This document shows, one piece after another, positions 1 to 64,000 of a stretch of DNA of 64,000 nt. The DNA comes from Spirochaetia bacterium (GTDB taxonomy: Bacteria; Spirochaetota; Spirochaetia; SZUA-6; Bin103). The position numbers and the translations under genes are program-made. The notes under the pieces are model-generated. The model worked only from the letters and a program-made list of their open reading frames with translations. It searched no databases and had not been told where the DNA came from. The stretch lies in contig CBDBOV010000003.1 in NCBI GenBank assembly GCA_965208575.1, positions 672,001 through 736,000 of the forward strand. The letters run 5' to 3'. Position 1 is the stretch's first letter; the number at the start of each line of letters is the position of its first letter.

Positions 1-334
1 GCTCTGTCAGCGGCACCCACCCCTTGCCACCGCCACCGAGCGGCGCGTAGTAGGCGCGCACCAAGGTGATCACGCCGAACAGCCCATGCAGCGTCTTCCG
101 CCGTCTCCCGACAAAGCGGTACCGAACCTCGCCGCGGGTTGCGCGCGCACCGACATACCCATCACCGACTTGCTCACACCAGCGTTGCATCGCTGCACGT
201 CCCGCAGCCACCAGGCACTTCAGCATACCGAGCTCCGCGGCGAGCAGATCCCGTGGTCCGCTGCACGGGTTCAGGTCAATCCCGCACCGGGTCTTGCAAA
301 ACCGGAGCAACTCCGTTACCAAGGTCTCACTCAT
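1..334 (-). CDS. ISKra4-like transposase, N-terminal part running off the window edge (not in ORF track)
   Basis: GGAGGG RBS, ATG at 334, open to position 1. Translates MSETLVTELLRFCK...YRFVGRRRKTLHGLFGVITLVRAYYAPLGGGGKGWVPLTE; the K-L-x-x-L-x-G...RAYY...G-x-x-PL pattern resembles ISKra4 transposases. Candidate end GGGGTGCATTC at 435-425. Confidence 0.6.
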   Translation of the reverse strand, partial: MSETLVTELLRFCKTRCGIDLNPCSGPRDLLAAELGMLKCLVAAGRAAMQRWCEQVGDGYVGARATRGEVRYRFVGRRRKTLHGLFGVITLVRAYYAPLGGGGKGWVPLTE

Positions 335-435
335 TTTGGTCCCCTCCCAGAGACAGGTCGATGTTTACCACATCACCGAATCTCTGGTCTCTGGGAGGGT
401 TCCTATTCCGCTACCACAGAGAAAGAATGCACCCC

Positions 436-495
436 ATTGACTCATCGAAAATCTAACCGTAGCGAAAGCATGCCTCATCTAAAAATCTAACCGAA
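436..495 (+). repeat. Left terminal inverted repeat with two internal sub-repeats
   Basis: attgactcatcgaaaatctaaccgtagcgaaagcatgcctcatctaaaaatctaaccgaa. Confidence 0.75.
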
Positions 496-558
496 CGGGC
501 TGGACCTTCCGGGTCCGGTTGGAGCCTCTCCGAGGGACGTGAGGAGGTTCCGGAGGAG

Positions 559-1833
559 ATGGGGTTGAAGATGAGTTCAAGGCGAGAGCTCACCGAGCAG
601 CACGCGCAGCGGTATCGTCGGGCGGGCAAGAAGGAGAAGGGGCGCATACTCGACGAGTTCGTCGAGTCGACCGGGTACCAGCGCAAGTACGCGATCCATC
701 TGTTGACCTGGTGGGGACGGACCCGCATGGTGCGAGTCGACGGCACACTGGTGAAGCTGGTGGTCGGGCGTCCGCGGCCTGCCCAGCGCCGCGTGCGACC
801 GCGGCGCTACGACCAGGAGGTGCTGGTCGCTCTGAAGCTGATCTGGTACGTGTTCGACTGCATGTGCGGCAAGCGCCTGGTGGTCGTGCTGCGCACCATG
901 CTGCCGACGCTGGAGTCGTTCGGCGAGATCGAGCTGACCGCAGCGGTGCGCGGCAAGCTGCAGACCATCAGCGCCGCGACCATCGACCGGCTGCTGCAGC
1001 AGGAGCGCGCACGGCTGCGCCTGAAGGGTCGCACGCACACCAAGCCGGGCACCCTCCTGAAGGATCAGATCGCGATCCGAACCTTCGCTGACTGGGACGA
1101 GCAGGAGCCGGGCTTCTTCGAGATCGACTTGGTGGGCCATGAAGGCGGCAACGCGTCAGGCGACTTCTGCCACACGCTCACCATCACCGACGTTGACACC
1201 GGCTGGGTCGACCTGTACGGCGTGCAGAACAAGGCGCAGCGCTGGACCCACGAGGCGATCGACGCTGCCCGGCAGAGCCTGCCGATCGTGATGCGGGGGA
1301 TCGACACCGACAACGGCAGCGAGTTCATCAATCATCATTTGCTGCGCTATTGCGAAGCGCACGGCATCACGTTCACTCGGGGTCGCCCGCATCGCAAGAA
1401 CGACACCTGCTACGTCGAGCAGAAGAATGGCCACGTGGTGCGACGGGCGGTCGGCCACCTGCGTTACGACACCGACCGGGAACTGGCTGCCCTCAACGCG
1501 ATATACCGCCCGCTGTGCCTGCTGGTGAACTTCTTCTATCCCTCGGTGAAGCTGGTGAAGAAAACCCGCACCGGCAGCAAGGTGCGCCGCATCTATGACG
1601 ACCCGCAGACGCCGTATCACCGCATGCTGGCCTCCGAGTCGGTGAGCGAGAAGGTGAAGAACCGCCTCAAGCAGCAGTACGCGACGTTGAATCCGGTCGC
1701 CCTCAAGCGCGAGCTGACCAGGTTGACCGAGGATCTGCTGCAGCTGAACGTCAGCAAGACCGCCAAGGCCGCACCAAGCACGGTGCAAACACCGAGCGAG
1801 GAGCGTGGTGGCAGCGGTCGCACGGCAAAATGA
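559..1833 (+). CDS. DDE integrase-core (rve) transposase, ISNCY-like
   Basis: GGAGGAG RBS; N-terminal 'RYRRAGKKEKGRILDEF' helix; catalytic motifs EIDLVGH, DTDNGSEFIN, YVEQKN. Confidence 0.9.
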   Translation: MGLKMSSRRELTEQHAQRYRRAGKKEKGRILDEFVESTGYQRKYAIHLLTWWGRTRMVRVDGTLVKLVVGRPRPAQRRVRPRRYDQEVLVALKLIWYVFDCMCGKRLVVVLRTMLPTLESFGEIELTAAVRGKLQTISAATIDRLLQQERARLRLKGRTHTKPGTLLKDQIAIRTFADWDEQEPGFFEIDLVGHEGGNASGDFCHTLTITDVDTGWVDLYGVQNKAQRWTHEAIDAARQSLPIVMRGIDTDNGSEFINHHLLRYCEAHGITFTRGRPHRKNDTCYVEQKNGHVVRRAVGHLRYDTDRELAALNAIYRPLCLLVNFFYPSVKLVKKTRTGSKVRRIYDDPQTPYHRMLASESVSEKVKNRLKQQYATLNPVALKRELTRLTEDLLQLNVSKTAKAAPSTVQTPSEERGGSGRTAK

Positions 1834-1893
1834 CCCTCTCAGGCGGGTCTGACGGTCGATAATCGGAGAATGGGCGGTCAGCGATGAGAAAAC

Positions 1894-1957
1894 GTCGCCT
1901 CAGCCGCGCTGTAAGGCCCCTCCACGACACGAGGTGGTGTCTGGATACCCCCGTGTC
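1894..1957 (+). repeat. Direct repeat copy 1 (~64 bp)
   Basis: gtcgcctcagccgcgctgtaaggcccctccacgacacgaggtggtgtctggatacccccgtgtc, nearly identical to 3866-3929. Confidence 0.85.
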
Positions 1958-1975
1958 TATGCATAACCATGCAAT

Positions 1976-3649
1976 TCAGTGCAACTTTATCCGCGACCGT
2001 AAGCCGGGTGGCGGAGTCCCGGTGCCGTCCCTGCAGTGCCTCGGCGAGGCGATTGCGGACCGCTGCCAGCCGGCTGCGTACCCGCCTGATGCTCTTTTCC
2101 AGGGCCCGGCGCACCGGTTCACGACCCGTGCGTCGGGCTCCGGCGGCGCAAGGTCATGGCTCGGCAGCGCGTCAAGGTTGAACTGCTCGCGCAGGTACTT
2201 GAAGAAGTTCTCCTGCGACCAGCGCGAGAACATGGCGCCGGCGACCTGCGCCAACGGCATCTGCGGGTGCGTGGTGATCACCGCCACCTGACGACCGTTG
2301 GCCAGACGCCGCCGGATCTGGCGCACCACCAGCCCGTTGCGCAGCATGATCGGCTGCTCGGCCAGATCAACCGCAGTCGTGCTGGTGCCGGCGGGACCAT
2401 GGATCGGTACCTCGAAGGTGTGGAAGTCTTCCGGCAGCCAGTCCGCGCCGTTGAAGTTCTTGTGCCAGGTGATGCAGGCGATGCCACGCCGGGCCAGGCG
2501 CTTGAACAGGTCCGGGCTCCAGCCCTCGCGGTCGAACACCAGGGTCAGCTGCGGGGTACCGGCCGGTGCTCCGGTCAGGTCGGGGGCCGCTTCGGTCACC
2601 ACCCCCAGGTGCTGCAACTGCGGCACCACGTCGTGCTTGATCGCATTCACCGGCTTCGGGTCCAGCGCCTTGTGCAGGCACAGCAGCGGTGCGCCGCCGA
2701 GGGCGTTGATCCAGTAGCTCACCGACGCCGGCAGACACAGCTTCTGGCGTGCGACGAAGTGTTTCGGCAACCGCCCGTTGCGCCCGGTGTACACCTTCAC
2801 GTGGCCATCCACGGCCAGCGTCGTCCAGTCGTCGTCGTGCTCGCTGGCCCAGGTACGCGCCAGTACCGATTGCCAATCGCGCACGGTGTGCTCGGCGCTG
2901 GCCAGCAGCCTGATCTTGCGGCGCAGCGTCTTGGTCTCCGGACAGCGGTCGAGGCCGAGGATGGCGCCCCACTCGCCGGGTGCCTGGTAGCGCAGGCTCT
3001 CGGGGTTGCGCACCCGGGCCAGGGTCATGCAGGCGACGAACAGGAGGATGGTGGTCAGGCCGTAGAATCCGGCCGGCAGGCGGAACAGGCGGTTGGCGGC
3101 GGTGAGCAGGCCCTCGCGCAGCAGCATCGCCAGTGCGGCCAGCACGCCGCCGCCAGCGACCGCGTGGGCGGGCTCGACGAACGCTGGTGTGGCCTCGGTC
3201 AGCAGGCCGGCTCTGGCGAGCGTGCGGCGTTCCACGTCGCGCGCCGCGCGGCCCATGGGCGCGTGCTTGTCGCGGGCGTCGCGGCTGGCGCGCTCAGTGG
3301 CGACCGCCGGGTCGCTGACCGCGGCGGCGGTGCTGACCGGGTGATCAGTGGTGGTGGCCGCCGGCGCAACCTCGGCGCTGGCGGCGGGCTCCCGGGTGGG
3401 ATCTGTGATGACGCCGGCGCGGCGGTTCTCGTTGAAGGTGCTCACCGGGATGCCGAGTTCGCGAGCGCAGGCTGAGCCGCTCATCCCGGAAGCGAGCAGC
3501 TTGGCTGCCTGGTCCGCCATCTCGGCGTCGTCCACGGTGGCCTCCACGGCACCGCGCCGGCTGACTCCGGTCGGGCTACGCCCTCCGTCCGTCAGCGGGG
3601 TACAGCATCTCCTCCGCCCCGTTCGATCCCGACGGCTCCGGTGTCGCAA
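1976..3649 (-). pseudogene. Putative DDE transposase, frameshifted and truncated
   Basis: Motifs LAVDGHVKVY, LVFDREGWS, MFSRWSQENFFKY. After 'ARVVN' the coiled-coil continuation (RRALEKSIRRVRSRL) lies in another frame (ORF 1878..2114) and then breaks off. Confidence 0.75.
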
Positions 3650-3865
3650 CCTCGTCGCCTACCCCGTCCCGGCGGTGGGGAATTGTCATGACCCTGCCCC
3701 GGGCAACGCACCTCGGTGCAGTTGTCCGGGGCGCCTCGCTCCGTGCGCTCCGCAGCAACCTGCGCGCCGCTCGCGGCGTGGGCGGCATCACCCGGCTCGG
3801 CAAATGACTTCTGAGCGTCTCTGACGCCCGTATATCCGTGAGCCAGACGGTCGGCGTCAAGAAAT

Positions 3866-3929
3866 GTCGCCTCAGCCGCGCTGTAAGGCCTCTCCGCGAC
3901 ACGAGGTGGTGTCTGGACATCCCCGTGTC
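3866..3929 (+). repeat. Direct repeat copy 2 (~64 bp)
   Basis: gtcgcctcagccgcgctgtaaggcctctccgcgacacgaggtggtgtctggacatccccgtgtc. Confidence 0.85.
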
Positions 3930-4163
3930 ACCAGCACCGAAGTCGCCTCCAGACCCGTCCGCCCCCTCTTCGGTCAGCGACACGACACGGCACCGACCAC
4001 CTCCCTGCCGTTGACGCCTCCTCATCCGCGCCGACCAACCAGATACGCCCCCGGTCGCGTTGGTGTGCTTGAATCAACCCGGCCGGTCGCCCAGCAGCCT
4101 ATCCACTTATCCACAATTTATGAGTCTCCCCCCTCGCGCTCCCCCCTCGTTCTCCGCCTCCCT

Positions 4164-4224
4164 TTCGGTTAGATTCTTACGTGAGGCACGCTCACCGTAA
4201 GGTTAGATTTTTACGTGAGGCAAT
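4164..4224 (-). repeat. Right terminal inverted repeat with two internal sub-repeats
   Basis: ttcggttagattcttacgtgaggca-cgctcaccgtaa-ggttagatttttacgtgaggcaat. Confidence 0.75.
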
Positions 4225-4299
4225 AGGGCACGCGAGCCATAGCCATGCGCCATGCGCATGCCCGATGCGGGCGTCGCGGGCGCGCCGGCAGACCGAATG

Positions 4300-4770
4300 C
4301 TATCGCGCCAGTCGCGGGTCGTACTGGAAACGGGAGATGGGCCCCGCCCGGATGGCGCCGAAGTCGGGGTGCTCGGGATTGACGATGTAGTTGGTTTCGC
4401 CGCGGACTACCGCGCTCGGCACCTGCAGCACGGCAGACTGCGTGCATTCGGTCCAGCCGTCGCCGATTTCCCGAGTTACGGGGCAGAGGCTCGGTTGCGC
4501 CCACTCCGGCGGCAACTGATCTTCGCCGATGTGCATCACCAGGTGCTCCAGGATAAACACCGGCATCTTTCGATACGTTCGCAGGACGCTTTCGGCTCTC
4601 AGGTGGACCAGCAACTCCATGCCGGCAAGCGCCAGACTGTCGCCGAGATAGACGACCGCGCGGCCCACGCTGTTCCAGCGCCCGCCGTAACGCCGGGCAC
4701 CCTCGCCCGTCATCATTTGCTCAGCGGTCTGAGCGAACTCCGGCGCAGCCAGGCGCCAGCCGGTGATCAA
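4300..4770 (-). CDS. RES-domain toxin (NAD+ phosphorylase family)
   Basis: GEGARRYGGRWN, VYLGDSLALAGME, VPSAVV...NYIVNPEHPDF, FQYDPRL; overlaps the antitoxin stop. Confidence 0.9.
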   Translation of the reverse strand: MITGWRLAAPEFAQTAEQMMTGEGARRYGGRWNSVGRAVVYLGDSLALAGMELLVHLRAESVLRTYRKMPVFILEHLVMHIGEDQLPPEWAQPSLCPVTREIGDGWTECTQSAVLQVPSAVVRGETNYIVNPEHPDFGAIRAGPISRFQYDPRLAR

Positions 4771-5264
4771 CTGAATACGCCATGCCGTAGTCGACCGATG
4801 AGGTGCTCGACGTCGCGGGCTCCCGTTTCCGTTGACGCACGCTGGAGGGGCGTCTCCCGGTCCAGGAGATCATGTGGCGTGCGCAGCCAGCGCCCGGCGG
4901 CACTCGCGTCGCCCCGCATCATGGCCATGGCCATCGCCTCCAGGCGAGCGACGCGTACCAGCCGGTCCGACTCCGCCGGCGTCAACGTGCCGCTCCGCTT
5001 CCTGCGGGCGAGGGTGGTCGCCGGGATGCCGACGATCGCCGCCAGTTGCCCCTGCGATCCGCCGATGGCCTTTGCCAGTTCATCGAACATGGAAAAAGGC
5101 AGACCGCTGCGCACCATCTTGAGCACGCCGCGGCCATGCAGCAGGGCGAACAGGCCGCCGTTCGGCGCGTGGCCCGCGGCGTACTGCGTTGCCGGCTCCG
5201 CGACGCCACGTGGGGGCGACTCGGGAACCTGCCGCCGGGCGGGCATGACGCCGGAACGCGGCAT
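4767..5264 (-). CDS. Xre/MbcA/ParS-type antitoxin
   Basis: HTH (IVGIPATTLARRK), ESDRLVRVAR, WLRTPH..L..ETPL, LIGRLRHGVFS. Start may be 5246. Confidence 0.9.
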   Translation of the reverse strand: MPRSGVMPARRQVPESPPRGVAEPATQYAAGHAPNGGLFALLHGRGVLKMVRSGLPFSMFDELAKAIGGSQGQLAAIVGIPATTLARRKRSGTLTPAESDRLVRVARLEAMAMAMMRGDASAAGRWLRTPHDLLDRETPLQRASTETGARDVEHLIGRLRHGVFS

Positions 5265-5321
5265 CGGGACGGTCCTGATATAGTCCTGCCTCGTTCTGGC
5301 CGATGAATCACATCTCGCCGC

Positions 5322-6881
5322 TCAGCGGCGCCTCCAGGTCTCGATCTGCTCACGCAACTCGATCTGGAAGCGGGGCATCGGGGAACGTCCCGCGGCGGCT
5401 TCCTGTCGCGCAACGGTCCGCGCCAACTCCGTCGTGGATCGGTTCAGACGATCGCCGAGTGCTCTCAGCGCAGCCTTCACGCGGTCGCGTTGGCGCACGC
5501 TCCCCGCCAGCAGCCGTTCGATCCCCCGCATCTCGGCACGCAGGTCGGTCGCAGGTATTCCCAGGACCTCGGCGTACTCCGCGGCCTGCGCCTGCAGCGT
5601 GTCCCAAATCCAACCCTCCGGCGGCCCCTCGCCGGGGAGAAACAGGGGCTGCATACTGTGACCGAACCGGGAGGCAATCTCCCCAATCCCGGCTGCCCGA
5701 TGCCGCCCATCGCCGTCGAGTACTACCAGAAAGTCGCGCAGCTTGTTGAATTTGCCCATGGTACGAACGTGGCCCGGAAACTCATCCTGACCAGTGTCCC
5801 GGCCGATCACGAAATCGTCATGGCGCATCCCGATTTGAGGGTTGAGCACGTCGAGAACACCATGAATCACCGCCTCGGCAATCGCGTCTTCACATAATAT
5901 GGAGAGTTGATCGCGTGACTGACCGTAGAGCGCCTTCTGCAGAATGTCGCGGTACGGGAGCACGAGCCGGACCTCGGCCGTGACGTCATCGCGGTCCAGG
6001 AACAACCGAGCCTCTTCCGGCACACTGTCGAGCACTACCGGGCTGTGCGTGGCGACCACGACTTGCAGTTCCCGGCGCAGCGCAAGACGCTGGAGTTCCA
6101 GCATGGTTTGTTGCTGTGTATAGGGATGCAACCCGACTTCCAGTTCGTCGATGAGTACCAACGCTCCCCGGAGCTGTGACAGGTCTTTCGACAGACGCAG
6201 TATGGCGCGTTCCCCGGATGACATGTGGAACTCGGAGTAATTCGACGGCGCACCGGAACGCCCGTCGGCAAACAGCAGGTCTCTTGCGCCGGCGTGGATG
6301 ACCGACAGTTTGCGATAGTGACTCCCGAGAATGCGATCCGCAAAGAGGAGCGAGTCGGGCGTAATCTCGGTAGCTCCGAACTCCTTGCGCGCCAACTGCA
6401 GGATGCCGCGCACCTCGGATGGATTGGTAAGATTCGCCAGGGTGCGCAGGTAGAGCGCCCGTTCCGGCTGACTGGCGTTCGGGCGGCCGAGATAGCTCCG
6501 GTTCCATGACTTGCCCCGCCGCCACGCCATGGCGAAGTGGTCGCCGTGATGCAGATACTCGAACTCCAGTTCGGTCGGTGGCACGAGGTCCGAGAACTCT
6601 CCGGACGAACGGCCCGCGAAGTTGGGAAACAAGACACCGGGACTGTAGTCACGCGGCCGGTCGGGAACGCGGTAGGCGCAGGCGCAGGCGAACAGCACGG
6701 TCGACTTGCCGCACCGATTGGGCCCGGCGAGCACACTGACCGGATAGGAGAACGGCACGCGCAGGTCGCCGATGCCGCGCAGATTCCTGATGCGGACGGC
6801 TTGCAGCACGCTCCGGCGCCGGTTTGCGGCCGCACGGAGCGAACTCCACACTTCCTCCAGTTGGCGCTTGATCAGTGACAC
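5322..6881 (-). CDS. ABC-type ATPase fused to a TOPRIM-like domain (OLD-like ATP-dependent nuclease)
   Basis: Walker A GPNRCGKS, signature MSSGE, Walker B LIDELEVGLHP, H-loop ATHSP, then ILCED and VLDGD TOPRIM-like acidic motifs. GTG at 6881 follows TGC-TATAGT. Confidence 0.75.
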   Translation of the reverse strand: MSLIKRQLEEVWSSLRAAANRRRSVLQAVRIRNLRGIGDLRVPFSYPVSVLAGPNRCGKSTVLFACACAYRVPDRPRDYSPGVLFPNFAGRSSGEFSDLVPPTELEFEYLHHGDHFAMAWRRGKSWNRSYLGRPNASQPERALYLRTLANLTNPSEVRGILQLARKEFGATEITPDSLLFADRILGSHYRKLSVIHAGARDLLFADGRSGAPSNYSEFHMSSGERAILRLSKDLSQLRGALVLIDELEVGLHPYTQQQTMLELQRLALRRELQVVVATHSPVVLDSVPEEARLFLDRDDVTAEVRLVLPYRDILQKALYGQSRDQLSILCEDAIAEAVIHGVLDVLNPQIGMRHDDFVIGRDTGQDEFPGHVRTMGKFNKLRDFLVVLDGDGRHRAAGIGEIASRFGHSMQPLFLPGEGPPEGWIWDTLQAQAAEYAEVLGIPATDLRAEMRGIERLLAGSVRQRDRVKAALRALGDRLNRSTTELARTVARQEAAAGRSPMPRFQIELREQIETWRRR

Positions 6882-7060
6882 GCCTGCGACTATAGCATGC
6901 ACACGGTATCTGCCGGCGACGGAGCGACCGAGGCCACGATCGTGGCCCGCGCCGAACTGCTCGCAGAACTGAGGCGATTGGTCTCGTCGATGCGGTGGCG
7001 TCGGGGCGGCCACCAGCCGTGTCCTTGAAAATTCTGTGATGATCGCAGATATTTCAAGGA

Positions 7061-8236
7061 ATGGAGGGACGACACGTAGCCCGCGCACGGGTGACCGAGC
7101 GGCTCACCCGTCTGCTCGCGCGGTTCCCGGTGGTTGGTCTGGTCGGTGCCCGCCAAGTAGGCAAGACTACTCTGGCACGACAGATCGCTGCCACCAGCAG
7201 CGGCCCGGTCGCGGTTTTCGACCTGGAGCACCCGGGGGACGTGGCACGCCTGGCTGAACCGATGCTCGCGCTGGAGGGCCTGACCGGCCTCGTGGTGATC
7301 GACGAGGTGCAACGGCGTCCCGACCTGTTCCCGGCGCTGCGCGTGTTGGCCGACCGTCCCGGCGTCCCGTGCCGGTTTCTGGTGCTGGGGAGTGCTTCCC
7401 CGGCGCTGTTGCGCCAGTCCTCGGAGTCGCTCGCCGGTCGCATCGCCTACCTGCAGGTGGGCGGGTTCCTGCTCGACGAGGTGAGTCCGGGTCACGCCGG
7501 AGCGCTCTGGTTGCGGGGCGGGTTTCCGCGCTCTTACCTAGCGCCGTCGGACGCGGCGAGCTTCGAGTGGCGTCAGGAGTTCGTACGCACGTTCCTGGAA
7601 CGCGATCTGCCGCAACTCGGTGTCACCATCGGCGCCACCACGCTGCGGCGATTCTGGACCATGCTGGCGCACAGTCATGGCCAGGTGTGGCGCAGCGCCG
7701 AGCTGGCGCGTTCGTTCGGCGTGGCGGACACCACGGTGCGACGCTATCTCGACCTCCTCACGGGAGCGCTGATCGTGCGTCAACTCCAGCCCTGGTATGA
7801 GAACGTCGGCAAGCGTCAGGTGAAGCGGCCGAAGGTGTACATCGGCGACTCGGGTCTGCTGCATGCGCTCCTCAACCTGCGCGGGCGGGAGGATGTCGAG
7901 TCGCATCCGGTGCTGGGTGCGTCCTGGGAGGGATACGCCGTTGAGCAGCTCATCGGCCACCTGCGCGCGGATCCCGAGGAGTGCTTCTTCTGGGCCACCC
8001 ACTCCGGCCCGGAACTGGACCTGTTGATCGTGCGCGGTCGGCAGCGTCGCGGTTTCGAGATAAAGCGAACCGTCGCGCCCAGAGTAACCAAGTCGATGCA
8101 CTCCGCGCTGCAGGTTCTGCGCCTCGATTCACTGGACGTGGTCCACGCCGGGCAGGCGACGTTCCCTCTGGCCGAGCGAATTCGCGCGGTGAGTGTGACC
8201 GGCCTCCTCGACGAAATCGAGCCGCTGGCACCCTGA
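7061..8236 (+). CDS. ATP-binding protein, AAA_14 + DUF4143
   Basis: GARQVGKTT, IDEVQ, LGSAS, ESLAGR, RGGFP, PKVYIGDSGLL, ELDL...FEIK. Confidence 0.9.
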   Translation: MEGRHVARARVTERLTRLLARFPVVGLVGARQVGKTTLARQIAATSSGPVAVFDLEHPGDVARLAEPMLALEGLTGLVVIDEVQRRPDLFPALRVLADRPGVPCRFLVLGSASPALLRQSSESLAGRIAYLQVGGFLLDEVSPGHAGALWLRGGFPRSYLAPSDAASFEWRQEFVRTFLERDLPQLGVTIGATTLRRFWTMLAHSHGQVWRSAELARSFGVADTTVRRYLDLLTGALIVRQLQPWYENVGKRQVKRPKVYIGDSGLLHALLNLRGREDVESHPVLGASWEGYAVEQLIGHLRADPEECFFWATHSGPELDLLIVRGRQRRGFEIKRTVAPRVTKSMHSALQVLRLDSLDVVHAGQATFPLAERIRAVSVTGLLDEIEPLAP

Positions 8237-8341
8237 TCGACCTGATTCGGTATACCTGCCCGCGGCGGCAGCCGGTCGCTCACGTGGTAGCTTCAGACCG
8301 TTCCCGGCATCGGTGAACGTTACCGTTCGCATCGCTTTTCT

Positions 8342-8896
8342 TCACAGCGGAGAGACTCCGCGGCTGCGGCGGGCGGCGAGGATGCTTCGTTCCATCTCGT
8401 GGCCCGCGTCACGCAGTTCCGCCAACTTCTCCGGATCCAACTCGACAGGGAAGGCGGTGGGGATGCGTTGCAGGCAGGCGAGGGTCTCGGTCCAGTAGTA
8501 GACGGTGCGGAAGAACACCAGCACGTCACCGTGCTCCAGGAGCAGCTTGCGGTACATGATCGAGCGGCCCATGTCGTAGCCGTCCATCACCTCCCGCCAG
8601 GCGGCGCAGTCGCCGGCCAGCAGGTAGGTGCAGCGCGGCTCCGCCTCCGCGCGAGTGGTCAGGCGGACGCCGGTGCATGCGCCGCGCTCAAGCTCCAGCA
8701 CGATAGTGTCGGGGTTGCCGCCGGGCAGGTCGCGCACCGCCAGGCCGAGCGTGCAGTTGACGTTGGCCTTGGCGCGCTCGATCCAGTTCCAGAATCCCTC
8801 CACCTTGCGCTCCACGGTGGCCGGATCGGGGCCCTCGTTGATCGCGGCACGCGCCGCCTGCGCCCAGTCGGCGGAGAAGAACGGGATCGGTGCCAT
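8342..8896 (-). CDS. SCP2 sterol/lipid-carrier-like protein
   Basis: MAPIPFFSADWAQA..., LELERGAC, YLLAGDCAAWREVMDG, IMYRKLLL pattern of bacterial SCP2-like proteins. ATG overlaps the upstream TGA (TGATG). Confidence 0.6.
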   Translation of the reverse strand: MAPIPFFSADWAQAARAAINEGPDPATVERKVEGFWNWIERAKANVNCTLGLAVRDLPGGNPDTIVLELERGACTGVRLTTRAEAEPRCTYLLAGDCAAWREVMDGYDMGRSIMYRKLLLEHGDVLVFFRTVYYWTETLACLQRIPTAFPVELDPEKLAELRDAGHEMERSILAARRSRGVSPL

Positions 8897-9906
8897 CAGC
8901 CGCCGGCCATCACCGGGTCCATCTGGTCGATCATCTCCTCGACGTCGGCGGGCAGGGCGACGCCGACCAGGCCCAGCTTCTTGCGGAGCTGGCGCCCGCG
9001 CAGCGCCTTCTCGCGCTCCGCCGACCAGCCGAGCACGCCGAGGTCCACGCGCATGCTGCCGGTGTTGGCGAACGTCAGCAGGGTGCGCATGGTCTCGTGC
9101 AGGTCGCGCACCAGCCCCGGATCGTCGTTCAGCAGCTCGCGGATGAAGCGCAGGCCAGCCTGTACGTGGCGCGCCTCGTCGCGGCAGGTGGCGGTGAAGC
9201 CGGCGTAGTAGGCGGGCAGCACCTTGCGGTCGCGCGCGAACCCGAGCGTGACCTTCATCGACGACAGCGCCAGCACGCCCTCGATCCACAGCATGTAGGT
9301 CACCGCGTACTGCATCAGCAGGTGCCTGTCGTACGGGTTGCGGCGCAGGTCGTCGGTCAGGTAGGCGAGCAGCCCGAACGGTCCCGTGAAGCCGTCGCCG
9401 ACGAACGGGTAGGACTCGTCGAGCAGGTCCATGATGGTGTCGCCCGGCATGCCCACCACCTCACGGTAGAAGCGGTCGAAGAAGATGGTGTGGCGCGCCT
9501 CGTCCTCAAGGTGGCTGGACAGGAAGATCCGGTAGTCCTCCGGAATGCCCATGAACAGCGGTCCCAGGCACACGGTGACCTGCCGCTCGCCGTGGTGGAA
9601 CCCGGATGCCATCTTCAGGAACGTGTCCCGCTCCTCCTCCGACATGCGCTCGTTCCAGTCGTGCACGTCGGTGGCGAAGTCGAGCTCGGTCACGTCCCAG
9701 CGCTGCTTGAGGTACTTCTCGTACAGCCGCAGGTAGCTCGGAAACTCGCGCGCGCTGTCGTGCACGTAATCGAGCAGGTCGTCGATGTCGACCCTGGCGA
9801 TGCCGCGCAGGTCGGTGTAGGCGAAGCTCGGCTCCCGCGCCGAAGCCCCGTTGACCAGCGGCGGGCGGTCGACGGTAGACGGTGCGGTGGGGGCTGGGGT
9901 TGCCAC
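8896..9906 (-). CDS. R2-like ligand-binding oxidase (R2lox-like ferritin-fold dimetal protein)
   Basis: Ligand set GERQV, DEARH, YMLWIEG, DEARH; Phe at the tyrosyl-radical position; AGGAGA RBS. Confidence 0.8.
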   Translation of the reverse strand: MATPAPTAPSTVDRPPLVNGASAREPSFAYTDLRGIARVDIDDLLDYVHDSAREFPSYLRLYEKYLKQRWDVTELDFATDVHDWNERMSEEERDTFLKMASGFHHGERQVTVCLGPLFMGIPEDYRIFLSSHLEDEARHTIFFDRFYREVVGMPGDTIMDLLDESYPFVGDGFTGPFGLLAYLTDDLRRNPYDRHLLMQYAVTYMLWIEGVLALSSMKVTLGFARDRKVLPAYYAGFTATCRDEARHVQAGLRFIRELLNDDPGLVRDLHETMRTLLTFANTGSMRVDLGVLGWSAEREKALRGRQLRKKLGLVGVALPADVEEMIDQMDPVMAGG

Positions 9907-10027
9907 TGATGCTCTCCTTCTCAGGACGGCGTTCCGCCAATCCTACCGCCGGAGCCGGCGCGCGGCAAATCGCCCGTGCGCTCCCCAAGTCCGATAGTAT
10001 CAAGCAATACAAATGAGGGAGATTGGC

Positions 10028-10486
10028 ATGGCGGGAAACACGAACGTAACGCTGGACGAGCACTTCAGCCGGGACGTGACGGAGGTGGTGCCGTTTCTGG
10101 CAGTGGCGGACATGCGCGCCTCGCTGGCGTTCTACGTCGACGGGCTGGGGTTCGCGATGGAGGGCAAATGGGTGGATGACGGCGCGCTGCGCTGGTGCCG
10201 GTTGCGCCGTGGCGGTGCGTCGCTCATGTTGCAGCAGTTCCGCACTTCCGGGCACGACGCACGCCGGTTCAGCGACAACAAGGGCGAAGGGGTGGTGCTG
10301 TGCTTCTTCTGCGCCGACGCAGTGGCATTCTACCGCGCAGTGTGCGAGCGCGGGCTGGCGGCGACCGAGCCGCAAGTCGGGAACGCCATGTGGGTGACCG
10401 AGCTGACCGATCCGGACGGGTACCGGCTGTTGTTCGAGAGTCCCACCGACGTGCCGGAAGAGACCAGGCTGTCGCAAATCCCGTAA
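10028..10486 (+). CDS. VOC/glyoxalase family protein
   Basis: VPFLAVADMRASLAFYVDGLGF ... LTDPDGYRLLF. Confidence 0.85.
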   Translation: MAGNTNVTLDEHFSRDVTEVVPFLAVADMRASLAFYVDGLGFAMEGKWVDDGALRWCRLRRGGASLMLQQFRTSGHDARRFSDNKGEGVVLCFFCADAVAFYRAVCERGLAATEPQVGNAMWVTELTDPDGYRLLFESPTDVPEETRLSQIP

Positions 10487-10548
10487 TCCCAACCCCAGCC
10501 CATGCCCGTGTTGCAGGAGGCGGGGGCAAACCGTAGGATGCCGCCGTA

Positions 10549-12693
10549 ATGCAGCTACCAAAGGACTATGCCGATCGCGTCTATGCGGGCGTGTTGGGCA
10601 AGATCATCGGCGTCTACCTGGGGCGCCCGTTCGAGGGCTGGGAGTTCGAGCGCATCGAGCGCGAGCTCGGCGAGATTACCGATTACGTGCACGAGCGGAT
10701 GGGGGTGCCGCTGATCGTTACCGACGACGACATCTCCGGCACCTTCACCTTCATCCGTGCGCTGGAGGACTTCGCCGGCGGCGCCGGCATCAGTGCCGCC
10801 GACATCGGGCGCACCTGGCTCAACTACCTGATCGAGGAACGCACCGTGCTGTGGTGGGGCGGCCTCGGCAACTCCACCGAGCACACCGCCTACCTGCGCC
10901 TCAAACACGGCGTGGAGGCGCCGCGCAGCGGCTCCATCGCCCTGAACAGCAAGGTGGTGGCGGAGCAGATCGGCGCCCAGATCTTCATCGACGGCTGGGC
11001 GATGGTGGCGCCGGGCGACCCGGAGCTGGCCGCGGCGCTGGCCGGCAAGGCGGGCAGCGTGAGCCACGACGGCGAAGCGGTGTACGGCGCCCAGGTGCTG
11101 GCGGCGATGGAGGCGGCGGCGTTCACGGAGTCGAACATGGATGCCCTGCTGGACACCGGCGTGCGCTTCATTCCGGCCGACTCGGTGATCGCGCGCCTGA
11201 TCGCCGACCTGCGCGAGTGGCACGCGGCCGACGGCGACGACTGGCGCAAGAGCTTCGGGCGCATCCAGGGCAGCTACGGCTACGACAAGTACGGCGGCAA
11301 CTGCCACATGGTGCCCAACCACGCCATCATCATCCTGGCCCTGCTGGCCGGCGGCGGCGACTTTGCCCATTCGTTGATGATCGCCAACACCTGCGGCTGG
11401 GACACCGACTGCAACTCCGGCAACGTCGGCTGCCTGCTCGGCATCCGCGGCGGCCTTGCGGCGATCGACGCCGCCGGCGCGAACGGAGGCGGCAACGGCG
11501 CCGGCGTCGGCAAGTGGCGCGGCCCGGTGGCGGACCGGTTGTACCTGCCCACCGCCGACGGCGGGCGCTGCATCACCGACGCCGTGCAGCAGTCGTACCG
11601 GCTGATCAACCTGGGCCGCGGGCTGCAGGGGCTCGATCCGCTGGCGCCCAAGGATGGCGCGCGCTTCCACTTCTCGCTGCCCGGCTCCGTGCAGGGCTTC
11701 GAGCCGGGCGGCGCCGCCTCGTCGGTCGCCAACGACGGCGGCCGGCTGGCGATACGGTTCAAGGGCGTCGACGCGACCGGCAAGGCGAGCGCGTCGACCG
11801 CCACCTTCATCCCCATGGACGCCGACAAGGTGGGCGGCTACCAGCTCCTGGCCTCGCCGACCCTGCACCCGGGGCAGCGCGTGCGCGCCCGGGTGGACCT
11901 GGACGCCGCGGCGAGCGGCGCCGTGGCGTGCCGGCTGTGGGCCAAGGTGGTGCGCAGCGCGGAGGACACGGAGAAGGTCGCTTCCGACCCGGTGGAACTG
12001 GCGCCCGGCGCCGGCGCCGAGTTGGAGTGGGAGGTGCCCGACACCAACGGCCACCCGGTGGCCCGGGTCGGCATCTCCGCGGTGTCCGCCGCATCCGGCG
12101 CCGGCGCCGTGGCCGGCACCCTGTATCTCGACTGGCTGACCTGGGACGGCACCCCGCGCACCAGCCTGTCGCGTCCGAGCGGCGCCGCGATCGAGCGTCC
12201 CAAGATCCGCGCGTGGCCGTGGTGGGGACGGGCCTGGGTGAACGGCGCCTCCATGTTCTGGCCCAAGGACTGGGCCGAACCGATGCGGCTGATCCAGAAC
12301 GAGGGCACGGGGCTGGCCTTTCAGGGCAACGAGACCTGGACCGACTACCGGGTCACCGCCACCATGCGCATCCACATGGCCAAGGCGGGCGGCATCGGCG
12401 CCCGTGCCGGCGGCATGCACCGCTACTACGCGTTGCTGATCGGCGGCGACGGCGTGGTGCGCCTGGTGCGCCACGTCAACGAAACGGTAGTGCTCGGCGA
12501 GGCGCCGCTGGCCGGTGGGCTCGACGAGCGGCACCGGCTGACCCTGGAGGTGGACGGCTCCACCATCCGCGGGTCGGTGGACGGCGGCCCCGCTCTCGAG
12601 GCGACCGACGACGCGCTGCGCGGCGGCGCGGTAGCCTTGATCGGCGAGGAGGGGCGCGTCGAATACTGGGACGTCGATATCGAACCGGTGTAA
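10549..12693 (+). CDS. ADP-ribosylglycohydrolase family protein with long C-terminal beta-rich extension
   Basis: GVYLGRPFEGW, TDDD, GWDTDCNSGNVG motifs. Confidence 0.85.
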   Translation: MQLPKDYADRVYAGVLGKIIGVYLGRPFEGWEFERIERELGEITDYVHERMGVPLIVTDDDISGTFTFIRALEDFAGGAGISAADIGRTWLNYLIEERTVLWWGGLGNSTEHTAYLRLKHGVEAPRSGSIALNSKVVAEQIGAQIFIDGWAMVAPGDPELAAALAGKAGSVSHDGEAVYGAQVLAAMEAAAFTESNMDALLDTGVRFIPADSVIARLIADLREWHAADGDDWRKSFGRIQGSYGYDKYGGNCHMVPNHAIIILALLAGGGDFAHSLMIANTCGWDTDCNSGNVGCLLGIRGGLAAIDAAGANGGGNGAGVGKWRGPVADRLYLPTADGGRCITDAVQQSYRLINLGRGLQGLDPLAPKDGARFHFSLPGSVQGFEPGGAASSVANDGGRLAIRFKGVDATGKASASTATFIPMDADKVGGYQLLASPTLHPGQRVRARVDLDAAASGAVACRLWAKVVRSAEDTEKVASDPVELAPGAGAELEWEVPDTNGHPVARVGISAVSAASGAGAVAGTLYLDWLTWDGTPRTSLSRPSGAAIERPKIRAWPWWGRAWVNGASMFWPKDWAEPMRLIQNEGTGLAFQGNETWTDYRVTATMRIHMAKAGGIGARAGGMHRYYALLIGGDGVVRLVRHVNETVVLGEAPLAGGLDERHRLTLEVDGSTIRGSVDGGPALEATDDALRGGAVALIGEEGRVEYWDVDIEPV

Positions 12694-12757
12694 CGGCCCG
12701 CGGCGAACCTCGGGCGGCATGCGAACGCCGCAGCCGTGCAATCGTCCAGCCAATCGC

Positions 12758-12791
12758 TCGTCGCCGCCGGTTGCCGCCTCGGCGGCGACGA
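12758..12791. terminator. GC-rich hairpin downstream of the ARH gene
   Basis: tcgtcgccgccg-N10-cggcggcgacga, a perfect 12-bp stem with no clear U-tract. Confidence 0.4.
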
Positions 12792-13054
12792 ACGCGGCGG
12801 GTTGAGCACCTTCAGTGACTGCGGCTGACCGGCGTTCGGCGCGCCGCGGGCGCTCCCGCGCGGCCCGGCCAGCCTTCCCGCGCCGCCAACTCGTGGAGGA
12901 GCCGGACGGCCGGTTCGGATACCCTCGGCACGGTGGTTCCCAGCGGTCGACACTCCATTACACTACATGGTGTACGCCTGCAGGCGACTCGACAGCGCGG
13001 TGACGCGGCCCCGCGGTCATGCGCCGCCGCTGCAAGAGCAGGAGGAGAGAGCCG

Positions 13055-13537
13055 ATGTCCAGGACCTTGTATCTGCTGCGTCACGCCAAGGCAGGATCCC
13101 CGGCTGCGGGAGCGCGCGACCACGACCGGGAGCTGACCGGCCGCGGACGGCGTGAGGCGGCGGCCCTGGGCGCCCGCTACGCCGGCGGCGCAGAACTCCC
13201 GGATCTGGTCATTGCCAGCACCGCGGCGCGCGCCGTGCAGACCGCCGAGTTGTGGGTGCGGGCAGCCGGGTTGCCGGCAGGGGTGATCATGCGGCGCGGC
13301 GGGATCTACCTGGCGGAGGCGGAAGCCGTGCTGAGCCTGGTCCACGGCCTGGACGGGGCGCTGCGGCGGGTGCTGCTGGTGGGGCACAATCCCACCTTCA
13401 GCGAGTTGGTCTCCGGCCTCTCGCGGCGCTTCATCGCCCTGCCGACGTGCGCCATGGCAGTGCTGAGCATCGCCGGCCCGTGGGCCGACACCGGCGCGGC
13501 GACCGCCCGCCTGCTGCGCATCGACCGCGGCCGCTGA
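13055..13537 (+). CDS. sixA: SixA-type histidine phosphatase
   Basis: LYLLRHAKA, DHDRELTGRG, STAARAVQT, LVGHNP; GGAGGAG RBS. Confidence 0.85.
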   Translation: MSRTLYLLRHAKAGSPAAGARDHDRELTGRGRREAAALGARYAGGAELPDLVIASTAARAVQTAELWVRAAGLPAGVIMRRGGIYLAEAEAVLSLVHGLDGALRRVLLVGHNPTFSELVSGLSRRFIALPTCAMAVLSIAGPWADTGAATARLLRIDRGR

Positions 13538-13593
13538 TGCCGCCCGGCGCACCCCTACCCGAACCGGTGAGAATCCGGCATGCTCGGACGGAC

Positions 13594-14427
13594 ATGGAAT
13601 CGAACAAGGGCACCGGCCGGCTGGCCGGCAAGGTGGCGATCGTTACCGGCGGCGGGGCGCGCGAAGGAACCGAACTGGGTACCGGGCGCGCCAGCGCGAT
13701 AGCGATGGCGCGCGAGGGAGCGCGGGTGCTGGTCGCCGACCTGCACCAGGACAACGCGGAGCGAACCGTGGCGGAAATCCGCGGCGAGGGCGGTGAGGCG
13801 TCAGCGTTCGCCGCCGACGTGTCGAACAGCGAGCAGTGCGCCGCCATGGCCGCGGCGGCGGTGGAGCGCTTCGGCGCCCTGCACGTGCTGATGAACAACT
13901 GCGGGGCAGGCGGCACCAGCGGCACGGTGAGCGGCATGGACGAGGCGATTCTGGAGCGCAGCCTGAACGTCAATCTCAAGAGCGCCGTCTTTTCCAGCAA
14001 GCATGCCATCCCGCACATGGCGGCGGCGGGCGGCGGATCGATCATCAACGTGTCCTCCATCGACGGCCTCACCGCCGGCATGATGACCAACGCCCCGTAC
14101 GGGATCGCCAAGGGGGCGCTGCACATGCTGACCAAGACCACCGCGGTGTACCACGGGCGCGAGGGGATCCGCGCCAACTGCATCGCACCGGGGCACCTGC
14201 ACGCCGCGTTCACCGACAGATTCCCGGAGCGCACCCGCGACCTGCGGCGCCGCGCCGGTCCGCTCGGCACCGAGGGCACCGCGTGGGACATCGCCTGGGC
14301 GGCGGTGTTCCTGGCCAGCGACGAAGCGCGCTGGATCTCGGGCGTGGTGCTGCCGGTGGACGCCGGCCTGCTCGCCGCCGCCCCGCTCACCGCCTACGCC
14401 TACCTGGAGGACGTCAAGTACCTGTAA
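13594..14427 (+). CDS. Short-chain dehydrogenase/reductase
   Basis: KVAIVTGGG..G.G, NVSS, YGIAK (YxxxK), IRANCIAPG. Confidence 0.9.
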   Translation: MESNKGTGRLAGKVAIVTGGGAREGTELGTGRASAIAMAREGARVLVADLHQDNAERTVAEIRGEGGEASAFAADVSNSEQCAAMAAAAVERFGALHVLMNNCGAGGTSGTVSGMDEAILERSLNVNLKSAVFSSKHAIPHMAAAGGGSIINVSSIDGLTAGMMTNAPYGIAKGALHMLTKTTAVYHGREGIRANCIAPGHLHAAFTDRFPERTRDLRRRAGPLGTEGTAWDIAWAAVFLASDEARWISGVVLPVDAGLLAAAPLTAYAYLEDVKYL

Positions 14428-14472
14428 TTGCGGCAGTTGCGGCGTCGGGCAGCGCCGCCGCCAGCGCGCGGC

Positions 14473-15819
14473 CTAGGCGGGCAGCACCTCGTGCACGGAG
14501 TCGCGCAGGATCTCCACCATCCGGTCGAGTTGCTGTTCGCTTGTGACCACCGGCGGCGCCAGCGGGAACACGTCGCCGCGCACGCGGCTGAACAGGCCGC
14601 GTGCCTGGGCGGCGGCGTGCACCCGGTTGCCCACGTTGTCGGCGGCCGGGAACTCGTCCTTGGACGCCTTGTCCTGCACGATCTCTACCGCGCACATCAA
14701 TCCCTTGCCGCGCACGTCGCCAACGTGCGGGTGGTCGGCGAGCGCATCGTTCAGGCCCGCCAGCAGCCGGTCACCCTTGGCAGCCGACTGGCCCGGGAAG
14801 TCCTCGTCCAGGATGATGTCGATGGTGCGCAGCGCCACCGCACAGCCGGTCGGGTGGGCGCTGTAGGTGTAGGCGTGCATCCACGGCCCGGAGGCGCCGT
14901 CCAGCACCTCGGCAATCGCGTCGTTCACGCCGACGCCGCCCAGTGGGAAGTAGCCTGAGGTCACCGCCTTGGCGAACTGCATCATGTCCGGCTGCACGCC
15001 CCAGTGGTCGAGCGCAAACAGCTTGCCGGTGCGCCCGAAGCCGGTGATCACTTCGTCCGCGGCAAACAGCACGTCGTAGCGGTCGCAGATCTCGCGAATG
15101 CGCGGGAAGTAGTCGTCCTGCGGCACGATCACCCCGCCGGCGCCCTGCACCGGCTCGGCCAGGAACATCGCCACCGTGTCCGCGCCCTCGCGCAGGATCG
15201 CCCGCTCCAGCTCGTCGGCGGCCGCCACCCCCTGGCTCACCCCCGCCGGCGCCTCGTAGCGGTAGGGGTAGGGGGACGGTATGTGAATGAAACCGGGCAC
15301 GCGCGGCTCGAACGCCGGCCAGTAGGTGGCGATGCCGGTGGCGCTCATGGCGGCCAGCGTCACGCCGTGGTAGCCCCACTGGCGCGAGATCACCTTGGTC
15401 TTGTGCGGCTTGCCGCGCAGCTTCCAGTAAGAGCGCGCGAGCTTGAACGAGGTCTCGCTCGACTCGCCGCCGCCGGAGGTGAAGAAGAACCGGTTGATCG
15501 ACGGGTAGGTGATCCCGGCCAGCCGTTCCGCCAGGTCGATGGCGGGCGGGCTGGAGCTGCCAGCGTAGGCGGAGCAGTAGGCGAGGGTGCTCATCTGCCC
15601 GGCGGCGGCGTCCGCCAGCTCGGTGCGCCCGTGGCCGGCCACCACGTTCCAGAGCCCAGACAGGCCGTCCAGGTACTCGTTGCCGTCGGCGTCTTCCATC
15701 ACCGCGCCGTGGCCGCGCACCCACACGTGGCCGTCGGCATGGACGTTGCGGCTGTGGATCGGATGAATCAGGTGGCGCTGGTCGCGCTCCAGGAACTGGG
15801 TCTTCGTTGCGTGCTGCAC
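14473..15819 (-). CDS. Class III PLP aminotransferase (omega-amino acid type)
   Basis: YLDGLSGLW, SGGGES, YHG, AEPVQGAGG, ADEVITGFGRTG, FAKAVTSGY. Confidence 0.92.
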   Translation of the reverse strand: MQHATKTQFLERDQRHLIHPIHSRNVHADGHVWVRGHGAVMEDADGNEYLDGLSGLWNVVAGHGRTELADAAAGQMSTLAYCSAYAGSSSPPAIDLAERLAGITYPSINRFFFTSGGGESSETSFKLARSYWKLRGKPHKTKVISRQWGYHGVTLAAMSATGIATYWPAFEPRVPGFIHIPSPYPYRYEAPAGVSQGVAAADELERAILREGADTVAMFLAEPVQGAGGVIVPQDDYFPRIREICDRYDVLFAADEVITGFGRTGKLFALDHWGVQPDMMQFAKAVTSGYFPLGGVGVNDAIAEVLDGASGPWMHAYTYSAHPTGCAVALRTIDIILDEDFPGQSAAKGDRLLAGLNDALADHPHVGDVRGKGLMCAVEIVQDKASKDEFPAADNVGNRVHAAAQARGLFSRVRGDVFPLAPPVVTSEQQLDRMVEILRDSVHEVLPA

Positions 15820-15907
15820 GCGGCAAGATAGTACCGGGGACGCGCGCCCGGCAACAAGCCGGCCGGCTGTCCGCGTCTGTCCGGAATACGCCTCCCGGTA
15901 CCTGGAG

Positions 15908-17140
15908 CTATTGTTCCCAATAGCGTTTGAGCGCCGTCAGGCCCTCCTCGGCGTCCTTCTCGTCGATGCCGGAGTAGGCGAAGCGCACGTACACCCGCTC
16001 CTCGCCGGGCAGCGACCGCCCGAAGTGGGTGCGGGCGCAGAATGACACGCCGGTCTCGTGCATGGTGGTGATGCGAAATGCCTGGGTGTCCTCGTCACTG
16101 CCTACTCGGTATCCGAGCCGGCGGTACACGTCGGTCACGTCCGGGAACAGGTAGAAGGTGGCGTCGGAGTCGGGCACCGTTACCCCGTCGATGCCGTTCA
16201 GCAGGTCGACGATGCGGTCGCGGCGGCCCTGCAGCGTGTTCACGATGTGCCCGGAGCCGCTCTGGTCGCCCTGCAGCGCCTCCACGCCGGCCAGTTGCAC
16301 GAACTGGTTGGTGCACGATTCGTCGTTGGTGTTGATCTTGGTGATGATGTCGACGACCGATTCCGGCCCCACCGCGGCGCCGAGCCGCCACCCGGTCATG
16401 GCGTATTTCTTGGAAAACGTGTAGCCGATAACCGTGCGCTCGGCCATGCCGTCGAATTCGACGATGGAGTGGCTGCTGCCGGCGTAGCGGATGTCGATGT
16501 AGGGATCGTCGGACAGCACCCACAGGTCGCGGTCGCGGGCGAGGTCGGCGAGCCACTCCAACTCTTCCGCGCTGGCGTCGGCGCCGGTGGGGTTGTGCTG
16601 AGCGTTGACGATCAGCACGCGCGTGGTGTCGTCGACGGCGCGCTGCACGGAGTCGCGGTCGATGCGGAACCGGCCCTCGTCGATCGTGTAGGTGTAAGGC
16701 TGGCCGCGCCCGCCGAGAAAGTCCACCTGCGACTCGTAGATCGGGTAGCCGGGATTGGGATACAGCACGCCGTCGCCGTTCTCCATCACCGCCATCAGGA
16801 ACTTGCCGATGCACGGTTTGCCGCCCGGCTGCACCGACACGTTGGCGGCATGGTAATCCACCCCGCGCTCCGCGCTCAGCGACTCTGCGAGCGCCTCGCG
16901 CAGTTGCGGCACGCCGCCGGCGGGCGTGTAGAACGTCCTGCCGTCGATCATCGCGGAGTAGGCGGAACGGATAATGTTCAGCGGCGTGCGAATGTTCATG
17001 TCACCGAGGTGGAATGGATAGACGCGGTGCCCCTGCGCCGCCCAGGCGGCCGCATCGCCGGACACGGCGAACGCCGTCTCGGTACCCAGGCGGGAGATGC
17101 GGCGCGGGGTGCGGGGACGGCTCATGCTCAGTGTGCTCAT
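15908..17140 (-). CDS. Class I/II PLP aminotransferase
   Basis: YTPAGGVPQLR, PNPGYPIY, HNPTG, SDDPY, TFSKKYAMTGWRLG. Confidence 0.92.
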   Translation of the reverse strand: MSTLSMSRPRTPRRISRLGTETAFAVSGDAAAWAAQGHRVYPFHLGDMNIRTPLNIIRSAYSAMIDGRTFYTPAGGVPQLREALAESLSAERGVDYHAANVSVQPGGKPCIGKFLMAVMENGDGVLYPNPGYPIYESQVDFLGGRGQPYTYTIDEGRFRIDRDSVQRAVDDTTRVLIVNAQHNPTGADASAEELEWLADLARDRDLWVLSDDPYIDIRYAGSSHSIVEFDGMAERTVIGYTFSKKYAMTGWRLGAAVGPESVVDIITKINTNDESCTNQFVQLAGVEALQGDQSGSGHIVNTLQGRRDRIVDLLNGIDGVTVPDSDATFYLFPDVTDVYRRLGYRVGSDEDTQAFRITTMHETGVSFCARTHFGRSLPGEERVYVRFAYSGIDEKDAEEGLTALKRYWEQ

Positions 17141-17185
17141 AGTCAATTTCTCCGGGTGTAATGAATGGTGGCGGTGCTCACACGG

Positions 17186-19678
17186 TCAGGCAGGATCGAG
17201 AGCGGCGAGCAGGCGGCGCTGGCGGTCGAGGCGCTGCGCGCGGTCGGCTGCGAACCGCTGCACGCCGGCGATGATCGATTCGGTGTCCAGGTGCGCCTCG
17301 GCGATCACGTCCGCCTCGGTGCCGCCGGTGAGCCAGCGCTGGTGCCAGTCGGAGGTCAACGAGTACTCGGTTACCAGCGGGCCGACGTCGCGCAGCGGCC
17401 ACATGCGCTGCGTGCCGGTGCTCACCACCATCAGGTCGGCGCGCGCCTCGGCGGGGAGCACGGCATCGCGATACGCCTGCGGCTGCCGGTCGAACAGCTC
17501 TTCGCTGACCGCGGCGACGATCTTCACGTTGATTCCGGCCTCCTCGAGCCGCGGGATCGCCTGCACGAGGTTGAAGGTGGAACTCGATCCCTGCACCACC
17601 ACGTAGCCGTGGCGCGGGCGGCCGGCGGCGAAGTCGCGGATCACGTAGAAGCCCTTGGCGGCCGCGTCACGGTCGCTGTCGGCGAACGTCGAGCGGTCGG
17701 CCACCGGGAAGTCGGGGCGCGCTACCTCGATGACGATGATGCCGACCTCCGCTTCGCGGGCGGCGATCTCGGCGGCGGCGAAGTACCCGGGCGCCACGTC
17801 GTTGTAGTCCCAGAAACTGAGCACGATCGCCTGGCCCTTCGGAAACAGGCGCCATACCTGCGGCGCGAAGATGCCGAAGTGGGTGCGCGCGTCGGCGGCG
17901 GTCTCGGGGCCGGAGTGGCCGGCGAGGATGTTCAGCACGCCGACGCGGAATGGGCTGTCCTGGTTCTGCTGGCTCCACACCCGCGCCGGCAGGTACATCA
18001 GTGGCGTAAACGCGCCGTAGCTGCCGCTCAGCGCCCACACGCCGCCGTGCACGGCGGCGTCGGGAGAGGCGCTCTGGCTGACCAGGCCAACGGCGGTGAG
18101 GGTGTTGCACGCCTCCTGGATGGCCGCCTTGAAGCGGGTGCCGGCGGGGTTGCGCACCGGGTCGTAGTGGCCGGTCAGCGAGCCGCCCTCGACGTTGATC
18201 GAACCGGACAGGTCGGCGGCCACGGTGACGAAGCGGTTGCCGGTGACGTGGTTCATCCACTTGATCACCTCGGAGATGGCACGCCGCGTGCCGGCCACCT
18301 CACCGGGCTTCTTGAACAGGTTGACGCTCACCTCGGACTGCTCGCCGCTGGTGGGGTGGGTTGCGGTGACCGTGGTCGGCTCGGACGGCAGCGCGCTCAC
18401 CCGCAGGCGGGCGTCCTGGAACGGATCGGTCCGCGCGTCGATGCGCAGCGGCATTTCGCTCGGGACGGTGTCGGCGATCTCCAGCAGGCGGTCGGCGAGC
18501 CAGTCGCCGAGTCCGTTCTTGTCCAGCGCGGACATCGCCACGTCGACGTTGGTCTTGAACTGGATCAGCCGCTCTCGCGGGTCGTCGACCGCGCCGTCGC
18601 GGATGCCCGAGAACGTCACCCCGAAGCGCCGCTCGAAGGTCTCGGCGAGCGCGACGAAGTAGGGCACGTTCATCTTCATCTCGTAGGGGTGGCTGTGGTA
18701 GCTGACCAACTGCTCGCCGAACCCGGGAATGGTGCCGTTGGCGGCGGCGGGCCACCAGCCCTTGGTGGTGCGTCCGACCACGATCATGGGGCGGCGGTCG
18801 TCCGGGTCCCACTGCTCCATCGCCCGCATGGCGGCGAGGATTTCGTCGTAGGAGTTGCCGTCGTCGAGGGATAGCACGTTCCAGCCGTAGGACGCCCATT
18901 GCTCGGCGATGTCGTACCCGTCCATGCCGTCCGGTATCACGCCGCCCTGCAGCCGGTCGTCGATGCCGGCGTTGTTGTAGGACAGCAGGATGCGCAGCCG
19001 CTTGCCCACCTGCTGGGCGACCGCCTGGGTCTTGAGCTCCTGGGCATGGCCGGCGGTCATGGCGAATTCCCCTTCCAGCGCCATCACCTTGAGTGATGAT
19101 GGTGCGCCGGCGAAGTCCCAGAACGCGGCCTTGCCGGCGGCGCTGCCGATGCCGATGCCGGACGGGCCGCCGTTTACGTCGTTGGTCACGTCGGTGGTTT
19201 CGGCGTGCCCCGCCAGCGCGCGGATGCCGCGCAGCCCGGCCTGGGCGAACAGCGGGTCGTCGGTCAGGCCGTGATCGGCAAGCAGCGTGGCGAGGGCGCC
19301 GGCGCCGCGCCGGAACCCGAGACAGTCGATCGACAGCAGCCCCAGTTCCGGATCCGCGTAGTAGCGGTCATCGCCGGTGGCGGCGTGGCGGCGTGCCAGC
19401 GCCTCGCCCATGATCATCCACAGCGCGTAGGCGGTGGGAATGTTGTGGCCGCCGGCGAGCAGGAAGCGGTCCGCGAACGGGTGCTTGGGATGGCGGTAGT
19501 CGTAGCGCAGCCCGCCGGCGTCCGGGCCCGCCAGGTGCAGCGCGACGTTATACGGCGTGTAGGCCAGCGGCCCGCCGAAATGGCCGGTCTGCGCGTAGTT
19601 GCCGAGCAGGGTGAGCGTCATGGCGGTCAGAAAGCCCACCTGCTCGAATCGTTCCGCGTCGTAGGCGGGAACCGGCAT
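17186..19678 (-). CDS. Large transketolase-like ThDP enzyme
   Basis: GHFGG, LAGGH, LAGHAE, GGPSGIG, GRTTKG, AADL, ADARTH. Start uncertain (19678, 19753 or 19819). Confidence 0.75.
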   Translation of the reverse strand: MPVPAYDAERFEQVGFLTAMTLTLLGNYAQTGHFGGPLAYTPYNVALHLAGPDAGGLRYDYRHPKHPFADRFLLAGGHNIPTAYALWMIMGEALARRHAATGDDRYYADPELGLLSIDCLGFRRGAGALATLLADHGLTDDPLFAQAGLRGIRALAGHAETTDVTNDVNGGPSGIGIGSAAGKAAFWDFAGAPSSLKVMALEGEFAMTAGHAQELKTQAVAQQVGKRLRILLSYNNAGIDDRLQGGVIPDGMDGYDIAEQWASYGWNVLSLDDGNSYDEILAAMRAMEQWDPDDRRPMIVVGRTTKGWWPAAANGTIPGFGEQLVSYHSHPYEMKMNVPYFVALAETFERRFGVTFSGIRDGAVDDPRERLIQFKTNVDVAMSALDKNGLGDWLADRLLEIADTVPSEMPLRIDARTDPFQDARLRVSALPSEPTTVTATHPTSGEQSEVSVNLFKKPGEVAGTRRAISEVIKWMNHVTGNRFVTVAADLSGSINVEGGSLTGHYDPVRNPAGTRFKAAIQEACNTLTAVGLVSQSASPDAAVHGGVWALSGSYGAFTPLMYLPARVWSQQNQDSPFRVGVLNILAGHSGPETAADARTHFGIFAPQVWRLFPKGQAIVLSFWDYNDVAPGYFAAAEIAAREAEVGIIVIEVARPDFPVADRSTFADSDRDAAAKGFYVIRDFAAGRPRHGYVVVQGSSSTFNLVQAIPRLEEAGINVKIVAAVSEELFDRQPQAYRDAVLPAEARADLMVVSTGTQRMWPLRDVGPLVTEYSLTSDWHQRWLTGGTEADVIAEAHLDTESIIAGVQRFAADRAQRLDRQRRLLAALDPA

Positions 19679-19923
19679 CGCCCGCTCGAGGCGTGTGTGC
19701 GGGCGTTCCCGCTCGCGAATGCCGACACTTGAAGTTCCGTTGGACCCTGCCATTGGCTGTTTACTCCTTGAATACGCCGCTGCGGACGTGCCCTCCGAGG
19801 GGCGAAGCGCCACCGCCACAGCCGACCTGCACTATAGGGGCAAAGCGAAGCGACCGGCAAGGTCCGTGACGGCGGTCCTGGTCCCCGCGACCGTCCCCAC
19901 CGGGGGCGCTGCAATCGGGTCCG

Positions 19924-20901
19924 CTAGGGGCTCTGCGCGCCGACCGTTTCCACGTAGACGGCGTACAGCGACTGGCTGGCGGCCATGAACAGGCGGTTCT
20001 TCTTGGCGCCGCCGAAGCACAGGTTGGCGCACCGCTCCGGCAGGTGGATCTGGCCGATCAACTCGCCCTCCGGGGAAAAGCAGTGCACCCCGTTGATGCC
20101 CTCGCCGCCGGCGGCGCCCGCCCACACGTTGCCGTAGATGTCGACCCGCAGGCCGTCGGAGTTGCCCGGGCTCATGTCCGCGAACACCCGCTGACCGCGC
20201 GCCCGGTTGTCGGCCACGTCGTAGCGGTAGATCACGCGCGGGGTACCGGGATGGTGCGAGATGCCGGTCTCCACCACGTACAGCCCGGCGAAGTCGGGCG
20301 TGAAGCAAATCCCGTTCGGCATCACCATGTCGTCGACCGCCACCGTGACCGCGCCGGTGGCCGGGTCGAGGCGGTACACGCGCGCCGGCAGCTCGTGCTC
20401 GGCCCAGTGGCCCTCGTACTGGTACAGGGTGCCGTAGCCCGGGTCGGTGAACCAGATCGAGCCGTCCGGGTGGGTGCACAGGTCGTTGGGCCCGTTCAGC
20501 GGCTTGCCGTCGAAGCGGTCGATCAGCACGGTGATCGAGCCGTCGTGCTCGGTGCGGGTGACGCGGCGGCTGTCGTGCTCGCAGGAAATCAGCCGCCCCT
20601 GCGCGTCGCGGAAGTTGCCGTTGGTGTTGTTGGAGGGCCGGCGGAACTCGCTGACCCGGCCGCCGGCGGCGTCGTAGCGCAGGATGCGGTTGTTGGGAAT
20701 GTCGCTGAACAGCAGGCAGTCGTGGTCGCCGAACCACACCGGGCCCTCTGCCCAGCGCGCGCCGGTGTACAGCCGCTCCACGGCCGCGTTGCCGATCCGC
20801 ATCCTTGCGAAGCGCGGGTCGTGCACCTGCACGGCGGGATCGGGATAGGCGACGATGCCGTTCCAGTCGCGTCCGGCGATCGGCGATTCAGTGGTGGCCA
20901 T
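19924..20901 (-). CDS. SMP-30/gluconolactonase family protein
   Basis: WAEGPVW, FSDIPNNR, NGPNDL, FTDPGYG, PNGICF, DGLRVD. Confidence 0.92.
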   Translation of the reverse strand: MATTESPIAGRDWNGIVAYPDPAVQVHDPRFARMRIGNAAVERLYTGARWAEGPVWFGDHDCLLFSDIPNNRILRYDAAGGRVSEFRRPSNNTNGNFRDAQGRLISCEHDSRRVTRTEHDGSITVLIDRFDGKPLNGPNDLCTHPDGSIWFTDPGYGTLYQYEGHWAEHELPARVYRLDPATGAVTVAVDDMVMPNGICFTPDFAGLYVVETGISHHPGTPRVIYRYDVADNRARGQRVFADMSPGNSDGLRVDIYGNVWAGAAGGEGINGVHCFSPEGELIGQIHLPERCANLCFGGAKKNRLFMAASQSLYAVYVETVGAQSP

Positions 20902-20958
20902 GGCCGCAATATAGCACAGGCGACCGGCCGCGACGGCGGGTTCGGGGCGCTAACGGCG

Positions 20959-21510
20959 CTAACCGCTCAGCTTCTTGAGCTGCTCGATGATCTCGGACGT
21001 CTTCGGGCGGTCGCTGGTGCGCCGGCTGACGTGCGACCAGCGCACGATGCCGTCGGTGTCGATGATGAACGTGGCGGGGGCGGCCAGGCTGTCCCCGCGC
21101 AGGTTGTATACCCCGTAGGCGTCCACCACATCGGTGTCGCTGTTGTACAGCACCGGGAATTCGATGCCAACCTTGCCGACGATCGACTGCGCCCCCGACA
21201 GGTCGTCGGTGCTGATCGCCAGCACCTCTGCTCCCAGCTCGGTGATTTCCTCGTAGTGATTACTCAGCTCGACGAGCTGACGCCGGCAGTACGTTCACCA
21301 GAACGCGCGGTAGAACACCAGCACCACCGCGTGCTCTTCCAGGGTGGCGCTCAGGGAATGGGTGTCGCCGGCCGCGCTCGGCAGCTCGAAGTCGGGCGCG
21401 GCCGTTCCTGTCTCCGGGGTGGTCGCCATCAGTGTCGCAGGAATCACGCTTGCAAGCGCCAGCGCAACGAGTGATCGCCGCCACGCCGCGCGGCTGCCAG
21501 AGTTCCCCAT
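20959..21510 (-). CDS. Peroxiredoxin-like (AhpC/TSA, thioredoxin fold) selenoprotein with UxxC motif and N-terminal signal peptide
   Basis: Two in-frame ORF-track halves joined by a single TGA at 21297-21295: APDFELP...VVLVFYRAFW-U-TYC-RRQL...AISTD...FPVLYN...PATFIIDTDGIVRW. Confidence 0.85.
21264..21280 (-). promoter_or_regulatory. Candidate bacterial SECIS hairpin
   Basis: On the coding strand, TCAGCTC-GTC-GAGCTGA: 7-bp stem, with a G-first apical loop 21 nt after the UGA. Confidence 0.65.
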
Positions 21511-21924
21511 GCGCCAACTATACCCGCCCGCCAGCGCGCCGGCAAGGGAACCAGACGGGCCAAGCGGGGACCATCGGCGAATGCTCGGCGGACGCTCGAG
21601 CGCTCGGTCCACCGTACGGCTCGGAGCCTGCACCGATGCGTTGTTCCGCTGACCGCCGAGCTGCAGCCATCGCTCGCCGGCAAGCATACACTCGGAACGA
21701 GGTCTCGTGGAGCAAGACAACGAGCGCACGCGAGCGCCAACGGTGCCGCTCAAGCGTATCAAGATCGACCTCGCGCGGCCGATGAGGCGCAGCGAAGAAC
21801 AACCGGACCGCAGTGCCTGCGGTCGCAGCGACGGTGCGAAATTGTCACGCAATCCGCGCGATCCGGCGCGATCCCATACCCCGCTACTCGTGGTTCGGGG
21901 ATGTGGTACCATGCCGCAACCGAC

Positions 21925-22971
21925 ATGCCTACCTTCACTCCCGATCAACTCACCTCCCACGCGCAGCGTCTGCTTGGCGCGGCGGGTCTCGCTGACGACG
22001 AAGCCCGGCACATCGCCGGATCGCTGGTTCTGTCCAACTTGATGGGCCATGACTCCCACGGCGTCACGCGCCTGCCCCAATACCTGGGCGTCCTGGAACA
22101 AGGCGGTTTCGTGCCGGGCGTCACCATCGAGGTGGTGCGCGAAGCTCCGGCCTCAGCCGTGGTCGACGGCAAGTGGGGCTTCGGCCAGACGGTCGCCAGG
22201 CAGGCGATGGCGCTGGCCATCGAAAAGGCGAGGCAGACCTCGGTGGGGGTGGTGGAGGTGTTCAACTGCGGCCACATCGGCCGCCTCGGCGAGTACGTGG
22301 AGACGGCCGCGGCCACCGACATGATTGGCCTGGTGACCTGCAACAACCATGGCGGCGGGCTGCTGCAAGTGCCGTTCGGGGGTGCTCAGCCGCGCATGTC
22401 GCCCAATCCGATCTCGCTTGGCGTACCGACCGGCGGTGAGCTGCCGATCGTCGTCGACATGACCTCCAGCGTGGTGGCCGAGGGCAAGATCAAGATGAAG
22501 CGCAACCTCGGCGAGCCGATGCCGGACGGCTGGGCGCTCGACGCGGACGGACGCCCGATCACCGATCCGGAGCAGTTCTACGGCCCGCCGCGCGGCGCCA
22601 TCCTGCCGTTCGGCGGCGACAGCGCGCACAAGGGCTTCGCGCTCTCGATCCTGGTCGAAGTGCTGTCGGGCGCCCTCGGCGGTGCCGGCTACAGCCGCGA
22701 CGCCCAGACGCGCTGGGGCAATGGCGTGTTCATGATGGCGATCGACATCGCGGCGTTCATCGCCCCCGACGAGTTCAAGCGCGACACCGCGACGTTCGTG
22801 GACTGGCTGAAGAGTTCGGCGCTGATGGAGGGATTCGACGAGATCCTGCTGCCGGGCGAGCCGGAGACGCGCACCCGCCGGCAGCGGGAAGCCGACGGCG
22901 TGTACGTGGATGAACCCACCTGGCAGCAGATGACCGAGGCCGCCGCCAAGCTCGGCATCGAACTGGAGTAA
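21925..22971 (+). CDS. Ldh_2 family (malate/L-lactate/sulfolactate-type) oxidoreductase
   Basis: GHDSHG, VDGKWGFGQ, HIGRLGEY, PNPIS, VDMTSS.VAEGK, HKGFAL. Confidence 0.92.
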   Translation: MPTFTPDQLTSHAQRLLGAAGLADDEARHIAGSLVLSNLMGHDSHGVTRLPQYLGVLEQGGFVPGVTIEVVREAPASAVVDGKWGFGQTVARQAMALAIEKARQTSVGVVEVFNCGHIGRLGEYVETAAATDMIGLVTCNNHGGGLLQVPFGGAQPRMSPNPISLGVPTGGELPIVVDMTSSVVAEGKIKMKRNLGEPMPDGWALDADGRPITDPEQFYGPPRGAILPFGGDSAHKGFALSILVEVLSGALGGAGYSRDAQTRWGNGVFMMAIDIAAFIAPDEFKRDTATFVDWLKSSALMEGFDEILLPGEPETRTRRQREADGVYVDEPTWQQMTEAAAKLGIELE

Positions 22972-22979
22972 GGCGGGCG

Positions 22980-24746
22980 TTACGCGAGCTGGAAGGGAGC
23001 TGCCTGGCGGCCGCCGTCCGGCAGCACCGAAGGGATGTGGACGTTCAGCAGGTAGGACCGCCGCTCTCGTTGGACCACCTCCAGGCCCGCCCGCAGCGCG
23101 TCCGGCAGCTCCTCCTCCGACCGCACGTCGCGGCCGTCCACTCCGTACGCTCGCGCCACCCCGACCAGGTCGATGCCGTCGAGCACCACCCCCGGCCATT
23201 CGCCGGCGGCTCCCATCGCGCCTTCGGAAGCGACCCGGACGAAGCTGCCGGCGACGACCCCGTAGCCGCCGTTGTTGGGCACCACGTACAGCACCGGCAC
23301 CCGGTGATGGGCCGCGGTCCAGAATGCGGTGTCCGCATAGAACACCGAGCCGTCTCCGACCACGCCGATCACCGGCACGTCGGGCGCCGCCAGCTTCACG
23401 CCGAGCGCGGCGCCCATGCCGTAGCCCTCCGAACCGCCCGCCTGCGGGATGTACTGCGAGCGGCCCGGCGGCTGAATACCGCCCATCCACGCCCACAGGG
23501 CGAAGTTCTCCATGGTGATGTTGGCGCCGCCGACCACCTCCGCCGCCTTGTGGATCTCGTCCGCCAGCACCCACGCGCGCACGGTGCCGTCCGGCGCCGG
23601 CGCCGCCGGGCGCGTGGCATGCCGCCGTGCGCGTTCCTCGGCCGCCGCCTGCAGGGCCTGCTCGCGCCGCGCGGCGAACGCGCTGCCGCTGCCGGACGCT
23701 GCGCTCCCCGCGCTCGCTGACGCATCCAGCCACCCCGACAGGCGTTCGAGCGTGCGCGCCTCGTCGGCCACCACCGCCGCGCTCAGCCCCTCCATGTTGG
23801 TGAGGTTCTCGACGTCGGGGCCCACCGCCACCAGCCGTGCGTGGGGGAACTTGCGGAGGGCCGCCGGCGCGCGCGAGAAGCTGTGCTGGCGCACGCCGAT
23901 CGCCAGCACGTAGTCGGGATCGAACGCCGCCAGGTCCCTGCAGTGCAGCGGATGGTTGGGCTGCACCGCGCGGTTGAACTGGTCGCCGTCGGCCACCCGC
24001 GCGCCGACCCGGTCGGCGAACGTGTTCAGCAGGTGCGCGGCGCCGCTCTTCCAGATGCCGTCGCCCACGTACAGCAGCGGGCGCTGCGCCTCGGCCAGCG
24101 CCCGCATCACTTCCTCGACTTCGGCGTCGCTCGGGTAGCCGGCGCGCAGCTCCGGCAGCGGCCCCTCAATGATGGAAGCGTCGATCGGCTGCATGCCGAT
24201 GGCGTCCTCGTAGATCGCCAGGTGCACGGGGCCGATCGGCGGCGTCATGGCGGTGAGCACCGCGCGGTACACGGCGTGGGCCAGCCCGGCCGGGTCGATC
24301 ACCGCCCAACTCGCCTTCACGTAGGGCGCCGACAGGTAGGTCGGGCCGAAGCTGTGGTCGATGTGGTGCCCCCAGCCGCGCTTGTCCACCGCGCTGCCGG
24401 TGTCGGCCGCGTAGGTCAGGGTCACCAGCGGCAGCTTGGCGTTCCACACGTTCAGCATCTGCCCCAACGACTGGCCGAGGCCGGCGTCCAGGTGGGCGAG
24501 CATCACCGCCGGCCGCGGCCCCACCTGGGCGTAGCCGCCCGCCATCGACGTGACCACGCCTTCGTGCAGCCCCAGGATGCCGTGCACCTCGGCGTGGCCG
24601 TACAACGCGTCGAAGAACGCCGCCTCATGGGAGCCGGTGTTGTTGAACACGTAACGGACGCCGAGGGCGGCGAGCTGCTCCACCACCACCTGCGACGGCG
24701 TCCCGGTAAACGGCCGGGAGGAACCTGCTGAGGTCAAACCACTCAT
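22980..24746 (-). CDS. ThDP-binding enzyme (benzoylformate decarboxylase/ALS-like)
   Basis: VFNNTGSHE, LHEGVV, GPVHL, VGDGS...NNGGY. Confidence 0.88.
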   Translation of the reverse strand: MSGLTSAGSSRPFTGTPSQVVVEQLAALGVRYVFNNTGSHEAAFFDALYGHAEVHGILGLHEGVVTSMAGGYAQVGPRPAVMLAHLDAGLGQSLGQMLNVWNAKLPLVTLTYAADTGSAVDKRGWGHHIDHSFGPTYLSAPYVKASWAVIDPAGLAHAVYRAVLTAMTPPIGPVHLAIYEDAIGMQPIDASIIEGPLPELRAGYPSDAEVEEVMRALAEAQRPLLYVGDGIWKSGAAHLLNTFADRVGARVADGDQFNRAVQPNHPLHCRDLAAFDPDYVLAIGVRQHSFSRAPAALRKFPHARLVAVGPDVENLTNMEGLSAAVVADEARTLERLSGWLDASASAGSAASGSGSAFAARREQALQAAAEERARRHATRPAAPAPDGTVRAWVLADEIHKAAEVVGGANITMENFALWAWMGGIQPPGRSQYIPQAGGSEGYGMGAALGVKLAAPDVPVIGVVGDGSVFYADTAFWTAAHHRVPVLYVVPNNGGYGVVAGSFVRVASEGAMGAAGEWPGVVLDGIDLVGVARAYGVDGRDVRSEEELPDALRAGLEVVQRERRSYLLNVHIPSVLPDGGRQAAPFQLA

Positions 24747-24791
24747 GTGCAGTGTTGTATCACATCGCCCGCGAATCGCAAGCTTGGCTGG

Positions 24792-25379
24792 TCAGGAGTG
24801 GGGCGGCGAATCCGCGTCCGGAAACGGGTCGGTCATGCCGGCCGGGAGGGGCACTTCGAAGGCGTTCAGGACCACCGAGACCAGGCAGTAATAGCCGATG
24901 ATGGTGACCAGCTCGATGACGCCGTTTTCCCCGAGCAGGTCGACGGCGGTCCGGTAGGTGGCATCGTCGATGCGATGGTCGCGCACGAGCTGCACGGCCA
25001 GGTCGTGGCCGGCTGCCTGATCGGCCGGCAGCGACGGTGTGCCGCGCCGGCGAATGGTCTCGACGGCAGCCGCATCGACTCCCGCCGCCACCGCCATCGG
25101 ACCATGCATCGCAAACTCGAACTTCGCGCGGTAGTAGGCGCCGACGACGCAGATCGCCACCTCTCGTACCTGGTCGCTCAGCGACGTGTCGAACCGGGCA
25201 GCGGCACCGAGCTGCTGCGCAGGCATGCCGATCGTTGGCGACCGCACCCACACGCTGAATGGTCCGCGCAGGCCGATATTCGGATCCGCGCCACCACGCG
25301 GGCCGGAATTGATCGCGTCGAGCACGGCGCGTTGTTGATCGGTCAGCTGATCGATGTCGAGCACTGGCAGTCGAGCCAT
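24792..25379 (-). CDS. Carboxymuconolactone decarboxylase/AhpD-like protein
   Basis: GPRG...GPF..W.RSP, REVAIC, FEFAMH, ELVTIIGYY. Confidence 0.85.
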   Translation of the reverse strand: MARLPVLDIDQLTDQQRAVLDAINSGPRGGADPNIGLRGPFSVWVRSPTIGMPAQQLGAAARFDTSLSDQVREVAICVVGAYYRAKFEFAMHGPMAVAAGVDAAAVETIRRRGTPSLPADQAAGHDLAVQLVRDHRIDDATYRTAVDLLGENGVIELVTIIGYYCLVSVVLNAFEVPLPAGMTDPFPDADSPPHS

Positions 25380-25435
25380 GGCCCATTATGCCACCGTTCC
25401 AAGCAGACGTGGCGAGCTGTCGCGAGTTTCGACAA

Positions 25436-25465
25436 TTGACATCAGTTACAGTGCCCTGCTACGAT
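25436..25465 (+). promoter_or_regulatory. Candidate sigma70 promoter
   Basis: TTGACA-18 nt-TACGAT with a TG extended -10, in an AT-rich patch facing the first ABC operon. Confidence 0.5.
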
Positions 25466-25922
25466 TGGAAACTCGAAGCCATGCGCCGGCACCGTATATT
25501 ATACGACGACAAGCTACCCCCCCCCCTCCAGCCCGGGGCAACTCTTTATACGAAAAGCCATTAACCGATCCGGCTGATCGCCCGGTACGCGACCCCGCGC
25601 ACGCCGTCGCCTTCACCACCGCCGTAGCTATCGGTGGCGCCGGCTCGGTCCATCGCCGAACCGGCATGCTGGCCGCCCGCGCCCTTCCCGGCGACCGCAA
25701 CGGTGCCGGATCCCCGCCCCGAACTCACCGTCACAGAACCGACCGTCGGCGTCGCCGGTCAATCACATTCGTTGCTCGGCCGACCAGCGCCCCGCGTGGC
25801 GTTATGACGCAGGTGCCAACGTCCGCCGAGCGGTCGGTGTTTGCATGATGGCGCGCGCACGCGGATCCCATGGTCCGTCAGGCATCTCGCAGGGCACCCA
25901 ACGTCCCAAGAAGGAGGTGAAG

Positions 25923-25958
25923 ATGTTACCGAAAGAACCGCACGCGCGCGCGGCGTGA
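25923..25958 (+). CDS. Leader peptide (uORF) MLPKEPHARAA, copy 1
   Basis: AAGGAGG 5 nt upstream; conserved with 41566-41601, including synonymous AAA GAA / AAG GAG changes. Confidence 0.65.
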   Translation: MLPKEPHARAA

Positions 25959-25993
25959 GCTGGGGTGAACCCGGTGAGTCACACGCCGCGCGC
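25946..25993 (+). promoter_or_regulatory. Attenuator-like hairpin overlapping the uORF stop, copy 1
   Basis: GCGCGCGGCGTG pairs perfectly with CACGCCGCGCGC; inner GGG-TGAA-CCC stem. Confidence 0.6.
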
Positions 25994-26101
25994 TTCAGCC
26001 ATTTGACTCAAAATGGCCGTCTGCGTTGCGGGCGCGAGAGTAGCCAGGGAGCGGCAAGCCGCTACGCAATACTCTCGAAAAATCCACATACGGAGGAACG
26101 T

Positions 26102-27916
26102 ATGAACATTGTAAAGATCAGAATGACGACCTTCGCGATTGCGTTGGTCCTCGTCGTTACCGCAACCGGCCTCTGGGCCGCTGGCGCCACAGACACGGAG
26201 TCGGCAGCGGCGGCCGAAAAGGAAATGGTGCGCGACCCCTCCACCGGCCAGATGGTGACCGCGCCCCAGTACGGCGGGACAATAACCTATCCCTACAATG
26301 TAGTTTTGGAGACTACTGACCCCCATACTAGCGGCCACTTTGCGGGTGACATCGACAGCGTCAATCAGCAGCTTGCCGTCCCGGACTGGGGAATAGATAG
26401 GGATCAACTTGACTATAGAAGCGGCTACATCGGTATGGAGTTCTATGTAGGGCAGCTGGCTGAAAGCTGGGAAATGCCTGACGATAGAACCTATATCTTC
26501 CACATCCGCCAGGGCGTTCACTACGCCCTTGACCCAGACAGTGAGGCCAGCCGCTTAGTAAACGGGCGGGAGCTCACAGCCGATGACGTCGTATATTCCA
26601 TTCAGCGTCATAGCGCTCTGGGCGACTTCACCGAACGCCCCGTTCGGACTTACGAAATGATCAATCTGCCATGGGAATCGATAGAGGCCACCGACAAATA
26701 TACGGTTGTTATCAAGATGAAGGAGTTCTCCCTCATTGCGCTAAGGGCTATCATCACCGAAGATTCATTTTGGATATTACCCCCCGAGGTAATCCAGAAA
26801 TACGGGAACTACGAGGATTGGAAGAACGTGGTCGGCACTGGGCCCCTTATGCTGACTGACTGGACCGAGGACGTCTCCAAGACCTGGACCAGGAATCCTG
26901 ACTACTGGGGCTACGACCCCAAATACCCGCAGAACCGCGTGCCCTATGTAGACGAGATAAGGGCCCTGTATATGCCAGAAAGAGCAACAGCTCTGTCGGC
27001 ACTACGCACGGGTAAGATTGATCTTACGGTGGGGAGTTTCCTTCTCAAGACTCTCGACGACGTAAAGAGCCTCGAGCGGACCAACCCCGAAATCACGGTG
27101 ACCACTACTTTCGGGACTTCTACGACTGTTTTTACTCTGAACACGCACAAGCCGCCCTTTGACGACATCAGGGTACGCCGCGCAATGCAGATGGCACTGG
27201 ACCTTGAGACGATTAGCGACACTTACTTTGGCGGTTTGGCTAGGTGGAAACCTCAGGGGGGCGTAGGGAAAGCCGTCGTGGGGTATAACACCTCATTTGA
27301 TGAGTATCCCGAAGAGGTCAAGCAATACTATATCTATGACCCGGAACGTGCCGAGAAGCTGCTTGAAGAGGCTGGATATCCGCGCGGCGCGGACGGCGTT
27401 CGACTCAAGGTCCACCTGCACCACCGCGATGTTTCGGATTTAGGCTATACAGAAATAGCTGTCAGCTACTGGGGTGAGATTGGCATTGATGTAGATGTTG
27501 GTATATACGACACGCCTTCTTGGGTAGCAGGCAGAGCAGACACTACGTTGTATGAGCTAGCCACTAGCTACCAGGGCTTTACTTATAACCCTGAAACCTG
27601 GGTAACCTATTATCGCACGGATTACAAACATCGGAGCGAATACATAGGCGGATACCAGAGCCCTGAGATGGACGCCCTGTATGACGCCTTTTTCGCCGCA
27701 AAAACCGTTGAGGAGCAGCAGAGGATATTTAAGGAGTTTGATATGGAGGTCGGCATAAAGCGGCACAATCAAGTATGGGGTCCTATAGCCCCAGGGTTTA
27801 TTCAGGCCCAGCCGTGGGTTATAGGCTATAACGGTGAAGTCACTGGAAATCGTCCTCGTCTCGCCCTCGTCCACCTTTGGATTGACCAGGAGATGAAGGA
27901 AGCAATGGGGCATTAG
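26102..27916 (+). CDS. ABC transporter substrate-binding protein, family 5
   Basis: Signal peptide ...ATGLWAAG, PQYGG, LAESWE, GTGP, VRRAMQMALD, LLEEAGY; GGAGG RBS. Confidence 0.92.
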   Translation: MNIVKIRMTTFAIALVLVVTATGLWAAGATDTESAAAAEKEMVRDPSTGQMVTAPQYGGTITYPYNVVLETTDPHTSGHFAGDIDSVNQQLAVPDWGIDRDQLDYRSGYIGMEFYVGQLAESWEMPDDRTYIFHIRQGVHYALDPDSEASRLVNGRELTADDVVYSIQRHSALGDFTERPVRTYEMINLPWESIEATDKYTVVIKMKEFSLIALRAIITEDSFWILPPEVIQKYGNYEDWKNVVGTGPLMLTDWTEDVSKTWTRNPDYWGYDPKYPQNRVPYVDEIRALYMPERATALSALRTGKIDLTVGSFLLKTLDDVKSLERTNPEITVTTTFGTSTTVFTLNTHKPPFDDIRVRRAMQMALDLETISDTYFGGLARWKPQGGVGKAVVGYNTSFDEYPEEVKQYYIYDPERAEKLLEEAGYPRGADGVRLKVHLHHRDVSDLGYTEIAVSYWGEIGIDVDVGIYDTPSWVAGRADTTLYELATSYQGFTYNPETWVTYYRTDYKHRSEYIGGYQSPEMDALYDAFFAAKTVEEQQRIFKEFDMEVGIKRHNQVWGPIAPGFIQAQPWVIGYNGEVTGNRPRLALVHLWIDQEMKEAMGH

Positions 27917-27955
27917 GGGTTTTGAGCAGCCGACAAGACTGACAGGGTGGGTCAC

Positions 27956-28929
27956 ATGAGAGCCTATATCATCAGGCGGTTATTGCTGATCATCCCCACC
28001 CTGTTTGTATTGAGCATCCTGGTCTTTCTCTCGGTCCGCTTCATCCCCGGCGATGTAATAGACGTAATGGTGGGTAGGATGGTAGGATGGAAGCCGAGTC
28101 GGGCGGCGGCGGCAAGCTTGACCGTGAAGCTATGGAGCGTATGCTGGGATTAGACCAGCCTGTGCACGTGCAGTATGGACGCTGGATCGGCGGCATCCTC
28201 CTGCACGGCACCCTTGGAGAATCACTGTTTCGCGGTTGGCGCATCGAGGAGCGCATGCTGGGACGACTGCCGGTCACCGCCGAGCTCGGGGTGCTGGCCA
28301 TCCTCATCGGCCTGGTCATCGCCCTGCCGGTTGGCATCTACTCGGCGGTGCGCCAGTACACGGCCGCCGACTACGTGGGACGGTCGGTCGCCATCATGGG
28401 GCTGGCCACGCCCAACTTCTGGCTGGGAACGATGGTGATGATCTACCCGGCCATCTGGTGGGCGTGGTCGCCACCGATGGAGTTTGTTTCCCTCTCCGAA
28501 GACCCGCTGGGGAACCTCGGCATGTTCCTCATCCCCAGCCTGATCCTCGGCACCTACCTGGCGGCCAGCACCATGCGCATGACGCGCACCATGATGCTGG
28601 AGGTGCTGCGCCAGGACTACATCCGTACCGCCTGGGCCAAGGGGCTGCTGGAGCGGTCGGTGATTCTGCGCCACGCGGTGAAGAACGCGATCATCCCGGT
28701 GGTGACGCTGGTGGGCATGCAGTTGCCGATCCTGGTGGGCGGCTCGGTGATCATCGAGAACATCTTCAACCTGCCGGGGCTGGGGCGGATGATGCTGGCT
28801 GCGCTCAACACCCGCGACTACCCGGTGGTCTCGGGGGTGAATCTGTTCTTCGCCACGGTGGTGGTGTTCGTCAATCTGCTGACCGATCTGCTGTATGCGT
28901 CGCTGGACCCACGGATTCGCTACGAATGA
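27956..28929 (+). pseudogene. OppB/DppB-like permease, frameshifted by an 8-bp tandem duplication
   Basis: MRAYIIRRLL start. GGTAGGAT occurs twice at 28073-28088; removing one copy joins ORFs 27947..28153 and 28087..28929 (...MVGRMEAESG...). Confidence 0.85.
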
Positions 28930-28938
28930 GGCACGCCC

Positions 28939-29898
28939 ATGGGTGACGTATCACAGCTGAGGCCGGCCGGCGCCGAGCCGGCCGCCGGGGCGGCTGCGGC
29001 TGGGCAGGCTGGAGCGCGGCGGTTCTTCGGCCGGCTGGTCCGTGAGCAGCCGTTGGGCACGGCCGGCGGCATCGTCATCCTGCTCCTGGTGCTGGTCAGC
29101 ATCTTCGCCGATTCGCTGGCGCCCTACCGCTTCGAGGAGATCCACCTGCGCGATCGCCTACAGGCCCCCTCGGCCGCGTACCTGCTGGGCACCGACCACG
29201 TGGGGCGTGACCTGTTGAGCCGCCTCATCCACGGGGCGCGGCTGTCGCTGTCGGTGGGGCTGGCCGCCACGGCCCTCAACGTCGTGGTGGCGGTGTTGAT
29301 CGGCGGCACCACCGGATTCATCGGCGGGCGGCTGGACCTGGTGACGCAGCGCTTCGTCGACGCCTGGATGGCGTTCCCGGGGCTGCTGTTGCTGCTGACG
29401 ATCATGTCGATTGCCGGCCGCGGCATGGCGCAGATCATCATCGTGCTGGGGGTGTCGGGCGGCATCCCGGCCTCGCGGGTGGTGCGCGGCGCGGTGCTGG
29501 GGGTGAAGGAGAACGTCTACTTCCAGGCGGCGCAGGCGATCGGCAGCTCGCGCCGGCGCTCGCTGCTGCGCCACGTGCTGCCCAACATCGCCGCGCCGAT
29601 CATCATCATCTTCAGCATCAACGTCGGCGGGGTGATCATGTCGGAGGCGGCGCTGAGCTTTCTCGGCTTCGGTCTGCCGCCGGACATACCGAGCTGGGGC
29701 GGCATGCTGAGCCGGGAGGGGCGGCAGTACATGGAGATTGCGCCGCATCTGGCGCTGTGGCCGGGCCTGTGTCTGACCGTGGTCGTCTACAGCCTCAACA
29801 TGTTCGGCGACGCGGTGCGCGACCTGCTGGACCCGCGGCTGCGCGGCCGGCTCGGGCGCTACGGCGCAGACGCCACGGCGCGGCCAAAGGCCAGCTGA
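28939..29898 (+). CDS. OppC/DppC-like permease
   Basis: LLGTDHVGRD, RHVLPN, EAALSFLGFG, PSWGGML, GDAVRDLLDP. Confidence 0.93.
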   Translation: MGDVSQLRPAGAEPAAGAAAAGQAGARRFFGRLVREQPLGTAGGIVILLLVLVSIFADSLAPYRFEEIHLRDRLQAPSAAYLLGTDHVGRDLLSRLIHGARLSLSVGLAATALNVVVAVLIGGTTGFIGGRLDLVTQRFVDAWMAFPGLLLLLTIMSIAGRGMAQIIIVLGVSGGIPASRVVRGAVLGVKENVYFQAAQAIGSSRRRSLLRHVLPNIAAPIIIIFSINVGGVIMSEAALSFLGFGLPPDIPSWGGMLSREGRQYMEIAPHLALWPGLCLTVVVYSLNMFGDAVRDLLDPRLRGRLGRYGADATARPKAS

Positions 29899-30019
29899 AC
29901 CCGAGCTGACACGCCGGCTCATCGCGGCGTTGGACGCCGGCGCTGCAACGCAAGGGGCACCGATTGATCACCTCTACCCCGACGCCGAGATTCTTGATGC
30001 CGAACCTTCGTCCGGGGCG

Positions 30020-30478
30020 TCACTAAGTATCTGCTGGGCAGCGACCGGCTCGGCAGGGATCTGTTCAGTCGACTCATCTACGGCGCCCGCCTGTCGCTCG
30101 TCGTCGGCCTGTCGGCGACGGCGCTGAACGTGGCAGTGGCGCATCATCATTTTCAGCATCAACGTCGGCGGCGTCATCATCGCCGAGGCCAGCTTGAGCT
30201 TCCTCGGTTTCGGTCTGCCGGCGAGTGTGCCGAGCTGGGGCGGCATGCTCAGCAGGGAAGGGCGCAGCTACATGGAGATCGCGCCGTGGCTGGCGATCTG
30301 GCCCGGCGTGTTCCTGACCATCACCGTGTACAGCCTGAACATGTTCGGCGACGCGCTCAGGGACCTGCTCGACCCGCGGCTGCGGGGCGGCACAGGGCGT
30401 CTCGGCGCCGATGCCGCCCGGACGGTCTCCAACGGAGCCCGCGGCGAGCCACGGGCTGCTGGCAGCACGGACCGCTAG
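30020..30478 (+). pseudogene. Second OppC-like permease remnant with missing 5' end and internal deletion
   Basis: YLLGSDRLGRDLFSRLIYGARLS...NVAVA is joined out of frame directly to IIIFSINVGG...GDALRDLLDP. Confidence 0.8.
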
Positions 30479-30558
30479 GGCAGCACCAGCGCCCGCACTT
30501 CCGCGTGCATGGCGCGCTCCAGCTCGATCAGCGCCGAGGTGTCGAGGACGAATCCCAT
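30475..30558 (-). pseudogene. VapC/PIN toxin stub (27 aa)
   Basis: MGFVLDTSALIELER..., a PIN N-terminal motif overlapping the antitoxin end, followed by an early stop. Confidence 0.7.
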
Positions 30559-30815
30559 GGGTTGTCCAGAATACGATCCGAGGAGTTGACCGCCTGCAGG
30601 TCGTCGGCGAAATCCGGGTCGACGCCAACGCTGGCGAGAGCACCCCAGACCTGACGCAGGGTCGCTGTGCGAGAACCGGCCGCCGGCACCAGCTCGGCGA
30701 TCGGCTTGCCGTTCTTGACCAGTACGAACTGGTCGTCGGTGTGCTTGATCCGGGCCAGGCAGTCACCCAGGTTGCGCGCCGCCCATGTGGTGGACACGGG
30801 AATTCTCATACGCAT
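30528..30815 (-). CDS. Phd/YefM-like antitoxin
   Basis: VSTTWAARNLGDCLARI...FVLVKNGKPIAELVP. Confidence 0.8.
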   Translation of the reverse strand: MRMRIPVSTTWAARNLGDCLARIKHTDDQFVLVKNGKPIAELVPAAGSRTATLRQVWGALASVGVDPDFADDLQAVNSSDRILDNPWDSSSTPRR

Positions 30816-30840
30816 AACGGTAAAGTACGGTTTGCGTGTT

Positions 30841-33513
30841 TCAAGTAGCCGCCTCCGCGCCGCCGACCTCCAGGTACAGCACGCTGCCGGCGTGCAGGTG
30901 AGCGGGTTCGGCGAGAATAACCGTCTGCTGCCGCTGGGCATACGGCAAGTCCTGGCCGTCCAGAGTCGCGTTGGTCACGCCCCGCTTGAGAAGCGGACTC
31001 GCGTCGAAACGCCGCAGTACGATCGATCCGTGCACCACCGACAGGATGACCCGGTCCGCATGCAACTCCACGGTTCCCCATGCGCTGCTCAGGCACCAGA
31101 AGTAGCGATGGTGAGTGCGTGCCTGCCGGGGATGGAAACCGATCTTGCCCCTGGTCATGTCGAACGTGAAGCCGCTGAGGGCGAGCAGCAGCGCGTAGGA
31201 GGACATGGCGCGGGCGTAGTTGCTGCCGCACTCCATCTCGTTCCACGGGTTGCGCTTCTCGCCGTCGTAGCGGGCCCGGATCGCCTGCACGATTTCGATG
31301 CCCTCGTCGACCAGCCCCTCCTGGATCATGTGGCCGGCGGCCTGGTACTCGAAACCGCTCATCGTCTCCTCGGCGAACGGGATGCCGGTGTTCGGCCGCC
31401 CGCGCCGGTAGGAGCAGGTCAGCACGCCCGCCTCGTCGTTCAGGCTGAACACGCGGCGCGGGTTGAAGGTGTGCCGCATCGCTCTGACGAAGTTGTACCG
31501 ATATACCGACCGCAGCGCAATGCGCCTCTGCTGCGGATCGAAGACCTCGCCGAGCCCCGAGATGTTGGCGTGCCACTGGGCGACCACCTGATCGATTCCA
31601 CAGCCGTCAGCCACCTGGTAGTTGATCCGCCCGCTCTCGGCGTCCCAGTACTCGTCCCAGTCGCGGCGCGTGGCGGTGCGACCGGTGTCGCCGTCGACCA
31701 CGGTGACATCGTCCTCGATCAGCTCGTCGAGCATGCCCTTGTCGGTCAGGTCGATGAGCTGGTGGTAGTACTCGCCGTTGAACAAGTGCGCGTCCACCCA
31801 GCGTTTCCCGCTCCGGAACAGGGCGCGGTACCCGGCCGCGGCGTCCGCGTCCTCCAGGTGGTCGGCCATCTCCGCGGCGGCCTTCAGGGCGGCCAGGTAG
31901 AAGCCGGTGAGCCACGAATTGGGGCCGAACAGCTCGGTGTCGAGGGTGTGGTGCTGGCGGCCTTCCAGTACGCCGTCCCGGTCGCGGTCCCACCGGTCGC
32001 GGTTCTCGGACGACCAGGCGAACGCCAGACTCTTTTTGATGGCGGGCCAGAGCTCGGCCAGCCACGCGGAGTCGCCCGCTATCTTCCAGTCCCGGTACAC
32101 CTTGACGATGCCGCCGAACTGGCCGTCGGCGCATGGCCGGAACGACGACCGCCCGCGGCCGAGTGGAAGCTGCAGGCGAAAGCTCATGCCGCCGTCCTCG
32201 CGCAGGTTGTAGCGGTAGTCGGCCTCGCGCATACCGCGTTCCAGCCGCGGAAACAGGAACGGCAGCGCGTAGGCGTAGTTCCACACGTGGGTGCAGCTCC
32301 CCTCGCAGCAGATCTCATCGGGGTGGCAGCCCTCGAATCCGTAGAAGGTGCCGTCCTGCAGGCGCAGCACGGTCGGGCTCTTGAGCACCGACAGGTTCGC
32401 GGACACCGCATCGACCACGGCCGCGGGCAGCGTCGAAGAAAACAGCGACTGCTTGAACGACAAGGTGTTCCGGTGCAGCCGGTCCCAGTTCGACAGGGCG
32501 TAGCGCGCCGCGTCGCCGGAGTCCTTCCAGAGCGTGGCGTAGTAGTTCCGCCAACTGCTGGCGGCGGGCTCTCCGCTCACCGGATCGTGCTGCGCCGGGT
32601 TCCAGTAGTTGGTGTAGACGGGGAAATTCCACGCCAGTACGAATCTCGCCCGGCCGCTCGATCCCGGTTGCACGCGCAGATGCGCGGCCAGCAGGCAGTG
32701 GGCGCTGCGCAGGCCTGCCCCACGGGCGCGGACTTCTTCGTAGCCGCGATTCGCGAACCTGCCGGCCGTCGACAGGTCGCGCCAGTAGGCGCTCACGTCA
32801 TCGACCCACATCCCCTTGTAAGCGGCCCGGCGCCAGTACTCCTGGTAGCTGACATCGCTCGCGTCGGTGGCCACGGTCATGTCTCCCGCCGCCGGGCCAC
32901 CCGCTCCCGCGCCACGCGCTTCCATCCCGATCATGGAGAGTCCGTCGATCCGCTGAAACCGGTTGACCTTGGCGTCTCCCGGTACCGGGTTGTTGACCGA
33001 CAGGCAGACCGTGTAGGTCAGCGCCATGTCTTGAGGGTTGTGGACCTCGACCTCGAAGAAGGCCGCCGGGATGCTGGAGTCGTCCTCGTCGAGCGGAATG
33101 AAGGGGTTGAACGCGGTGATGGTCACGGTGCCGGGAAACGCGTCGTCGCGCAGCGAGAGCGCGGCGATCGGAAACTCGCCGCGGAAGCTCGCGGTACGGA
33201 AGTGTGGCGCCGCCGACAGGTGGCTGCGCGGCGGACCCGATCCGAACGGCGTGCTGCCGGCGCCGGCTCTCAGGCTCCCGGTGTACGGCGGCTGAAGATC
33301 CCCCTGCAGGACGCGCGCGTCGAGCACCTCGCCGTCTCGTTCCGCCCTGACGGCAAAGTGGGTGTAGCCGTTGCTGCTGCCCTTGTTGGGCCGGTTGAAG
33401 ATCTCCCAGTCGACCAGCCGCCCGTCACCCGCCAGGCCGATGCAGCCGCTGCCGATCCCTCCCAGCGGAAACGAAATCTCCGCGGTCTTCGAGCCCTCAT
33501 AGACAAGCTCCAT
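30841..33513 (-). CDS. GH116 family glycoside hydrolase (non-lysosomal glucosylceramidase-like)
   Basis: FPLGGIGSG, WEIFNRP, FYGFEG, CTHVWNY, ADGQFG, QHHTLD, RYDG..RNPWNE.ECG..YARAMSS. Confidence 0.88.
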   Translation of the reverse strand: MELVYEGSKTAEISFPLGGIGSGCIGLAGDGRLVDWEIFNRPNKGSSNGYTHFAVRAERDGEVLDARVLQGDLQPPYTGSLRAGAGSTPFGSGPPRSHLSAAPHFRTASFRGEFPIAALSLRDDAFPGTVTITAFNPFIPLDEDDSSIPAAFFEVEVHNPQDMALTYTVCLSVNNPVPGDAKVNRFQRIDGLSMIGMEARGAGAGGPAAGDMTVATDASDVSYQEYWRRAAYKGMWVDDVSAYWRDLSTAGRFANRGYEEVRARGAGLRSAHCLLAAHLRVQPGSSGRARFVLAWNFPVYTNYWNPAQHDPVSGEPAASSWRNYYATLWKDSGDAARYALSNWDRLHRNTLSFKQSLFSSTLPAAVVDAVSANLSVLKSPTVLRLQDGTFYGFEGCHPDEICCEGSCTHVWNYAYALPFLFPRLERGMREADYRYNLREDGGMSFRLQLPLGRGRSSFRPCADGQFGGIVKVYRDWKIAGDSAWLAELWPAIKKSLAFAWSSENRDRWDRDRDGVLEGRQHHTLDTELFGPNSWLTGFYLAALKAAAEMADHLEDADAAAGYRALFRSGKRWVDAHLFNGEYYHQLIDLTDKGMLDELIEDDVTVVDGDTGRTATRRDWDEYWDAESGRINYQVADGCGIDQVVAQWHANISGLGEVFDPQQRRIALRSVYRYNFVRAMRHTFNPRRVFSLNDEAGVLTCSYRRGRPNTGIPFAEETMSGFEYQAAGHMIQEGLVDEGIEIVQAIRARYDGEKRNPWNEMECGSNYARAMSSYALLLALSGFTFDMTRGKIGFHPRQARTHHRYFWCLSSAWGTVELHADRVILSVVHGSIVLRRFDASPLLKRGVTNATLDGQDLPYAQRQQTVILAEPAHLHAGSVLYLEVGGAEAAT

Positions 33514-33518
33514 CGACG

Positions 33519-33575
33519 TCAGTGGTCTATGCGCAGGAGGCGTTCGAGATCCCGCGCCCCGTGGATCACGCGCAA
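33519..33575 (-). pseudogene. C-terminal tail of a deleted ParE/RelE toxin
   Basis: LRVIHGARDLERLL, the typical ParE C-terminal motif, directly after the ParD-like gene. Confidence 0.65.
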
Positions 33576-33916
33576 TCCGACCGTGCCTCTAGCTGCTTGC
33601 GCAAGCGCCGCATCGCGCTCGGGCCGTCGGTTACGCGGCCGTGTTCCACGTCCTGCATCGCCGCGTCAACCAAGCCGCCGAAGTGAGCCCGCGCGCGCGC
33701 CTTCAAATCCGCCGGAAGCTGCTCCGCTTCCTGTTCGCTCAGTCCATCGTAGATCCATTTCTCCAAGAGGCGGCGATGCTCGCTCTGCTCAAGCAAGCGC
33801 AGTCCCTCCCGGACCACTTCGCTGGCGGTTCTATAACGTCCCGCCGACACCAGAGCGTCCACGAAGGCATCCTGGTGTCGGGGCAGGGAGACGTTCCTGG
33901 TCTGCCGGTCAGCCAT
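33566..33916 (-). CDS. parD: ParD-like RHH antitoxin
   Basis: RNVSL....AFVDALVSAGRYRTASEVVREGLRLLE. Confidence 0.85.
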   Translation of the reverse strand: MADRQTRNVSLPRHQDAFVDALVSAGRYRTASEVVREGLRLLEQSEHRRLLEKWIYDGLSEQEAEQLPADLKARARAHFGGLVDAAMQDVEHGRVTDGPSAMRRLRKQLEARSDCA

Positions 33917-34119
33917 GGCGTCAGTCTGCCATAATATCGGTCACATATCAATATTCGCCACACCGTTCCAAATCTGGGGTTGCGCTCCGTAAGGTAGTCG
34001 ACACAGATCCTGGCGGGCTCGCTGGCAGGTTCGTTGGGGTCCACGAAGTACGCCCACCAAGTACGCATTGTCGCGTTGCGACGCAGGCAGGATATTCCGG
34101 GTCAACGAGGGTACGGAGG

Positions 34120-37100
34120 GTGAAGGGAACAGCGCAACTCGCGGTGCCGGCTGGGGCGGAGGAAGGGTTGCCGTCGCGGTCGGGGATCGGTCCGGGCGCC
34201 ACGGCACCGGCGGCGTGCGTCCTGCACGGCGCATGGGTGCCCGGCGAGGCTGGCGGCCGGTTCCTGGTGTGGGCTGAAACCACGCACCGCACGCGCCGGA
34301 GGCGCGCGGGCGACCATCCATTCCAACTGCGCCGGGAGCAACTCGCGGACGCGCTCGCGGAGGCGTGGCCGTCGCTATTCGAAACCGCCGGTATTGCGTC
34401 CAAGCGCGGTTCGGCCTGGGCCGTATTGCCCAGTGACGGCGAGCGGCCCGCGCCTTCGCTGGAGTTGCAGGCGGAGTTGGACGAGGAGATCGCCGCCGTA
34501 ACCGGCTGGGAGACCTGGCGGGTGGATGTGGCGGAGGTGGCCGACCCGCTCGCATTGCTTCGCGCGCTCGATCGGCGCCCGCAGGTGACGCCGCGCACGG
34601 GTGCGGCGCAGGTCATCCGGATCGGGGACGATGTGAGCTTCTGGAGCCGCTTGGCCGGGAGCTTCGAGCGGGCCGTTCGCCACCACGAGTATCTGCCGGC
34701 CATCTTCGCAGCGCGACCGGAGGCACCGCCGGCGCCGCAGTCGCGCCGCAACCGCCGCAACCGCGGCAACCGCGGCAGGATGGCGCGCGAGCGTGCCGTT
34801 CGGTTCGAAGCTGGCTGGGAATTCTCAGCCACCGCGGAGGAGAGCATCGTGGAGCCATTCGCCCGCGCGATGCCGGGGGCGTGCCGGGCGCTGTGGGCGG
34901 CAGCGCCTCCCAGGACCGGAGAGGATCCCGAGTTGCACGAGCCGCGCGCGCTCCTGCGCCACTTCCTGGCGGTGCACCTGCACCGGCTTGTTGGCGGCAC
35001 GCGGTTTCCGCAGTCGGTATTGAAGAGCGTCCAAGGGTCGTTTCTGGTGCAGGCGCTGCCGCCGGCTGAGCCTGCTCACCCGGTCGCACGGAGTCACGAA
35101 GCTCCTATCGGTGAACACACCTGGGCGCAGTGGCGGCGCTGGCGCGACCGCATGCGGCGGTCGGCGCTGGCCGCCGACGAACGGGTGTGCTTCCGCCTGG
35201 CTGACGCGAAGGGCGGGTCGCCCGACGCCTGGCGCCTCGAGTGGCTCCTGTCATCGCGCCGCGATCCGTCACTGCTGGATTCGCTCGCCGACTACTGGGG
35301 ATCCGGGAGCTCCGCGCGGCCGGGGGCGCGCAGCGTGCGCGAGATCCTGTTGCAACTGGGCCAGGCGGCGCGCATCTACGCCAAGCTCTGGGAGGGCATG
35401 GACAGCGAGGCCCCCGCGGAGGTGGTCCTGGACCGCGCCGAGGCGCTCGAATTCCTGCGCCGGCAGGCCCCGATTCTGCAAGGAGCGGGGTTCCGGGTGA
35501 TCGTGCCGGCGTGGTGGACCGCGACCGGCCAGCGGCGCCTGCGCCTGCGCTTGACGTCGCGGAGTTCGAGCGGCGCAGCCGCTGCCAACGGCACAGCCGC
35601 TCCCGGATCCGAGCCGGCGGCGATGCTGGGGTTCGACACGCTGCTCGCGTTCAATGCGCAGGTGGTCCTGGACGGCGAGCCGATCACCGCGAGCGAGTGG
35701 CGAAGCATCGTTGCGGCAAAGGAAGGCCTGGTTCGGCTGCGCGGGCAGTGGATGGAATTGCGCGGCGACGAGGTGGCGCGTCTGGAGGAGTACTGGGCGG
35801 CCGATGCCGGTTCACAGACCATGACGGTGGCCGACCTGTTGCGCGCCGAGGCTGGTTCCGACGCCCTGGAAGTGGTCTGCGAAGGCGCCGTCGGCCGCAT
35901 GCTCGCCGTCCTGCGCGGCACCGGCTCGCTGGAGATGCTCGACCAGCCCGCCGGGTTCGCCGGCGAGTTGCGCGGCTACCAGGTGCGCGGGTTTTCCTGG
36001 CTGGCGTACCTGGAGCGCCTCGGATTTGGAGCGTGCCTGGCCGACGACATGGGGTTGGGAAAGACCATCCAGGTGCTGGCGGCGGTGCTGCAGGACAAGG
36101 CGCGCAACCCCGATGCCGGGCCCACGCTGCTGATCGCACCCACCTCGGTGGTCGGCAACTGGCAGCGCGAAACGAGACGTTTTGCACCGGCGCTCACCAC
36201 CTGCCTCCACCACGGACCGCAGCGGGTCAGGACCGGGGAGGCGTTCGAGGAAGCGATCCGGGGCATCGACATTGTCGTTGCCTCGTTCGGAGTCGCCCGG
36301 CTGGACGCGTCGGTCCTGCAGAAGGTGCGCTGGTGGCGCCTGGTCGTGGACGAGTCCCAGAACGTCAAGAACCCGACGGCGGCGGTGACCAAGGCGATCC
36401 GCGGCATCCCGGCGCGACGGCGCATCGCCCTGACCGGCACTCCCGTCGAGAACCGGCTGATGGACCTGTGGTCGCTGTTCAGCGTGCTCAATCCCGGCTT
36501 CCTGGGCACCATGGCCGAGTTTCGCAAGAACGTGGAGCGGCCGATCATGCGCGACCGCAGCCGCGCGGCGACCGAGCGTCTGCGCAGCCTGGTGCGCCCG
36601 TTCATCCTGCGCCGCATGAAAACCGACCGTGCGATCATCAAGGATCTGCCCGACAAGGTGGAACAGAACTCCTACTGCAATCTGACTCCCGAGCAAGCCA
36701 CCCTGTATGAAGCGGTTGTCCGCGACCTGGAAGCGAGGCTCCGGGACACCGAGGAGAGCGGGCGCCAGGGGCTGCTGCTCTCCACGCTGCTGCGCCTGAA
36801 GCAGATCTGCAACCATCCGGCGCAGTTTCTCCAGGATGCCAGCGAGTTCACCGAGACACGCTCGCACAAGCTGGCGCGCGTTTGCGAGATGCTCGACGAG
36901 ATCGAGGCGGAGCGCGAATCGGTGCTGGTGTTCACTCAGTTCACGGAAATCGGCAAATCGCTGGAAGCGCTGTTCCGGCGGCGCTACGGCGGCGCGGTCT
37001 ACTACCTGCATGGCGGCACGCCGCGGGCGCGGCGCGAGCACATGGTGGAGGAGTTCCAGGATCCCGAAGCCGAGCCGGCGATCTTCGTGCTGTCGTTGCG

Positions 37101-37407
37101 TGCCGGCGGCACCGGCATCACGCTGACGCGGGCGAATCACGTCATTCACTTCGATCGCTGGTGGAATCCCGCCGTCGAGAACCAGGCCACCGACCGCGCC
37201 TACCGCATCGGGCAGCGCAACAGCGTGTTCGTCCACAAGATGGTGACCATGGGCACGCTCGAGGAGCGCATCGACGCGTTGATCGAGTCCAAGAAGAAGC
37301 TGGCGGAGGATATCGTGGGCGGCGACGAGTCGTGGCTGGCGAATCTGGACAACGACGCCTTTCGTCGGTTGATCGCGCTGGACCGCGGCGACGCGGTCGT
37401 GAGCTGA
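34120..37407 (+). CDS. SNF2-family (SWI2/SNF2) helicase-like ATPase
   Basis: LRGYQ..G, LADDMGLGKT, DESQNVKN, LTGTPVEN, LRRMK, VFTQF, FDRWWNPAVENQATDRAYRIGQ. This is the real 3' part of the 2246-aa track ORF; start approximate. Confidence 0.9.
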   Translation: MKGTAQLAVPAGAEEGLPSRSGIGPGATAPAACVLHGAWVPGEAGGRFLVWAETTHRTRRRRAGDHPFQLRREQLADALAEAWPSLFETAGIASKRGSAWAVLPSDGERPAPSLELQAELDEEIAAVTGWETWRVDVAEVADPLALLRALDRRPQVTPRTGAAQVIRIGDDVSFWSRLAGSFERAVRHHEYLPAIFAARPEAPPAPQSRRNRRNRGNRGRMARERAVRFEAGWEFSATAEESIVEPFARAMPGACRALWAAAPPRTGEDPELHEPRALLRHFLAVHLHRLVGGTRFPQSVLKSVQGSFLVQALPPAEPAHPVARSHEAPIGEHTWAQWRRWRDRMRRSALAADERVCFRLADAKGGSPDAWRLEWLLSSRRDPSLLDSLADYWGSGSSARPGARSVREILLQLGQAARIYAKLWEGMDSEAPAEVVLDRAEALEFLRRQAPILQGAGFRVIVPAWWTATGQRRLRLRLTSRSSSGAAAANGTAAPGSEPAAMLGFDTLLAFNAQVVLDGEPITASEWRSIVAAKEGLVRLRGQWMELRGDEVARLEEYWAADAGSQTMTVADLLRAEAGSDALEVVCEGAVGRMLAVLRGTGSLEMLDQPAGFAGELRGYQVRGFSWLAYLERLGFGACLADDMGLGKTIQVLAAVLQDKARNPDAGPTLLIAPTSVVGNWQRETRRFAPALTTCLHHGPQRVRTGEAFEEAIRGIDIVVASFGVARLDASVLQKVRWWRLVVDESQNVKNPTAAVTKAIRGIPARRRIALTGTPVENRLMDLWSLFSVLNPGFLGTMAEFRKNVERPIMRDRSRAATERLRSLVRPFILRRMKTDRAIIKDLPDKVEQNSYCNLTPEQATLYEAVVRDLEARLRDTEESGRQGLLLSTLLRLKQICNHPAQFLQDASEFTETRSHKLARVCEMLDEIEAERESVLVFTQFTEIGKSLEALFRRRYGGAVYYLHGGTPRARREHMVEEFQDPEAEPAIFVLSLRAGGTGITLTRANHVIHFDRWWNPAVENQATDRAYRIGQRNSVFVHKMVTMGTLEERIDALIESKKKLAEDIVGGDESWLANLDNDAFRRLIALDRGDAVVS

Positions 37408-37423
37408 CGAGGAGGGCGGCACA

Positions 37424-38305
37424 TTGTCAGGGCGGAGCAAGACCTGGTGGGGCGAGGAGTTCCTGAACGCCCTGGAGAGCTGCATGGACGCCGGCCGACT
37501 GTCGCGAGGGAGGAGCTACGCCGCGCCGCGCAGACGGACGGATTTCTCGATCCGGCAGGGCAGGGTCGAAGCCACGATGGTCGGCAACGTCAATCCTCAC
37601 TTCGGCGTCTACAAGACCCCTTACTACACCGTGAACATCGAGCTCGAAAAGGTCGGCGCTGCCCGCTGGAGAGCGATCCTGGGGCGATTGGGCTCCAATG
37701 CGGACTGGGTAACGCATCTGATTCTGGGGGAGGTGCCGCCCACTATCGAGAAGGCGTTCGCCGGCTCGAGGGTCAAGCTGCTGCCGCGCACGGGCGAGGA
37801 GATTCGCTCATCCTGCTCCTGTCCCGACTGGGCAAATCCGTGCAAGCACGTGGCGGGCGTGTACTTCCACGTTGCGGCGCTGCTCGACCGCGATCCCCTG
37901 CTACTGTTCGAGCTGCGGGGCATGGATCGCTTGCAACTCCGGAAGGCCGTCTCACAGTCGGAGTTCGGCGCGGCGTTGCTCGGCGCTGCCGGCGCCGGAG
38001 ACCGCGATCCTGCCGCGGCGGTGCGGGAGCCGCGCATCCCCGCGGTGGCGGTGAGCGGCAGCGATACCCCCGCCTCCGACCTGCGGGCGTTCTGGCGCGG
38101 GAGAACGCTGCCGCGGGAGGTGACGGCGGAGGGCCAGGCGCCGCCGGTCTCCGCCCTGCTGTTGCGCCGGGAGGGCGACTATCCGGAGTTCTGGCACCGT
38201 AACACCTCGTTCATCGAGGCGATGGCGGCCGTGTACGAGCGCGTCGCAAAGGGGATCCCGCCGAAGTCCGCCGAAGCTCTTCCCGACGGCAGCCGGCAGC
38301 TTTAG
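37424..38305 (+). CDS. SWIM zinc-finger protein
   Basis: TWWG, RLSRGRSYA, CSCPDWANPCKH, DPLLLFELRG. Confidence 0.9.
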   Translation: MSGRSKTWWGEEFLNALESCMDAGRLSRGRSYAAPRRRTDFSIRQGRVEATMVGNVNPHFGVYKTPYYTVNIELEKVGAARWRAILGRLGSNADWVTHLILGEVPPTIEKAFAGSRVKLLPRTGEEIRSSCSCPDWANPCKHVAGVYFHVAALLDRDPLLLFELRGMDRLQLRKAVSQSEFGAALLGAAGAGDRDPAAAVREPRIPAVAVSGSDTPASDLRAFWRGRTLPREVTAEGQAPPVSALLLRREGDYPEFWHRNTSFIEAMAAVYERVAKGIPPKSAEALPDGSRQL

Positions 38306-38316
38306 CCGGATCCCGT

Positions 38317-39312
38317 TTATCGAGTCTGCTTGCGGCGAATCAGGCGCAGGAAGTCGGCCTCGTCGCGGCACTGCAGCGCGGCCTGCACCAGTGCCGCAAC
38401 AGAGACGTTCTGCAGATCGGCGAGGCGCCCGGAAAGCGCTGCCGACACCGCAATGCCTCGCGACTTCAACACGTGCAGCACGGCGGTTCGCGTCATCTCG
38501 ATCCGTCCTTCCGCGCGGCCCGCGGCATGGCCCGCGGCATGGCCCGCGGCATGGCCCCGCAGGCGTTCGGCCCGCAGTTGCGGGTCGTCTTCCGGCCCAG
38601 TGCCCTCGACGGCGCCCAGTGCCCGCCCCACCCGGCGCAACGCCGTCACGGTGGCATCCGACAACTCCGGTTCGTTCAGCGCGCGGTGGATCTCCTGCGC
38701 CGTCCAGCCAGGAAAGGCGCGGCTGGAGGGCGCGGTGCGAAAGACGCCGCCCGCCAACAGGTGAATCGTCAGGCCGGGACGCAGACCCGCCGGGCGGCTC
38801 GGCGAGGACTGCTCGGGCACCTCGACCCACACCTCCGGGAAGCCCCACGACTCGTACAGCGACAGCTTGCCGAGACGCACGTCGGTGGTGTTGTCCACCT
38901 CCAGCACCACGTCCGGCAGCGTGTCGCTGCCCACTTCGATTGCCGGACCGGTGGGCCGCGTCGTACGCGGGTGCAGATACACGGTCTGGTCGGCCTCCAG
39001 GATGCGCAGGTACGCGCCATCGTCATCGCGCAGCAGCAGGTCCGCGTGGCCGAATGCCTCGATCGGCGAGCCGCGCACCAGGGCGATCCGTGTCGCGAGC
39101 TGGAGTAGTCGCTGGCCCGGGTGTTCGTGGTAGACGCTGACCGGATCACACACCATGGCGACCTCGGTAGTGGCGTCCCAGTACTCGATGCGGCGCTCGC
39201 AGTGGGCGATCTCGGCGCGCGAGATGCGCACCGGCCGGCAACCGGGAAACTCGAGCGACGGCACCTCCTGCTGCGCCGGGTGCGGCACGATGGTGGCGCG
39301 GTATTCAGCCAT
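38317..39312 (-). CDS. Uma2/DUF820-like PD-(D/E)xK endonuclease, copy 1
   Basis: HEHP, EADQTVY, PDVVLEVD, KLSLYESWGFPEVW; helical C-terminal tail. Confidence 0.85.
   Translation of the reverse strand: MAEYRATIVPHPAQQEVPSLEFPGCRPVRISRAEIAHCERRIEYWDATTEVAMVCDPVSVYHEHPGQRLLQLATRIALVRGSPIEAFGHADLLLRDDDGAYLRILEADQTVYLHPRTTRPTGPAIEVGSDTLPDVVLEVDNTTDVRLGKLSLYESWGFPEVWVEVPEQSSPSRPAGLRPGLTIHLLAGGVFRTAPSSRAFPGWTAQEIHRALNEPELSDATVTALRRVGRALGAVEGTGPEDDPQLRAERLRGHAAGHAAGHAAGRAEGRIEMTRTAVLHVLKSRGIAVSAALSGRLADLQNVSVAALVQAALQCRDEADFLRLIRRKQTR
38517..38557. repeat. 12-bp tandem repeat, three copies (GHAA)
   Basis: (ggcccgcggcat)x3 in the Uma2 linker; absent from the paralog at 48967-49911. Confidence 0.9.
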
Positions 39313-39557
39313 GGCACCGATCCTACCACAGGAGCGACCGATCATTCCATAACCCCGCGGCACAGGGGCCGGCCCGCTGGTCACCAACAACCAGTGCGAG
39401 TTCGACCGGGCGGATGGCCTGCGCATGGCCCGCTGGGTGTAAGTCCGCGCGCCCGGCGCCCGCGGCGCTCCGCTCGCCGCGCGCTTGACCGGGGGGCAGG
39501 GGCGGACTACCGTGGCCGAATAATCACCTGGCACGGAGTGTTCCAAGGAGGAGATCG

Positions 39558-41510
39558 ATGACTACCAGAGGAGTGTTGCTGAGCGCGGCGCTGGCGCTGC
39601 TGGCGCCGTTTGCGCTGCTGGCGGGCGCCACCGAGGAGGGCTCGGAGTCGAGCACCGAGATGGCCGTTCCGGCCGGCAAGTACAAGGAAGCGCCGATGCT
39701 GGCGGCGCTGGTGGCGGCGGGAGAGCTGCCGCCGGTCGACGAACGGCTGCCGCTGGAGCCGCGGGTGGCGCCGCCGGTGGAGGAGGTCGGCACCTACGGC
39801 GGTACGCTGAACGTGGTGTCCATCGACAAGAACCCGTGGAACGACATCACCGAGTCGCCCGAGAACGTCGGCGCCCGCTTCCTGGAGATGACCGGCGACG
39901 GTTCGGTGGTGCCCGACCTGGCGCGCGGCTACGAGCTGACCGACGACGGCAAGAGCTTCACCGTCTACATGCGCGAGGGGGCGAAGTGGTCGGACGGCCA
40001 CCCGCTCACCGCCGACGACGTAGTCTTCGCGTTCGAGGACATGCACTGGAACGACCAGGTGGAGACCTGGAACCTGTTCCCTGGCGTCAGCAGGGTGGTG
40101 AAGGTGGACGACTACACGGTCCGCTTCGAGATGGACGAACCCTACTTCGCCATGGAGCTGATCATGGTGCAGTGGCCGGGCGGCGAGTGGGTCGCCTTTC
40201 ACCCCAGGCACTACCTGGCGAAGTGGCACATCAACCACAACGACGACGCCGAAGCGGTGGCCGCGGAAGAGGGCTTCGACTCCTGGTCGGAGGCGTTCCG
40301 CTACCACTTCTGGTGGGCGCCGCTGAACGACCTGGACAAGCCGACGGTGATGGCGTGGCGGATTTCCGATCTCACCGCGACGGTCAAGGCGCTTGAGCGC
40401 AATCCATACTTCTACCAGGTCGACGAGGCGGGCCAGCAGCTTCCCTACATCGACCGCGTGGTCGCCACCATCGTGGACCCGGAGCTGTACCACCTGAAGA
40501 TCATCCAGGGCGAGGCGGACATCGCCTCCATGTTTACGGAGTTCAAGAACTGGACCCTGTACAAGCAGAACGAGGAGGCGGGCGACTACACCGTGCACCC
40601 GGCGGCGGGCATCACCGCGGCGCAGACCGGCCTGGAGATCAACCAGAATCACGACGATCCGGGCCTGCGCCAGGTGCTGAACGACGTCCGCTTCCGGCAG
40701 GCGCTGTCGATCTCCCTCAACCGCGAGGAGATCAACAAGGTGATCTACCACGGCCTCGGCGTGCCGTTCCAGGCCACCGCGATGCCGACCGCGAGCTTCT
40801 ACAAGGAAGAGTGGGGCAGGGCGTACAACCAGTTCGATCCCGACGAGGCGAACCGGCTGCTCGACGAGGTGGGCCTGACCGCGCGCGACTCGCGCGGATT
40901 CCGGCTGCGGCCCGACGGCGAGCCGATGTTCCTGGCGGTGGAGGCCACCAGCCGCACCATGCTGGAGCTGGAGCTGGTCAAGGAGTACTGGGAAGACGTC
41001 GGCCTGGAGGTGGGGATCAAGGAATTGCCCAATGCGCTGTTCAGCGAGCGCGGCCGGGCGCTCGACCACATCATCACCGTGCACCCGTTCGAGACCACCA
41101 CCGAGGTGGCCAGCTACAACTGGTCGCGCGCCGGTCCGGGCCGCTGGTGCCCGGCGTGGAACCAGTGGCTGCAGGCGAACGAGGACATTCGCAAGGGCAC
41201 CAAGACGCTGGCCGACTTCACCGACGGCATGCTGCCCGGTGAGGAGCCGCCGCAGGACGTCAAGGACCTGTACGAGTGGGGCATCAGCAAGCCGCGCACC
41301 CGGTTCCTGTCACCCGAGTACACCGAGCTGTCGCAGAAGATCTACGACCTGTGGGCGGAGAAGCTGTACATCATCGGCACCGTCGGCATGGCGCCGCAGC
41401 CGGTGATCGCCAAGAACAACCTCGGCAACGTGGTGAAGGAGTACCCGCTGTCCGCCGAGTGGGCCGGCGGCCTGCACAACGAGGTCCAGCAACTGTTCTG
41501 GAAAAACTGA
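39558..41510 (+). CDS. ABC transporter substrate-binding protein, family 5 (different subfamily)
   Basis: AAGGAGG RBS; EAPML...GELPPVDERLP, YGGTL, KWSDG.PLTADDV, QLPYIDR, FRQALS. Confidence 0.92.
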   Translation: MTTRGVLLSAALALLAPFALLAGATEEGSESSTEMAVPAGKYKEAPMLAALVAAGELPPVDERLPLEPRVAPPVEEVGTYGGTLNVVSIDKNPWNDITESPENVGARFLEMTGDGSVVPDLARGYELTDDGKSFTVYMREGAKWSDGHPLTADDVVFAFEDMHWNDQVETWNLFPGVSRVVKVDDYTVRFEMDEPYFAMELIMVQWPGGEWVAFHPRHYLAKWHINHNDDAEAVAAEEGFDSWSEAFRYHFWWAPLNDLDKPTVMAWRISDLTATVKALERNPYFYQVDEAGQQLPYIDRVVATIVDPELYHLKIIQGEADIASMFTEFKNWTLYKQNEEAGDYTVHPAAGITAAQTGLEINQNHDDPGLRQVLNDVRFRQALSISLNREEINKVIYHGLGVPFQATAMPTASFYKEEWGRAYNQFDPDEANRLLDEVGLTARDSRGFRLRPDGEPMFLAVEATSRTMLELELVKEYWEDVGLEVGIKELPNALFSERGRALDHIITVHPFETTTEVASYNWSRAGPGRWCPAWNQWLQANEDIRKGTKTLADFTDGMLPGEEPPQDVKDLYEWGISKPRTRFLSPEYTELSQKIYDLWAEKLYIIGTVGMAPQPVIAKNNLGNVVKEYPLSAEWAGGLHNEVQQLFWKN

Positions 41511-41565
41511 TCGACGGGTGGCGAGCCATTGGCATCCCGACATAGATCCAGTGAAGGAGGTTCGA

Positions 41566-41601
41566 ATGATACTCAAGGAGCCGCACGCGCGCGCGGCGTG
41601 A
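41566..41601 (+). CDS. Leader peptide (uORF) MILKEPHARAA, copy 2
   Basis: AAGGAGG 5 nt upstream; same length and C-terminus as 25923-25958. Confidence 0.65.
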   Translation: MILKEPHARAA

Positions 41602-41640
41602 GCCGGGGGTGAACCCGGATGAGTCACACCCCGCGCGCGT
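41585..41640 (+). promoter_or_regulatory. Attenuator-like hairpin overlapping the uORF stop, copy 2
   Basis: GCGCGCGGCGTG...CACCCCGCGCGC (one mismatch); inner CCGGG-GGTGAA-CCCGG stem. Confidence 0.6.
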
Positions 41641-41707
41641 CACAAATCGACTCAGACCGGCCGCCGCCTTGGCGGGCGCGAAAAACAAACCGACACAGGA
41701 GTTACGT

Positions 41708-43522
41708 ATGCAGATCGTAAAACTCACACGGACCTTCGCGGTTGCGTTGGTCCTCGTAATGACCGCGACCGGCCTGTGGGCCGGTGGCGACAGCGACAGC
41801 GCCGCCGCGCCCGCGGCGGCAGAGCGCGAGTTGGTGCGTGACCCCACCACCGGCAAGATGATCCTCGCACCGCGTTATGGCGGGACGTTCAGCTTCGCGG
41901 CTGTCGGCACGCCGCCGAGCGCCGACGTGTGGTACACCCACCACTCATACGAAGCCATCAACGGTGTCAACGAGACCCTCGCTTTGGGTGACTGGGGGCT
42001 GGACAGGAACGTGTTCGCGTTCAACAGCGACGTCATCCCGGTGTCGGCCATGAGGGGCCTCCTGGCTGAAAGCTGGACGCTGCCCGATGACCTTACCGTC
42101 GTGTTCACCATTCGCGACAACGTGTTCTGGCACGACAAGCCGCCGGTGAACGGGAGGAAGCTCACCGCCCATGACATCGCGTATAACTGGAACCGCTATT
42201 TCGGCCTCGACCAGTTCGCAGACCAGGGAATCTCGCCGGCGTTGGGGGGGACGCGGGAGGGGATGTTCGCGTCGTTCACCGCGACCGACGATCGGACCGT
42301 CGTGTTCAAGCTGGTCCAGCCGCGGTTGGATCCCGTATCCGATATCTTCAATATGATCAGTCGCGCGATCTACGCGCCAGAGGTCATCGACCAGTACGGC
42401 GACGCCCAGGACTGGCAAACCAACGTCGGTACCGGTCCCTACGACTTGGTCGAATGGGTAGAGGACAGCACGTTGGTCTGGAGGCGCGTGGACAACTACT
42501 GGGGGTTTGACGAGAAGTTTCCGGACAACCGCCTGCCCTACATCGACGAGGTGCGCTCGATAATCATCAAGGAACCGGCAGCTCGGATCGCGGCGATCCG
42601 TAGCAGGCAGGTCGATCACCTTGGCATCGCCGGCGGCACGATGATCAACGACATCGGACAGGTGAACAGACTGCGCGAGAGCAACCCGGAGCTGCAGTTC
42701 ACACCGCGGATGTACCGCTGCGAGACCTGTATCGGATTCAACACTACCAAGAAGCCGTTCGATGACATCAATGTCCGCCGCGCCATGCAGATGGCGTTGG
42801 ACCTCGAGACCATGAACAACGACTTCTTCCAAGGCCAGGCCCACTGGGTGCCCGAGGGCATTGTCGGCACCGGCAGCCTGCCCGGGTACTTCACCCCGTT
42901 CTCGGAGTGGCCGGAGGAGATCAAGCAGTACTATCGCTACGATCCCGAGCGCGCCGAGCAGCTCCTCGACGAGGCCGGCTACCCGCGCGGGGCCGACGGC
43001 GTCCGATTCAAGACGCACAATGACGTTTGGGAAGGCCGCGACCTACCCTTCTTCGAGCTGCAGAACGCTTACTGGCGGCAAATCGGGGTGGAGGTGGAGC
43101 TGCGGCCCCACGATGGCGCCACCTTCGTTCCGCTCATTCAAAGTTTGGCGTACGAGGGCATGTCGGGGCGCGAGACGGGTTACTTCATCGCGGACGCTAT
43201 CGGAATTTTGAAAAGCAATACCCATAGCACCTCCACCTGGAACGCTCCGGGTATCGACGACCCGAAGTTGGACGCGATGCTCGACGAGGCGAGCGCGGCG
43301 ACCGACAGGACCGAGCAGGCCAGACTGGGCAATGAAATCAACATGTACGTAATCGCCAACCACTGGTTCCTGTGGTCGCATCGCGTACCGCAGATGTTCG
43401 TGTACCAACCGTGGATCGTCGGCCACAGTGACGAGACTCTCTTGGGAGTCATGGAACGGGGGCCGGTGCAGTTTGCCCGACTGTGGATCGACCAGGAGTT
43501 GAAGGACCAGTATGTCAACTAA
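41708..43522 (+). CDS. ABC transporter substrate-binding protein, family 5
   Basis: MQIVKLTRTFAVALVLVMTATGLWAGG, PRYGG, LAESW, VRRAMQMALDLET, LDEAGYPRGADGVRFK. Confidence 0.92.
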   Translation: MQIVKLTRTFAVALVLVMTATGLWAGGDSDSAAAPAAAERELVRDPTTGKMILAPRYGGTFSFAAVGTPPSADVWYTHHSYEAINGVNETLALGDWGLDRNVFAFNSDVIPVSAMRGLLAESWTLPDDLTVVFTIRDNVFWHDKPPVNGRKLTAHDIAYNWNRYFGLDQFADQGISPALGGTREGMFASFTATDDRTVVFKLVQPRLDPVSDIFNMISRAIYAPEVIDQYGDAQDWQTNVGTGPYDLVEWVEDSTLVWRRVDNYWGFDEKFPDNRLPYIDEVRSIIIKEPAARIAAIRSRQVDHLGIAGGTMINDIGQVNRLRESNPELQFTPRMYRCETCIGFNTTKKPFDDINVRRAMQMALDLETMNNDFFQGQAHWVPEGIVGTGSLPGYFTPFSEWPEEIKQYYRYDPERAEQLLDEAGYPRGADGVRFKTHNDVWEGRDLPFFELQNAYWRQIGVEVELRPHDGATFVPLIQSLAYEGMSGRETGYFIADAIGILKSNTHSTSTWNAPGIDDPKLDAMLDEASAATDRTEQARLGNEINMYVIANHWFLWSHRVPQMFVYQPWIVGHSDETLLGVMERGPVQFARLWIDQELKDQYVN

Positions 43523-43562
43523 CCCTTCGCCGCCCTTCGCCGGCGCTGCGGCGTGACGAGGG

Positions 43563-43599
43563 TGCCGTGGGATGGTGGCTAGACTGCCATCCCACGGCA
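43563..43599 (+). terminator. Intergenic hairpin between SBP and permease
   Basis: tgccgtgggatgg-N11-ccatcccacggca, a perfect 13-bp stem. Confidence 0.6.
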
Positions 43600-43612
43600 G
43601 TGTCGATAGCGC

Positions 43613-44569
43613 GTGCGAGCCTACCTCGTCCGCAGACTGCTGCTGATCATTCCGACTCTCTTCATACTCAGCGCGATGGTGTTCCTGTCCGTGCGCTTCA
43701 TCCCCGGCGACGTCATCGACGCGCTGGAAGGACGCATGAGCTACCTCGCCGAGCCCCTCGACCGCGATGCTATGGAGCGAATACTCGGACTCGACCAACC
43801 GGTGGCCGTTCAGTACGTTCGCTGGCTGTCGGACATCTTCCTGCGCGGCACGCTGGGCAAGTCTCTGCTGGGCAACCTCACCGTGGAGGCGAAGATCTGG
43901 GCTCGTGTCGGGCCGACGCTGCAACTGGGCCTGATGGCGCTGTTCATCGCCCTGGTTGTTGCTCTTCCCGTCGGTGTCTACTCGGCCATCCGCCAGGACA
44001 CCGCGGCAGATTACGCGAGCCGGACGGTCGCCGTTCTGGGGCTGGCAACGCCGAACTTCTGGCTGGCGATCATGGTCATCATCTTCCCTGCGCTGTGGTG
44101 GGACTGGTCGCCGCCCGTACTCATGGTGAGGTTCGTGGATGATCCCTGGAGGAGCCTCGGGATGTTCTTGATCCCGAGCATCATCCTCGGCACCTCTCTC
44201 TCGGCCGGCACCATGCGCTTTACCCGTACGATGATGTTGGAGGTGCTGCGGCAGGATTACGTGCGTACCGCGTGGGCCAAGGGCCTCAGGGAGCGACTGG
44301 TCGTCGTGCGCCACGCCATCAAGAACGCGATGATCCCGGTGGTGTCCGCAATCGGCCTGGGGCTGCCGATCCTGGTGGGCGGCTCGGTCATCATCGAGAA
44401 CATCTACAACATCCCGGGCATGGGCCAGCTGCTCCTGGTGGCGCTGCAGGATCGAGATTACCCGGTCGTCTCGGGCATAAACCTGTTCTTCGGCACCAGC
44501 GTGATCCTGATCAACCTGCTCATCGACCTGATCTATGTCTATCTCGACCCCCGAGTCCGCTACCACTAA
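43613..44569 (+). CDS. OppB/DppB-like permease
   Basis: RAYLVRRLL, PGD, ATPNFWL, DYVRTAWAKGL, RDYPVV, LDPRVRY. Confidence 0.93.
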   Translation: MRAYLVRRLLLIIPTLFILSAMVFLSVRFIPGDVIDALEGRMSYLAEPLDRDAMERILGLDQPVAVQYVRWLSDIFLRGTLGKSLLGNLTVEAKIWARVGPTLQLGLMALFIALVVALPVGVYSAIRQDTAADYASRTVAVLGLATPNFWLAIMVIIFPALWWDWSPPVLMVRFVDDPWRSLGMFLIPSIILGTSLSAGTMRFTRTMMLEVLRQDYVRTAWAKGLRERLVVVRHAIKNAMIPVVSAIGLGLPILVGGSVIIENIYNIPGMGQLLLVALQDRDYPVVSGINLFFGTSVILINLLIDLIYVYLDPRVRYH

Positions 44570-44570
44570 C

Positions 44571-45539
44571 GTGGTAACGAGCAAGCCGGCGACCAGCGGG
44601 CCGGCCACGCGCCGGCGCTCGCCGTTCGTCCTCTTTTTCGGACGACTCATCAAGGAAAAACCGCTCGGCGCGGTCAGCGCGGCCGTCGTCGTGATCCTGG
44701 TCCTGATGAGTGTCTTTGCCGGCGCACTGGCTCCGTACGACATCGAGGACTTCAACGCCAAGGATCGCCTGCAGGGCCCATCCGCTGCGCACCCACTGGG
44801 CACCGACCACCTCGGCCGTGACCTCCTGACTCGGATCCTCTTCGGGGGCCGTCTGTCGCTGTTCGTGGGCCTGAGCGCGACCGCGGTCAACGTTCTTGTG
44901 GCGCTGTTGGTGGGAGGTGTCTCGGGCTACGTCGGCGGGAGGGTCGATATCGTGGTACAACGGTTCGTGGATGCCTGGATGGCGTTCCCGGGGCTACTGC
45001 TGTTGTTGACGATCATGTCCATCGTCGGCCGTGGGGTGCCGCAGGTCATCCTCGTGCTCGGCGTCACCGGCGGCATTGCCGGCTCACGGGTGGTGCGCGG
45101 GGCCGTCATTGGCGTGCGCGAGAACACGTATTTCCAGGCCGCGCAGACCGTCGGCAGCCCGCTCGGCAGGACGGTCGTGCGCCATGTGATACCCAACATC
45201 GCGCCGGTGCTGATCGTCATCTTCAGCATCAACATCGGCGGCGTCATCATCAGCGAGGCATCCTTGAGCTTTCTCGGCTTCGGGCTGCCGATCGAGGTAC
45301 CGAGCTGGGGTGGCCTCCTGAGCCGCGAGGGGCGCACCTTCATGGAGCAGGCGCCACATCTGGCAGTGTGGCCGGGACTGTTTCTCACCATTACGGTATA
45401 CAGCCTGAACAACCTCGGCGACGCCGTACGCGACCTGCTCGATCCGCGGCTCCGGGGAGAAGCGGGACGCTACGAGCGGGTGGCGCCCAAACCGTCGCGA
45501 GCGGTGCGTCCGGCCGACGCACGCTCCGGCAACCCTTGA
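44571..45539 (+). CDS. OppC/DppC-like permease
   Basis: HPLGTDHLGRD, RHVIPN, EASLSFLGFG, GDAVRDLLDP. Start approximate. Confidence 0.92.
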   Translation: MVTSKPATSGPATRRRSPFVLFFGRLIKEKPLGAVSAAVVVILVLMSVFAGALAPYDIEDFNAKDRLQGPSAAHPLGTDHLGRDLLTRILFGGRLSLFVGLSATAVNVLVALLVGGVSGYVGGRVDIVVQRFVDAWMAFPGLLLLLTIMSIVGRGVPQVILVLGVTGGIAGSRVVRGAVIGVRENTYFQAAQTVGSPLGRTVVRHVIPNIAPVLIVIFSINIGGVIISEASLSFLGFGLPIEVPSWGGLLSREGRTFMEQAPHLAVWPGLFLTITVYSLNNLGDAVRDLLDPRLRGEAGRYERVAPKPSRAVRPADARSGNP

Positions 45540-45586
45540 CGACGCGAAACCACGGCATGCGCGTTGATGCTGGCCTGCCGTCTGCT

Positions 45587-46588
45587 TCAGCCGGGATCGA
45601 CGGCGGCGCGCAGGGCGCGCACGTTCGCCTCGGGAACGGCGGCAGCGTAGGTGCAGCCCGTCCCCAACATCCAGCGCGAGCCGGTCATCGCGCCGACGTG
45701 CTCTTGCACCTGCGCCGCCACCTCGTGCGGTGTGCCCTCGCCGAGGAGCGTGCCGTGGGAGACGCCCCCGACCACACACTTGCCGGTCAGGCGCGCCCCC
45801 TCGGCCAGCGACGGGTTGGTTTGGTCCTGACTGTCCCAGTTGAGTGCGGCCACCGGGTAGTCGGCGAAGGCCGCCAGCATGTTGTTGCTGCGGCACACGT
45901 GCAGAAGGTGGAACTCGGCGCCGTCGAGTGCCTGCAGGAAGCGCAGGTCGTAGGGGCGCGCCACCTCGCGGTACTCTGCCTCGCTCCAGGCATCGCGGGT
46001 CGCCCAGCCGGTGGTGGCAAAGAACGTACCGCTGGCCCCGATAGCCAGACATTCGCGGCCGAACTCGATGAAGGTATCCGTGATGCGCTGCAGGGCGTCC
46101 TGCACCCGCCGCGTATCGTGGCGCAGGTAGCGCAACATCGCATCCGGCGATCCCGCCAGCCGCTCGGCAATCGACAACGGAGTGAAAACAGTCATGAGGT
46201 AGGGCACCTGCCCGGCAAGGCCGGCCGCGATGCGCCGCAGCGCCTCCAACTGCTCACCCAGTACGCCGCGCGTAACCTCCAGCGGCTTGACCGCATCCCA
46301 ATCCTCCGCCCGCGTGACCGGCCAGCGCTCGACGCTCGGGCCCTCCGCGTCGCTGTCACTGAAGCGCATCTCTACTCCCCAGTCCTCGACGTGGTAGCTG
46401 GCACGAGGATTCACTTTCATGAAATCCCACTCATATTCGCGCTGAAACCGGAGCATCGCCTCGGCCAGGTCTTCCGCGGTGTTTTCCTGGCTGTAGAAGT
46501 GGCGCCACGCACTGATCGGAGGCCGGTCCACCGACTGCCCGTTCAGCGCCGCCGCTACCCGCTCCCGGTGCGTCATTGGCGCTGCCAT
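45587..46588 (-). CDS. Uroporphyrinogen decarboxylase/MtaA-like (URO-D fold) protein
   Basis: MTHRERV.AAL.G..VDRPP.SAWRHF, TVFTPLS, LLHVC, LGTGC. Confidence 0.85.
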   Translation of the reverse strand: MAAPMTHRERVAAALNGQSVDRPPISAWRHFYSQENTAEDLAEAMLRFQREYEWDFMKVNPRASYHVEDWGVEMRFSDSDAEGPSVERWPVTRAEDWDAVKPLEVTRGVLGEQLEALRRIAAGLAGQVPYLMTVFTPLSIAERLAGSPDAMLRYLRHDTRRVQDALQRITDTFIEFGRECLAIGASGTFFATTGWATRDAWSEAEYREVARPYDLRFLQALDGAEFHLLHVCRSNNMLAAFADYPVAALNWDSQDQTNPSLAEGARLTGKCVVGGVSHGTLLGEGTPHEVAAQVQEHVGAMTGSRWMLGTGCTYAAAVPEANVRALRAAVDPG

Positions 46589-46851
46589 CGACGACCCCCC
46601 TCTCCGACATCTCCGATCAACAATCCGCACCTCCCGCGCATCTCTGAGGTTCCCCTACCATAGCTCATCGGGTCGCACAAAGCGATCACGAGGTGCTGGC
46701 GCGGAACGAGTAGAGGTGGGCGTCCTGGATCTTGCAGAGTGGTCGGATGCGCCTGCCTGCCGGCTCGCGGGCGGAGCGGCCCTCCCGCCAGGTGACCGGG
46801 TGCACGCACAGCTTGTCGCGGTCCGGCATCGACCAGCCTACGGGCATCTCT

Positions 46852-47295
46852 TCAGGCTACCGGTTCGACCACTTCCAATCCCGCCAGGCGGGCGGCCGCA
46901 CACTGGCGGTGGTCGAAGGACACCAAGCCGGTGACGCCCAGGCTGAGCGCCGCGGCGACGTGGAGCAGATCGATGGTCCGCGTACCGACGGTTGTGCTCG
47001 TGGTGCCGGAGAGGCGTTCGGCCTCCTCCTTCACCAGTCGCCAATCGAACGCGCCACGGATCAGCCGGCGCCGGGCAATGTCGCCGGCCAGCATCGCCAT
47101 CGACGCAGTCAGTTGCTCGGCGTCGAGTTCGGAGCGGAAACGCTTCAGGCGCAGCGCATTGCGGATCTCGAGCTCATGCAGGCCATTGACCGTGATCGCC
47201 TCGCCTCGGCGGGCGACGAACGCCGTAACGGCATCGCTCATCTGTTCGCGGACGTAGAGCTTTACCAGTACGCCGGAGTCGTAATACAGGCTCAC
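46852..47295 (-). CDS. vapC: VapC/PIN toxin
   Basis: YYDSGVLVKLY, ELEIRNAL, RTIDLLHVAAA, VSFDHRQ; GTGA overlap with the antitoxin. Confidence 0.88.
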   Translation of the reverse strand: MSLYYDSGVLVKLYVREQMSDAVTAFVARRGEAITVNGLHELEIRNALRLKRFRSELDAEQLTASMAMLAGDIARRRLIRGAFDWRLVKEEAERLSGTTSTTVGTRTIDLLHVAAALSLGVTGLVSFDHRQCAAARLAGLEVVEPVA

Positions 47296-47537
47296 CGTTC
47301 GCCGCGACCATCGGCAATCAGATCCGCGGCTGCGATGCCGCCGACGGGCTCGGGGTAGGCTTGCCGCAGGCGACCCGCGGCGTGGCTCCAGTCCGCGGGC
47401 TGTGCGACCACCCGCAACGGAACGATTCGCGCCACCGGACGGCCGCGCCGCACGATCTCGATCTCCTCGCCGCCTTCGACCTCGGCAAGCACGGCAGCGA
47501 GCCGGTGCTGGATGTGCCGCACGTTGAGCGACTTCAT
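47292..47537 (-). CDS. Phd/YefM antitoxin
   Basis: MKSLNVRHIQHRLAAVLAEVEGGEEIEIVRRGRPVARIVP. Confidence 0.88.
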   Translation of the reverse strand: MKSLNVRHIQHRLAAVLAEVEGGEEIEIVRRGRPVARIVPLRVVAQPADWSHAAGRLRQAYPEPVGGIAAADLIADGRGER

Positions 47538-47674
47538 GTATTACAGAATGCCTAACTTGCCGGTCTTCGTCAACACGACGGGCCGCCGCGGGTGGGAACG
47601 CCGAGTCGTCTTCGCCCACCCCCTGGTCCACCGTCGCCGCGCTGCCCGACTACCTCCGAAAGGAGTCCGCGCCG

Positions 47675-48382
47675 GTGGGGGACAGAGAGGGGCACACCAC
47701 TTCGCTGGCGAAGCGCCACTCGGTCACCGGGCACGGCTGCGCGTCACGGGCGGCGGCGCCGAACAGCGGTGCGCACACCACTTCGCCAGCGAAGTGCCGA
47801 TCCGAAGCCCAACCCGGGCGCAGGCCGCACGCGGTGGCACGGAACGGCACCGGTCCGGCGGTTTCGGCGGCGAAGCGGGACACGGAGGCCGAGCGCGGCG
47901 GCCCGAAGTCCGCGCCGGTGCGGGACACGGTCCGGCGCTCGGAGTCGGCGGCGAAGCGGCTTGCGTACGCCGCCGGGCATGGCGCGGTGGGGCCGGCGGA
48001 GCGTTCGCCGGCAGTGGAGCGGCACCTTGCCGCGTTGCGCAGCCTCGGCGCGGTGCCGGGCTCCCGGTCGCGGTACATCCCGGTAGCGGTGAAGCGGGAG
48101 GTGTGGCGCCGCGACCAGGGTTGTTGCACCTATGTCGACCGCCGCAGCGGGCGGCGCTGCGGCTCCCGCTATCGGCTGGAGATCGACCACATCGTGCCGT
48201 TCGCGCTCGGCGGCGGCGCGGAGCCGCGGAATCTGACGCTCCATTGTCGAGCGCACCACAGGTTGCGCCACGCTCAGCGCCATGCTCACGCCGAGAGTGT
48301 GCCGAATGAAGCCCGGCGCGCTCCGGTCTCCGCGGTCGATCCGAACGAACACGGGCGCACCGTCGGATCGCAGGCGGTGTAA
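47675..48382 (+). pseudogene. HNH endonuclease C-terminal fragment
   Basis: SRYIPVAVKREVWRRDQGCC...RC....LEIDHIVPFALGG...NL.L.C.AHH; only a low-complexity linker upstream and no good start. Confidence 0.7.
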
Positions 48383-48594
48383 GGCCGCGCTCCATCGCGC
48401 CGCCGATCCAGCTCGCCAGTCCCCGGATGTTCGCATCCGTGCCATCGAGCGGGTAGACCATGCTGCAATGACCTGCGTACCGCTTTCCGCGTTCGCACCC
48501 GCCGCCGCCGCAACGCCGCGAGGCGACGGCTTCGGGGCGCTACTTCGCGGGCCAGCAGCCGGCGACGCGGCGCCCACGACACCGGCTTCGGCCG

Positions 48595-48970
48595 CGGCGC
48601 CGCCTACGGCGACTTCGACGGCGACGGCTGCCTGGACCTGTACCTGGTCAACATCGGCGAACTCAAAGGCCGCCCCGGCGTCGCCCGGCTGTTCCACAAC
48701 AACTGCACCACCGCTGGCTCACCCGTGGGCACCCGCGGCAACCGCGACGGCATCGGCGCCACCATCACCATCTCTGCCGCGGGAAGCACGCAACGCCGCA
48801 CCGTCACCGCCGGCAGCCAGATGTCGCAAAACATGCTGGTGGCCCGCTTCGGCCTGGGCACCGCTGAGCACGTGGACACCCTTACCGTACGCCGGCCCAG
48901 CGGCCGGTCAAGCAACCTGAGCAACGTGGCCGCGAACCAGATGCTGATCGTGACCGAGCCCGACGGTTAG
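48595..48970 (+). pseudogene. CRTAC1/ASPIC-UnbV family remnant
   Basis: FG-GAP-like GAAYGDFDGDGCLDLYLVN, then in another frame GTRGNRDGIGATITI...SQN....FGLG....VDTLTVRRPSG...NQMLIVTE. Confidence 0.75.
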
Positions 48971-49911
48971 CGCCTGGCTGTCAGCCGGCGCAGGAAGTCG
49001 GTCTCGTCCCGACACTCTAGCGCGGCTTGCACCAGTGTCGCCGTGGCGACGTCCTGCAGCTCCGCCAAGCGCCGGGGCAAAGCCGCCGACACCGCCAAGG
49101 TGCGGGTGCTGAACACTTGCAGTACCACCGCACGTTGCGCTTCCGCCCGGCTCTCCAAGCGCTCTGCGCGCAGCAACGGATCGTCATCCGGCCCCGTGCC
49201 CTCCGCTGCACCCAGCGTCCGGCCCACCCGGCGCAGCGCCGCCGTGGTGGCGGCCGACAACTCCCGCTCGTTCAACGCCCGGTGAATCTCGTCCGCCGTC
49301 CAGCCCGGGAAGGCCCGGCTGGTCGGAGCCGTGCGGAAACCCCGCTCCTCCAGCAGGTGAATCGTCAGGCCGGGACGCAGTCCCGCCGGACGGCTCGGCG
49401 ACGGCGTGTCAGGCACTTCCACCCACAGTTCCGGGAAGCCCCACGACTCGTACAGGGCGAACTTGCCGCGGCGCACGTCGGTGGTGTTGTCCACCTCCAG
49501 CACCACGCCGGGGAGAACGTCGCTGCCCACCTCGATTGCCGGTCCCCACGGTCGCATCGAGCGCGGGCGCAGGTACACGGTCTGGTCGGCCTGCATGATG
49601 CGCAGGTGCGCACCCTGTGTGTCGCGCACCACGAGGTCGCTCGCCCCGAAGGTCTCGATCGGCGAGCCGCGCACGTGGGCTATCGTCTTGAGCAGCCCCG
49701 CCAGGCGCTGCGGCGGATGTTCGTGGTAGATGCTGACCGGCTCGCACACCATCGCGACCTCGGTGTGGGCGTCCCAGTACTCGATGCGGCCTTCGTAGTC
49801 GGCGATTGCCTCGCGCGAGATACGGACGGGCCGGCAGCCCGGGAACTCCAGCGACTCCGGTTCACTCTCCGGAGCCGGCAGCGGCACCACGCCGACGCTG
49901 TATCGCGCCAT
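48967..49911 (-). CDS. Uma2/DUF820-like endonuclease, copy 2
   Basis: Close paralog of 38317-39312 (EFPGCRPVRISR, VVLEVDNTTDVR, YESWGFPE); has PG in place of PD before VVLEVD. Confidence 0.85.
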   Translation of the reverse strand: MARYSVGVVPLPAPESEPESLEFPGCRPVRISREAIADYEGRIEYWDAHTEVAMVCEPVSIYHEHPPQRLAGLLKTIAHVRGSPIETFGASDLVVRDTQGAHLRIMQADQTVYLRPRSMRPWGPAIEVGSDVLPGVVLEVDNTTDVRRGKFALYESWGFPELWVEVPDTPSPSRPAGLRPGLTIHLLEERGFRTAPTSRAFPGWTADEIHRALNERELSAATTAALRRVGRTLGAAEGTGPDDDPLLRAERLESRAEAQRAVVLQVFSTRTLAVSAALPRRLAELQDVATATLVQAALECRDETDFLRRLTARR

Positions 49912-49939
49912 GGCCCTGATCCTACCACACCGCGGCCCG

Positions 49940-50181
49940 CCGCACGAGAACACGGCGCGAATCCCGTACTCGTGTAGTTTCACGACGGCTTCAAGCATTG
50001 GACGCCCGTCATCGTCGAAATACCCCTGAAGCATCTACAGGATCATCAGTTTGGGATCTGGATCGAGGTACCTGATGACCATCTTGCCGCGGGGGATGTT
50101 CTTCTCGTCGGCCGCTTCAAGCACGCCATCAAGGCTGTCCGCCAGCGCGGCCACCCTTCCGTTGTGAAACGCGACCCACGC
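49940..50181 (-). pseudogene. Remnant of a small two-gene pair (DUF5678-like tail + retropepsin-like protease N-terminus)
   Basis: AWVAFHNGRVAALADSLDGVL...YLDPDPKLMIL-TAG is followed immediately by MLQGYFDDDGRPMLEAVV, cut off at the Uma2 promoter. Confidence 0.45.
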
Positions 50182-50350
50182 GCACCCCCTGGGAGAAGAG
50201 CGTGTCGGTGCCGTTGGCGGTTCGCCTGCCTCAGGGGCGCTGCGGCGGCAGTGTCTGTGACGCGCTGGTGGCGCCGGAGGACCTGTTCCCGACGCTGTGT
50301 GGTCTGTGCGGCATCGACGTGCCGCGGACGGTCAGGGGGGCGCAACCAAG
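50182..50350 (+). pseudogene. Sulfatase C-terminal fragment
   Basis: SVSVPLAVRLP...DALVAPEDLFPTLCGLCGIDVPRTVRG. Confidence 0.6.
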
Positions 50351-50480
50351 CGGAGGTCTGGCTGGGGCATGCCGGCGCGGCCGAGCGGCAGGCACTGTTC
50401 ACCTACTGCATCGCAGGTACTCGGTGGCCGGCTGCATGGTGTCGTTGACTTAGTCAGAACTAAGTCATATCCTGGTGGGA

Positions 50481-50720
50481 GTGAAGACGGCGACTATCCA
50501 TCAGGCGAAGACCCACCTCTCGCGGCTGTTGAAGGAGGTGCAGGCGGGCGAAACCATCGTGATATTGAATGGCTCGACGCCGGTTGCCAGGTTGATCGCC
50601 TTCGAACGTGACGTGAGGCGGCGCCCGCGAGTGGGAACGCGCACCTCCGCGCCGGTGCGGTACTCCGACGACGCATTCCGCCCGCTCAGCGATGAGGATC
50701 TGCGGGAGTGGGGCCTCTGA
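50481..50720 (+). CDS. Phd/YefM antitoxin
   Basis: MKTATIHQAKTHLSRLLKEVQAGE.IVI.....PVARL. Confidence 0.9.
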   Translation: MKTATIHQAKTHLSRLLKEVQAGETIVILNGSTPVARLIAFERDVRRRPRVGTRTSAPVRYSDDAFRPLSDEDLREWGL

Positions 50721-51106
50721 GCCGCTATCTGCTCGACACCTGCACGTTGATCTGGTTGACGACGGAGCCGGAGCGCTTGTCGCCCGCGGCGCGGCAGGCG
50801 ATTGACCGGGCCGATTCCGCGGTGCTGTTCAGCGACGTGTCGGCGTTGGAGATTACGCTCAAGTGGACGGCCGGCAAGATCGTCCTGCCGGATCCGCCGC
50901 GGCAGTGGATTGAATGGCAGGTCGCGCAATGGGATCTCGATTGCCTGAGCCTGACCCGGGACGACATCTACCGCGCCTCCGAGTTGCCCCTGCACCACCG
51001 CGATCCGTTCGACCGCCTGCTGGTCGCCGTGGCCCTCGGCGCCGGCGCGGCGATCCTGACCCCGGACGATGCAATTCACGACTACCCGGTAAGCTACCGG
51101 TGGTGA
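50708..51106 (+). CDS. vapC: VapC/PIN toxin
   Basis: YLLDTCTLIW, SDVSALEITLK, LPLHHRDPFDRLLVA, LTPD. Confidence 0.9.
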   Translation: MGPLSRYLLDTCTLIWLTTEPERLSPAARQAIDRADSAVLFSDVSALEITLKWTAGKIVLPDPPRQWIEWQVAQWDLDCLSLTRDDIYRASELPLHHRDPFDRLLVAVALGAGAAILTPDDAIHDYPVSYRW

Positions 51107-51383
51107 GCGGGGCACCCACCCCGCCCGGCCAGATCGTTCCGGTCCGGCGGCGAAGCCGTAGCCGTCGAGCGGCTTGTTCTCCGCGTCGCGTACCTCTACC
51201 CGGATGCTGCCGTAAGTGCCGTCGTCGCCCGAGTGGTGGCCCGTGATGTCGCGCCGCGGGTCGGCACCAGCAGCTCGCCGCCCGGCCAGGTGACCGGCCT
51301 GGTCCGGAGCGCGCCGGGCTGTTCGCCCGCGTACAGGGAACAAAAGCCGGGTCCTCCGTCAGACGGCTCAGTGCCACCGGCGG

Positions 51384-52340
51384 TCAGGTTTCCTCACGAG
51401 GCGGGCCGTAGTGGGGGATGCCGTAGAGCGCCTTGCGGCGGCGCACGAACTCGCGGTCGCGGACCTGCGCGGCTTCCCCGATGCGGTCAGGGTCGTGGAA
51501 CCATGGGCGGCGCTCGGCCATGCGCGCCTGGATCCGGGCGCGCACCTCTTCGCTCGGTTCCGGCAGCGGGTTGCGGCGGGCCGCGGGGTCGTCCGGCCAG
51601 CGCCAGGAGCCGGAGAGGTCGTAGTGGGCGAATGGGCCCTGGAACGGCATGCGGAACCCGATGGTGCTCTTCACGCCGAGCTCGATATCCTCGGCGGTGG
51701 CCACTCCCTCGGCCCACAGGCGCAACGCCTCGCGCGACAGGGCCGCCGTCAGGCGGTTGATCAGGTAGCCGGGCAGCTCGCGCCGAACCGGAATCGGTAT
51801 CCGCCCGGTGCGCCGCATCAGCTCGCAGATGATCTCGTAGGTTTCGTCGCTGGTGGCGGGCCCCCTCGCCACCTCGACGCCGGGCACGATGTGGGGCGGC
51901 ACGAAGTAGTGGGTCAGCCCGGTGCGGTCCTTGCGCTCGAAGTGCACGGCGATGTCGCTGAGCACCAGGCCGGAGGTGTTGCTGACCACGATGCAGCCGG
52001 GTTTGCACAGCCGGCCCAGGGCGCCGAACAGCTCCTGCTTGTCGGCCAGCCGCTCCACGATCGCCTCGGTAATGAAATCGCTGTGCGCGGCCAGCCGTTC
52101 GAGGTCGGTGGTGGTGGTGATCCGGGTGATCGCCCCGTCGGCCTGCTGCCTGGTGACCAGACCCTCCTCGACGAACAGCTCCAGTGCCGCCTGCACGTTG
52201 GCGAGCGTCCGCTCCAGCAATTCGTCGGTCAGGTCGTAGACCACCGTCGCGTAGCCGGCCAGTGCGAAGTTGGCGGCGATGCCGAACCCCATGGTCCCGC
52301 CCCCGGCAACGCCCACGCGCCGTATGTCCTCTGTCTGCAC
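51384..52340 (-). CDS. 3-hydroxyacyl-CoA dehydrogenase family protein
   Basis: VAGGGTMGFGIA, EAIVERLADK, SNTSG, THYFVPP, PGYLINRL; GAGGAG RBS. Confidence 0.9.
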   Translation of the reverse strand: MQTEDIRRVGVAGGGTMGFGIAANFALAGYATVVYDLTDELLERTLANVQAALELFVEEGLVTRQQADGAITRITTTTDLERLAAHSDFITEAIVERLADKQELFGALGRLCKPGCIVVSNTSGLVLSDIAVHFERKDRTGLTHYFVPPHIVPGVEVARGPATSDETYEIICELMRRTGRIPIPVRRELPGYLINRLTAALSREALRLWAEGVATAEDIELGVKSTIGFRMPFQGPFAHYDLSGSWRWPDDPAARRNPLPEPSEEVRARIQARMAERRPWFHDPDRIGEAAQVRDREFVRRRKALYGIPHYGPPREET

Positions 52341-52475
52341 GCTGTGCTCCTCAACTGCCACCGTACCGCAAGTGGCCCCCGGTGTCGCGGCCCCGCGGCG
52401 ATCCCGGAGGCCGTGGCAAGCAGACGAGCGCCGCGGCTTGACGTTCTCGGTGCAGGGGTGTTTGCTCACGCCGTC

Positions 52476-53306
52476 ATGTCAGGTGCGGTCAAGGACGAAC
52501 GGGTGCGGCGCTTCCATCCGCTCGGAGTGCCGGATCCGAGGGTACTGAGCGCGGCTCAGGTCAGGCAGTTCAACGAGTTGGGCTACCTGTTTCCGCTGCC
52601 GGTGTTCGATGCGCCGGAGGTGGCGGCGCTGCGCGGTTACTGCGACGACCTGTTCGCCAGGGCGGTGGCCGCCGGCCACGGCAGCTACGACATCAACGGC
52701 TGGCACTGCCACTGCGCCGGCCTCTACGACCTGTGCACGGAGGCGCGCATCCTGGACCCGGTGCAGGACCTGCTCGGCGAGGACCTGGTCATGTGGGGCA
52801 CGCACTTCTTTCTCAAGGAGGCGGGCGACGCCAGGCGCGTGAGCTGGCACCAGGACGCCTCCTACTGGCCGCTGTCCCCGAGCAAGACGGTCACCGTGTG
52901 GCTGGCGATCGACGACGCCGACGCCGGCAACGGCGCCATGCGGGTGATTCCGCGTTCGCACGTGAACGCCCAGCTCGCTTACCGGCACAGCACCGAGGCA
53001 GAGAACAACGTGCTGTCGCAGACCACCCTGGCGGCGGAGGAACAGGGCGACCCGCCGGTGACCATCGCGCTGCGCGCCGGCCAGATGTCGCTGCACACCG
53101 ACTGGCTCATCCACGGCTCGGACCCCAACCGCTCCGCGCGCCGCCGCTGCGGCCTGACCTTGCGCTTCACCTCTGCCGACGTGCGCGCCCTGGACCCGAG
53201 CTGGGCCTCCCGCAGCATCATCTGCCGCGGGCGTGACGCCGCCGGCCACTGGGCCGACATTCCCCGCCCCGCCGGCGAACGCATCCCGGCGCCGCGCCGC
53301 CGTTAA
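52476..53306 (+). CDS. Phytanoyl-CoA dioxygenase (PhyH) family Fe/2OG enzyme
   Basis: WHQD, VTVWLAIDD, NGAMRVIPRSH, IHGS.PN...RR. Confidence 0.9.
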   Translation: MSGAVKDERVRRFHPLGVPDPRVLSAAQVRQFNELGYLFPLPVFDAPEVAALRGYCDDLFARAVAAGHGSYDINGWHCHCAGLYDLCTEARILDPVQDLLGEDLVMWGTHFFLKEAGDARRVSWHQDASYWPLSPSKTVTVWLAIDDADAGNGAMRVIPRSHVNAQLAYRHSTEAENNVLSQTTLAAEEQGDPPVTIALRAGQMSLHTDWLIHGSDPNRSARRRCGLTLRFTSADVRALDPSWASRSIICRGRDAAGHWADIPRPAGERIPAPRRR

Positions 53307-53382
53307 CCGCCGACCGCCGAGCAGATGTCCGGCCACCGTGGTAGAGTGAACTGCCGCCAGCCGGCGGTGAAGGGGACCACGC

Positions 53383-54387
53383 ATGAAGTTCGGAGTACAA
53401 GTGAACTGTTACGGGACCAGTTGGGACCGGATCCGCGCGTCGATCGAGGCGATGGAGAAGGGGCCGTGGGACAGCCTCTGGTTTGCGGACCATCTTCTCC
53501 CACCGGTCTCGGACGACAAGGTGAAGCCCAACCTGGAACGGGAGCAGGGCACGGCGTTCGAGGGCTACACGCTGATCGCGGTGGCCGCCGGCATGACCCG
53601 CAAGCTGCGGCTCGGCCACCTGGTGCTCGGCAACCCGTACCGCAATCCCGGGCTGCTGGCGAAGATGGCGGCGACCCTCGACCAGGCCTCCGAGGGGCGC
53701 TTCACCCTGTCGCTCGGCGCCGGCTGGTTCGACCGCGAGCACGTCGCCTACGGGTGGGGCACGTTCCCGACCATGCGGGAGCTGTCGGACCGCCTGGAGG
53801 AGTCGTGCGGCCTGATCCGCAGGCTGTTCACCGCCGACGGGCCGGTTACCCACCACGGCCGCTATTACCGTCTCGAGCAGGCCCCGCTGTCGCCGGGCTG
53901 CTACCAGGAGCCGCACGTGCCGATCCTGGTCGGCGGCACCGGCGAGCAGCGGACGCTGCGCACGCTGGCCAAGTACGGCGACATCATGAACTACGACGGC
54001 TGGGCCGGGCGCGGCATGTCGATCGAGGTGTTCCGGCACAAGGTCAGCGTGCTGGAGCGCCACTGCGAAGCCGTTGGGCGTGACCCGGCGGAGATCAAGC
54101 GCTCGCTGCTGATGCCGCTGGTGATCACCGACGACCCGGCGGCCGTCGAGCGGTCCATGCAGTTCTTCGGCCGGCGCGCCAACACCCGCTACGGCAACTA
54201 CGCCGGCCGCTTGATGGAGGCACAGGACGTCGAGGCCGCGGTCGGGTCGCTGAACGAGGTGATCGACCTGATCGGCAGGTTCGCCGACGAGGGAGTCGAC
54301 GAGATCATGTTCGGCGCCATTCCGACCGGCGACGTGGAGGCGCTGCAGCGGGTCGAGCAGGACGTCGTCGCGGTATTCTCCGGTTAA
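53383..54387 (+). CDS. LLM-class flavin-dependent oxidoreductase
   Basis: DSLWFADH, YRNPGLLAKMAATLD.AS.GRF.L.LGAGW, PILVGGTGE. Confidence 0.92.
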   Translation: MKFGVQVNCYGTSWDRIRASIEAMEKGPWDSLWFADHLLPPVSDDKVKPNLEREQGTAFEGYTLIAVAAGMTRKLRLGHLVLGNPYRNPGLLAKMAATLDQASEGRFTLSLGAGWFDREHVAYGWGTFPTMRELSDRLEESCGLIRRLFTADGPVTHHGRYYRLEQAPLSPGCYQEPHVPILVGGTGEQRTLRTLAKYGDIMNYDGWAGRGMSIEVFRHKVSVLERHCEAVGRDPAEIKRSLLMPLVITDDPAAVERSMQFFGRRANTRYGNYAGRLMEAQDVEAAVGSLNEVIDLIGRFADEGVDEIMFGAIPTGDVEALQRVEQDVVAVFSG

Positions 54388-54412
54388 CCCTTACCACGAC
54401 GGCTGCTTGGGG

Positions 54413-55294
54413 TTACCGGTCGCTGCCCCTGAGCCGGGGGTCGAGCAGGTCGCGCAGGGCGTCGCCGAACATGTTGAGGCTGTACACGACCAGCGTCAGG
54501 CACAGGCCCGGCCACAGCGCCAGGCGCGGCGCCGCCTCCATGTAGGTGCGCCCCTCGCGGCTCAGCATGCCACCCCAGTCGGGGACGTCGGGGGGCAGGC
54601 CGAAGCCGAGGAAGCTGAGCGACGCCGCGCTCAGGATGTAGCCGCCGATGCTGATGCTGAAGATGATGATCACCGGCGGCGCGATGTTGGGCAGCACGTG
54701 GCGGGTCAGCATGCGCCACGTGGTGGAGCCGATCGCGTCTCCCGCCTCGAAGTAGACGTTCTCCTTGATGCCGATCACGGCCGACCGCACCACCCGTGAG
54801 CCGCTGCCGATGCCGCCCGAGATGCCGAGCACCAGGATGATCTGCAGCACGCCGCGGCCCAGGACCGACATCAGGGTGAGCAGCAGGAGCAGTCCCGGAA
54901 AGGCGATCCACGCATCCACGAACCGCTGCACCACCAGGTCCAGCTTGCCGCCCAGGAATCCGGTGACGCCGCCCACCAGGACCGCCACCACGACGCTGAT
55001 GGTGGTGGCCGCCAGGCCGACCAGCAGCGACACCCGGGCGCCGTGGATGATGCGGCTCAGGAAGTCCCGTCCCACGTTGTCGGTGCCCAGCAGGTGGCGC
55101 GCCGACGGCGGTTCCAGGATCTCCATCAGGTAAATCTCGTCGTACGGATAGGGCGCCAGCACGTCGGCAAACACCGCGACCACGATCAGTGCCAGCACAA
55201 CTACCCCGCAGGCGGTGCCGAGCGGCTTGGTCCTGACCATCCTGACCAGGAGATCGACCAGCCAGTGACGCTGCGCGTTCGCCGATTTCGCCAT
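54413..55294 (-). CDS. OppC/DppC-like permease
   Basis: HLLGTDNVGRD, RHVLPN, SLSFLGFG, GDALRDLLDP. Confidence 0.92.
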   Translation of the reverse strand: MAKSANAQRHWLVDLLVRMVRTKPLGTACGVVVLALIVVAVFADVLAPYPYDEIYLMEILEPPSARHLLGTDNVGRDFLSRIIHGARVSLLVGLAATTISVVVAVLVGGVTGFLGGKLDLVVQRFVDAWIAFPGLLLLLTLMSVLGRGVLQIILVLGISGGIGSGSRVVRSAVIGIKENVYFEAGDAIGSTTWRMLTRHVLPNIAPPVIIIFSISIGGYILSAASLSFLGFGLPPDVPDWGGMLSREGRTYMEAAPRLALWPGLCLTLVVYSLNMFGDALRDLLDPRLRGSDR

Positions 55295-55303
55295 GCGCAC
55301 CCC

Positions 55304-56263
55304 CTATTGGTAGCGGACCCGCGGGTCCAGGTAGGGATAGGCCAGGTCGATCAACAGGTTCACCCCCAGCACTACCGCGCCGAAGCACAGGTTCACTCCC
55401 ATCACGACCGGGTAGTCGCGGTCGGTCAGGGCGGTCAGCAGCACCCGCCCCAACCCCGGCAGCACGAAGATGTTCTCCATGATCACCGAGCCGCCCACCA
55501 GGAGGGGAAGCTGCAGGCCGACCAGGGTCACCACCGGGATGAACGCGTTCTTCATCGCGTGCCGGACCACGACCAGGCGCTCGCTCAGGCCCTTGGCCCA
55601 GGCGGTGCGGACGTAGTCCTGGCGCAGCACCTCCAGCATCATGGTACGCGTCATGCGCATGGTGCTGGCCGCCATCGCGGTGCCGAGAATGAAGCTCGGC
55701 GCCAGGAACATGCCGAGGTTGCCGAGCGGGTCGTCGGTGAACCGGATCAGCTCGATCGACGGCGACCAGCCCCACCAGATCACCGGGTAAAGCATCACCA
55801 TCACCCCGAGCCAGAAGTTGGGCATGGCCAGGCCGATCACGGCGACCGTCCGGCCGGCATAGTCGCCAACCGTGTCCTGCCGAATCGCCGAGTAGACGCC
55901 CACCGGCAGCGCGATCAGCAGCCCGATCACGATCGCCAGGAAGCCGAGCTCCAGCGTTACCGGCAGGCGCTCGAGGATCTTGCCCTCGATCGCCTCGCCG
56001 CCCCACAGCGACTCGCCGAGCGTGCCGCGCAGGACGATGCCGCCGATCCAGCGCCCGTACTGCACGTAGGCGGGCCGGTCCAGTCCGAGCATGTGCTCGA
56101 GCGCCGCCCGGTCCACGTTGACCGCGCCGATCCAGCCGGCCTTGTCCAGCATGACGTCGATCGCGTCGCCGGGCAGGAAGCGCACCGAGAGAAAGACCAG
56201 GACGCTCAGGATGAACAGCGTGGGGATGACCAGCAGCACCCGCCGGATGACGTACGCTCTCAT
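55304..56263 (-). CDS. OppB/DppB-like permease
   Basis: MRAYVIRR, PNFWL, DYVRTAWAKGL, RDYPVV, LDPRVRY. Confidence 0.93.
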   Translation of the reverse strand: MRAYVIRRVLLVIPTLFILSVLVFLSVRFLPGDAIDVMLDKAGWIGAVNVDRAALEHMLGLDRPAYVQYGRWIGGIVLRGTLGESLWGGEAIEGKILERLPVTLELGFLAIVIGLLIALPVGVYSAIRQDTVGDYAGRTVAVIGLAMPNFWLGVMVMLYPVIWWGWSPSIELIRFTDDPLGNLGMFLAPSFILGTAMAASTMRMTRTMMLEVLRQDYVRTAWAKGLSERLVVVRHAMKNAFIPVVTLVGLQLPLLVGGSVIMENIFVLPGLGRVLLTALTDRDYPVVMGVNLCFGAVVLGVNLLIDLAYPYLDPRVRYQ

Positions 56264-56330
56264 GTGACGCCGGCAAAGCCCACCCGCCCGGATGGCGCCG
56301 AGCGGGTGGGACTCAGGCCTTCGAGCAGTT

Positions 56331-58145
56331 CTAGGGCCCCATCTCCTCCTTGGTCGCGTGGTCGATCCACAGGCGCGCGAAGATCGTGTAGCTGTCCACG
56401 TCGCCCAGGTTGTTTTCGCCGTTGTAGCCGACGATCCACGGCTGCGTCACCGCAACCTGCGGCATGATCGGACCCCACAGGTACAGGTGATTCTCGATCA
56501 GGTAGCGATCCGCCTCCAGGATCAACTGCCGCTCCTCCTCCACCGTCGTCGCCGCGCCCACGGCGGCGATCATCGCGTCGTACTCCGGCACGCTGTGTCC
56601 GGTGGCGTTGTTGTACGCACCCGTGGCCTGCCAGCCGATGGTGGTAACGGGAAGCGGCCGGTTCCAGCCGGTGATGAACCAGATCATCCCTTCGTAGTCG
56701 GCGCCCTGGATCATCGGCCCGAATGCCGCGCCATCCACGACTTGGAGTTCCACGTCGACGCCAATCGCATCCCAGAACTGGAGCATAATCGCGACAAAGC
56801 CCTGGTCGGTTGCCGCTGGGGAAGGATGGGCGTTGAATACGGTCTTGAGCCTGACGCCGTCGGCGCCGCGCGGATATCCGGCTTCGTCGAGCAACGCCTC
56901 CGCACCTTCCGGGTCATAACTGTAGTATCCCCTGATCTCGTCGGACCACTCCGCAACCGGTAACGCGTAGCCGGTGTTGGCGATGCCGACCACGCCGCGC
57001 GGTGTGGGATCCGCGTAGCCCTTGAAGTAGGTGTCCGCCACCGTCTCCAGGTCCAGGGCCATCTGCATTGCCCGGCGCACGCGAACGTCGTCGAACGGCG
57101 GCGCCTTCACGTTGAAGGCGGCCGAATTCTGGCTGCGATTCTGGTACGAATACTGTTTGAGTTCCGGGTTGGTGCGCGCCAGGCCCTCGGTCGCGGGGCC
57201 GGGTGAGAGCGCATACGCGGCGGGACCACCGAGTACGTCGAGCTGGCCCGAGCGCAGCGCCGCCAGGCGCGTCGATTCGTCCGGCATGATCAGGGCCCTG
57301 AACTCGTCGGCGTAGGGCAGCCGGTTGTCCGGAAACTTCTCGTCGTAACCCCAGTAGTCGGGGTGCTTGGTATAGGTAAAGGAAACGTCTGCCACCCGCT
57401 CGGTGAACATGAACGGCCCGGTGCCTATCAGCTTGTTCCAATCCTTGGCGTCGCCGTCCTGCCTGATCACTTCGGGCGGGTACTGATTGCCGTAGATGTC
57501 GCCGACGATGTGGTACAGCGCGGCGAGCATCGGTTCCTGCAACGTGAACACGACCGTGTGGCTGTCGGTTGCCGTGATCGATTCGACCGGCAGCGTGCCG
57601 AGCACGCTGATCACCGGGCTCGGTCCATCGGCGGCAAACTCGCCCAGCCCCAGGTTGCGGTTGAAGTTGAACACGACGTCGTCGGCGACCAGCTCGCGGC
57701 CGTTCACCGGTTCCTTGTCGTGCCACTTCACCCCCTTGCGGATGTTGAGCACAATCGTGGTGGCGTCGGGCTGTTCCCAGCTCTCGGCCAGCTTGCCGGT
57801 GTATTGCGGGAGATTCGGAATGGCGCCGGCGAAGGCGAATTCGTCTCTCGGCAGTCCCCAGTCACCGCCGCCCATTCTCTCCAGGACGATCTTGGTGGGA
57901 TGGATGACAGAGCGGAAGTGCCACATGTCGGCATGCTCGGTCTGCCAGCCGGGGTGGAACAGGCTGGTGATGGTGCCGCCGTACTCCGGCGCGCTGATCA
58001 TTTCGCCGGTGGTGGGGTCGAGCACCATCTCCTTCTCCATCGCCGCGGCCGGCGCCTCCTCGCTGGCCGGGCTCGCCCACAGGCCGGTCGCGGCCAGGAC
58101 CAACCCGAGCAGTGCCGCAACCGGCAATCTGCAGTTTCGTATCAT
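56331..58145 (-). CDS. ABC transporter substrate-binding protein, family 5
   Basis: ...AATGLWAS, PEYGG, LAESWE, VRRAMQMALDLET, LDEAGYPRGADGVRLK. Confidence 0.92.
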   Translation of the reverse strand: MIRNCRLPVAALLGLVLAATGLWASPASEEAPAAAMEKEMVLDPTTGEMISAPEYGGTITSLFHPGWQTEHADMWHFRSVIHPTKIVLERMGGGDWGLPRDEFAFAGAIPNLPQYTGKLAESWEQPDATTIVLNIRKGVKWHDKEPVNGRELVADDVVFNFNRNLGLGEFAADGPSPVISVLGTLPVESITATDSHTVVFTLQEPMLAALYHIVGDIYGNQYPPEVIRQDGDAKDWNKLIGTGPFMFTERVADVSFTYTKHPDYWGYDEKFPDNRLPYADEFRALIMPDESTRLAALRSGQLDVLGGPAAYALSPGPATEGLARTNPELKQYSYQNRSQNSAAFNVKAPPFDDVRVRRAMQMALDLETVADTYFKGYADPTPRGVVGIANTGYALPVAEWSDEIRGYYSYDPEGAEALLDEAGYPRGADGVRLKTVFNAHPSPAATDQGFVAIMLQFWDAIGVDVELQVVDGAAFGPMIQGADYEGMIWFITGWNRPLPVTTIGWQATGAYNNATGHSVPEYDAMIAAVGAATTVEEERQLILEADRYLIENHLYLWGPIMPQVAVTQPWIVGYNGENNLGDVDSYTIFARLWIDHATKEEMGP

Positions 58146-58581
58146 TTGGTTTCCTCCGAAACCTTGTTTCTGTTGAGAGTGCTGATTCAGTACCGCCCGG
58201 CATTCACTCTCACGCTACGCCGGCAATCGCTGGTGACCAGAAATCAAGATGCGGTACCCTCGGTCCCGAGTGATCGAGCATTGCGCGGCGCCGGCGGGCG
58301 GACCGCGGGCGAGGTCGATACGGCCGCGGCGCGGCGTTACGGCCGGCGGACGACGCGAACTGCGCACGCGTCCCACTGACGTTGGTTGGTGGCAGGGGAG
58401 GCTGGCGTGGTTTCGCATCATCCGCATGCGCGTAATTCCCGTACCGGGAATCTCACCACGCTAGCACACGTCCGGCCCGCCGTCAAACTCGCGTTCGTGG
58501 CGCTCGCGGCGCTGTCTCGGCGATCGCTGAACGGGTGGACTGGCGCGCGCGATACCGGGATCATCTATCCCGAGGATCAAG

Positions 58582-58833
58582 GTGCCGCTTCTCGACGAGA
58601 CGGAACTCAGGGCATACGCTCGACGCGACTGGGGGGCTCCGGCGCGGCTGGCCCGCAGGGAGCGGGTGCGCCTGCCGGTCGCGCGCAAGGTGCAACTCGC
58701 GGTCGAGCTCTATGAGGCCGTGCGGGCTACCCGGCCCGGCTGGCCGGACGAGGAGACTCGCCGGTCCGACCTCGCCAACCATCAACGAGTACGCGCGCTC
58801 CTGGACCGCGCGTCCCATGTCGGCCGTCGCTGA
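58582..58833 (+). CDS. Small helical protein, probable partner (antitoxin-like) of a nucleotidyltransferase
   Basis: 83-aa ORF (LRAYARRDW...RPGWPDEETRRSDLANH) overlapping the start of the NTase remnant. Confidence 0.55.
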   Translation: MPLLDETELRAYARRDWGAPARLARRERVRLPVARKVQLAVELYEAVRATRPGWPDEETRRSDLANHQRVRALLDRASHVGRR

Positions 58834-59095
58834 CACCCTGCGAGTACTCGTCCGCGCCACCCGCGTGGCGATCGACGGTGTGGAGGTGCCGGTTGCCCAT
58901 GCCACTGACCTCGTCGTCATGAAGGTGCTTGCCGGTCGCGGCAAGGACCTGGACGACCTGCGCTCGTTGCTGGCCAGTGGCGATGTGGATCAGGACGAGG
59001 CCCGCAACCTGCTTGGCCAGTTGGAGCGCGCGCTCGCGCAATCGGACCTCCTGCCCCGACTGGAAGAGGCGATCGCCGAACTCGACGGCGATTGA
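58817..59095 (+). pseudogene. Nucleotidyltransferase with central deletion
   Basis: MSAVADTLRVL is fused directly to the C-terminal RATRVAIDGVEVPVAHATDLVVMKVLAGRGKDLDD; the catalytic GG...DxD region is absent. Confidence 0.6.
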
Positions 59096-59109
59096 TGATT
59101 GCTGCCGCG

Positions 59110-60159
59110 CTACTCGAAGGGAACGGCTACGGTGCGCTGCTCGCGCAGGCTGCGGTGCACCGCCTCCGAGAACTCCATGTAGCGCACCCCGTCCACGAAG
59201 TTGATGTGGGTCACCTGTTCCTGGCCGCGGATGGCGCTCACGAACTCCTCCTCGGCGCGCCAGGGGCCGAATTCCGATGCGGGGATATCGATCGGCTCGA
59301 ACGGATCGTCGCCCTCGGCGCCGCGGCGGGCGGCGTACAGCTTGTCGTCGAACAGCTTGTAGCGCAGCGTCGCCTCGCTGCCGTACACGGTTACCCCGCT
59401 CCAGCCGTGGCCCATCACCGACGAGGACTGCAGGGTGAGCTGCGCGCCGCAGGCCAGCTCGCCGAGCACCACCAGGTGATCGGGGATGGTGGTGGCGCGC
59501 AGGGTGCCGTCGCCCACCCGGCGCGCCTTGACGAAGGTGCTCGCCAGGGCGGTGATGCGGGTGGCGGGGCCGACCCACTTCAGGATGGTCTCGTACAGCA
59601 TGCCCATGGTCATGATGTTCATGCCGCTCAGCGACTCGTCGTTGCGCCAGTGCAGCGGTGCGTCGCGGTCGATGAACGCGCCCCCATCGCAGATTTCGAT
59701 GGCCAGCAGGTCGCCGAGGTAGCCTTCGACGATCAGCCGGCGCACGGTGCGGTCCACCGCCAGGGTGTGCGGCGCGGGGCAGATCTGGGTCACCAGGTGC
59801 GGGTTGCTGCGCGCGGCGGCGAGCATCTTGCGCGCCTCGGAGGCATTCATCGCCATCCGTGCCTGCGTGAACACGTGCTTGCCGGCCGCCAGCGCGGCCA
59901 GGGTGGCGGGACAGTGCAGGTAGGGCCAGGTGCCGACGAACACGGCGTCGGTGTCGCCGGCGTTCACCAGTTCGCGCCAGTCGTCGTAGATCGTTTCGAT
60001 GCCGTGCTCGCGCGCGATCTTCTCGGAGGAGGCGCGGCTGCGGTTGCACACGCTCACCAGCGTTACGCCGTCGATCTTCTTGAGCCCCGGGATGTGCCGC
60101 AGCAGGACGATGCCGCCGGCGCCGATAATCCCGACGCGAATGTTGTCTGTGTTGGCCAT
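59110..60159 (-). CDS. Gfo/Idh/MocA oxidoreductase
   Basis: IRVGIIGAGGI, DAVFVGTWPYLH, AGKHVFTQARMA. Confidence 0.92.
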   Translation of the reverse strand: MANTDNIRVGIIGAGGIVLLRHIPGLKKIDGVTLVSVCNRSRASSEKIAREHGIETIYDDWRELVNAGDTDAVFVGTWPYLHCPATLAALAAGKHVFTQARMAMNASEARKMLAAARSNPHLVTQICPAPHTLAVDRTVRRLIVEGYLGDLLAIEICDGGAFIDRDAPLHWRNDESLSGMNIMTMGMLYETILKWVGPATRITALASTFVKARRVGDGTLRATTIPDHLVVLGELACGAQLTLQSSSVMGHGWSGVTVYGSEATLRYKLFDDKLYAARRGAEGDDPFEPIDIPASEFGPWRAEEEFVSAIRGQEQVTHINFVDGVRYMEFSEAVHRSLREQRTVAVPFE

Positions 60160-60198
60160 GCGCGCATCTTACCAGCGGCTGGCTCAACCGGATAGGGA

Positions 60199-61215
60199 TT
60201 ACCCGAAATGCAGCTCGGCCAGCGCGATGCCGCTCTCGCCGGCGACGGCGTACAGCAGGTAGGTACGGCCTTCGTCCTCCAGGATGGCCGGGTCGCGAAG
60301 CTGGTTGACGGTCCCGTAAGCGGTGCTGCGCATGGATGGCTGCACCGGCGCGGCGGCGCCCTCCCACACCCGCTCGGGGCGCAGGACCTCCACCGGCGCC
60401 GACTCCCGCCACGAGCGCCAGTCGCCGGCGAGGCCGATGGTGCTCAGCAGGATCCGCTCCGGCGCGTCCCCGACCTGGGTCCAGAACACGTGCAGCACCC
60501 CGTCGCGCACCAGCGGCGCGTTGTGGCGCATGTGGGGATTGAACAGCCGCGGCCCCGGCTCGAACCGGCTCACGCCGTCGGTGGCGCGGTGCAGTTGCCC
60601 CGGCATGGTAAGCGCGTAGGTGTGCCCGGCCCAGGTGAAGATGCGCAGGTAGGACGGGCCGACCAGCGGCTCGCTCGCGACGAAGTGGAGCCCATCGGCG
60701 GATTCCGCCACCCGCGTGGCCTGGGTCGCCGCCGCTTCGAGGCCGTGAAAGTACATGCGGATCACGCGCCGCTCGTGGTCGACGATCACCTCCGGCGAGG
60801 CGATGTGCGGCGTGGTCGCCTCCTGCAACGGGTCGTGCGGCAGGCGCACGCCGCGCTTGGCGTAGCGCGCGAGCAGGTGCCGTTCCTCCTCCCCGTCCAG
60901 CTCCGGAGGCCGGGTGAGGAAGTGGGAATCCTCCAGCCGCAACGCGCCCGGACGGTGGATGCGCCACGGCCCGGTTACCGCGTCGGCGTACGCCAGCCGG
61001 ATGAACAGGCCCTTGTGGTCGGCGAAGTAGAGGTAGTAGCGCCCGAGGGCATTCCCGGCCCAGTCGGGCACGCGGATGATCGACGGCCCCTGGATGTTGC
61101 CTCCGATCGACCGGTCGAGATCGGGCGTGATGATCGGCCGGTCCAGCAATCGTGTGGCACGCGCTGGACCTGCACCGGCTCCCGCCGGTCGCGGCGGCAC
61201 GTCTGCGCTTGTCAC
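60199..61215 (-). CDS. Five-bladed beta-propeller glycoside-hydrolase-like hypothetical protein
   Basis: NIQGPS, YYLYFADHKG, HIASPEV, MYFHG, QLRDPAILED...YLLYAVAGESGIA. Start uncertain. Confidence 0.65.
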   Translation of the reverse strand: MTSADVPPRPAGAGAGPARATRLLDRPIITPDLDRSIGGNIQGPSIIRVPDWAGNALGRYYLYFADHKGLFIRLAYADAVTGPWRIHRPGALRLEDSHFLTRPPELDGEEERHLLARYAKRGVRLPHDPLQEATTPHIASPEVIVDHERRVIRMYFHGLEAAATQATRVAESADGLHFVASEPLVGPSYLRIFTWAGHTYALTMPGQLHRATDGVSRFEPGPRLFNPHMRHNAPLVRDGVLHVFWTQVGDAPERILLSTIGLAGDWRSWRESAPVEVLRPERVWEGAAAPVQPSMRSTAYGTVNQLRDPAILEDEGRTYLLYAVAGESGIALAELHFG

Positions 61216-61389
61216 ACGCCAATCTGACCACGTCCCGTCTGGTCGTGCCAACAGCGGGCGACACTGTCGGTAACAAGAATAGTCTGCGACGATGGCAACC
61301 GTACGCAAGTTGAATACGGAGGGTCAGGTAGCCGATATGATCAAGCTTCTTGAACGCCACTCACCTCCTGCAAGCTCATGCGCGCGCTG

Positions 61390-62322
61390 TCAAACCGACG
61401 TGGCGGCTTCGACACCCAGCCGCCCGCCACCACCTCGCAGCCGCGGATCGAGCAGGTCCCTGAGGGCGTCACCCAACATGTTGAAGCTGTACACCGCAAT
61501 CGTCAGGCACAGCCCTGGCCACAGAGCCATCCATGGCGCCTGCTCCATATACTGACGTCCTTCCCGGCTGAGCATACCCCCCCAGCTCGGAATATCCACC
61601 GATAGACCGTAGCCAAGGAAGCTGAGAGAAGCCTCAGCCATGATCACGCCGCCGACGTTAATGCTGAAAATGATGATTATGGGAGCGACAATATTGGGCA
61701 GAACATGTCGGATGAGCGTCCTCCATCGCGACGACCCAATCGCCTCCGCCGCCTGAAAATACACGTTTTCTTTAACACCGATAACCGCACTTCTAACCAC
61801 TCTCGAGCCGCCGATACCTCCTGATATGCCCAGGACTGCGATGATCTGAAAAAATCCCCGCCCCACAATGGACATTACCGTTAACAATATGAGCAAAGTT
61901 GGTATAGACATCCATGCATCGACAAATCTCTGCACCGCAATGTCATATTTACCACCAACGAATCCGGAAACGCCGCCGACCAGGATTGCGGCGACGACAT
62001 TCAGTGTAGTCGCGGCCAGACCGACAACTACGGAGATACGAGCCCCGGCGATAAGGCGGCTCAACAAATCTCGCCCCATCTGGTCGGTACCCAGCAGATA
62101 CTGGGCTGATGAGCCCTGCAGTCTGTCTATCAGGTGCATTTCAAAATATGGATGAGGGGCCAATTGATCGCCGAAGATAGCGACAACAATCAATAGCAAT
62201 ACGATAACTCCGCTGGCGACACCGAGCGGCTTCTCTTTCCACAATCTGACAAATAAAATTGCCGCGGCGTTACGTCGCTTTGGCTCACCTACTGGTAATG
62301 GTATCCTTGGGAGATCACTCAT
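61390..62322 (-). CDS. OppC/DppC-like permease
   Basis: YLLGTDQMGRD, RHVLPN, EASLSFLGYG, GDALRDLLDP. Confidence 0.92.
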   Translation of the reverse strand: MSDLPRIPLPVGEPKRRNAAAILFVRLWKEKPLGVASGVIVLLLIVVAIFGDQLAPHPYFEMHLIDRLQGSSAQYLLGTDQMGRDLLSRLIAGARISVVVGLAATTLNVVAAILVGGVSGFVGGKYDIAVQRFVDAWMSIPTLLILLTVMSIVGRGFFQIIAVLGISGGIGGSRVVRSAVIGVKENVYFQAAEAIGSSRWRTLIRHVLPNIVAPIIIIFSINVGGVIMAEASLSFLGYGLSVDIPSWGGMLSREGRQYMEQAPWMALWPGLCLTIAVYSFNMLGDALRDLLDPRLRGGGGRLGVEAATSV

Positions 62323-62340
62323 AGTCCCGATCTTCCTCTT

Positions 62341-63360
62341 CTATTGATAGCGGATCCTGGGGTCCAAGAAGGCATAAAGCATGTCGATCAACAGATTGAT
62401 CGCCAAAACCGCGGCAGCAAAAATCAGGTTTATTGCGGAGACGATCGGGTAGTCTCTTGAATCGATCGCCCTTACGAACAGACGGCCCAACCCCGGCAGA
62501 GCGAATATTTGCTCCAAGATAACGGAGCCACCTATCAGGATAGGTAGCTGCAGGCCGATGAGTGTCACTACTGGAATGAAGGCATTCTTGATGGCGTGCC
62601 GCATGACAACTACCCGTTCCCTGAGCCCCTTCGACCAAGCCGTCCTGATATAGTCTTGCCTGAGCACCTCCAGCATCATGGTGCGCGTCATCCGCATCGT
62701 GCTGGCAGCAAGGGCCGTACCCAGAATCAGGGCCGGCAGGAGAAACATCCCCAGATTCCCCAGCGGGTCTTCCTCGAAGCGAATCAACTCCATCGGTGGC
62801 GACCAGCCCCACCAGAGAGCCGGGTAGAGCAGGGCCATGGTTGCCAGCCAGAAGTTCGGCGTTGCCAAGCCGATGACGGCAACGGTGCGCCCGACGTAGT
62901 CGGCGGCGGTATCCTGGCGGATCGCCGAGTAGACTCCGACGGGCAGGGCTATGAGGAGCCCAATTACTATTGCCAGAATACCAAGCTCAATGGTTACCGG
63001 CAATCTCCCACCTACGATCTCGTCTATCGTACTGCCTCCGCCATACAGCGATTCGCCAAGCGTGCCCTGGAAGAGACCTTTGAACTCGGACTCACCGGTA
63101 CCCCGCCAGTCAGGCGTCGGCAATACCCCTATCCAGCGTAAATACTGCATGTGGGCAGGCACGTCCAGTCCCATAAGACGCTCGAGAGTTTCGCGGTCCC
63201 TGCCACTTGCCGCACGAAAATTATTGCCAGTTTCCATTTGAGCCACCATTGCGTCTACTGTATCGCCGGGGATAAGGCGGACCACAGAAAACACCAAAAT
63301 GGTCAAAATAAACAGGCTGGGGATTGTGAGCAATAGCCGCCTGATGATATAGGTCTTCAC
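62341..63360 (-). CDS. OppB/DppB-like permease
   Basis: MKTYIIRRLL, ATPNFWL, DYIRTAWSKGL, RDYP, LDPRIRY. Confidence 0.92.
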   Translation of the reverse strand: MKTYIIRRLLLTIPSLFILTILVFSVVRLIPGDTVDAMVAQMETGNNFRAASGRDRETLERLMGLDVPAHMQYLRWIGVLPTPDWRGTGESEFKGLFQGTLGESLYGGGSTIDEIVGGRLPVTIELGILAIVIGLLIALPVGVYSAIRQDTAADYVGRTVAVIGLATPNFWLATMALLYPALWWGWSPPMELIRFEEDPLGNLGMFLLPALILGTALAASTMRMTRTMMLEVLRQDYIRTAWSKGLRERVVVMRHAIKNAFIPVVTLIGLQLPILIGGSVILEQIFALPGLGRLFVRAIDSRDYPIVSAINLIFAAAVLAINLLIDMLYAFLDPRIRYQ

Positions 63361-63436
63361 GTGTGTGTGCCCCAAGTATGGGAGCTGGGAAGCGCACTCA
63401 CGAGCGACCGCCCCCCAGCTCCACAGGAGTGTACTG

Positions 63437-64000
63437 CTAGTTTCCCGTCATTTCGTTCTTCAGCGCACTATCGATCCAGAGGCGAGAAAAGTGGGTATGA
63501 CGCTCGGCGTATCCCATACCCCATTCACCGTTCCAACCCTGCACCCACGGCTGGGCCACCTGATATAAGGGGACCATAGGTCTAACCAGGCCAAAGTGCT
63601 CCCTTATAACGATCTCATCGATCTCTCGGATGTTGCTAAAAAACTCATCAAGGTCCGCAGCATGCGTGGCGCCATTATAGAACGTTTCGAGACGCGGGTC
63701 CCTCGACTTGCTCAAGCTGTTACCAGCCACGTCTTGGGTGACGGTCCCTGCAATCCAGAGCGCTGGGCGACGTGTCCCCATTATCGCGCAACAATACATG
63801 TCAAACTCGTGCGTGTCCGCGCTCCAGGCAGCGGCCGCCTCAGCTTCAGTATGAGTAGAGATCTCCAAATCAACGCCAACGGCGCGGAAAAACTCTCCGA
63901 CGATTTCGATGTAGGTCGATTCTTGCCGCGGAGAATTGGACGCCGCGAGCTTGAATCGAACGCCGTCGGCGCCGCGTGGATATCCGGCCTCATCAAGCAA
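63437..64000 (-). CDS. ABC substrate-binding protein family 5, C-terminal part (runs off window)
   Basis: LDEAGYPRGADGVRFK ... QPWVQGWNGE ... RLWID. Confidence 0.9.
   Translation of the reverse strand: MLDEAGYPRGADGVRFKLAASNSPRQESTYIEIVGEFFRAVGVDLEISTHTEAEAAAAWSADTHEFDMYCCAIMGTRRPALWIAGTVTQDVAGNSLSKSRDPRLETFYNGATHAADLDEFFSNIREIDEIVIREHFGLVRPMVPLYQVAQPWVQGWNGEWGMGYAERHTHFSRLWIDSALKNEMTGN

Follow-up and report, generated by a model that had tools for sequence, protein, structure and literature searches.

A UGA codon probably read as selenocysteine in a putatively exported protein with a peroxiredoxin-type fold from a Spirochaetia bacterium

Does a TGA codon that stands within a thioredoxin-fold reading frame of a Spirochaetia bacterium end the protein, record the decay of the gene, stand for an ordinary amino acid or encode selenocysteine (Sec)? 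The question is raised by a locus on the minus strand of the window, as we call the whole stretch of 64,000 nucleotides that was analysed (G000:C3:672001-736000, G000 being the source genome). If TGA is translated as U, the segment 20959-21510 gives one continuous frame of 183 residues, and the only in-frame TGA is found at 21297-21295, codon 72, in the context ...VVLVFYRAFW-U-TYC-RRQLVEL. Translation thus confirmed the statement of the initial annotation that TGA is the sole interruption of this frame and that it falls within FYRAFW-TGA-TYC. The accompanying remark that standard gene callers split such a gene is illustrated by the table-11 listing of open reading frames, where it is cut into two (21295..22101 and 20959..21225). 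In Pfam the translated gene matched AhpC-TSA (PF00578) with 113.4 bits and Redoxin with 86.6 bits. We consider it highly probable that the TGA is read as Sec and that the product is an intact exported selenoprotein whose thioredoxin fold is of the peroxiredoxin type and whose redox centre is W-U-T-Y-C, while for the more general statement that this is a real selenoprotein gene our confidence is marginally higher still. Features on which the argument is built are collected in Table 1.

Table 1. Location of the features discussed in the text, in coordinates of the window
Feature	Positions	Strand	Details
Predicted Sec-containing CDS	20959..21510	-	183 residues; ATG 21510-21508, TAG stop 20961-20959
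Proposed Sec codon UGA	21295..21297	-	residue 72, first redox position in W-U-T-Y-C
TGC codon, Cys75	21286..21288	-	second position of U-x-x-C; proposed resolving thiol
SECIS hairpin (predicted)	21264..21280	-	5' arm UCAGCUC 21280-21274, loop GUC 21273-21271, 3' arm GAGCUGA 21270-21264
N-terminal export signal (putative)	21424..21510	-	residues 1-29: RR n-region, hydrophobic core LVALALASVIPATL, L-M-A before proposed cleavage
Promoter-like site TTGCCG-17 nt-TATAGT	21517..21545	-	ends 6 nt before ATG

Persistence of the TGA codon was followed by a six-frame search of the source genome and 60 relatives at E <= 1e-10, which gave a match in 38 of the 61 genomes. Identity of at least 54% was registered for ten of them, namely for G000 and for nine of its ten congeners in the set (range 54-99%), and exactly one TGA was present in each of these ten sequences. 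In the translations it always stands directly after RAFW (10/10) and is followed by TYC, THC, VHC or IHC. The remaining congener (G008, 88% complete) yielded a weak paralog as its sole match. A scan of metagenomes added 19 loci (L131-L149), and in fifteen of them, L131-L145, which share 43-86% identity with the protein and come from contigs with a GC content of 43-68%, TGA occupies the same codon without exception (15/15). At about 30% identity CxxC is found instead (L146 and L148). Two further loci, L147 and L149, belong to another peroxiredoxin, in which TGA stands at the peroxidatic site; they look like Sec-peroxiredoxins of the TxxU type, the motif listed for true Sec-peroxiredoxins in Table 1 of PMC13188914. 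Related DNA was also encountered in sequencing runs labelled as sponge or marine metagenome.

An alignment with Cys-containing homologs had been proposed as a check of the Sec reading. No TGC or TGT was found at this codon among relatives of the genus and the metagenomes with at least 43% identity, and all 24 orthologs besides the source gene have the Sec form. Cys appeared in the aligned position solely in homologs with no more than 40% identity: full-length public proteins of this kind have either CxxC or the peroxiredoxin TxxC at the site, and in the distant homologs P0009, P0021 and P0030 it is the first Cys of CxxC that corresponds to U72. Public entries that are nearest to the protein (P0003-P0006 and P0008) are truncated fragments in which the region before the TGA is missing, and one more, P0002 (JGI, 149 residues, 57% identity), has Trp at the Sec position (FYRAFWWPYC).

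Orthologs can be aligned with the selenoprotein over its whole length. Selection was estimated on both sides of the TGA. The dN/dS values were obtained by the Nei-Gojobori method for 36 pairs within the genus, separately for 35 codons before the TGA and for 108 codons after it. The median was 0.23 for the upstream part and 0.33 for the downstream part, where the maximum did not exceed 0.55. Since both values are well below 1, the two halves are under selection at the protein level, as is expected of one frame. These data bear upon a rival explanation, according to which what was once a CxxC redoxin now carries a nonsense TGA, or the TGA is an error of assembly or sequencing, so that fragments would be produced, if anything. 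Splitting of the gene by table-11 ORF calling, the fragmentary state of the closest public proteins and the failure to find sel genes in one congener (G005, see below) are all compatible with such decay; against it, the same TGA is kept throughout the genus (10/10) and in every metagenome ortholog with identity of 43% or more (15/15), the part after the TGA evolves under constraint, relatives above this identity level have no TGC/TGT form, and the hairpin downstream of the codon is retained and covaries. Taken together, this makes a pseudogene or an error extremely improbable, the least credible of all explanations considered here.

Reading of UGA as Sec implies selA, selB, selC and selD, which were predicted to lie elsewhere in the genome. 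All four are indeed there, as a single cluster on contig C4 (C4:701525-705635) in the order selC-selD-selA-selB, and all of them exceed the curated cut-offs. The tRNA-Sec scored 61.9 bits vs a gathering score of 47 and was called by ARAGORN as tRNA-SeC with the anticodon TCA. For selD, which itself contains one in-frame TGA, the score was 361 bits; selA and selB of the source genome gave 443 and 260 bits, and the selB ORF of 652 residues has both the SelB beta-barrel and the winged-helix (PF09107) domains. At E <= 1e-30, selA was detected in 20 of the 61 genomes, including nine of the ten congeners of G000, while in the sister genus both selA and the ortholog were absent from all 13 genomes. 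UGA-containing genes of the genus number at least three: besides the selenoprotein gene described here, these are selD and a formate-dehydrogenase-like gene (C6:447629-448246) that has a single TGA.

The exception is G005, a congener with 90% completeness assembled in 4 contigs, which has kept both the ortholog with TGA and the hairpin. No selA match was found in this genome, selD and selB gave nothing above the cut-off, and its best "tRNA-Sec" hit, the only one at the threshold, turned out to be tRNA-Ser. This is the main item against the Sec reading, and the sel cluster of G005 is either unassembled or lost. An Ada-like neighbour of the sel cluster in G000 was used as a synteny probe, and its neighbourhood proved to be unconserved even in G009; synteny cannot, therefore, separate an assembly gap from a loss in G005.

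Another way to obtain a full-length protein is to read the TGA as a standard amino acid, that is as Trp or Gly under a reassigned code or by near-cognate suppression. The Trp of P0002 could be taken in its favour; it may stem from a genuine TGG or from translation of TGA with code 4. A crude count of 29 long frames with high GC3 in the window gave TGA as the stop in 12 cases, TAA in 10 and TAG in 7, and 5 of the 23 ortholog frames that were read have TGA as their own terminal stop. Since TGA ends many frames in the window and several ortholog genes, the genetic code is standard. Besides, the genome has a complete Sec system, the site corresponds to the nucleophilic Cys of CxxC, so that the redox centre would be destroyed by Trp or Gly, and the adjacent hairpin has the features of a bacterial SECIS. 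We judge insertion of a standard amino acid to be very unlikely, though by a shade less so than decay of the gene.

The hairpin deserves separate consideration. A 7-bp stem with a loop starting from G had been noticed 21 nt after the TGA, and this description was accurate with one specification: 21 nt is the distance from TGA to the 3-nt loop, and the stem begins at 14 nt. The bSECIS model as given in PMC13188914 combines a loop of 3-9 nt, a stem of 4-16 bp and G within the first two loop positions with a UGA-to-loop distance of 16-37 nt and MFE <= -7.5 kcal/mol. The GUC loop, 7 bp, 21 nt and -9.4 kcal/mol found here lie within every one of these published limits (PMC13188914). A scan of 20900-21600 against Rfam with E up to 10 returned no SECIS family; four weak matches in the same segment (miRNA, GA-cis, DnaX) look like chance.

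In thermodynamic terms the signal is modest. The energy of the isolated hairpin, -9.4 kcal/mol, was equalled in 3 of 200 shuffles, the fold of a 61-nt context had z = -1.81 (equalled in 10/200), and for a 43-nt context the MFE structure was another fold, with z = -0.38 (equalled in 52/200). Folding energy of a single sequence is weakly distinctive in GC-rich DNA, and strong support is that of comparative data. Within the genus alone the helix is kept, and the only compensatory change is from U-A to C-G in G005, a result that 236 of 500 shuffles also reach. The wider set composed of genus and metagenome orthologs comprised 25 sequences, 22 of them distinct, and was compared with 500 shuffles. 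For the 22 sequences paired cells made up 86.4% vs 77.2 +/- 1.7 in shuffles, the number of cells changed on both sides was 22 vs 10.0 +/- 2.0, and the covariation score was 0.272 vs 0.133; none of the 500 shuffles reached any of the three values, a test that is inflated by kinship among the sequences. Registers slid by 1-3 columns reduced pairing to 13-39%. The number of double-changed pairs (4 of 8) was not above shuffles (244/500), and the same was true for the 6 further pair types (477/500). The 6-bp core of the hairpin was recovered by RNAalifold unaided.

Part of this conservation is due to the protein, because RQLVEL, the peptide specified by the hairpin, is itself conserved. The loop opens with G and U in 25 of 25 sequences, and these two bases are also those that begin a conserved Val codon. 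The most telling position is the column pair 24/34, which is represented by G-C (15 sequences), A-U (4) and G-U (3), with no unpaired case. Its changes run through synonymous codons, CAG/CAA for Gln and CTG/TTG for Leu. Since the pair switches synonymously and yet stays paired, the constraint acts on RNA rather than on protein. The Sec recoding proposed in the initial annotation is supported by a hairpin that fits the published bSECIS model and covaries, by the conserved TGA and by the sel genes, and each of the checks named there that was run gave a result in its favour.

According to the scheme that follows from these data, UGA codon 72 would be decoded as selenocysteine, and the hairpin located 14 nt downstream would recruit, by its apical G-U loop, SelB carrying Sec-tRNA(Sec), with the decoding factors supplied by the selC-selD-selA-selB cluster elsewhere in the genome.

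What this Sec residue does can be approached from the fold and from the composition of the active site. The best sequence relatives in PDB were a BCP/PrxQ protein (2cx3, 51 bits) and ResA (3c71, 46 bits). An AlphaFold model built with an alignment of 29 sequences, in which Cys75 is an invariant column, had a mean pLDDT of 85.7 and pTM of 0.80, with a helix at residues 73-84; U72 is placed by it immediately before the start of this helix, and C75 falls in its first turn. In Foldseek peroxiredoxins ranked first with E of about 1e-14, including Bcp4 (3hjp) and AhpE (1xvw, target TM-score 0.90), the query TM-scores being 0.77-0.78 and the target ones 0.89-0.91. The canonical active site of peroxiredoxins is P-x3-T/S-x2-C complemented by a conserved Arg, a motif that can be recognized in the 2cx3 alignment and in the consensus of the homologs. 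When aligned with BCP, the protein has R68 at the site of the peroxiredoxin Pro, U72 at that of Ser/Thr, C75 at that of the peroxidatic Cys and P145 at that of Arg, so that Cys (C75) is the sole residue of the canonical motif that is kept, and Pro, Thr/Ser and Arg are replaced. The term "peroxiredoxin-like", under which the protein was originally described, is therefore valid for the fold, as the top Foldseek matches show, and does not hold for the active site.

In the alignment with ResA, on the other hand, W-U-T-Y-C falls on W-C-x-x-C, which agrees with the original placement of the TGA at the first Cys of this motif, and P145 of "PATFIID" falls on Pro of "PTTFLIN". The Pro that follows W-C-x-x-C in proteins of the ResA/TlpA type has the cis conformation. 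P145 is invariant in the genus; in L138-L144 it is replaced by Gly or Ala. As judged from the alignments, the centre is most probably a thioredoxin-type motif with Sec in the first, nucleophilic position, in place of the lost peroxiredoxin residues.

Two types of chemistry have to be weighed on this basis. One can assume that the selenolate of Sec72, located just before helix 73-84, would serve as the attacking nucleophile, that Cys75, one turn further on, would resolve the intermediate with formation of an intramolecular selenenylsulfide, and that a membrane or periplasmic reductant would then restore the reduced centre. As for the substrate, we lean slightly towards oxidised extracytoplasmic protein thiols (disulfides or sulfenates), as for ResA and TlpA, which are favoured over peroxide. 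Alternatively, the protein may be a selenol peroxidase of the cell surface, where Sec72 reduces H2O2 or organic hydroperoxides via selenenic acid and Cys75 resolves it, that is, the chemistry of glutathione peroxidases on the scaffold of a peroxiredoxin. Sec is a good peroxide reductant, peroxiredoxins provide the best structural matches (Bcp4 and AhpE), BCP and PrxQ the best sequence matches in PDB, and Cys75 sits at the position of the peroxidatic Cys. Yet all residues which activate peroxide, Pro, Thr/Ser and Arg, have given way to R68, U72 and P145, and W-C-x-x-C in combination with the later Pro is the signature of a thiol-disulfide oxidoreductase, as in ResA. A peroxidase function therefore appears doubtful, though it is much less remote than the explanations that deny Sec at this site.

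Location of the thiol-disulfide exchange outside the cytoplasm presumes that the protein is exported. The N-terminus, MGNSGSRAAWRRSLVALALASVIPATLMA followed by TTPE, has the appearance of a signal peptide when judged by eye, as had been noted before; a basic n-region, a hydrophobic core and a small residue at position -1 can be recognized. Other proteins of the genus, inspected in the same way, have a basic start, a hydrophobic core of approximately 16 residues and a small residue at -1 (LMA before T, ALA before A, ALS before A and SLG before A). In 10 of 13 metagenome orthologs the hydrophobic segment is closed by a lipobox-like Cys (LAAC, VIAC, ATGC; also by eye), and in these ten a linker rich in Pro, Thr and Ser comes after it; of the other three, one resembles the genus proteins, one runs off the contig and one is unclear. 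Residues 1-30 are disordered in the model (pLDDT 45-55). The protein is thus likely to be exported, and about 154 residues would remain after cleavage of the signal peptide.

The start of the frame is supported by the organization of the upstream DNA. The promoter-like site of Table 1 was the only one in 20800-21700, with 0.1 expected from shuffles, and the same layout precedes all nine genus orthologs examined: a -35 box TTGCC or TTGTC, then a -10 box TA[TC]A[GC]T, 6-9 nt and ATG. Conservation of this layout just before the ATG supports 21510 as the start and suggests that the transcript may be leaderless. Contigs from RNA libraries that are 90-95% alike and thus belong to relatives cross the TGA (X21 record 2 over 21174-21340, X22 record 3 over 21249-21486), and among those listed there is no difference on 21295-21297; carry-over of DNA is possible in such libraries, and these contigs were not counted as expression.

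Comparison of neighbourhoods across the genus and the marine loci revealed no conserved redox partner gene beside the selenoprotein. A gene similar to SMP-30/gluconolactonase lies downstream in G000, G007, G001, G003 and G005, the upstream side is occupied by BNR-repeat or Ldh_2 genes, and three marine loci are bordered by GFO/IDH/MocA genes. None of these is a redox partner, and no functional link was drawn from these neighbours. The source genome has nine AhpC-TSA matches, of which this gene alone contains a TGA. A search for DsbD/CcdA in the same genome gave a sole match of 23.1 bits, under the cut-off of 27.1. This match, a CcdA/DsbD-like membrane protein, adjoins another AhpC-TSA match (C6:1368222-1369227) and is, at best, a candidate for the reductant.

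No ortholog was found at E <= 1e-20 in 400 other genomes sampled from the phylum, so that proteins with FYRA[FY]W-U-x-x-C are confined to one genus among the 401 genomes searched there. One may go further and suppose that these proteins are a clade of their own, made up of surface redox enzymes, secreted or lipid-anchored, with an obligate need for selenium, which was dispersed among marine and host-associated bacteria by horizontal transfer and acts on a substrate unlike those of peroxiredoxins and of ResA/TlpA, with G005 using UGA without detectable selABCD. The supposition is allowed by the fact that no Cys form was encountered at 43% identity or above; we regard it as improbable, clearly more so than the peroxidase function.

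For the intact exported selenoprotein that we prefer, the practical value consists in the correction of annotation for a gene that callers cut in two. Since the closest public relatives are fragments or, in one case, have Trp in place of Sec, the selenoproteome of this lineage is undercounted. The locus adds a well-supported UxxC selenoprotein, with export putative, whose SECIS is compact and clearly covarying and may be useful as a test case for models of bacterial SECIS elements. Points of specialist interest are the synonymous covariation in the SECIS and the exception of G005, and those alone.

It remains to compare the protein with known systems. None of the curated NCBIfam families was reached. 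The best of them, SelL_rel_redox (NF040769), gave 77.1 bits vs a cut-off of 120, WAxxUGC_long (NF041054) gave 29.1 vs 300, and the ResA model 63 vs 170. The first two belong to the same superfamily, and with scores below their cut-offs the selenoprotein is a member of neither. With BCP/PrxQ and AhpE (2cx3, 3hjp, 1xvw) it shares the best sequence and fold matches and the position of Cys75 at the peroxidatic Cys, but Sec stands at the position of Thr rather than at the peroxidatic Cys, and Pro, Thr/Ser and Arg are replaced. ResA, TlpA and CcmG (PDB 3c71, 1st9) are similar to it in the aligned W-C-x-x-C, in the Pro that corresponds to P145 and in the N-terminal export or anchor segment; they differ in the score of the ResA model given above, in the fold neighbours, which for our protein are peroxiredoxins, in the presence of Cys instead of Sec, and in that neither CcdA nor a cytochrome c maturation gene adjoins the gene described here.

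The closest correspondence is with the Prx-like thiol:disulfide oxidoreductase selenoproteins, which are listed in Table 1 of PMC13188914 by PF00578 and UxxC/UxxU and as "predicted with high confidence". They were recorded in 8 genomes in the survey of 2006 (PMC1794560), and "Prx-like 1" accounts for 225 sequences in Global Ocean Sampling data (PMC2398784, Table 2). With 113.4 bits for PF00578 and the motif U-T-Y-C, the protein falls under this definition, the family being assigned by definition and not by an exemplar sequence. In common with the family as described in these sources it has PF00578, U-x-x-C, a UGA followed by bSECIS and Cys homologs with CxxC; it differs in that the ortholog group studied here is Sec-only (24/24), has a putative export signal and is limited to one genus in the phylum sample. 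Judged by its sequence, the protein fits an as yet unannotated member of this known family of Prx-like thiol:disulfide oxidoreductase selenoproteins, and it would not constitute a new kind of system.

For several contigs, from RNA as well as from DNA runs, the match is confined to the segment from FYRAFW through the hairpin (window 21252-21329), and both flanks diverge. The active site together with the SECIS element appears to be the part most conserved among relatives at the nucleotide level. The machinery required for reading its TGA as selenocysteine is clustered in the own genome (G000) in the order selC-selD-selA-selB. Since selD itself carries one in-frame TGA, the selenophosphate synthetase of this organism is also a selenoprotein. 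A formate-dehydrogenase-like gene with one in-frame TGA probably encodes a third.

Features of the Sec system of the own genome and of the gene neighbourhood
Feature	Position	Strand	Remark
tRNA-Sec	L001:1504-1598		G000, start of sel cluster
selD	G000:C4:701674-702594		immediately after tRNA-Sec
Formate-dehydrogenase-like molybdopterin gene	G000:C6:447629-448246		one in-frame TGA
-10-like TATATT	window 20908-20913	(-)	6 nt before ATG at 20901 of SMP-30/gluconolactonase-like gene

In the congeneric genome G005 the ortholog retained both its TGA and a compensated hairpin (L029, G005:C4:1843817-1844323). Neither selA, selB and selD nor tRNA-Sec was found in this genome, which is 90% complete and assembled in 4 contigs; the missing genes could be explained either by an assembly gap or by real loss. 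Tryptophan is annotated at the Sec position (FYRAFWWPYC) of P0002, a homologous public JGI protein of 149 aa with 57% identity, and it is possible that here TGA was translated by the annotator under another code. On a marine contig (L138:1948-2538) the selenoprotein gene is directly followed by a second AhpC-TSA/Redoxin paralog, which is free of TGA.

The SMP-30/gluconolactonase-like gene lies downstream of the selenoprotein gene, with the promoter-like hexamer in front of its start codon; leaderless transcripts may be common in the source organism. An open frame of 476 codons running antisense to the selenoprotein gene and its neighbour (window 20044-21474, (+) strand) is taken as a GC-rich artefact rather than a gene.

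TGA codons were also registered in other peroxiredoxin-like genes. In a distant one at L033:1501-1935, with 27% identity, TGA likewise occupies the first motif position (FNRGFL*PFC); this gene belongs to G046, a genome from another family within the same order, where tRNA-Sec (73 bits) is followed by a selA fragment near the end of the available sequence stretch. A different peroxiredoxin, encoded on two metagenome contigs (L147:332-706 and L149:65-511), has TGA at the position of the peroxidatic Cys (FFPKAFTGG*RKEL) and looks like a Sec-peroxiredoxin of the TxxU type.

Follow-up and report, generated by a model that had tools for sequence, protein, structure and literature searches.

A large family of solute-binding protein (SBP) operons of this genome is preceded by a multi-copy 5' leader module in which a Shine-Dalgarno (SD) sequence, a leader ORF of usually 11 codons and a GC-rich hairpin follow each other, and which is most likely a ribosome-dependent switch or stabilizer of these operons. 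In its more specific form, i.e., a genus-specific leader of Opp/Dpp-type (family 5) SBP-ABC operons that works in a ribosome-dependent manner, this reading is judged to have an even chance of being correct.

Organization of the leader module

Two copies of the module are located on the + strand of the window, which is the whole stretch of 64,000 nt that was analyzed. At the first site, the SD sequence AAGGAGG (25911-25917) is found 5 nt before the ATG of an ORF that encodes MLPKEPHARAA (25923-25958) and terminates with UGA at 25956-25958. Leader codons 8-11 and the UGA constitute the 5' arm of the hairpin P1 (25946-25993), which is composed of a 12-bp GC outer stem (25946-25957 with 25982-25993) and an inner stem-loop (25959-25975) with a GGG-UGAA-CCC stem, so that the UGA is situated at the top of the 5' arm. 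On its 3' side, P1 has an internal loop with the motif UGAGUCA (25975-25981), complementary to a UGACUCA at 26004-26010 which, judging from sequence reading and pairing counts, is its possible partner. Downstream follow the hairpin P3 (26018-26034; 7 bp, loop GUU) and a 3' domain termed P4 (26036-26076), in which GAGAGUA and UACUCUC enclose GCGG-CAAG-CCGC. The SBP start region (26092-26104) exhibits its own SD, GGAGG at 26092-26096, and the ATG at 26102; the gene (26102-27916) codes for a family-5 SBP of 604 aa (PF00496, E 4e-61) and is followed by two permease genes (28087-28929 and 28939-29898, PF00528).

At the second site, AAGGAGG (41554-41560) is likewise separated by 5 nt from the leader ORF, here MILKEPHARAA (41566-41601, UGA at 41599-41601), which is followed by P1 (41583-41641) and, in this copy without a P4 domain, by a P3-like hairpin (41657-41680). 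The SBP gene (41708-43522, 604 aa, PF00496 profile match) again precedes permease genes (43613-44569 and 44535-45539). Compared to dinucleotide shuffles, P1 is unusually stable at both sites (-36.3 kcal/mol, z -2.9, and -36.5 kcal/mol, z -2.95), and P4 of site 1 folds with -22.2 kcal/mol (z -3.0). The leader stop codon is found 143 nt before the SBP ATG at site 1 and 106 nt before it at site 2. The preliminary description had reported an SD, an 11-codon ORF and a TGA within a GC hairpin in front of both SBP genes, and translation, sequence reading and folding bear out this arrangement. The strong divergence of the SBP bodies relative to the leader was also correctly noted, as the two SBPs share 40% protein identity while their leader cores are almost identical.

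Copy number and genomic context

The remark that only two copies are visible applies to the window but not to the genome. An nhmmer search of the 6.5-Mb genome identified 59 matches, consisting of 58 full copies and one partial copy of 41 nt, and the third copy lies approximately 1.4 kb past the window end. Using a covariance model, 62 matches were found in the source genome. In total, the model yielded 263 matches, which fall in 8 of the 11 genomes of a single genus, and the 13 genomes of its sister genus gave none (24 genomes of the family searched); the leader recurs 58-83 times per genome. A chance origin of the module is excluded.

The high copy number could point to a mobile, REP-like repeat that spread by chance into SBP upstream regions. 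However, unlike REP or MITE repeats, which are dispersed in both orientations with no tie to one gene family, the module keeps a single orientation and a fixed spacing in 57 of 58 copies, each of which closely precedes a family-5 SBP gene (~600 aa) or what is left of one (assigned by profile match). The leader homology extends to the SBP start codon, and the only copies found away from an SBP gene are one remnant and the 41-nt fragment. A mobile repeat is therefore considered extremely improbable, and the view that the module fronts a whole family of SBP operons is supported. The SBP genes are the first genes of their operons, and the source genome contains 183 family-5 SBP-like ORFs. Median identity amounts to 47% between the SBP paralogs at the protein level and to 71% between the leaders at the DNA level, with higher values in the leader core. 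The bacterium that carries the module is probably associated with sponges. When metagenome contigs were scanned for a 19-nt word taken from the 3' arm of P1, four matches resulted, none of which showed leader features.

Conservation of the leader ORF

The family consensus of the leader peptide is MILKEPHARAA, identical in 34 of 94 distinct copies, and the general pattern can be described as M-[I/V]-[L/R]-K-E-P-x-x-R-A-A-stop, usually in 11 codons. ATG, GTG or TTG serves as the start codon in 74 of the 94 distinct copies; an alignment of 61 copies shows A (47), G (nine), T (four) or C (one) as the first start base, and 57 copies each retain the second and the third base. Of 88 anchored copies, 73 carry an SD-like motif 4-14 nt upstream of the start. 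The ORF comprises at most 14 codons in 83 of 88 copies and always stops within the hairpin, with TGA in 73, TAG in ten and TAA in five copies; stop codons are estimated to be rare in this DNA of 67% GC. As far as can be judged from these sequence features, the leader ORF is apparently translated.

Selection acts on the core of the peptide. When changes were mapped by parsimony on the SBP tree (91 copies), codons 3-6 (L-K-E-P) showed 6, 10 and 60 changes at codon positions 1, 2 and 3, respectively, and the four most variable of these 12 sites are all third positions, for which simple arithmetic gives a chance of ~3/495. The earlier suggestion of selection on a Lys-Glu core is thereby supported. 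One diverged copy encodes VILKEPPTRAA by different codons, and the short ORF survives deletions of 3 and 6 nt, which stay in frame. The proposed conservation of HARAA with an Ala-Ala degron, on the other hand, has to be abandoned: codons 7-8 vary at all three positions, seven copies stop right after K-E-P, and others end with ETR, PSS or LSP. Base pairing fixes the three Ala codons of the consensus, which belong to the P1 arm.

Several observations could also be accommodated by a cis-regulatory element that acts solely as RNA, i.e., a riboswitch-like or protein-binding leader in which it is the RNA of the ACUCAAAGAACC stretch and of P1 that is recognized, the small ORF being incidental. Nucleotide conservation is very high in both P1 arms. 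At codon 2, ATA is used in 65 and ATC in none of 88 copies, the third base being fixed as A against the codon usage of the genome (ATC accounts for 70% of Ile codons in SBP genes), and AAA and GAA are favored in the leader ORF contrary to genome usage; therefore, an RNA-level or codon-level constraint also acts. P3 and P4 recur with compensatory changes in other SBP leader classes and are found alone behind a promoter in three copies. In addition, 10 of 58 copies exhibit no ATG, GTG or TTG at the aligned place (GTC, GTA, ATC, ACG, GCG, GAG or CCT instead) and yet retain the hairpin; one of them reflects an alignment shift, and seven precede intact SBP genes. Copy L038, the sole copy found in its genome, has lost both SD and start, and copy L124 has lost the start, its SD-like motif abutting the conserved codons; in both, the following codons are letter-identical. 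Loss of the start while the hairpin is kept had been named in advance as evidence against a leader peptide, and these copies bear it out in part. Start loss coincided with a broken SBP gene in 3 of 10 copies compared to 4 of 48 of the others, which is not significant (Fisher p 0.09). Purely RNA-based recognition would leave the three-periodic changes in codons 3-6, the NTG pattern of the start, the correctly spaced SD, the interchange of TGA, TAA and TAG and the frame-preserving deletions without explanation, and no Rfam family was matched even at E values up to 10; this alternative is rated unlikely.

RNA structure

With default settings on a MAFFT alignment, RNAalifold captured P1 incompletely and paired the remainder wrongly, and a hand-drawn structure was used instead. 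In this structure, 91.8% of cells are paired, compared to 28-53% when one strand is slid, and 13 pairs show double changes, compared to 6.2±1.8 in shuffles. P1 is paired in 98% of cells (61 copies) with 13 G·U and four A·C combinations; its arms hardly vary and show almost no true covariation, with a double change in one of 12 pairs. P3 is paired in 93.8% of cells and exhibits three pairs with double changes, many C-to-U changes opposite G, and 52 G·U compared to five A·C combinations. As G·U far exceeds A·C, pairing of the sense-strand RNA is supported for P1 and P3.

This strand specificity fits RNA but not duplex DNA, and it bears on the idea of a DNA operator, according to which a single transcription factor would bind the inverted GC repeat together with the TGAGTCA/TGACTCA palindromes and thereby regulate the SBP operons jointly. 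Such an operator would account for palindromic arms that hardly vary on either side and for the TGACTC-like words that recur further upstream in one subfamily. Nevertheless, the element lies downstream of promoter-like sites and displays codon periodicity, and an operator function appears very unlikely.

P4 is present in 55 of 58 copies and missing in three. Its GCCAG (26043-26047) possibly forms a pseudoknot with (C/A)UGGC (26013-26017). Pairing between UGAGUCA and UGACUCA is feasible in 82-92% of cells, with 11 G·U and 14 A·C combinations and almost no covariation, so that a pseudoknot or an alternative helix at this place is at most possible. For the two outermost pairs in the stem of P4, 30 of 44 cells are paired across leader classes, compared to 27.1±1.7 in shuffles, 153 of 2000 of which reached at least the observed value (not significant). 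The 5' arm of P1 could pair over 9 bp with the apex of P3. A single conserved alternative fold was not obtained from constrained folding, a duplex search or a conserved-helix scan, and the alternative folds with a ribosome parked at the stop codon and the duplexes of the freed 3' arm were rejected as GC-rich, imperfect and inconsistent.

Further candidates were discarded. A tertiary helix between GUUGCG of the P3 loop and CGCAAU of the P4 loop is uncompensated in all four readable variant copies. A hairpin "P0" upstream of the SD has a mean folding energy of -8.3 kcal/mol compared to -8.9 kcal/mol for random 34-mers of the genome (p 0.8). A sigma-54 promoter reading of CTGGC...TTGC conflicts with a GG-GC spacing that, by sequence reading, is 11 nt rather than 10 nt, and with the RNA-type G·U pattern of P3. 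Finally, a SECIS or read-through interpretation of the UGA with the hairpin is at odds with the frames beyond the UGA, which, as read from the sequence, end differently in the two copies of the window. No Rfam match was found in the whole window at gathering scores or, at E values up to 10, in the region 25850-26130, and no description of the module was found in the literature searched.

Transcription and proposed mechanism

Promoter-like sites are found upstream of the leader ORF, as 16 of 58 copies have the motif TTGACN-N16-18-NANNNT in the preceding 260 nt, compared to 1.9% of random windows. Contigs of four sponge RNA libraries span the region of SD and ORF, which is weak evidence as these are contigs only and uninformative on the 5' end and the expression level. 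A scan of the + strand from 25450 to 26120 revealed no intrinsic terminator; transcription attenuation in its classical form is therefore not borne out.

In the proposed ribosome-dependent model, the mRNA would start at a sigma-70-type promoter 40-250 nt upstream and would contain, in this order, a strong RBS, the leader ORF, P1 (-36 kcal/mol), P3, P4 (in 55 of 58 copies), a spacer of ~25 nt and the SBP RBS. A ribosome translating or pausing on the leader ORF would have to melt P1, and its dwell time on K-E-P and on the stop codon might decide between P1 and another fold of the leader. The choice of fold would then set SBP output via mRNA stability or translation rather than intrinsic termination, and the same cis element would subject more than 50 uptake operons to one translational signal. 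If the leader ORF does gate expression, an unusually large set of operons would be under the control of a single leader-peptide module, and ribosome-dependent control would not end in a classical terminator. With a 36-nt ORF and a 48-nt hairpin, the module is also a compact test object for the joint action of a very short nascent peptide and a downstream structure, and it bears on the coordination of nutrient uptake in host-associated bacteria with hugely expanded transporter families.

A bolder version, in which the nascent M-I-L-K-E-P would be a sensor inside the ribosome that works by arrest or pausing, perhaps in response to a metabolite, the supply of charged tRNA or a translation factor, and would thus define a "leader-peptide regulon," is regarded as rather improbable. 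If true, a single translational signal would gate the entire capacity of a sponge symbiont for the uptake of peptides and amino acids, and the regulon would comprise 58-83 SBP operons per genome, with neither a terminator nor a protein regulator.

Related leader classes

Other SBP leader classes of the same genome combine an SD with ORFs of 1-8 codons. Among leaders that possess a P4-like domain, 11 of 30 show such a combination, and among those that lack it none of 30, compared to 2.4% of random windows; one class of three leaders carries GGAGG with no start codon 6 nt behind. These leaders are relevant to the suggestion that the module is a constitutive 5' stabilizer or expression booster, in which a ribosome at the upstream site and the hairpins shield the SBP mRNA with no sensing and no switch, the SBP gene having to be made in excess over the permeases. 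The STAB-SD element is the model for how such a 5' stabilizer would work. In leaders with ORFs of 1-3 codons or with an SD but no start, the peptide cannot matter, and the A-rich start region in a genome of 67% GC, the position of the SBP genes at the head of their operons and the lack of a detected terminator are in agreement with stabilization. In contrast, mere ribosome loading would not need selection on K-E-P at the amino-acid level, a shielding hairpin need not keep its sequence, and the module of site 2 is located 55 nt behind another SBP gene with no obvious 5' end there. Simple stabilization is given a small but not negligible chance. Even then, the module and its sister leaders would represent abundant, unannotated RNA elements that are absent from Rfam.

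Comparison with known leader systems

As in ribosome-mediated attenuators of the trpL/hisL type and in Bacillus subtilis bmrB-bmrCD (PMC4191407), the last codons of the short leader ORF form the first strand of a strong hairpin, so that the position of the ribosome would decide the fold, and the module is likewise located upstream of a transporter operon. Unlike amino-acid attenuators, however, the module shows no tandem regulatory codons in MILKEPHARAA, no terminator hairpin with a U-tract and no consistent antiterminator fold, and it differs from attenuators in its conserved K-E-P core and its frequent recurrence within a genome.

With the arrest peptides TnaC, SpeFL, SecM and RAPP, the module shares a short upstream ORF with conservation at the amino-acid level that ends beside or inside a structure, which a stalled ribosome would hold open (PMC8429421, PMC10951233, PMC7897499). 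The R-A-A-stop of the module faintly recalls the R-A-G-P and R-A-P-P of the arrest motifs. Compared to RAPP and SecM, it contains neither RAPP/RAGP nor Pro-Pro, its C-terminus is not conserved (R-A-A, K-E-P, E-T-R and others), and 57 of 58 copies precede a PF00496 SBP gene rather than a Sec or YidC gene. TnaC and SpeFL combine ligand-dependent stalling of the ribosome with Rho-dependent termination at a loading site behind the stop codon; the corresponding region of the module is GC-paired and not open and C-rich.

A spirochaete parallel is provided by bmpA of Borrelia burgdorferi, an SBP-type lipoprotein gene preceded by a second SD and by a small leader ORF that contains rare codons; removal of this SD is reported to have raised expression (10.1101/542589). 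With its 32 codons, the bmpA ORF shows an 8-bp overlap with the main start, suggestive of coupling or occlusion, whereas the module ORF terminates 106-143 nt ahead of the SBP gene; the bmpA leader is single-copy and shows no similar sequence or hairpin (10.1101/542589).

Upstream RBS or start-stop elements and STAB-SD elements, in which an SD located upstream, whether or not a minimal ORF follows it, acts on the downstream gene via ribosome occupancy, are likewise comparable (PMC13285730, 10.1101/520783, PMC4113751), and ORFs of only 1-3 codons occur in the sister leader classes. The main family differs from both in its conserved 11-codon peptide and hairpin and in a distance to the main RBS that is too large for direct occlusion. 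STAB-SD acts without a start codon; most module copies possess one, and the sister class of three leaders with GGAGG does not.

Organization and distribution of the leader module

At two sites of the window, a small ORF and a GC-rich hairpin precede a gene for a family-5 solute-binding protein (SBP) on the forward strand. The ORF of site 1 (25923-25958, +) translates as MLPKEPHARAA* and that of site 2 (41566-41601, +) as MILKEPHARAA*. In both cases, the ORF follows an AAGGAGG motif and a 5-nt spacer, and its UGA is located at the top of the 5' arm of the hairpin, P1, whose folding energy is -36.3 kcal/mol at site 1 and -36.5 kcal/mol at site 2 (z-scores of -2.9 and -2.95, respectively, against dinucleotide shuffles). 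Translation and folding thereby bear out the preliminary description of an SD motif, an 11-codon ORF and a GC hairpin before both SBP genes. Each site is followed by a gene for a PF00496 family-5 SBP and by two genes for BPD_transp_1 permeases; at the protein level the two SBPs are 40% identical, whereas the leader cores match almost completely. Site 2 lies just 55 nt (41511-41565) after another SBP gene (39558-41510), so that the module there is either intercistronic or driven from within that gene. The preceding gene has a short leader of the ordinary type, with a TTGACC promoter-like site. A very long ORF of 2246 aa (30667-37407, +) lies between the two SBP operons.

The two copies first noticed represent a small part of the genome-wide set. 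An iterated nhmmer search of the source genome (6.5 Mb, 67% GC; the window is positions 672001-736000 of its contig C3) yielded 59 matches, comprising 58 full copies and one 41-nt fragment, and for 57 of the 59 an SBP-profile match follows on the same strand, the exceptions being the fragment and one remnant. Truncation or a frameshift affects a few of the SBPs behind leader copies. Homology extends over about 190 nt, from the SD motif that precedes the small ORF as far as the start codon of the SBP. The median DNA identity of the leaders, variable flanks included, is 71%, compared with a median protein identity of 47% among 54 full-length SBP paralogs, which indicates much stronger conservation of the leader than of the genes behind it. 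A terminator scan at the leader detected no terminator-like site on the + strand. Sequence analysis shows how the leader is organized, that its position in front of SBP genes is fixed and that it has no canonical terminator. A third copy in the vicinity lies about 1.4 kb past the window end (contig C3, 737298-737422, minus strand); its aligned start reads ACG and an in-frame TAA occupies codon 5, and the SBP gene is intact.

A covariance model built from 61 aligned copies found 263 matches in genomes of the bacterial family, namely 62 in the source genome (G000) and 83, 43, 35, 33, 5, 1, and 1 in its congeners G005, G001, G006, G003, G007, G004, and G008, respectively. It returned none in three further genomes of the genus (G002, G009, and G010) or in the sister genus (13 genomes), and blastn detected no leader in 17 genomes from other families of the order. 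Close relatives of the SBPs come from MAG records titled “Spirochaetia bacterium,” and more distant ones (Dehalococcoidia and unclassified MAGs) are without the leader.

Codon-type selection on the small ORF

The aligned start codon is ATG in 60 of 94 distinct copies, GTG in 9, TTG in 5, CTG in 3 and another triplet in 11, while 6 copies could not be anchored. Of the 61 aligned copies, 47 have A as the first base, 9 have G, 4 have T, and 1 has C, and the second base T and third base G are each kept in 57. An SD-like motif is present 4-14 nt upstream of the start in 73 of 88 anchored copies. In the same 88, the ORF has at most 14 codons in 83 and terminates at TGA (73), TAG (10), or TAA (5), always inside P1 or immediately ahead of it. 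The reading frame survives deletions of 3 and 6 nt (VTRKDPRAA*, MTRKEPRAT*); a frame-breaking 2-nt deletion was observed in one case, common to two close paralogs.

Fitch counts on a tree of SBP N-terminal parts (91 copies) gave, for codon positions 1/2/3, 0/7/12 changes in CTC, 3/0/10 in AAA, 2/1/17 in GAA, and 1/2/21 in CCG, or 6, 10, and 60 over the four L-K-E-P codons, and these changes are of the synonymous kind (CTG, AAG, GAG, CCN). By a simple calculation, four sites drawn at random from the twelve would all fall in a single codon phase, as the four with most changes do, with a probability of about 3/495. The earlier suggestion of selection on Lys-Glu through synonymous changes gains support here, as third-position changes dominate in AAA (10/13) and GAA (17/20). 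Taken together, the substitution pattern shows that both the start codon and L-K-E-P are under codon-type selection, and these sequence signatures favor translation of the small ORF.

Further downstream, all positions vary (19/11/18 changes in codon 7 and 21/9/3 in codon 8) and seven copies stop at codon 7 (MILKEP*). The conserved peptide is therefore M-[I/V]-[L/R]-K-E-P. “HARAA” is conserved in sequence only where it is also P1 stem, and its proposed role as an Ala-Ala degron finds no support in this variation or in the copies that end at KEP.

One of the main rival explanations is an RNA-only element, and some features of the ORF point in this direction and speak against translation. A canonical start is missing at the aligned place in 10 of 58 copies of the source genome (one being an alignment shift that reads GTG), and 7 of these 10 stand before intact SBPs. 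In two copies from relatives (L038 and L124), the start is lost and the next 14 nt are unchanged; L038 has lost the SD motif as well, and L124 keeps an SD-like motif that abuts the conserved codons. At codon 2, ATA is used in 65 of 88 copies and ATC in none; AAA occurs in 78 and GAA in 71. In the SBP genes, by contrast, ATA makes up 13% of Ile codons, AAA 14% of Lys codons and GAA 28% of Glu codons. This preference for A-ending codons suggests a codon- or RNA-level constraint besides the peptide-level one; the codon-phased changes in L-K-E-P speak against RNA alone.

Sigma-70-like sites (TTGACN-N16-18-NANNNT) occur at most 260 nt upstream of 16 of 58 copies, compared with 1.9% of 5000 random windows, which would place the ORF inside a 5' UTR. 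In four sponge RNA libraries from one study, contigs cover the SD motif and ORF and extend 5' into the flank of another subfamily. They lend weak support to transcription, as they are contigs of a multi-copy sequence with possible DNA carry-over. Sequence resembling window positions 25864-26145 is abundant in these metatranscriptome contigs, and most matches are 90-95% identical and hence derive from paralogs or relatives.

RNA structure of the leader

The structure tested on the 61-copy alignment comprised the outer and inner stems of P1, hairpin P3, domain P4, and a possible pairing of UGAGUCA, in the 3' internal loop of P1, with UGACUCA before P3. Overall, 91.8% of 2797 cells were paired, compared with 28-53% when the 3' partners were slid by 1-3 columns, and 13 pairs showed double changes, compared with 6.2±1.8 in 500 shuffles, none of which reached 13. 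The outer stem of P1 is 98% paired and almost invariant, with a double change in only 1 of 12 pairs. Ratios of G·U to A·C were 13:4 in P1, 52:5 in P3, 32:21 in P4, and 11:14 in UGAGUCA/UGACUCA. The G·U excess indicates that P1 and P3 behave as sense-strand RNA helices, and comparative analysis thus establishes RNA-type pairing in both; the putative UGAGUCA/UGACUCA pairing is unsupported.

P4 is absent from 3 of 58 copies, including site 2, and three SBP genes carry P3 and P4 without ORF and P1 behind their own promoter; the two halves are therefore separable modules. Constrained folding, a duplex search and a conserved-helix scan identified no single conserved alternative fold of the leader. 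A subset of copies contains a small hairpin, CAUACG-GAGGAA-CGUAUG (26086-26104 in the window), whose loop holds the SBP SD and whose stem includes the start codon; the terminator scan lists it on the opposite strand.

Possible mode of action and comparison with known systems

To decode codons 7-11 and the stop, a ribosome would have to unwind the whole of P1, so that the time spent there would control the leader fold. This dwell time may depend on the K-E-P peptide, on the rare A-ending codons or on termination at UGA, and the fold would in turn set SBP output, most likely through mRNA stability or translation.

The module resembles a leader-peptide attenuator in its geometry, as the preliminary description proposed, but the tandem regulatory codons and the terminator that define such attenuators are missing. 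RAPP/SecM arrest peptides differ in motif and gene context. A search of Rfam gave no match at gathering scores and none at E up to 10, and searches of a limited literature collection found no account of the element. A leader ORF with an upstream SD is reported before a spirochaete SBP gene, Borrelia bmpA (10.1101/542589), which is a loose precedent that differs from the module in length, overlap, and copy number. The module is of interest mainly because it recurs so widely (58-83 copies per genome), shows a clean codon signature and lacks a terminator; this is tempered by the uncultured state of the organism and by the inferred nature of all function.

Other SBP leaders in the genome

Family-5 SBP genes are hugely expanded across the source genome, the window holding 26102-27916, 39558-41510, and 41708-43522 as examples. 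Matches to the SBP profile number 183 among ORFs of at least 450 aa; 113 of these score above 400 bits and are close paralogs. Where the main leader is missing, SBP genes carry conserved leaders of other classes. The second class combines a P3-like hairpin with a P4-like domain, often with an SD motif and an ORF of 1-8 codons, and is found on contigs C5, C6, C4, and others (for example, on the minus strand of C5 near positions 882051 and 887122) as well as in relatives (L064, L068, L077, and L079). Here, a strand such as GCCCUCGC probably pairs with GCGAGGGC across a GAGAGUG/CACUCUC pairing in an H-type pseudoknot topology, with compensatory variants between subfamilies as judged by eye; when the P4 stem was put to a formal anchor test across leader classes, the result was not significant. 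The short ORFs read M*, L*, VKK*, MSM*, and MPPQTGYD*, and the eight-codon form found in a relative retains T-G-Y-D and ends in TAG instead of TGA. An SD motif with a 1-8-codon ORF is present in 11 of the 30 leaders that have the P4-like domain, in 0 of the 30 that lack it and in 2.4% of random windows. An upstream ribosome binding site (RBS) with a very short ORF thus recurs in the SBP leaders of this organism.

Sister classes with ORFs of 1-3 codons favor an occupancy-type role, as in the other main rival explanation, a constitutive stabilizer acting through ribosome loading and hairpins. The conserved peptide and P1 are confined to the main leader family, and peptide-level selection there argues that something more specific than occupancy alone evolved.

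A third class precedes SBPs starting MTPRL... on C5 and C6 (for example, on the minus strand of C6 near position 1147988). A scan revealed no small ORF upstream of these genes; in their own conserved leader, two hairpins (GGCCGGAGUUUCCGGCC and ACGGG..CCCG) directly precede the RBS.
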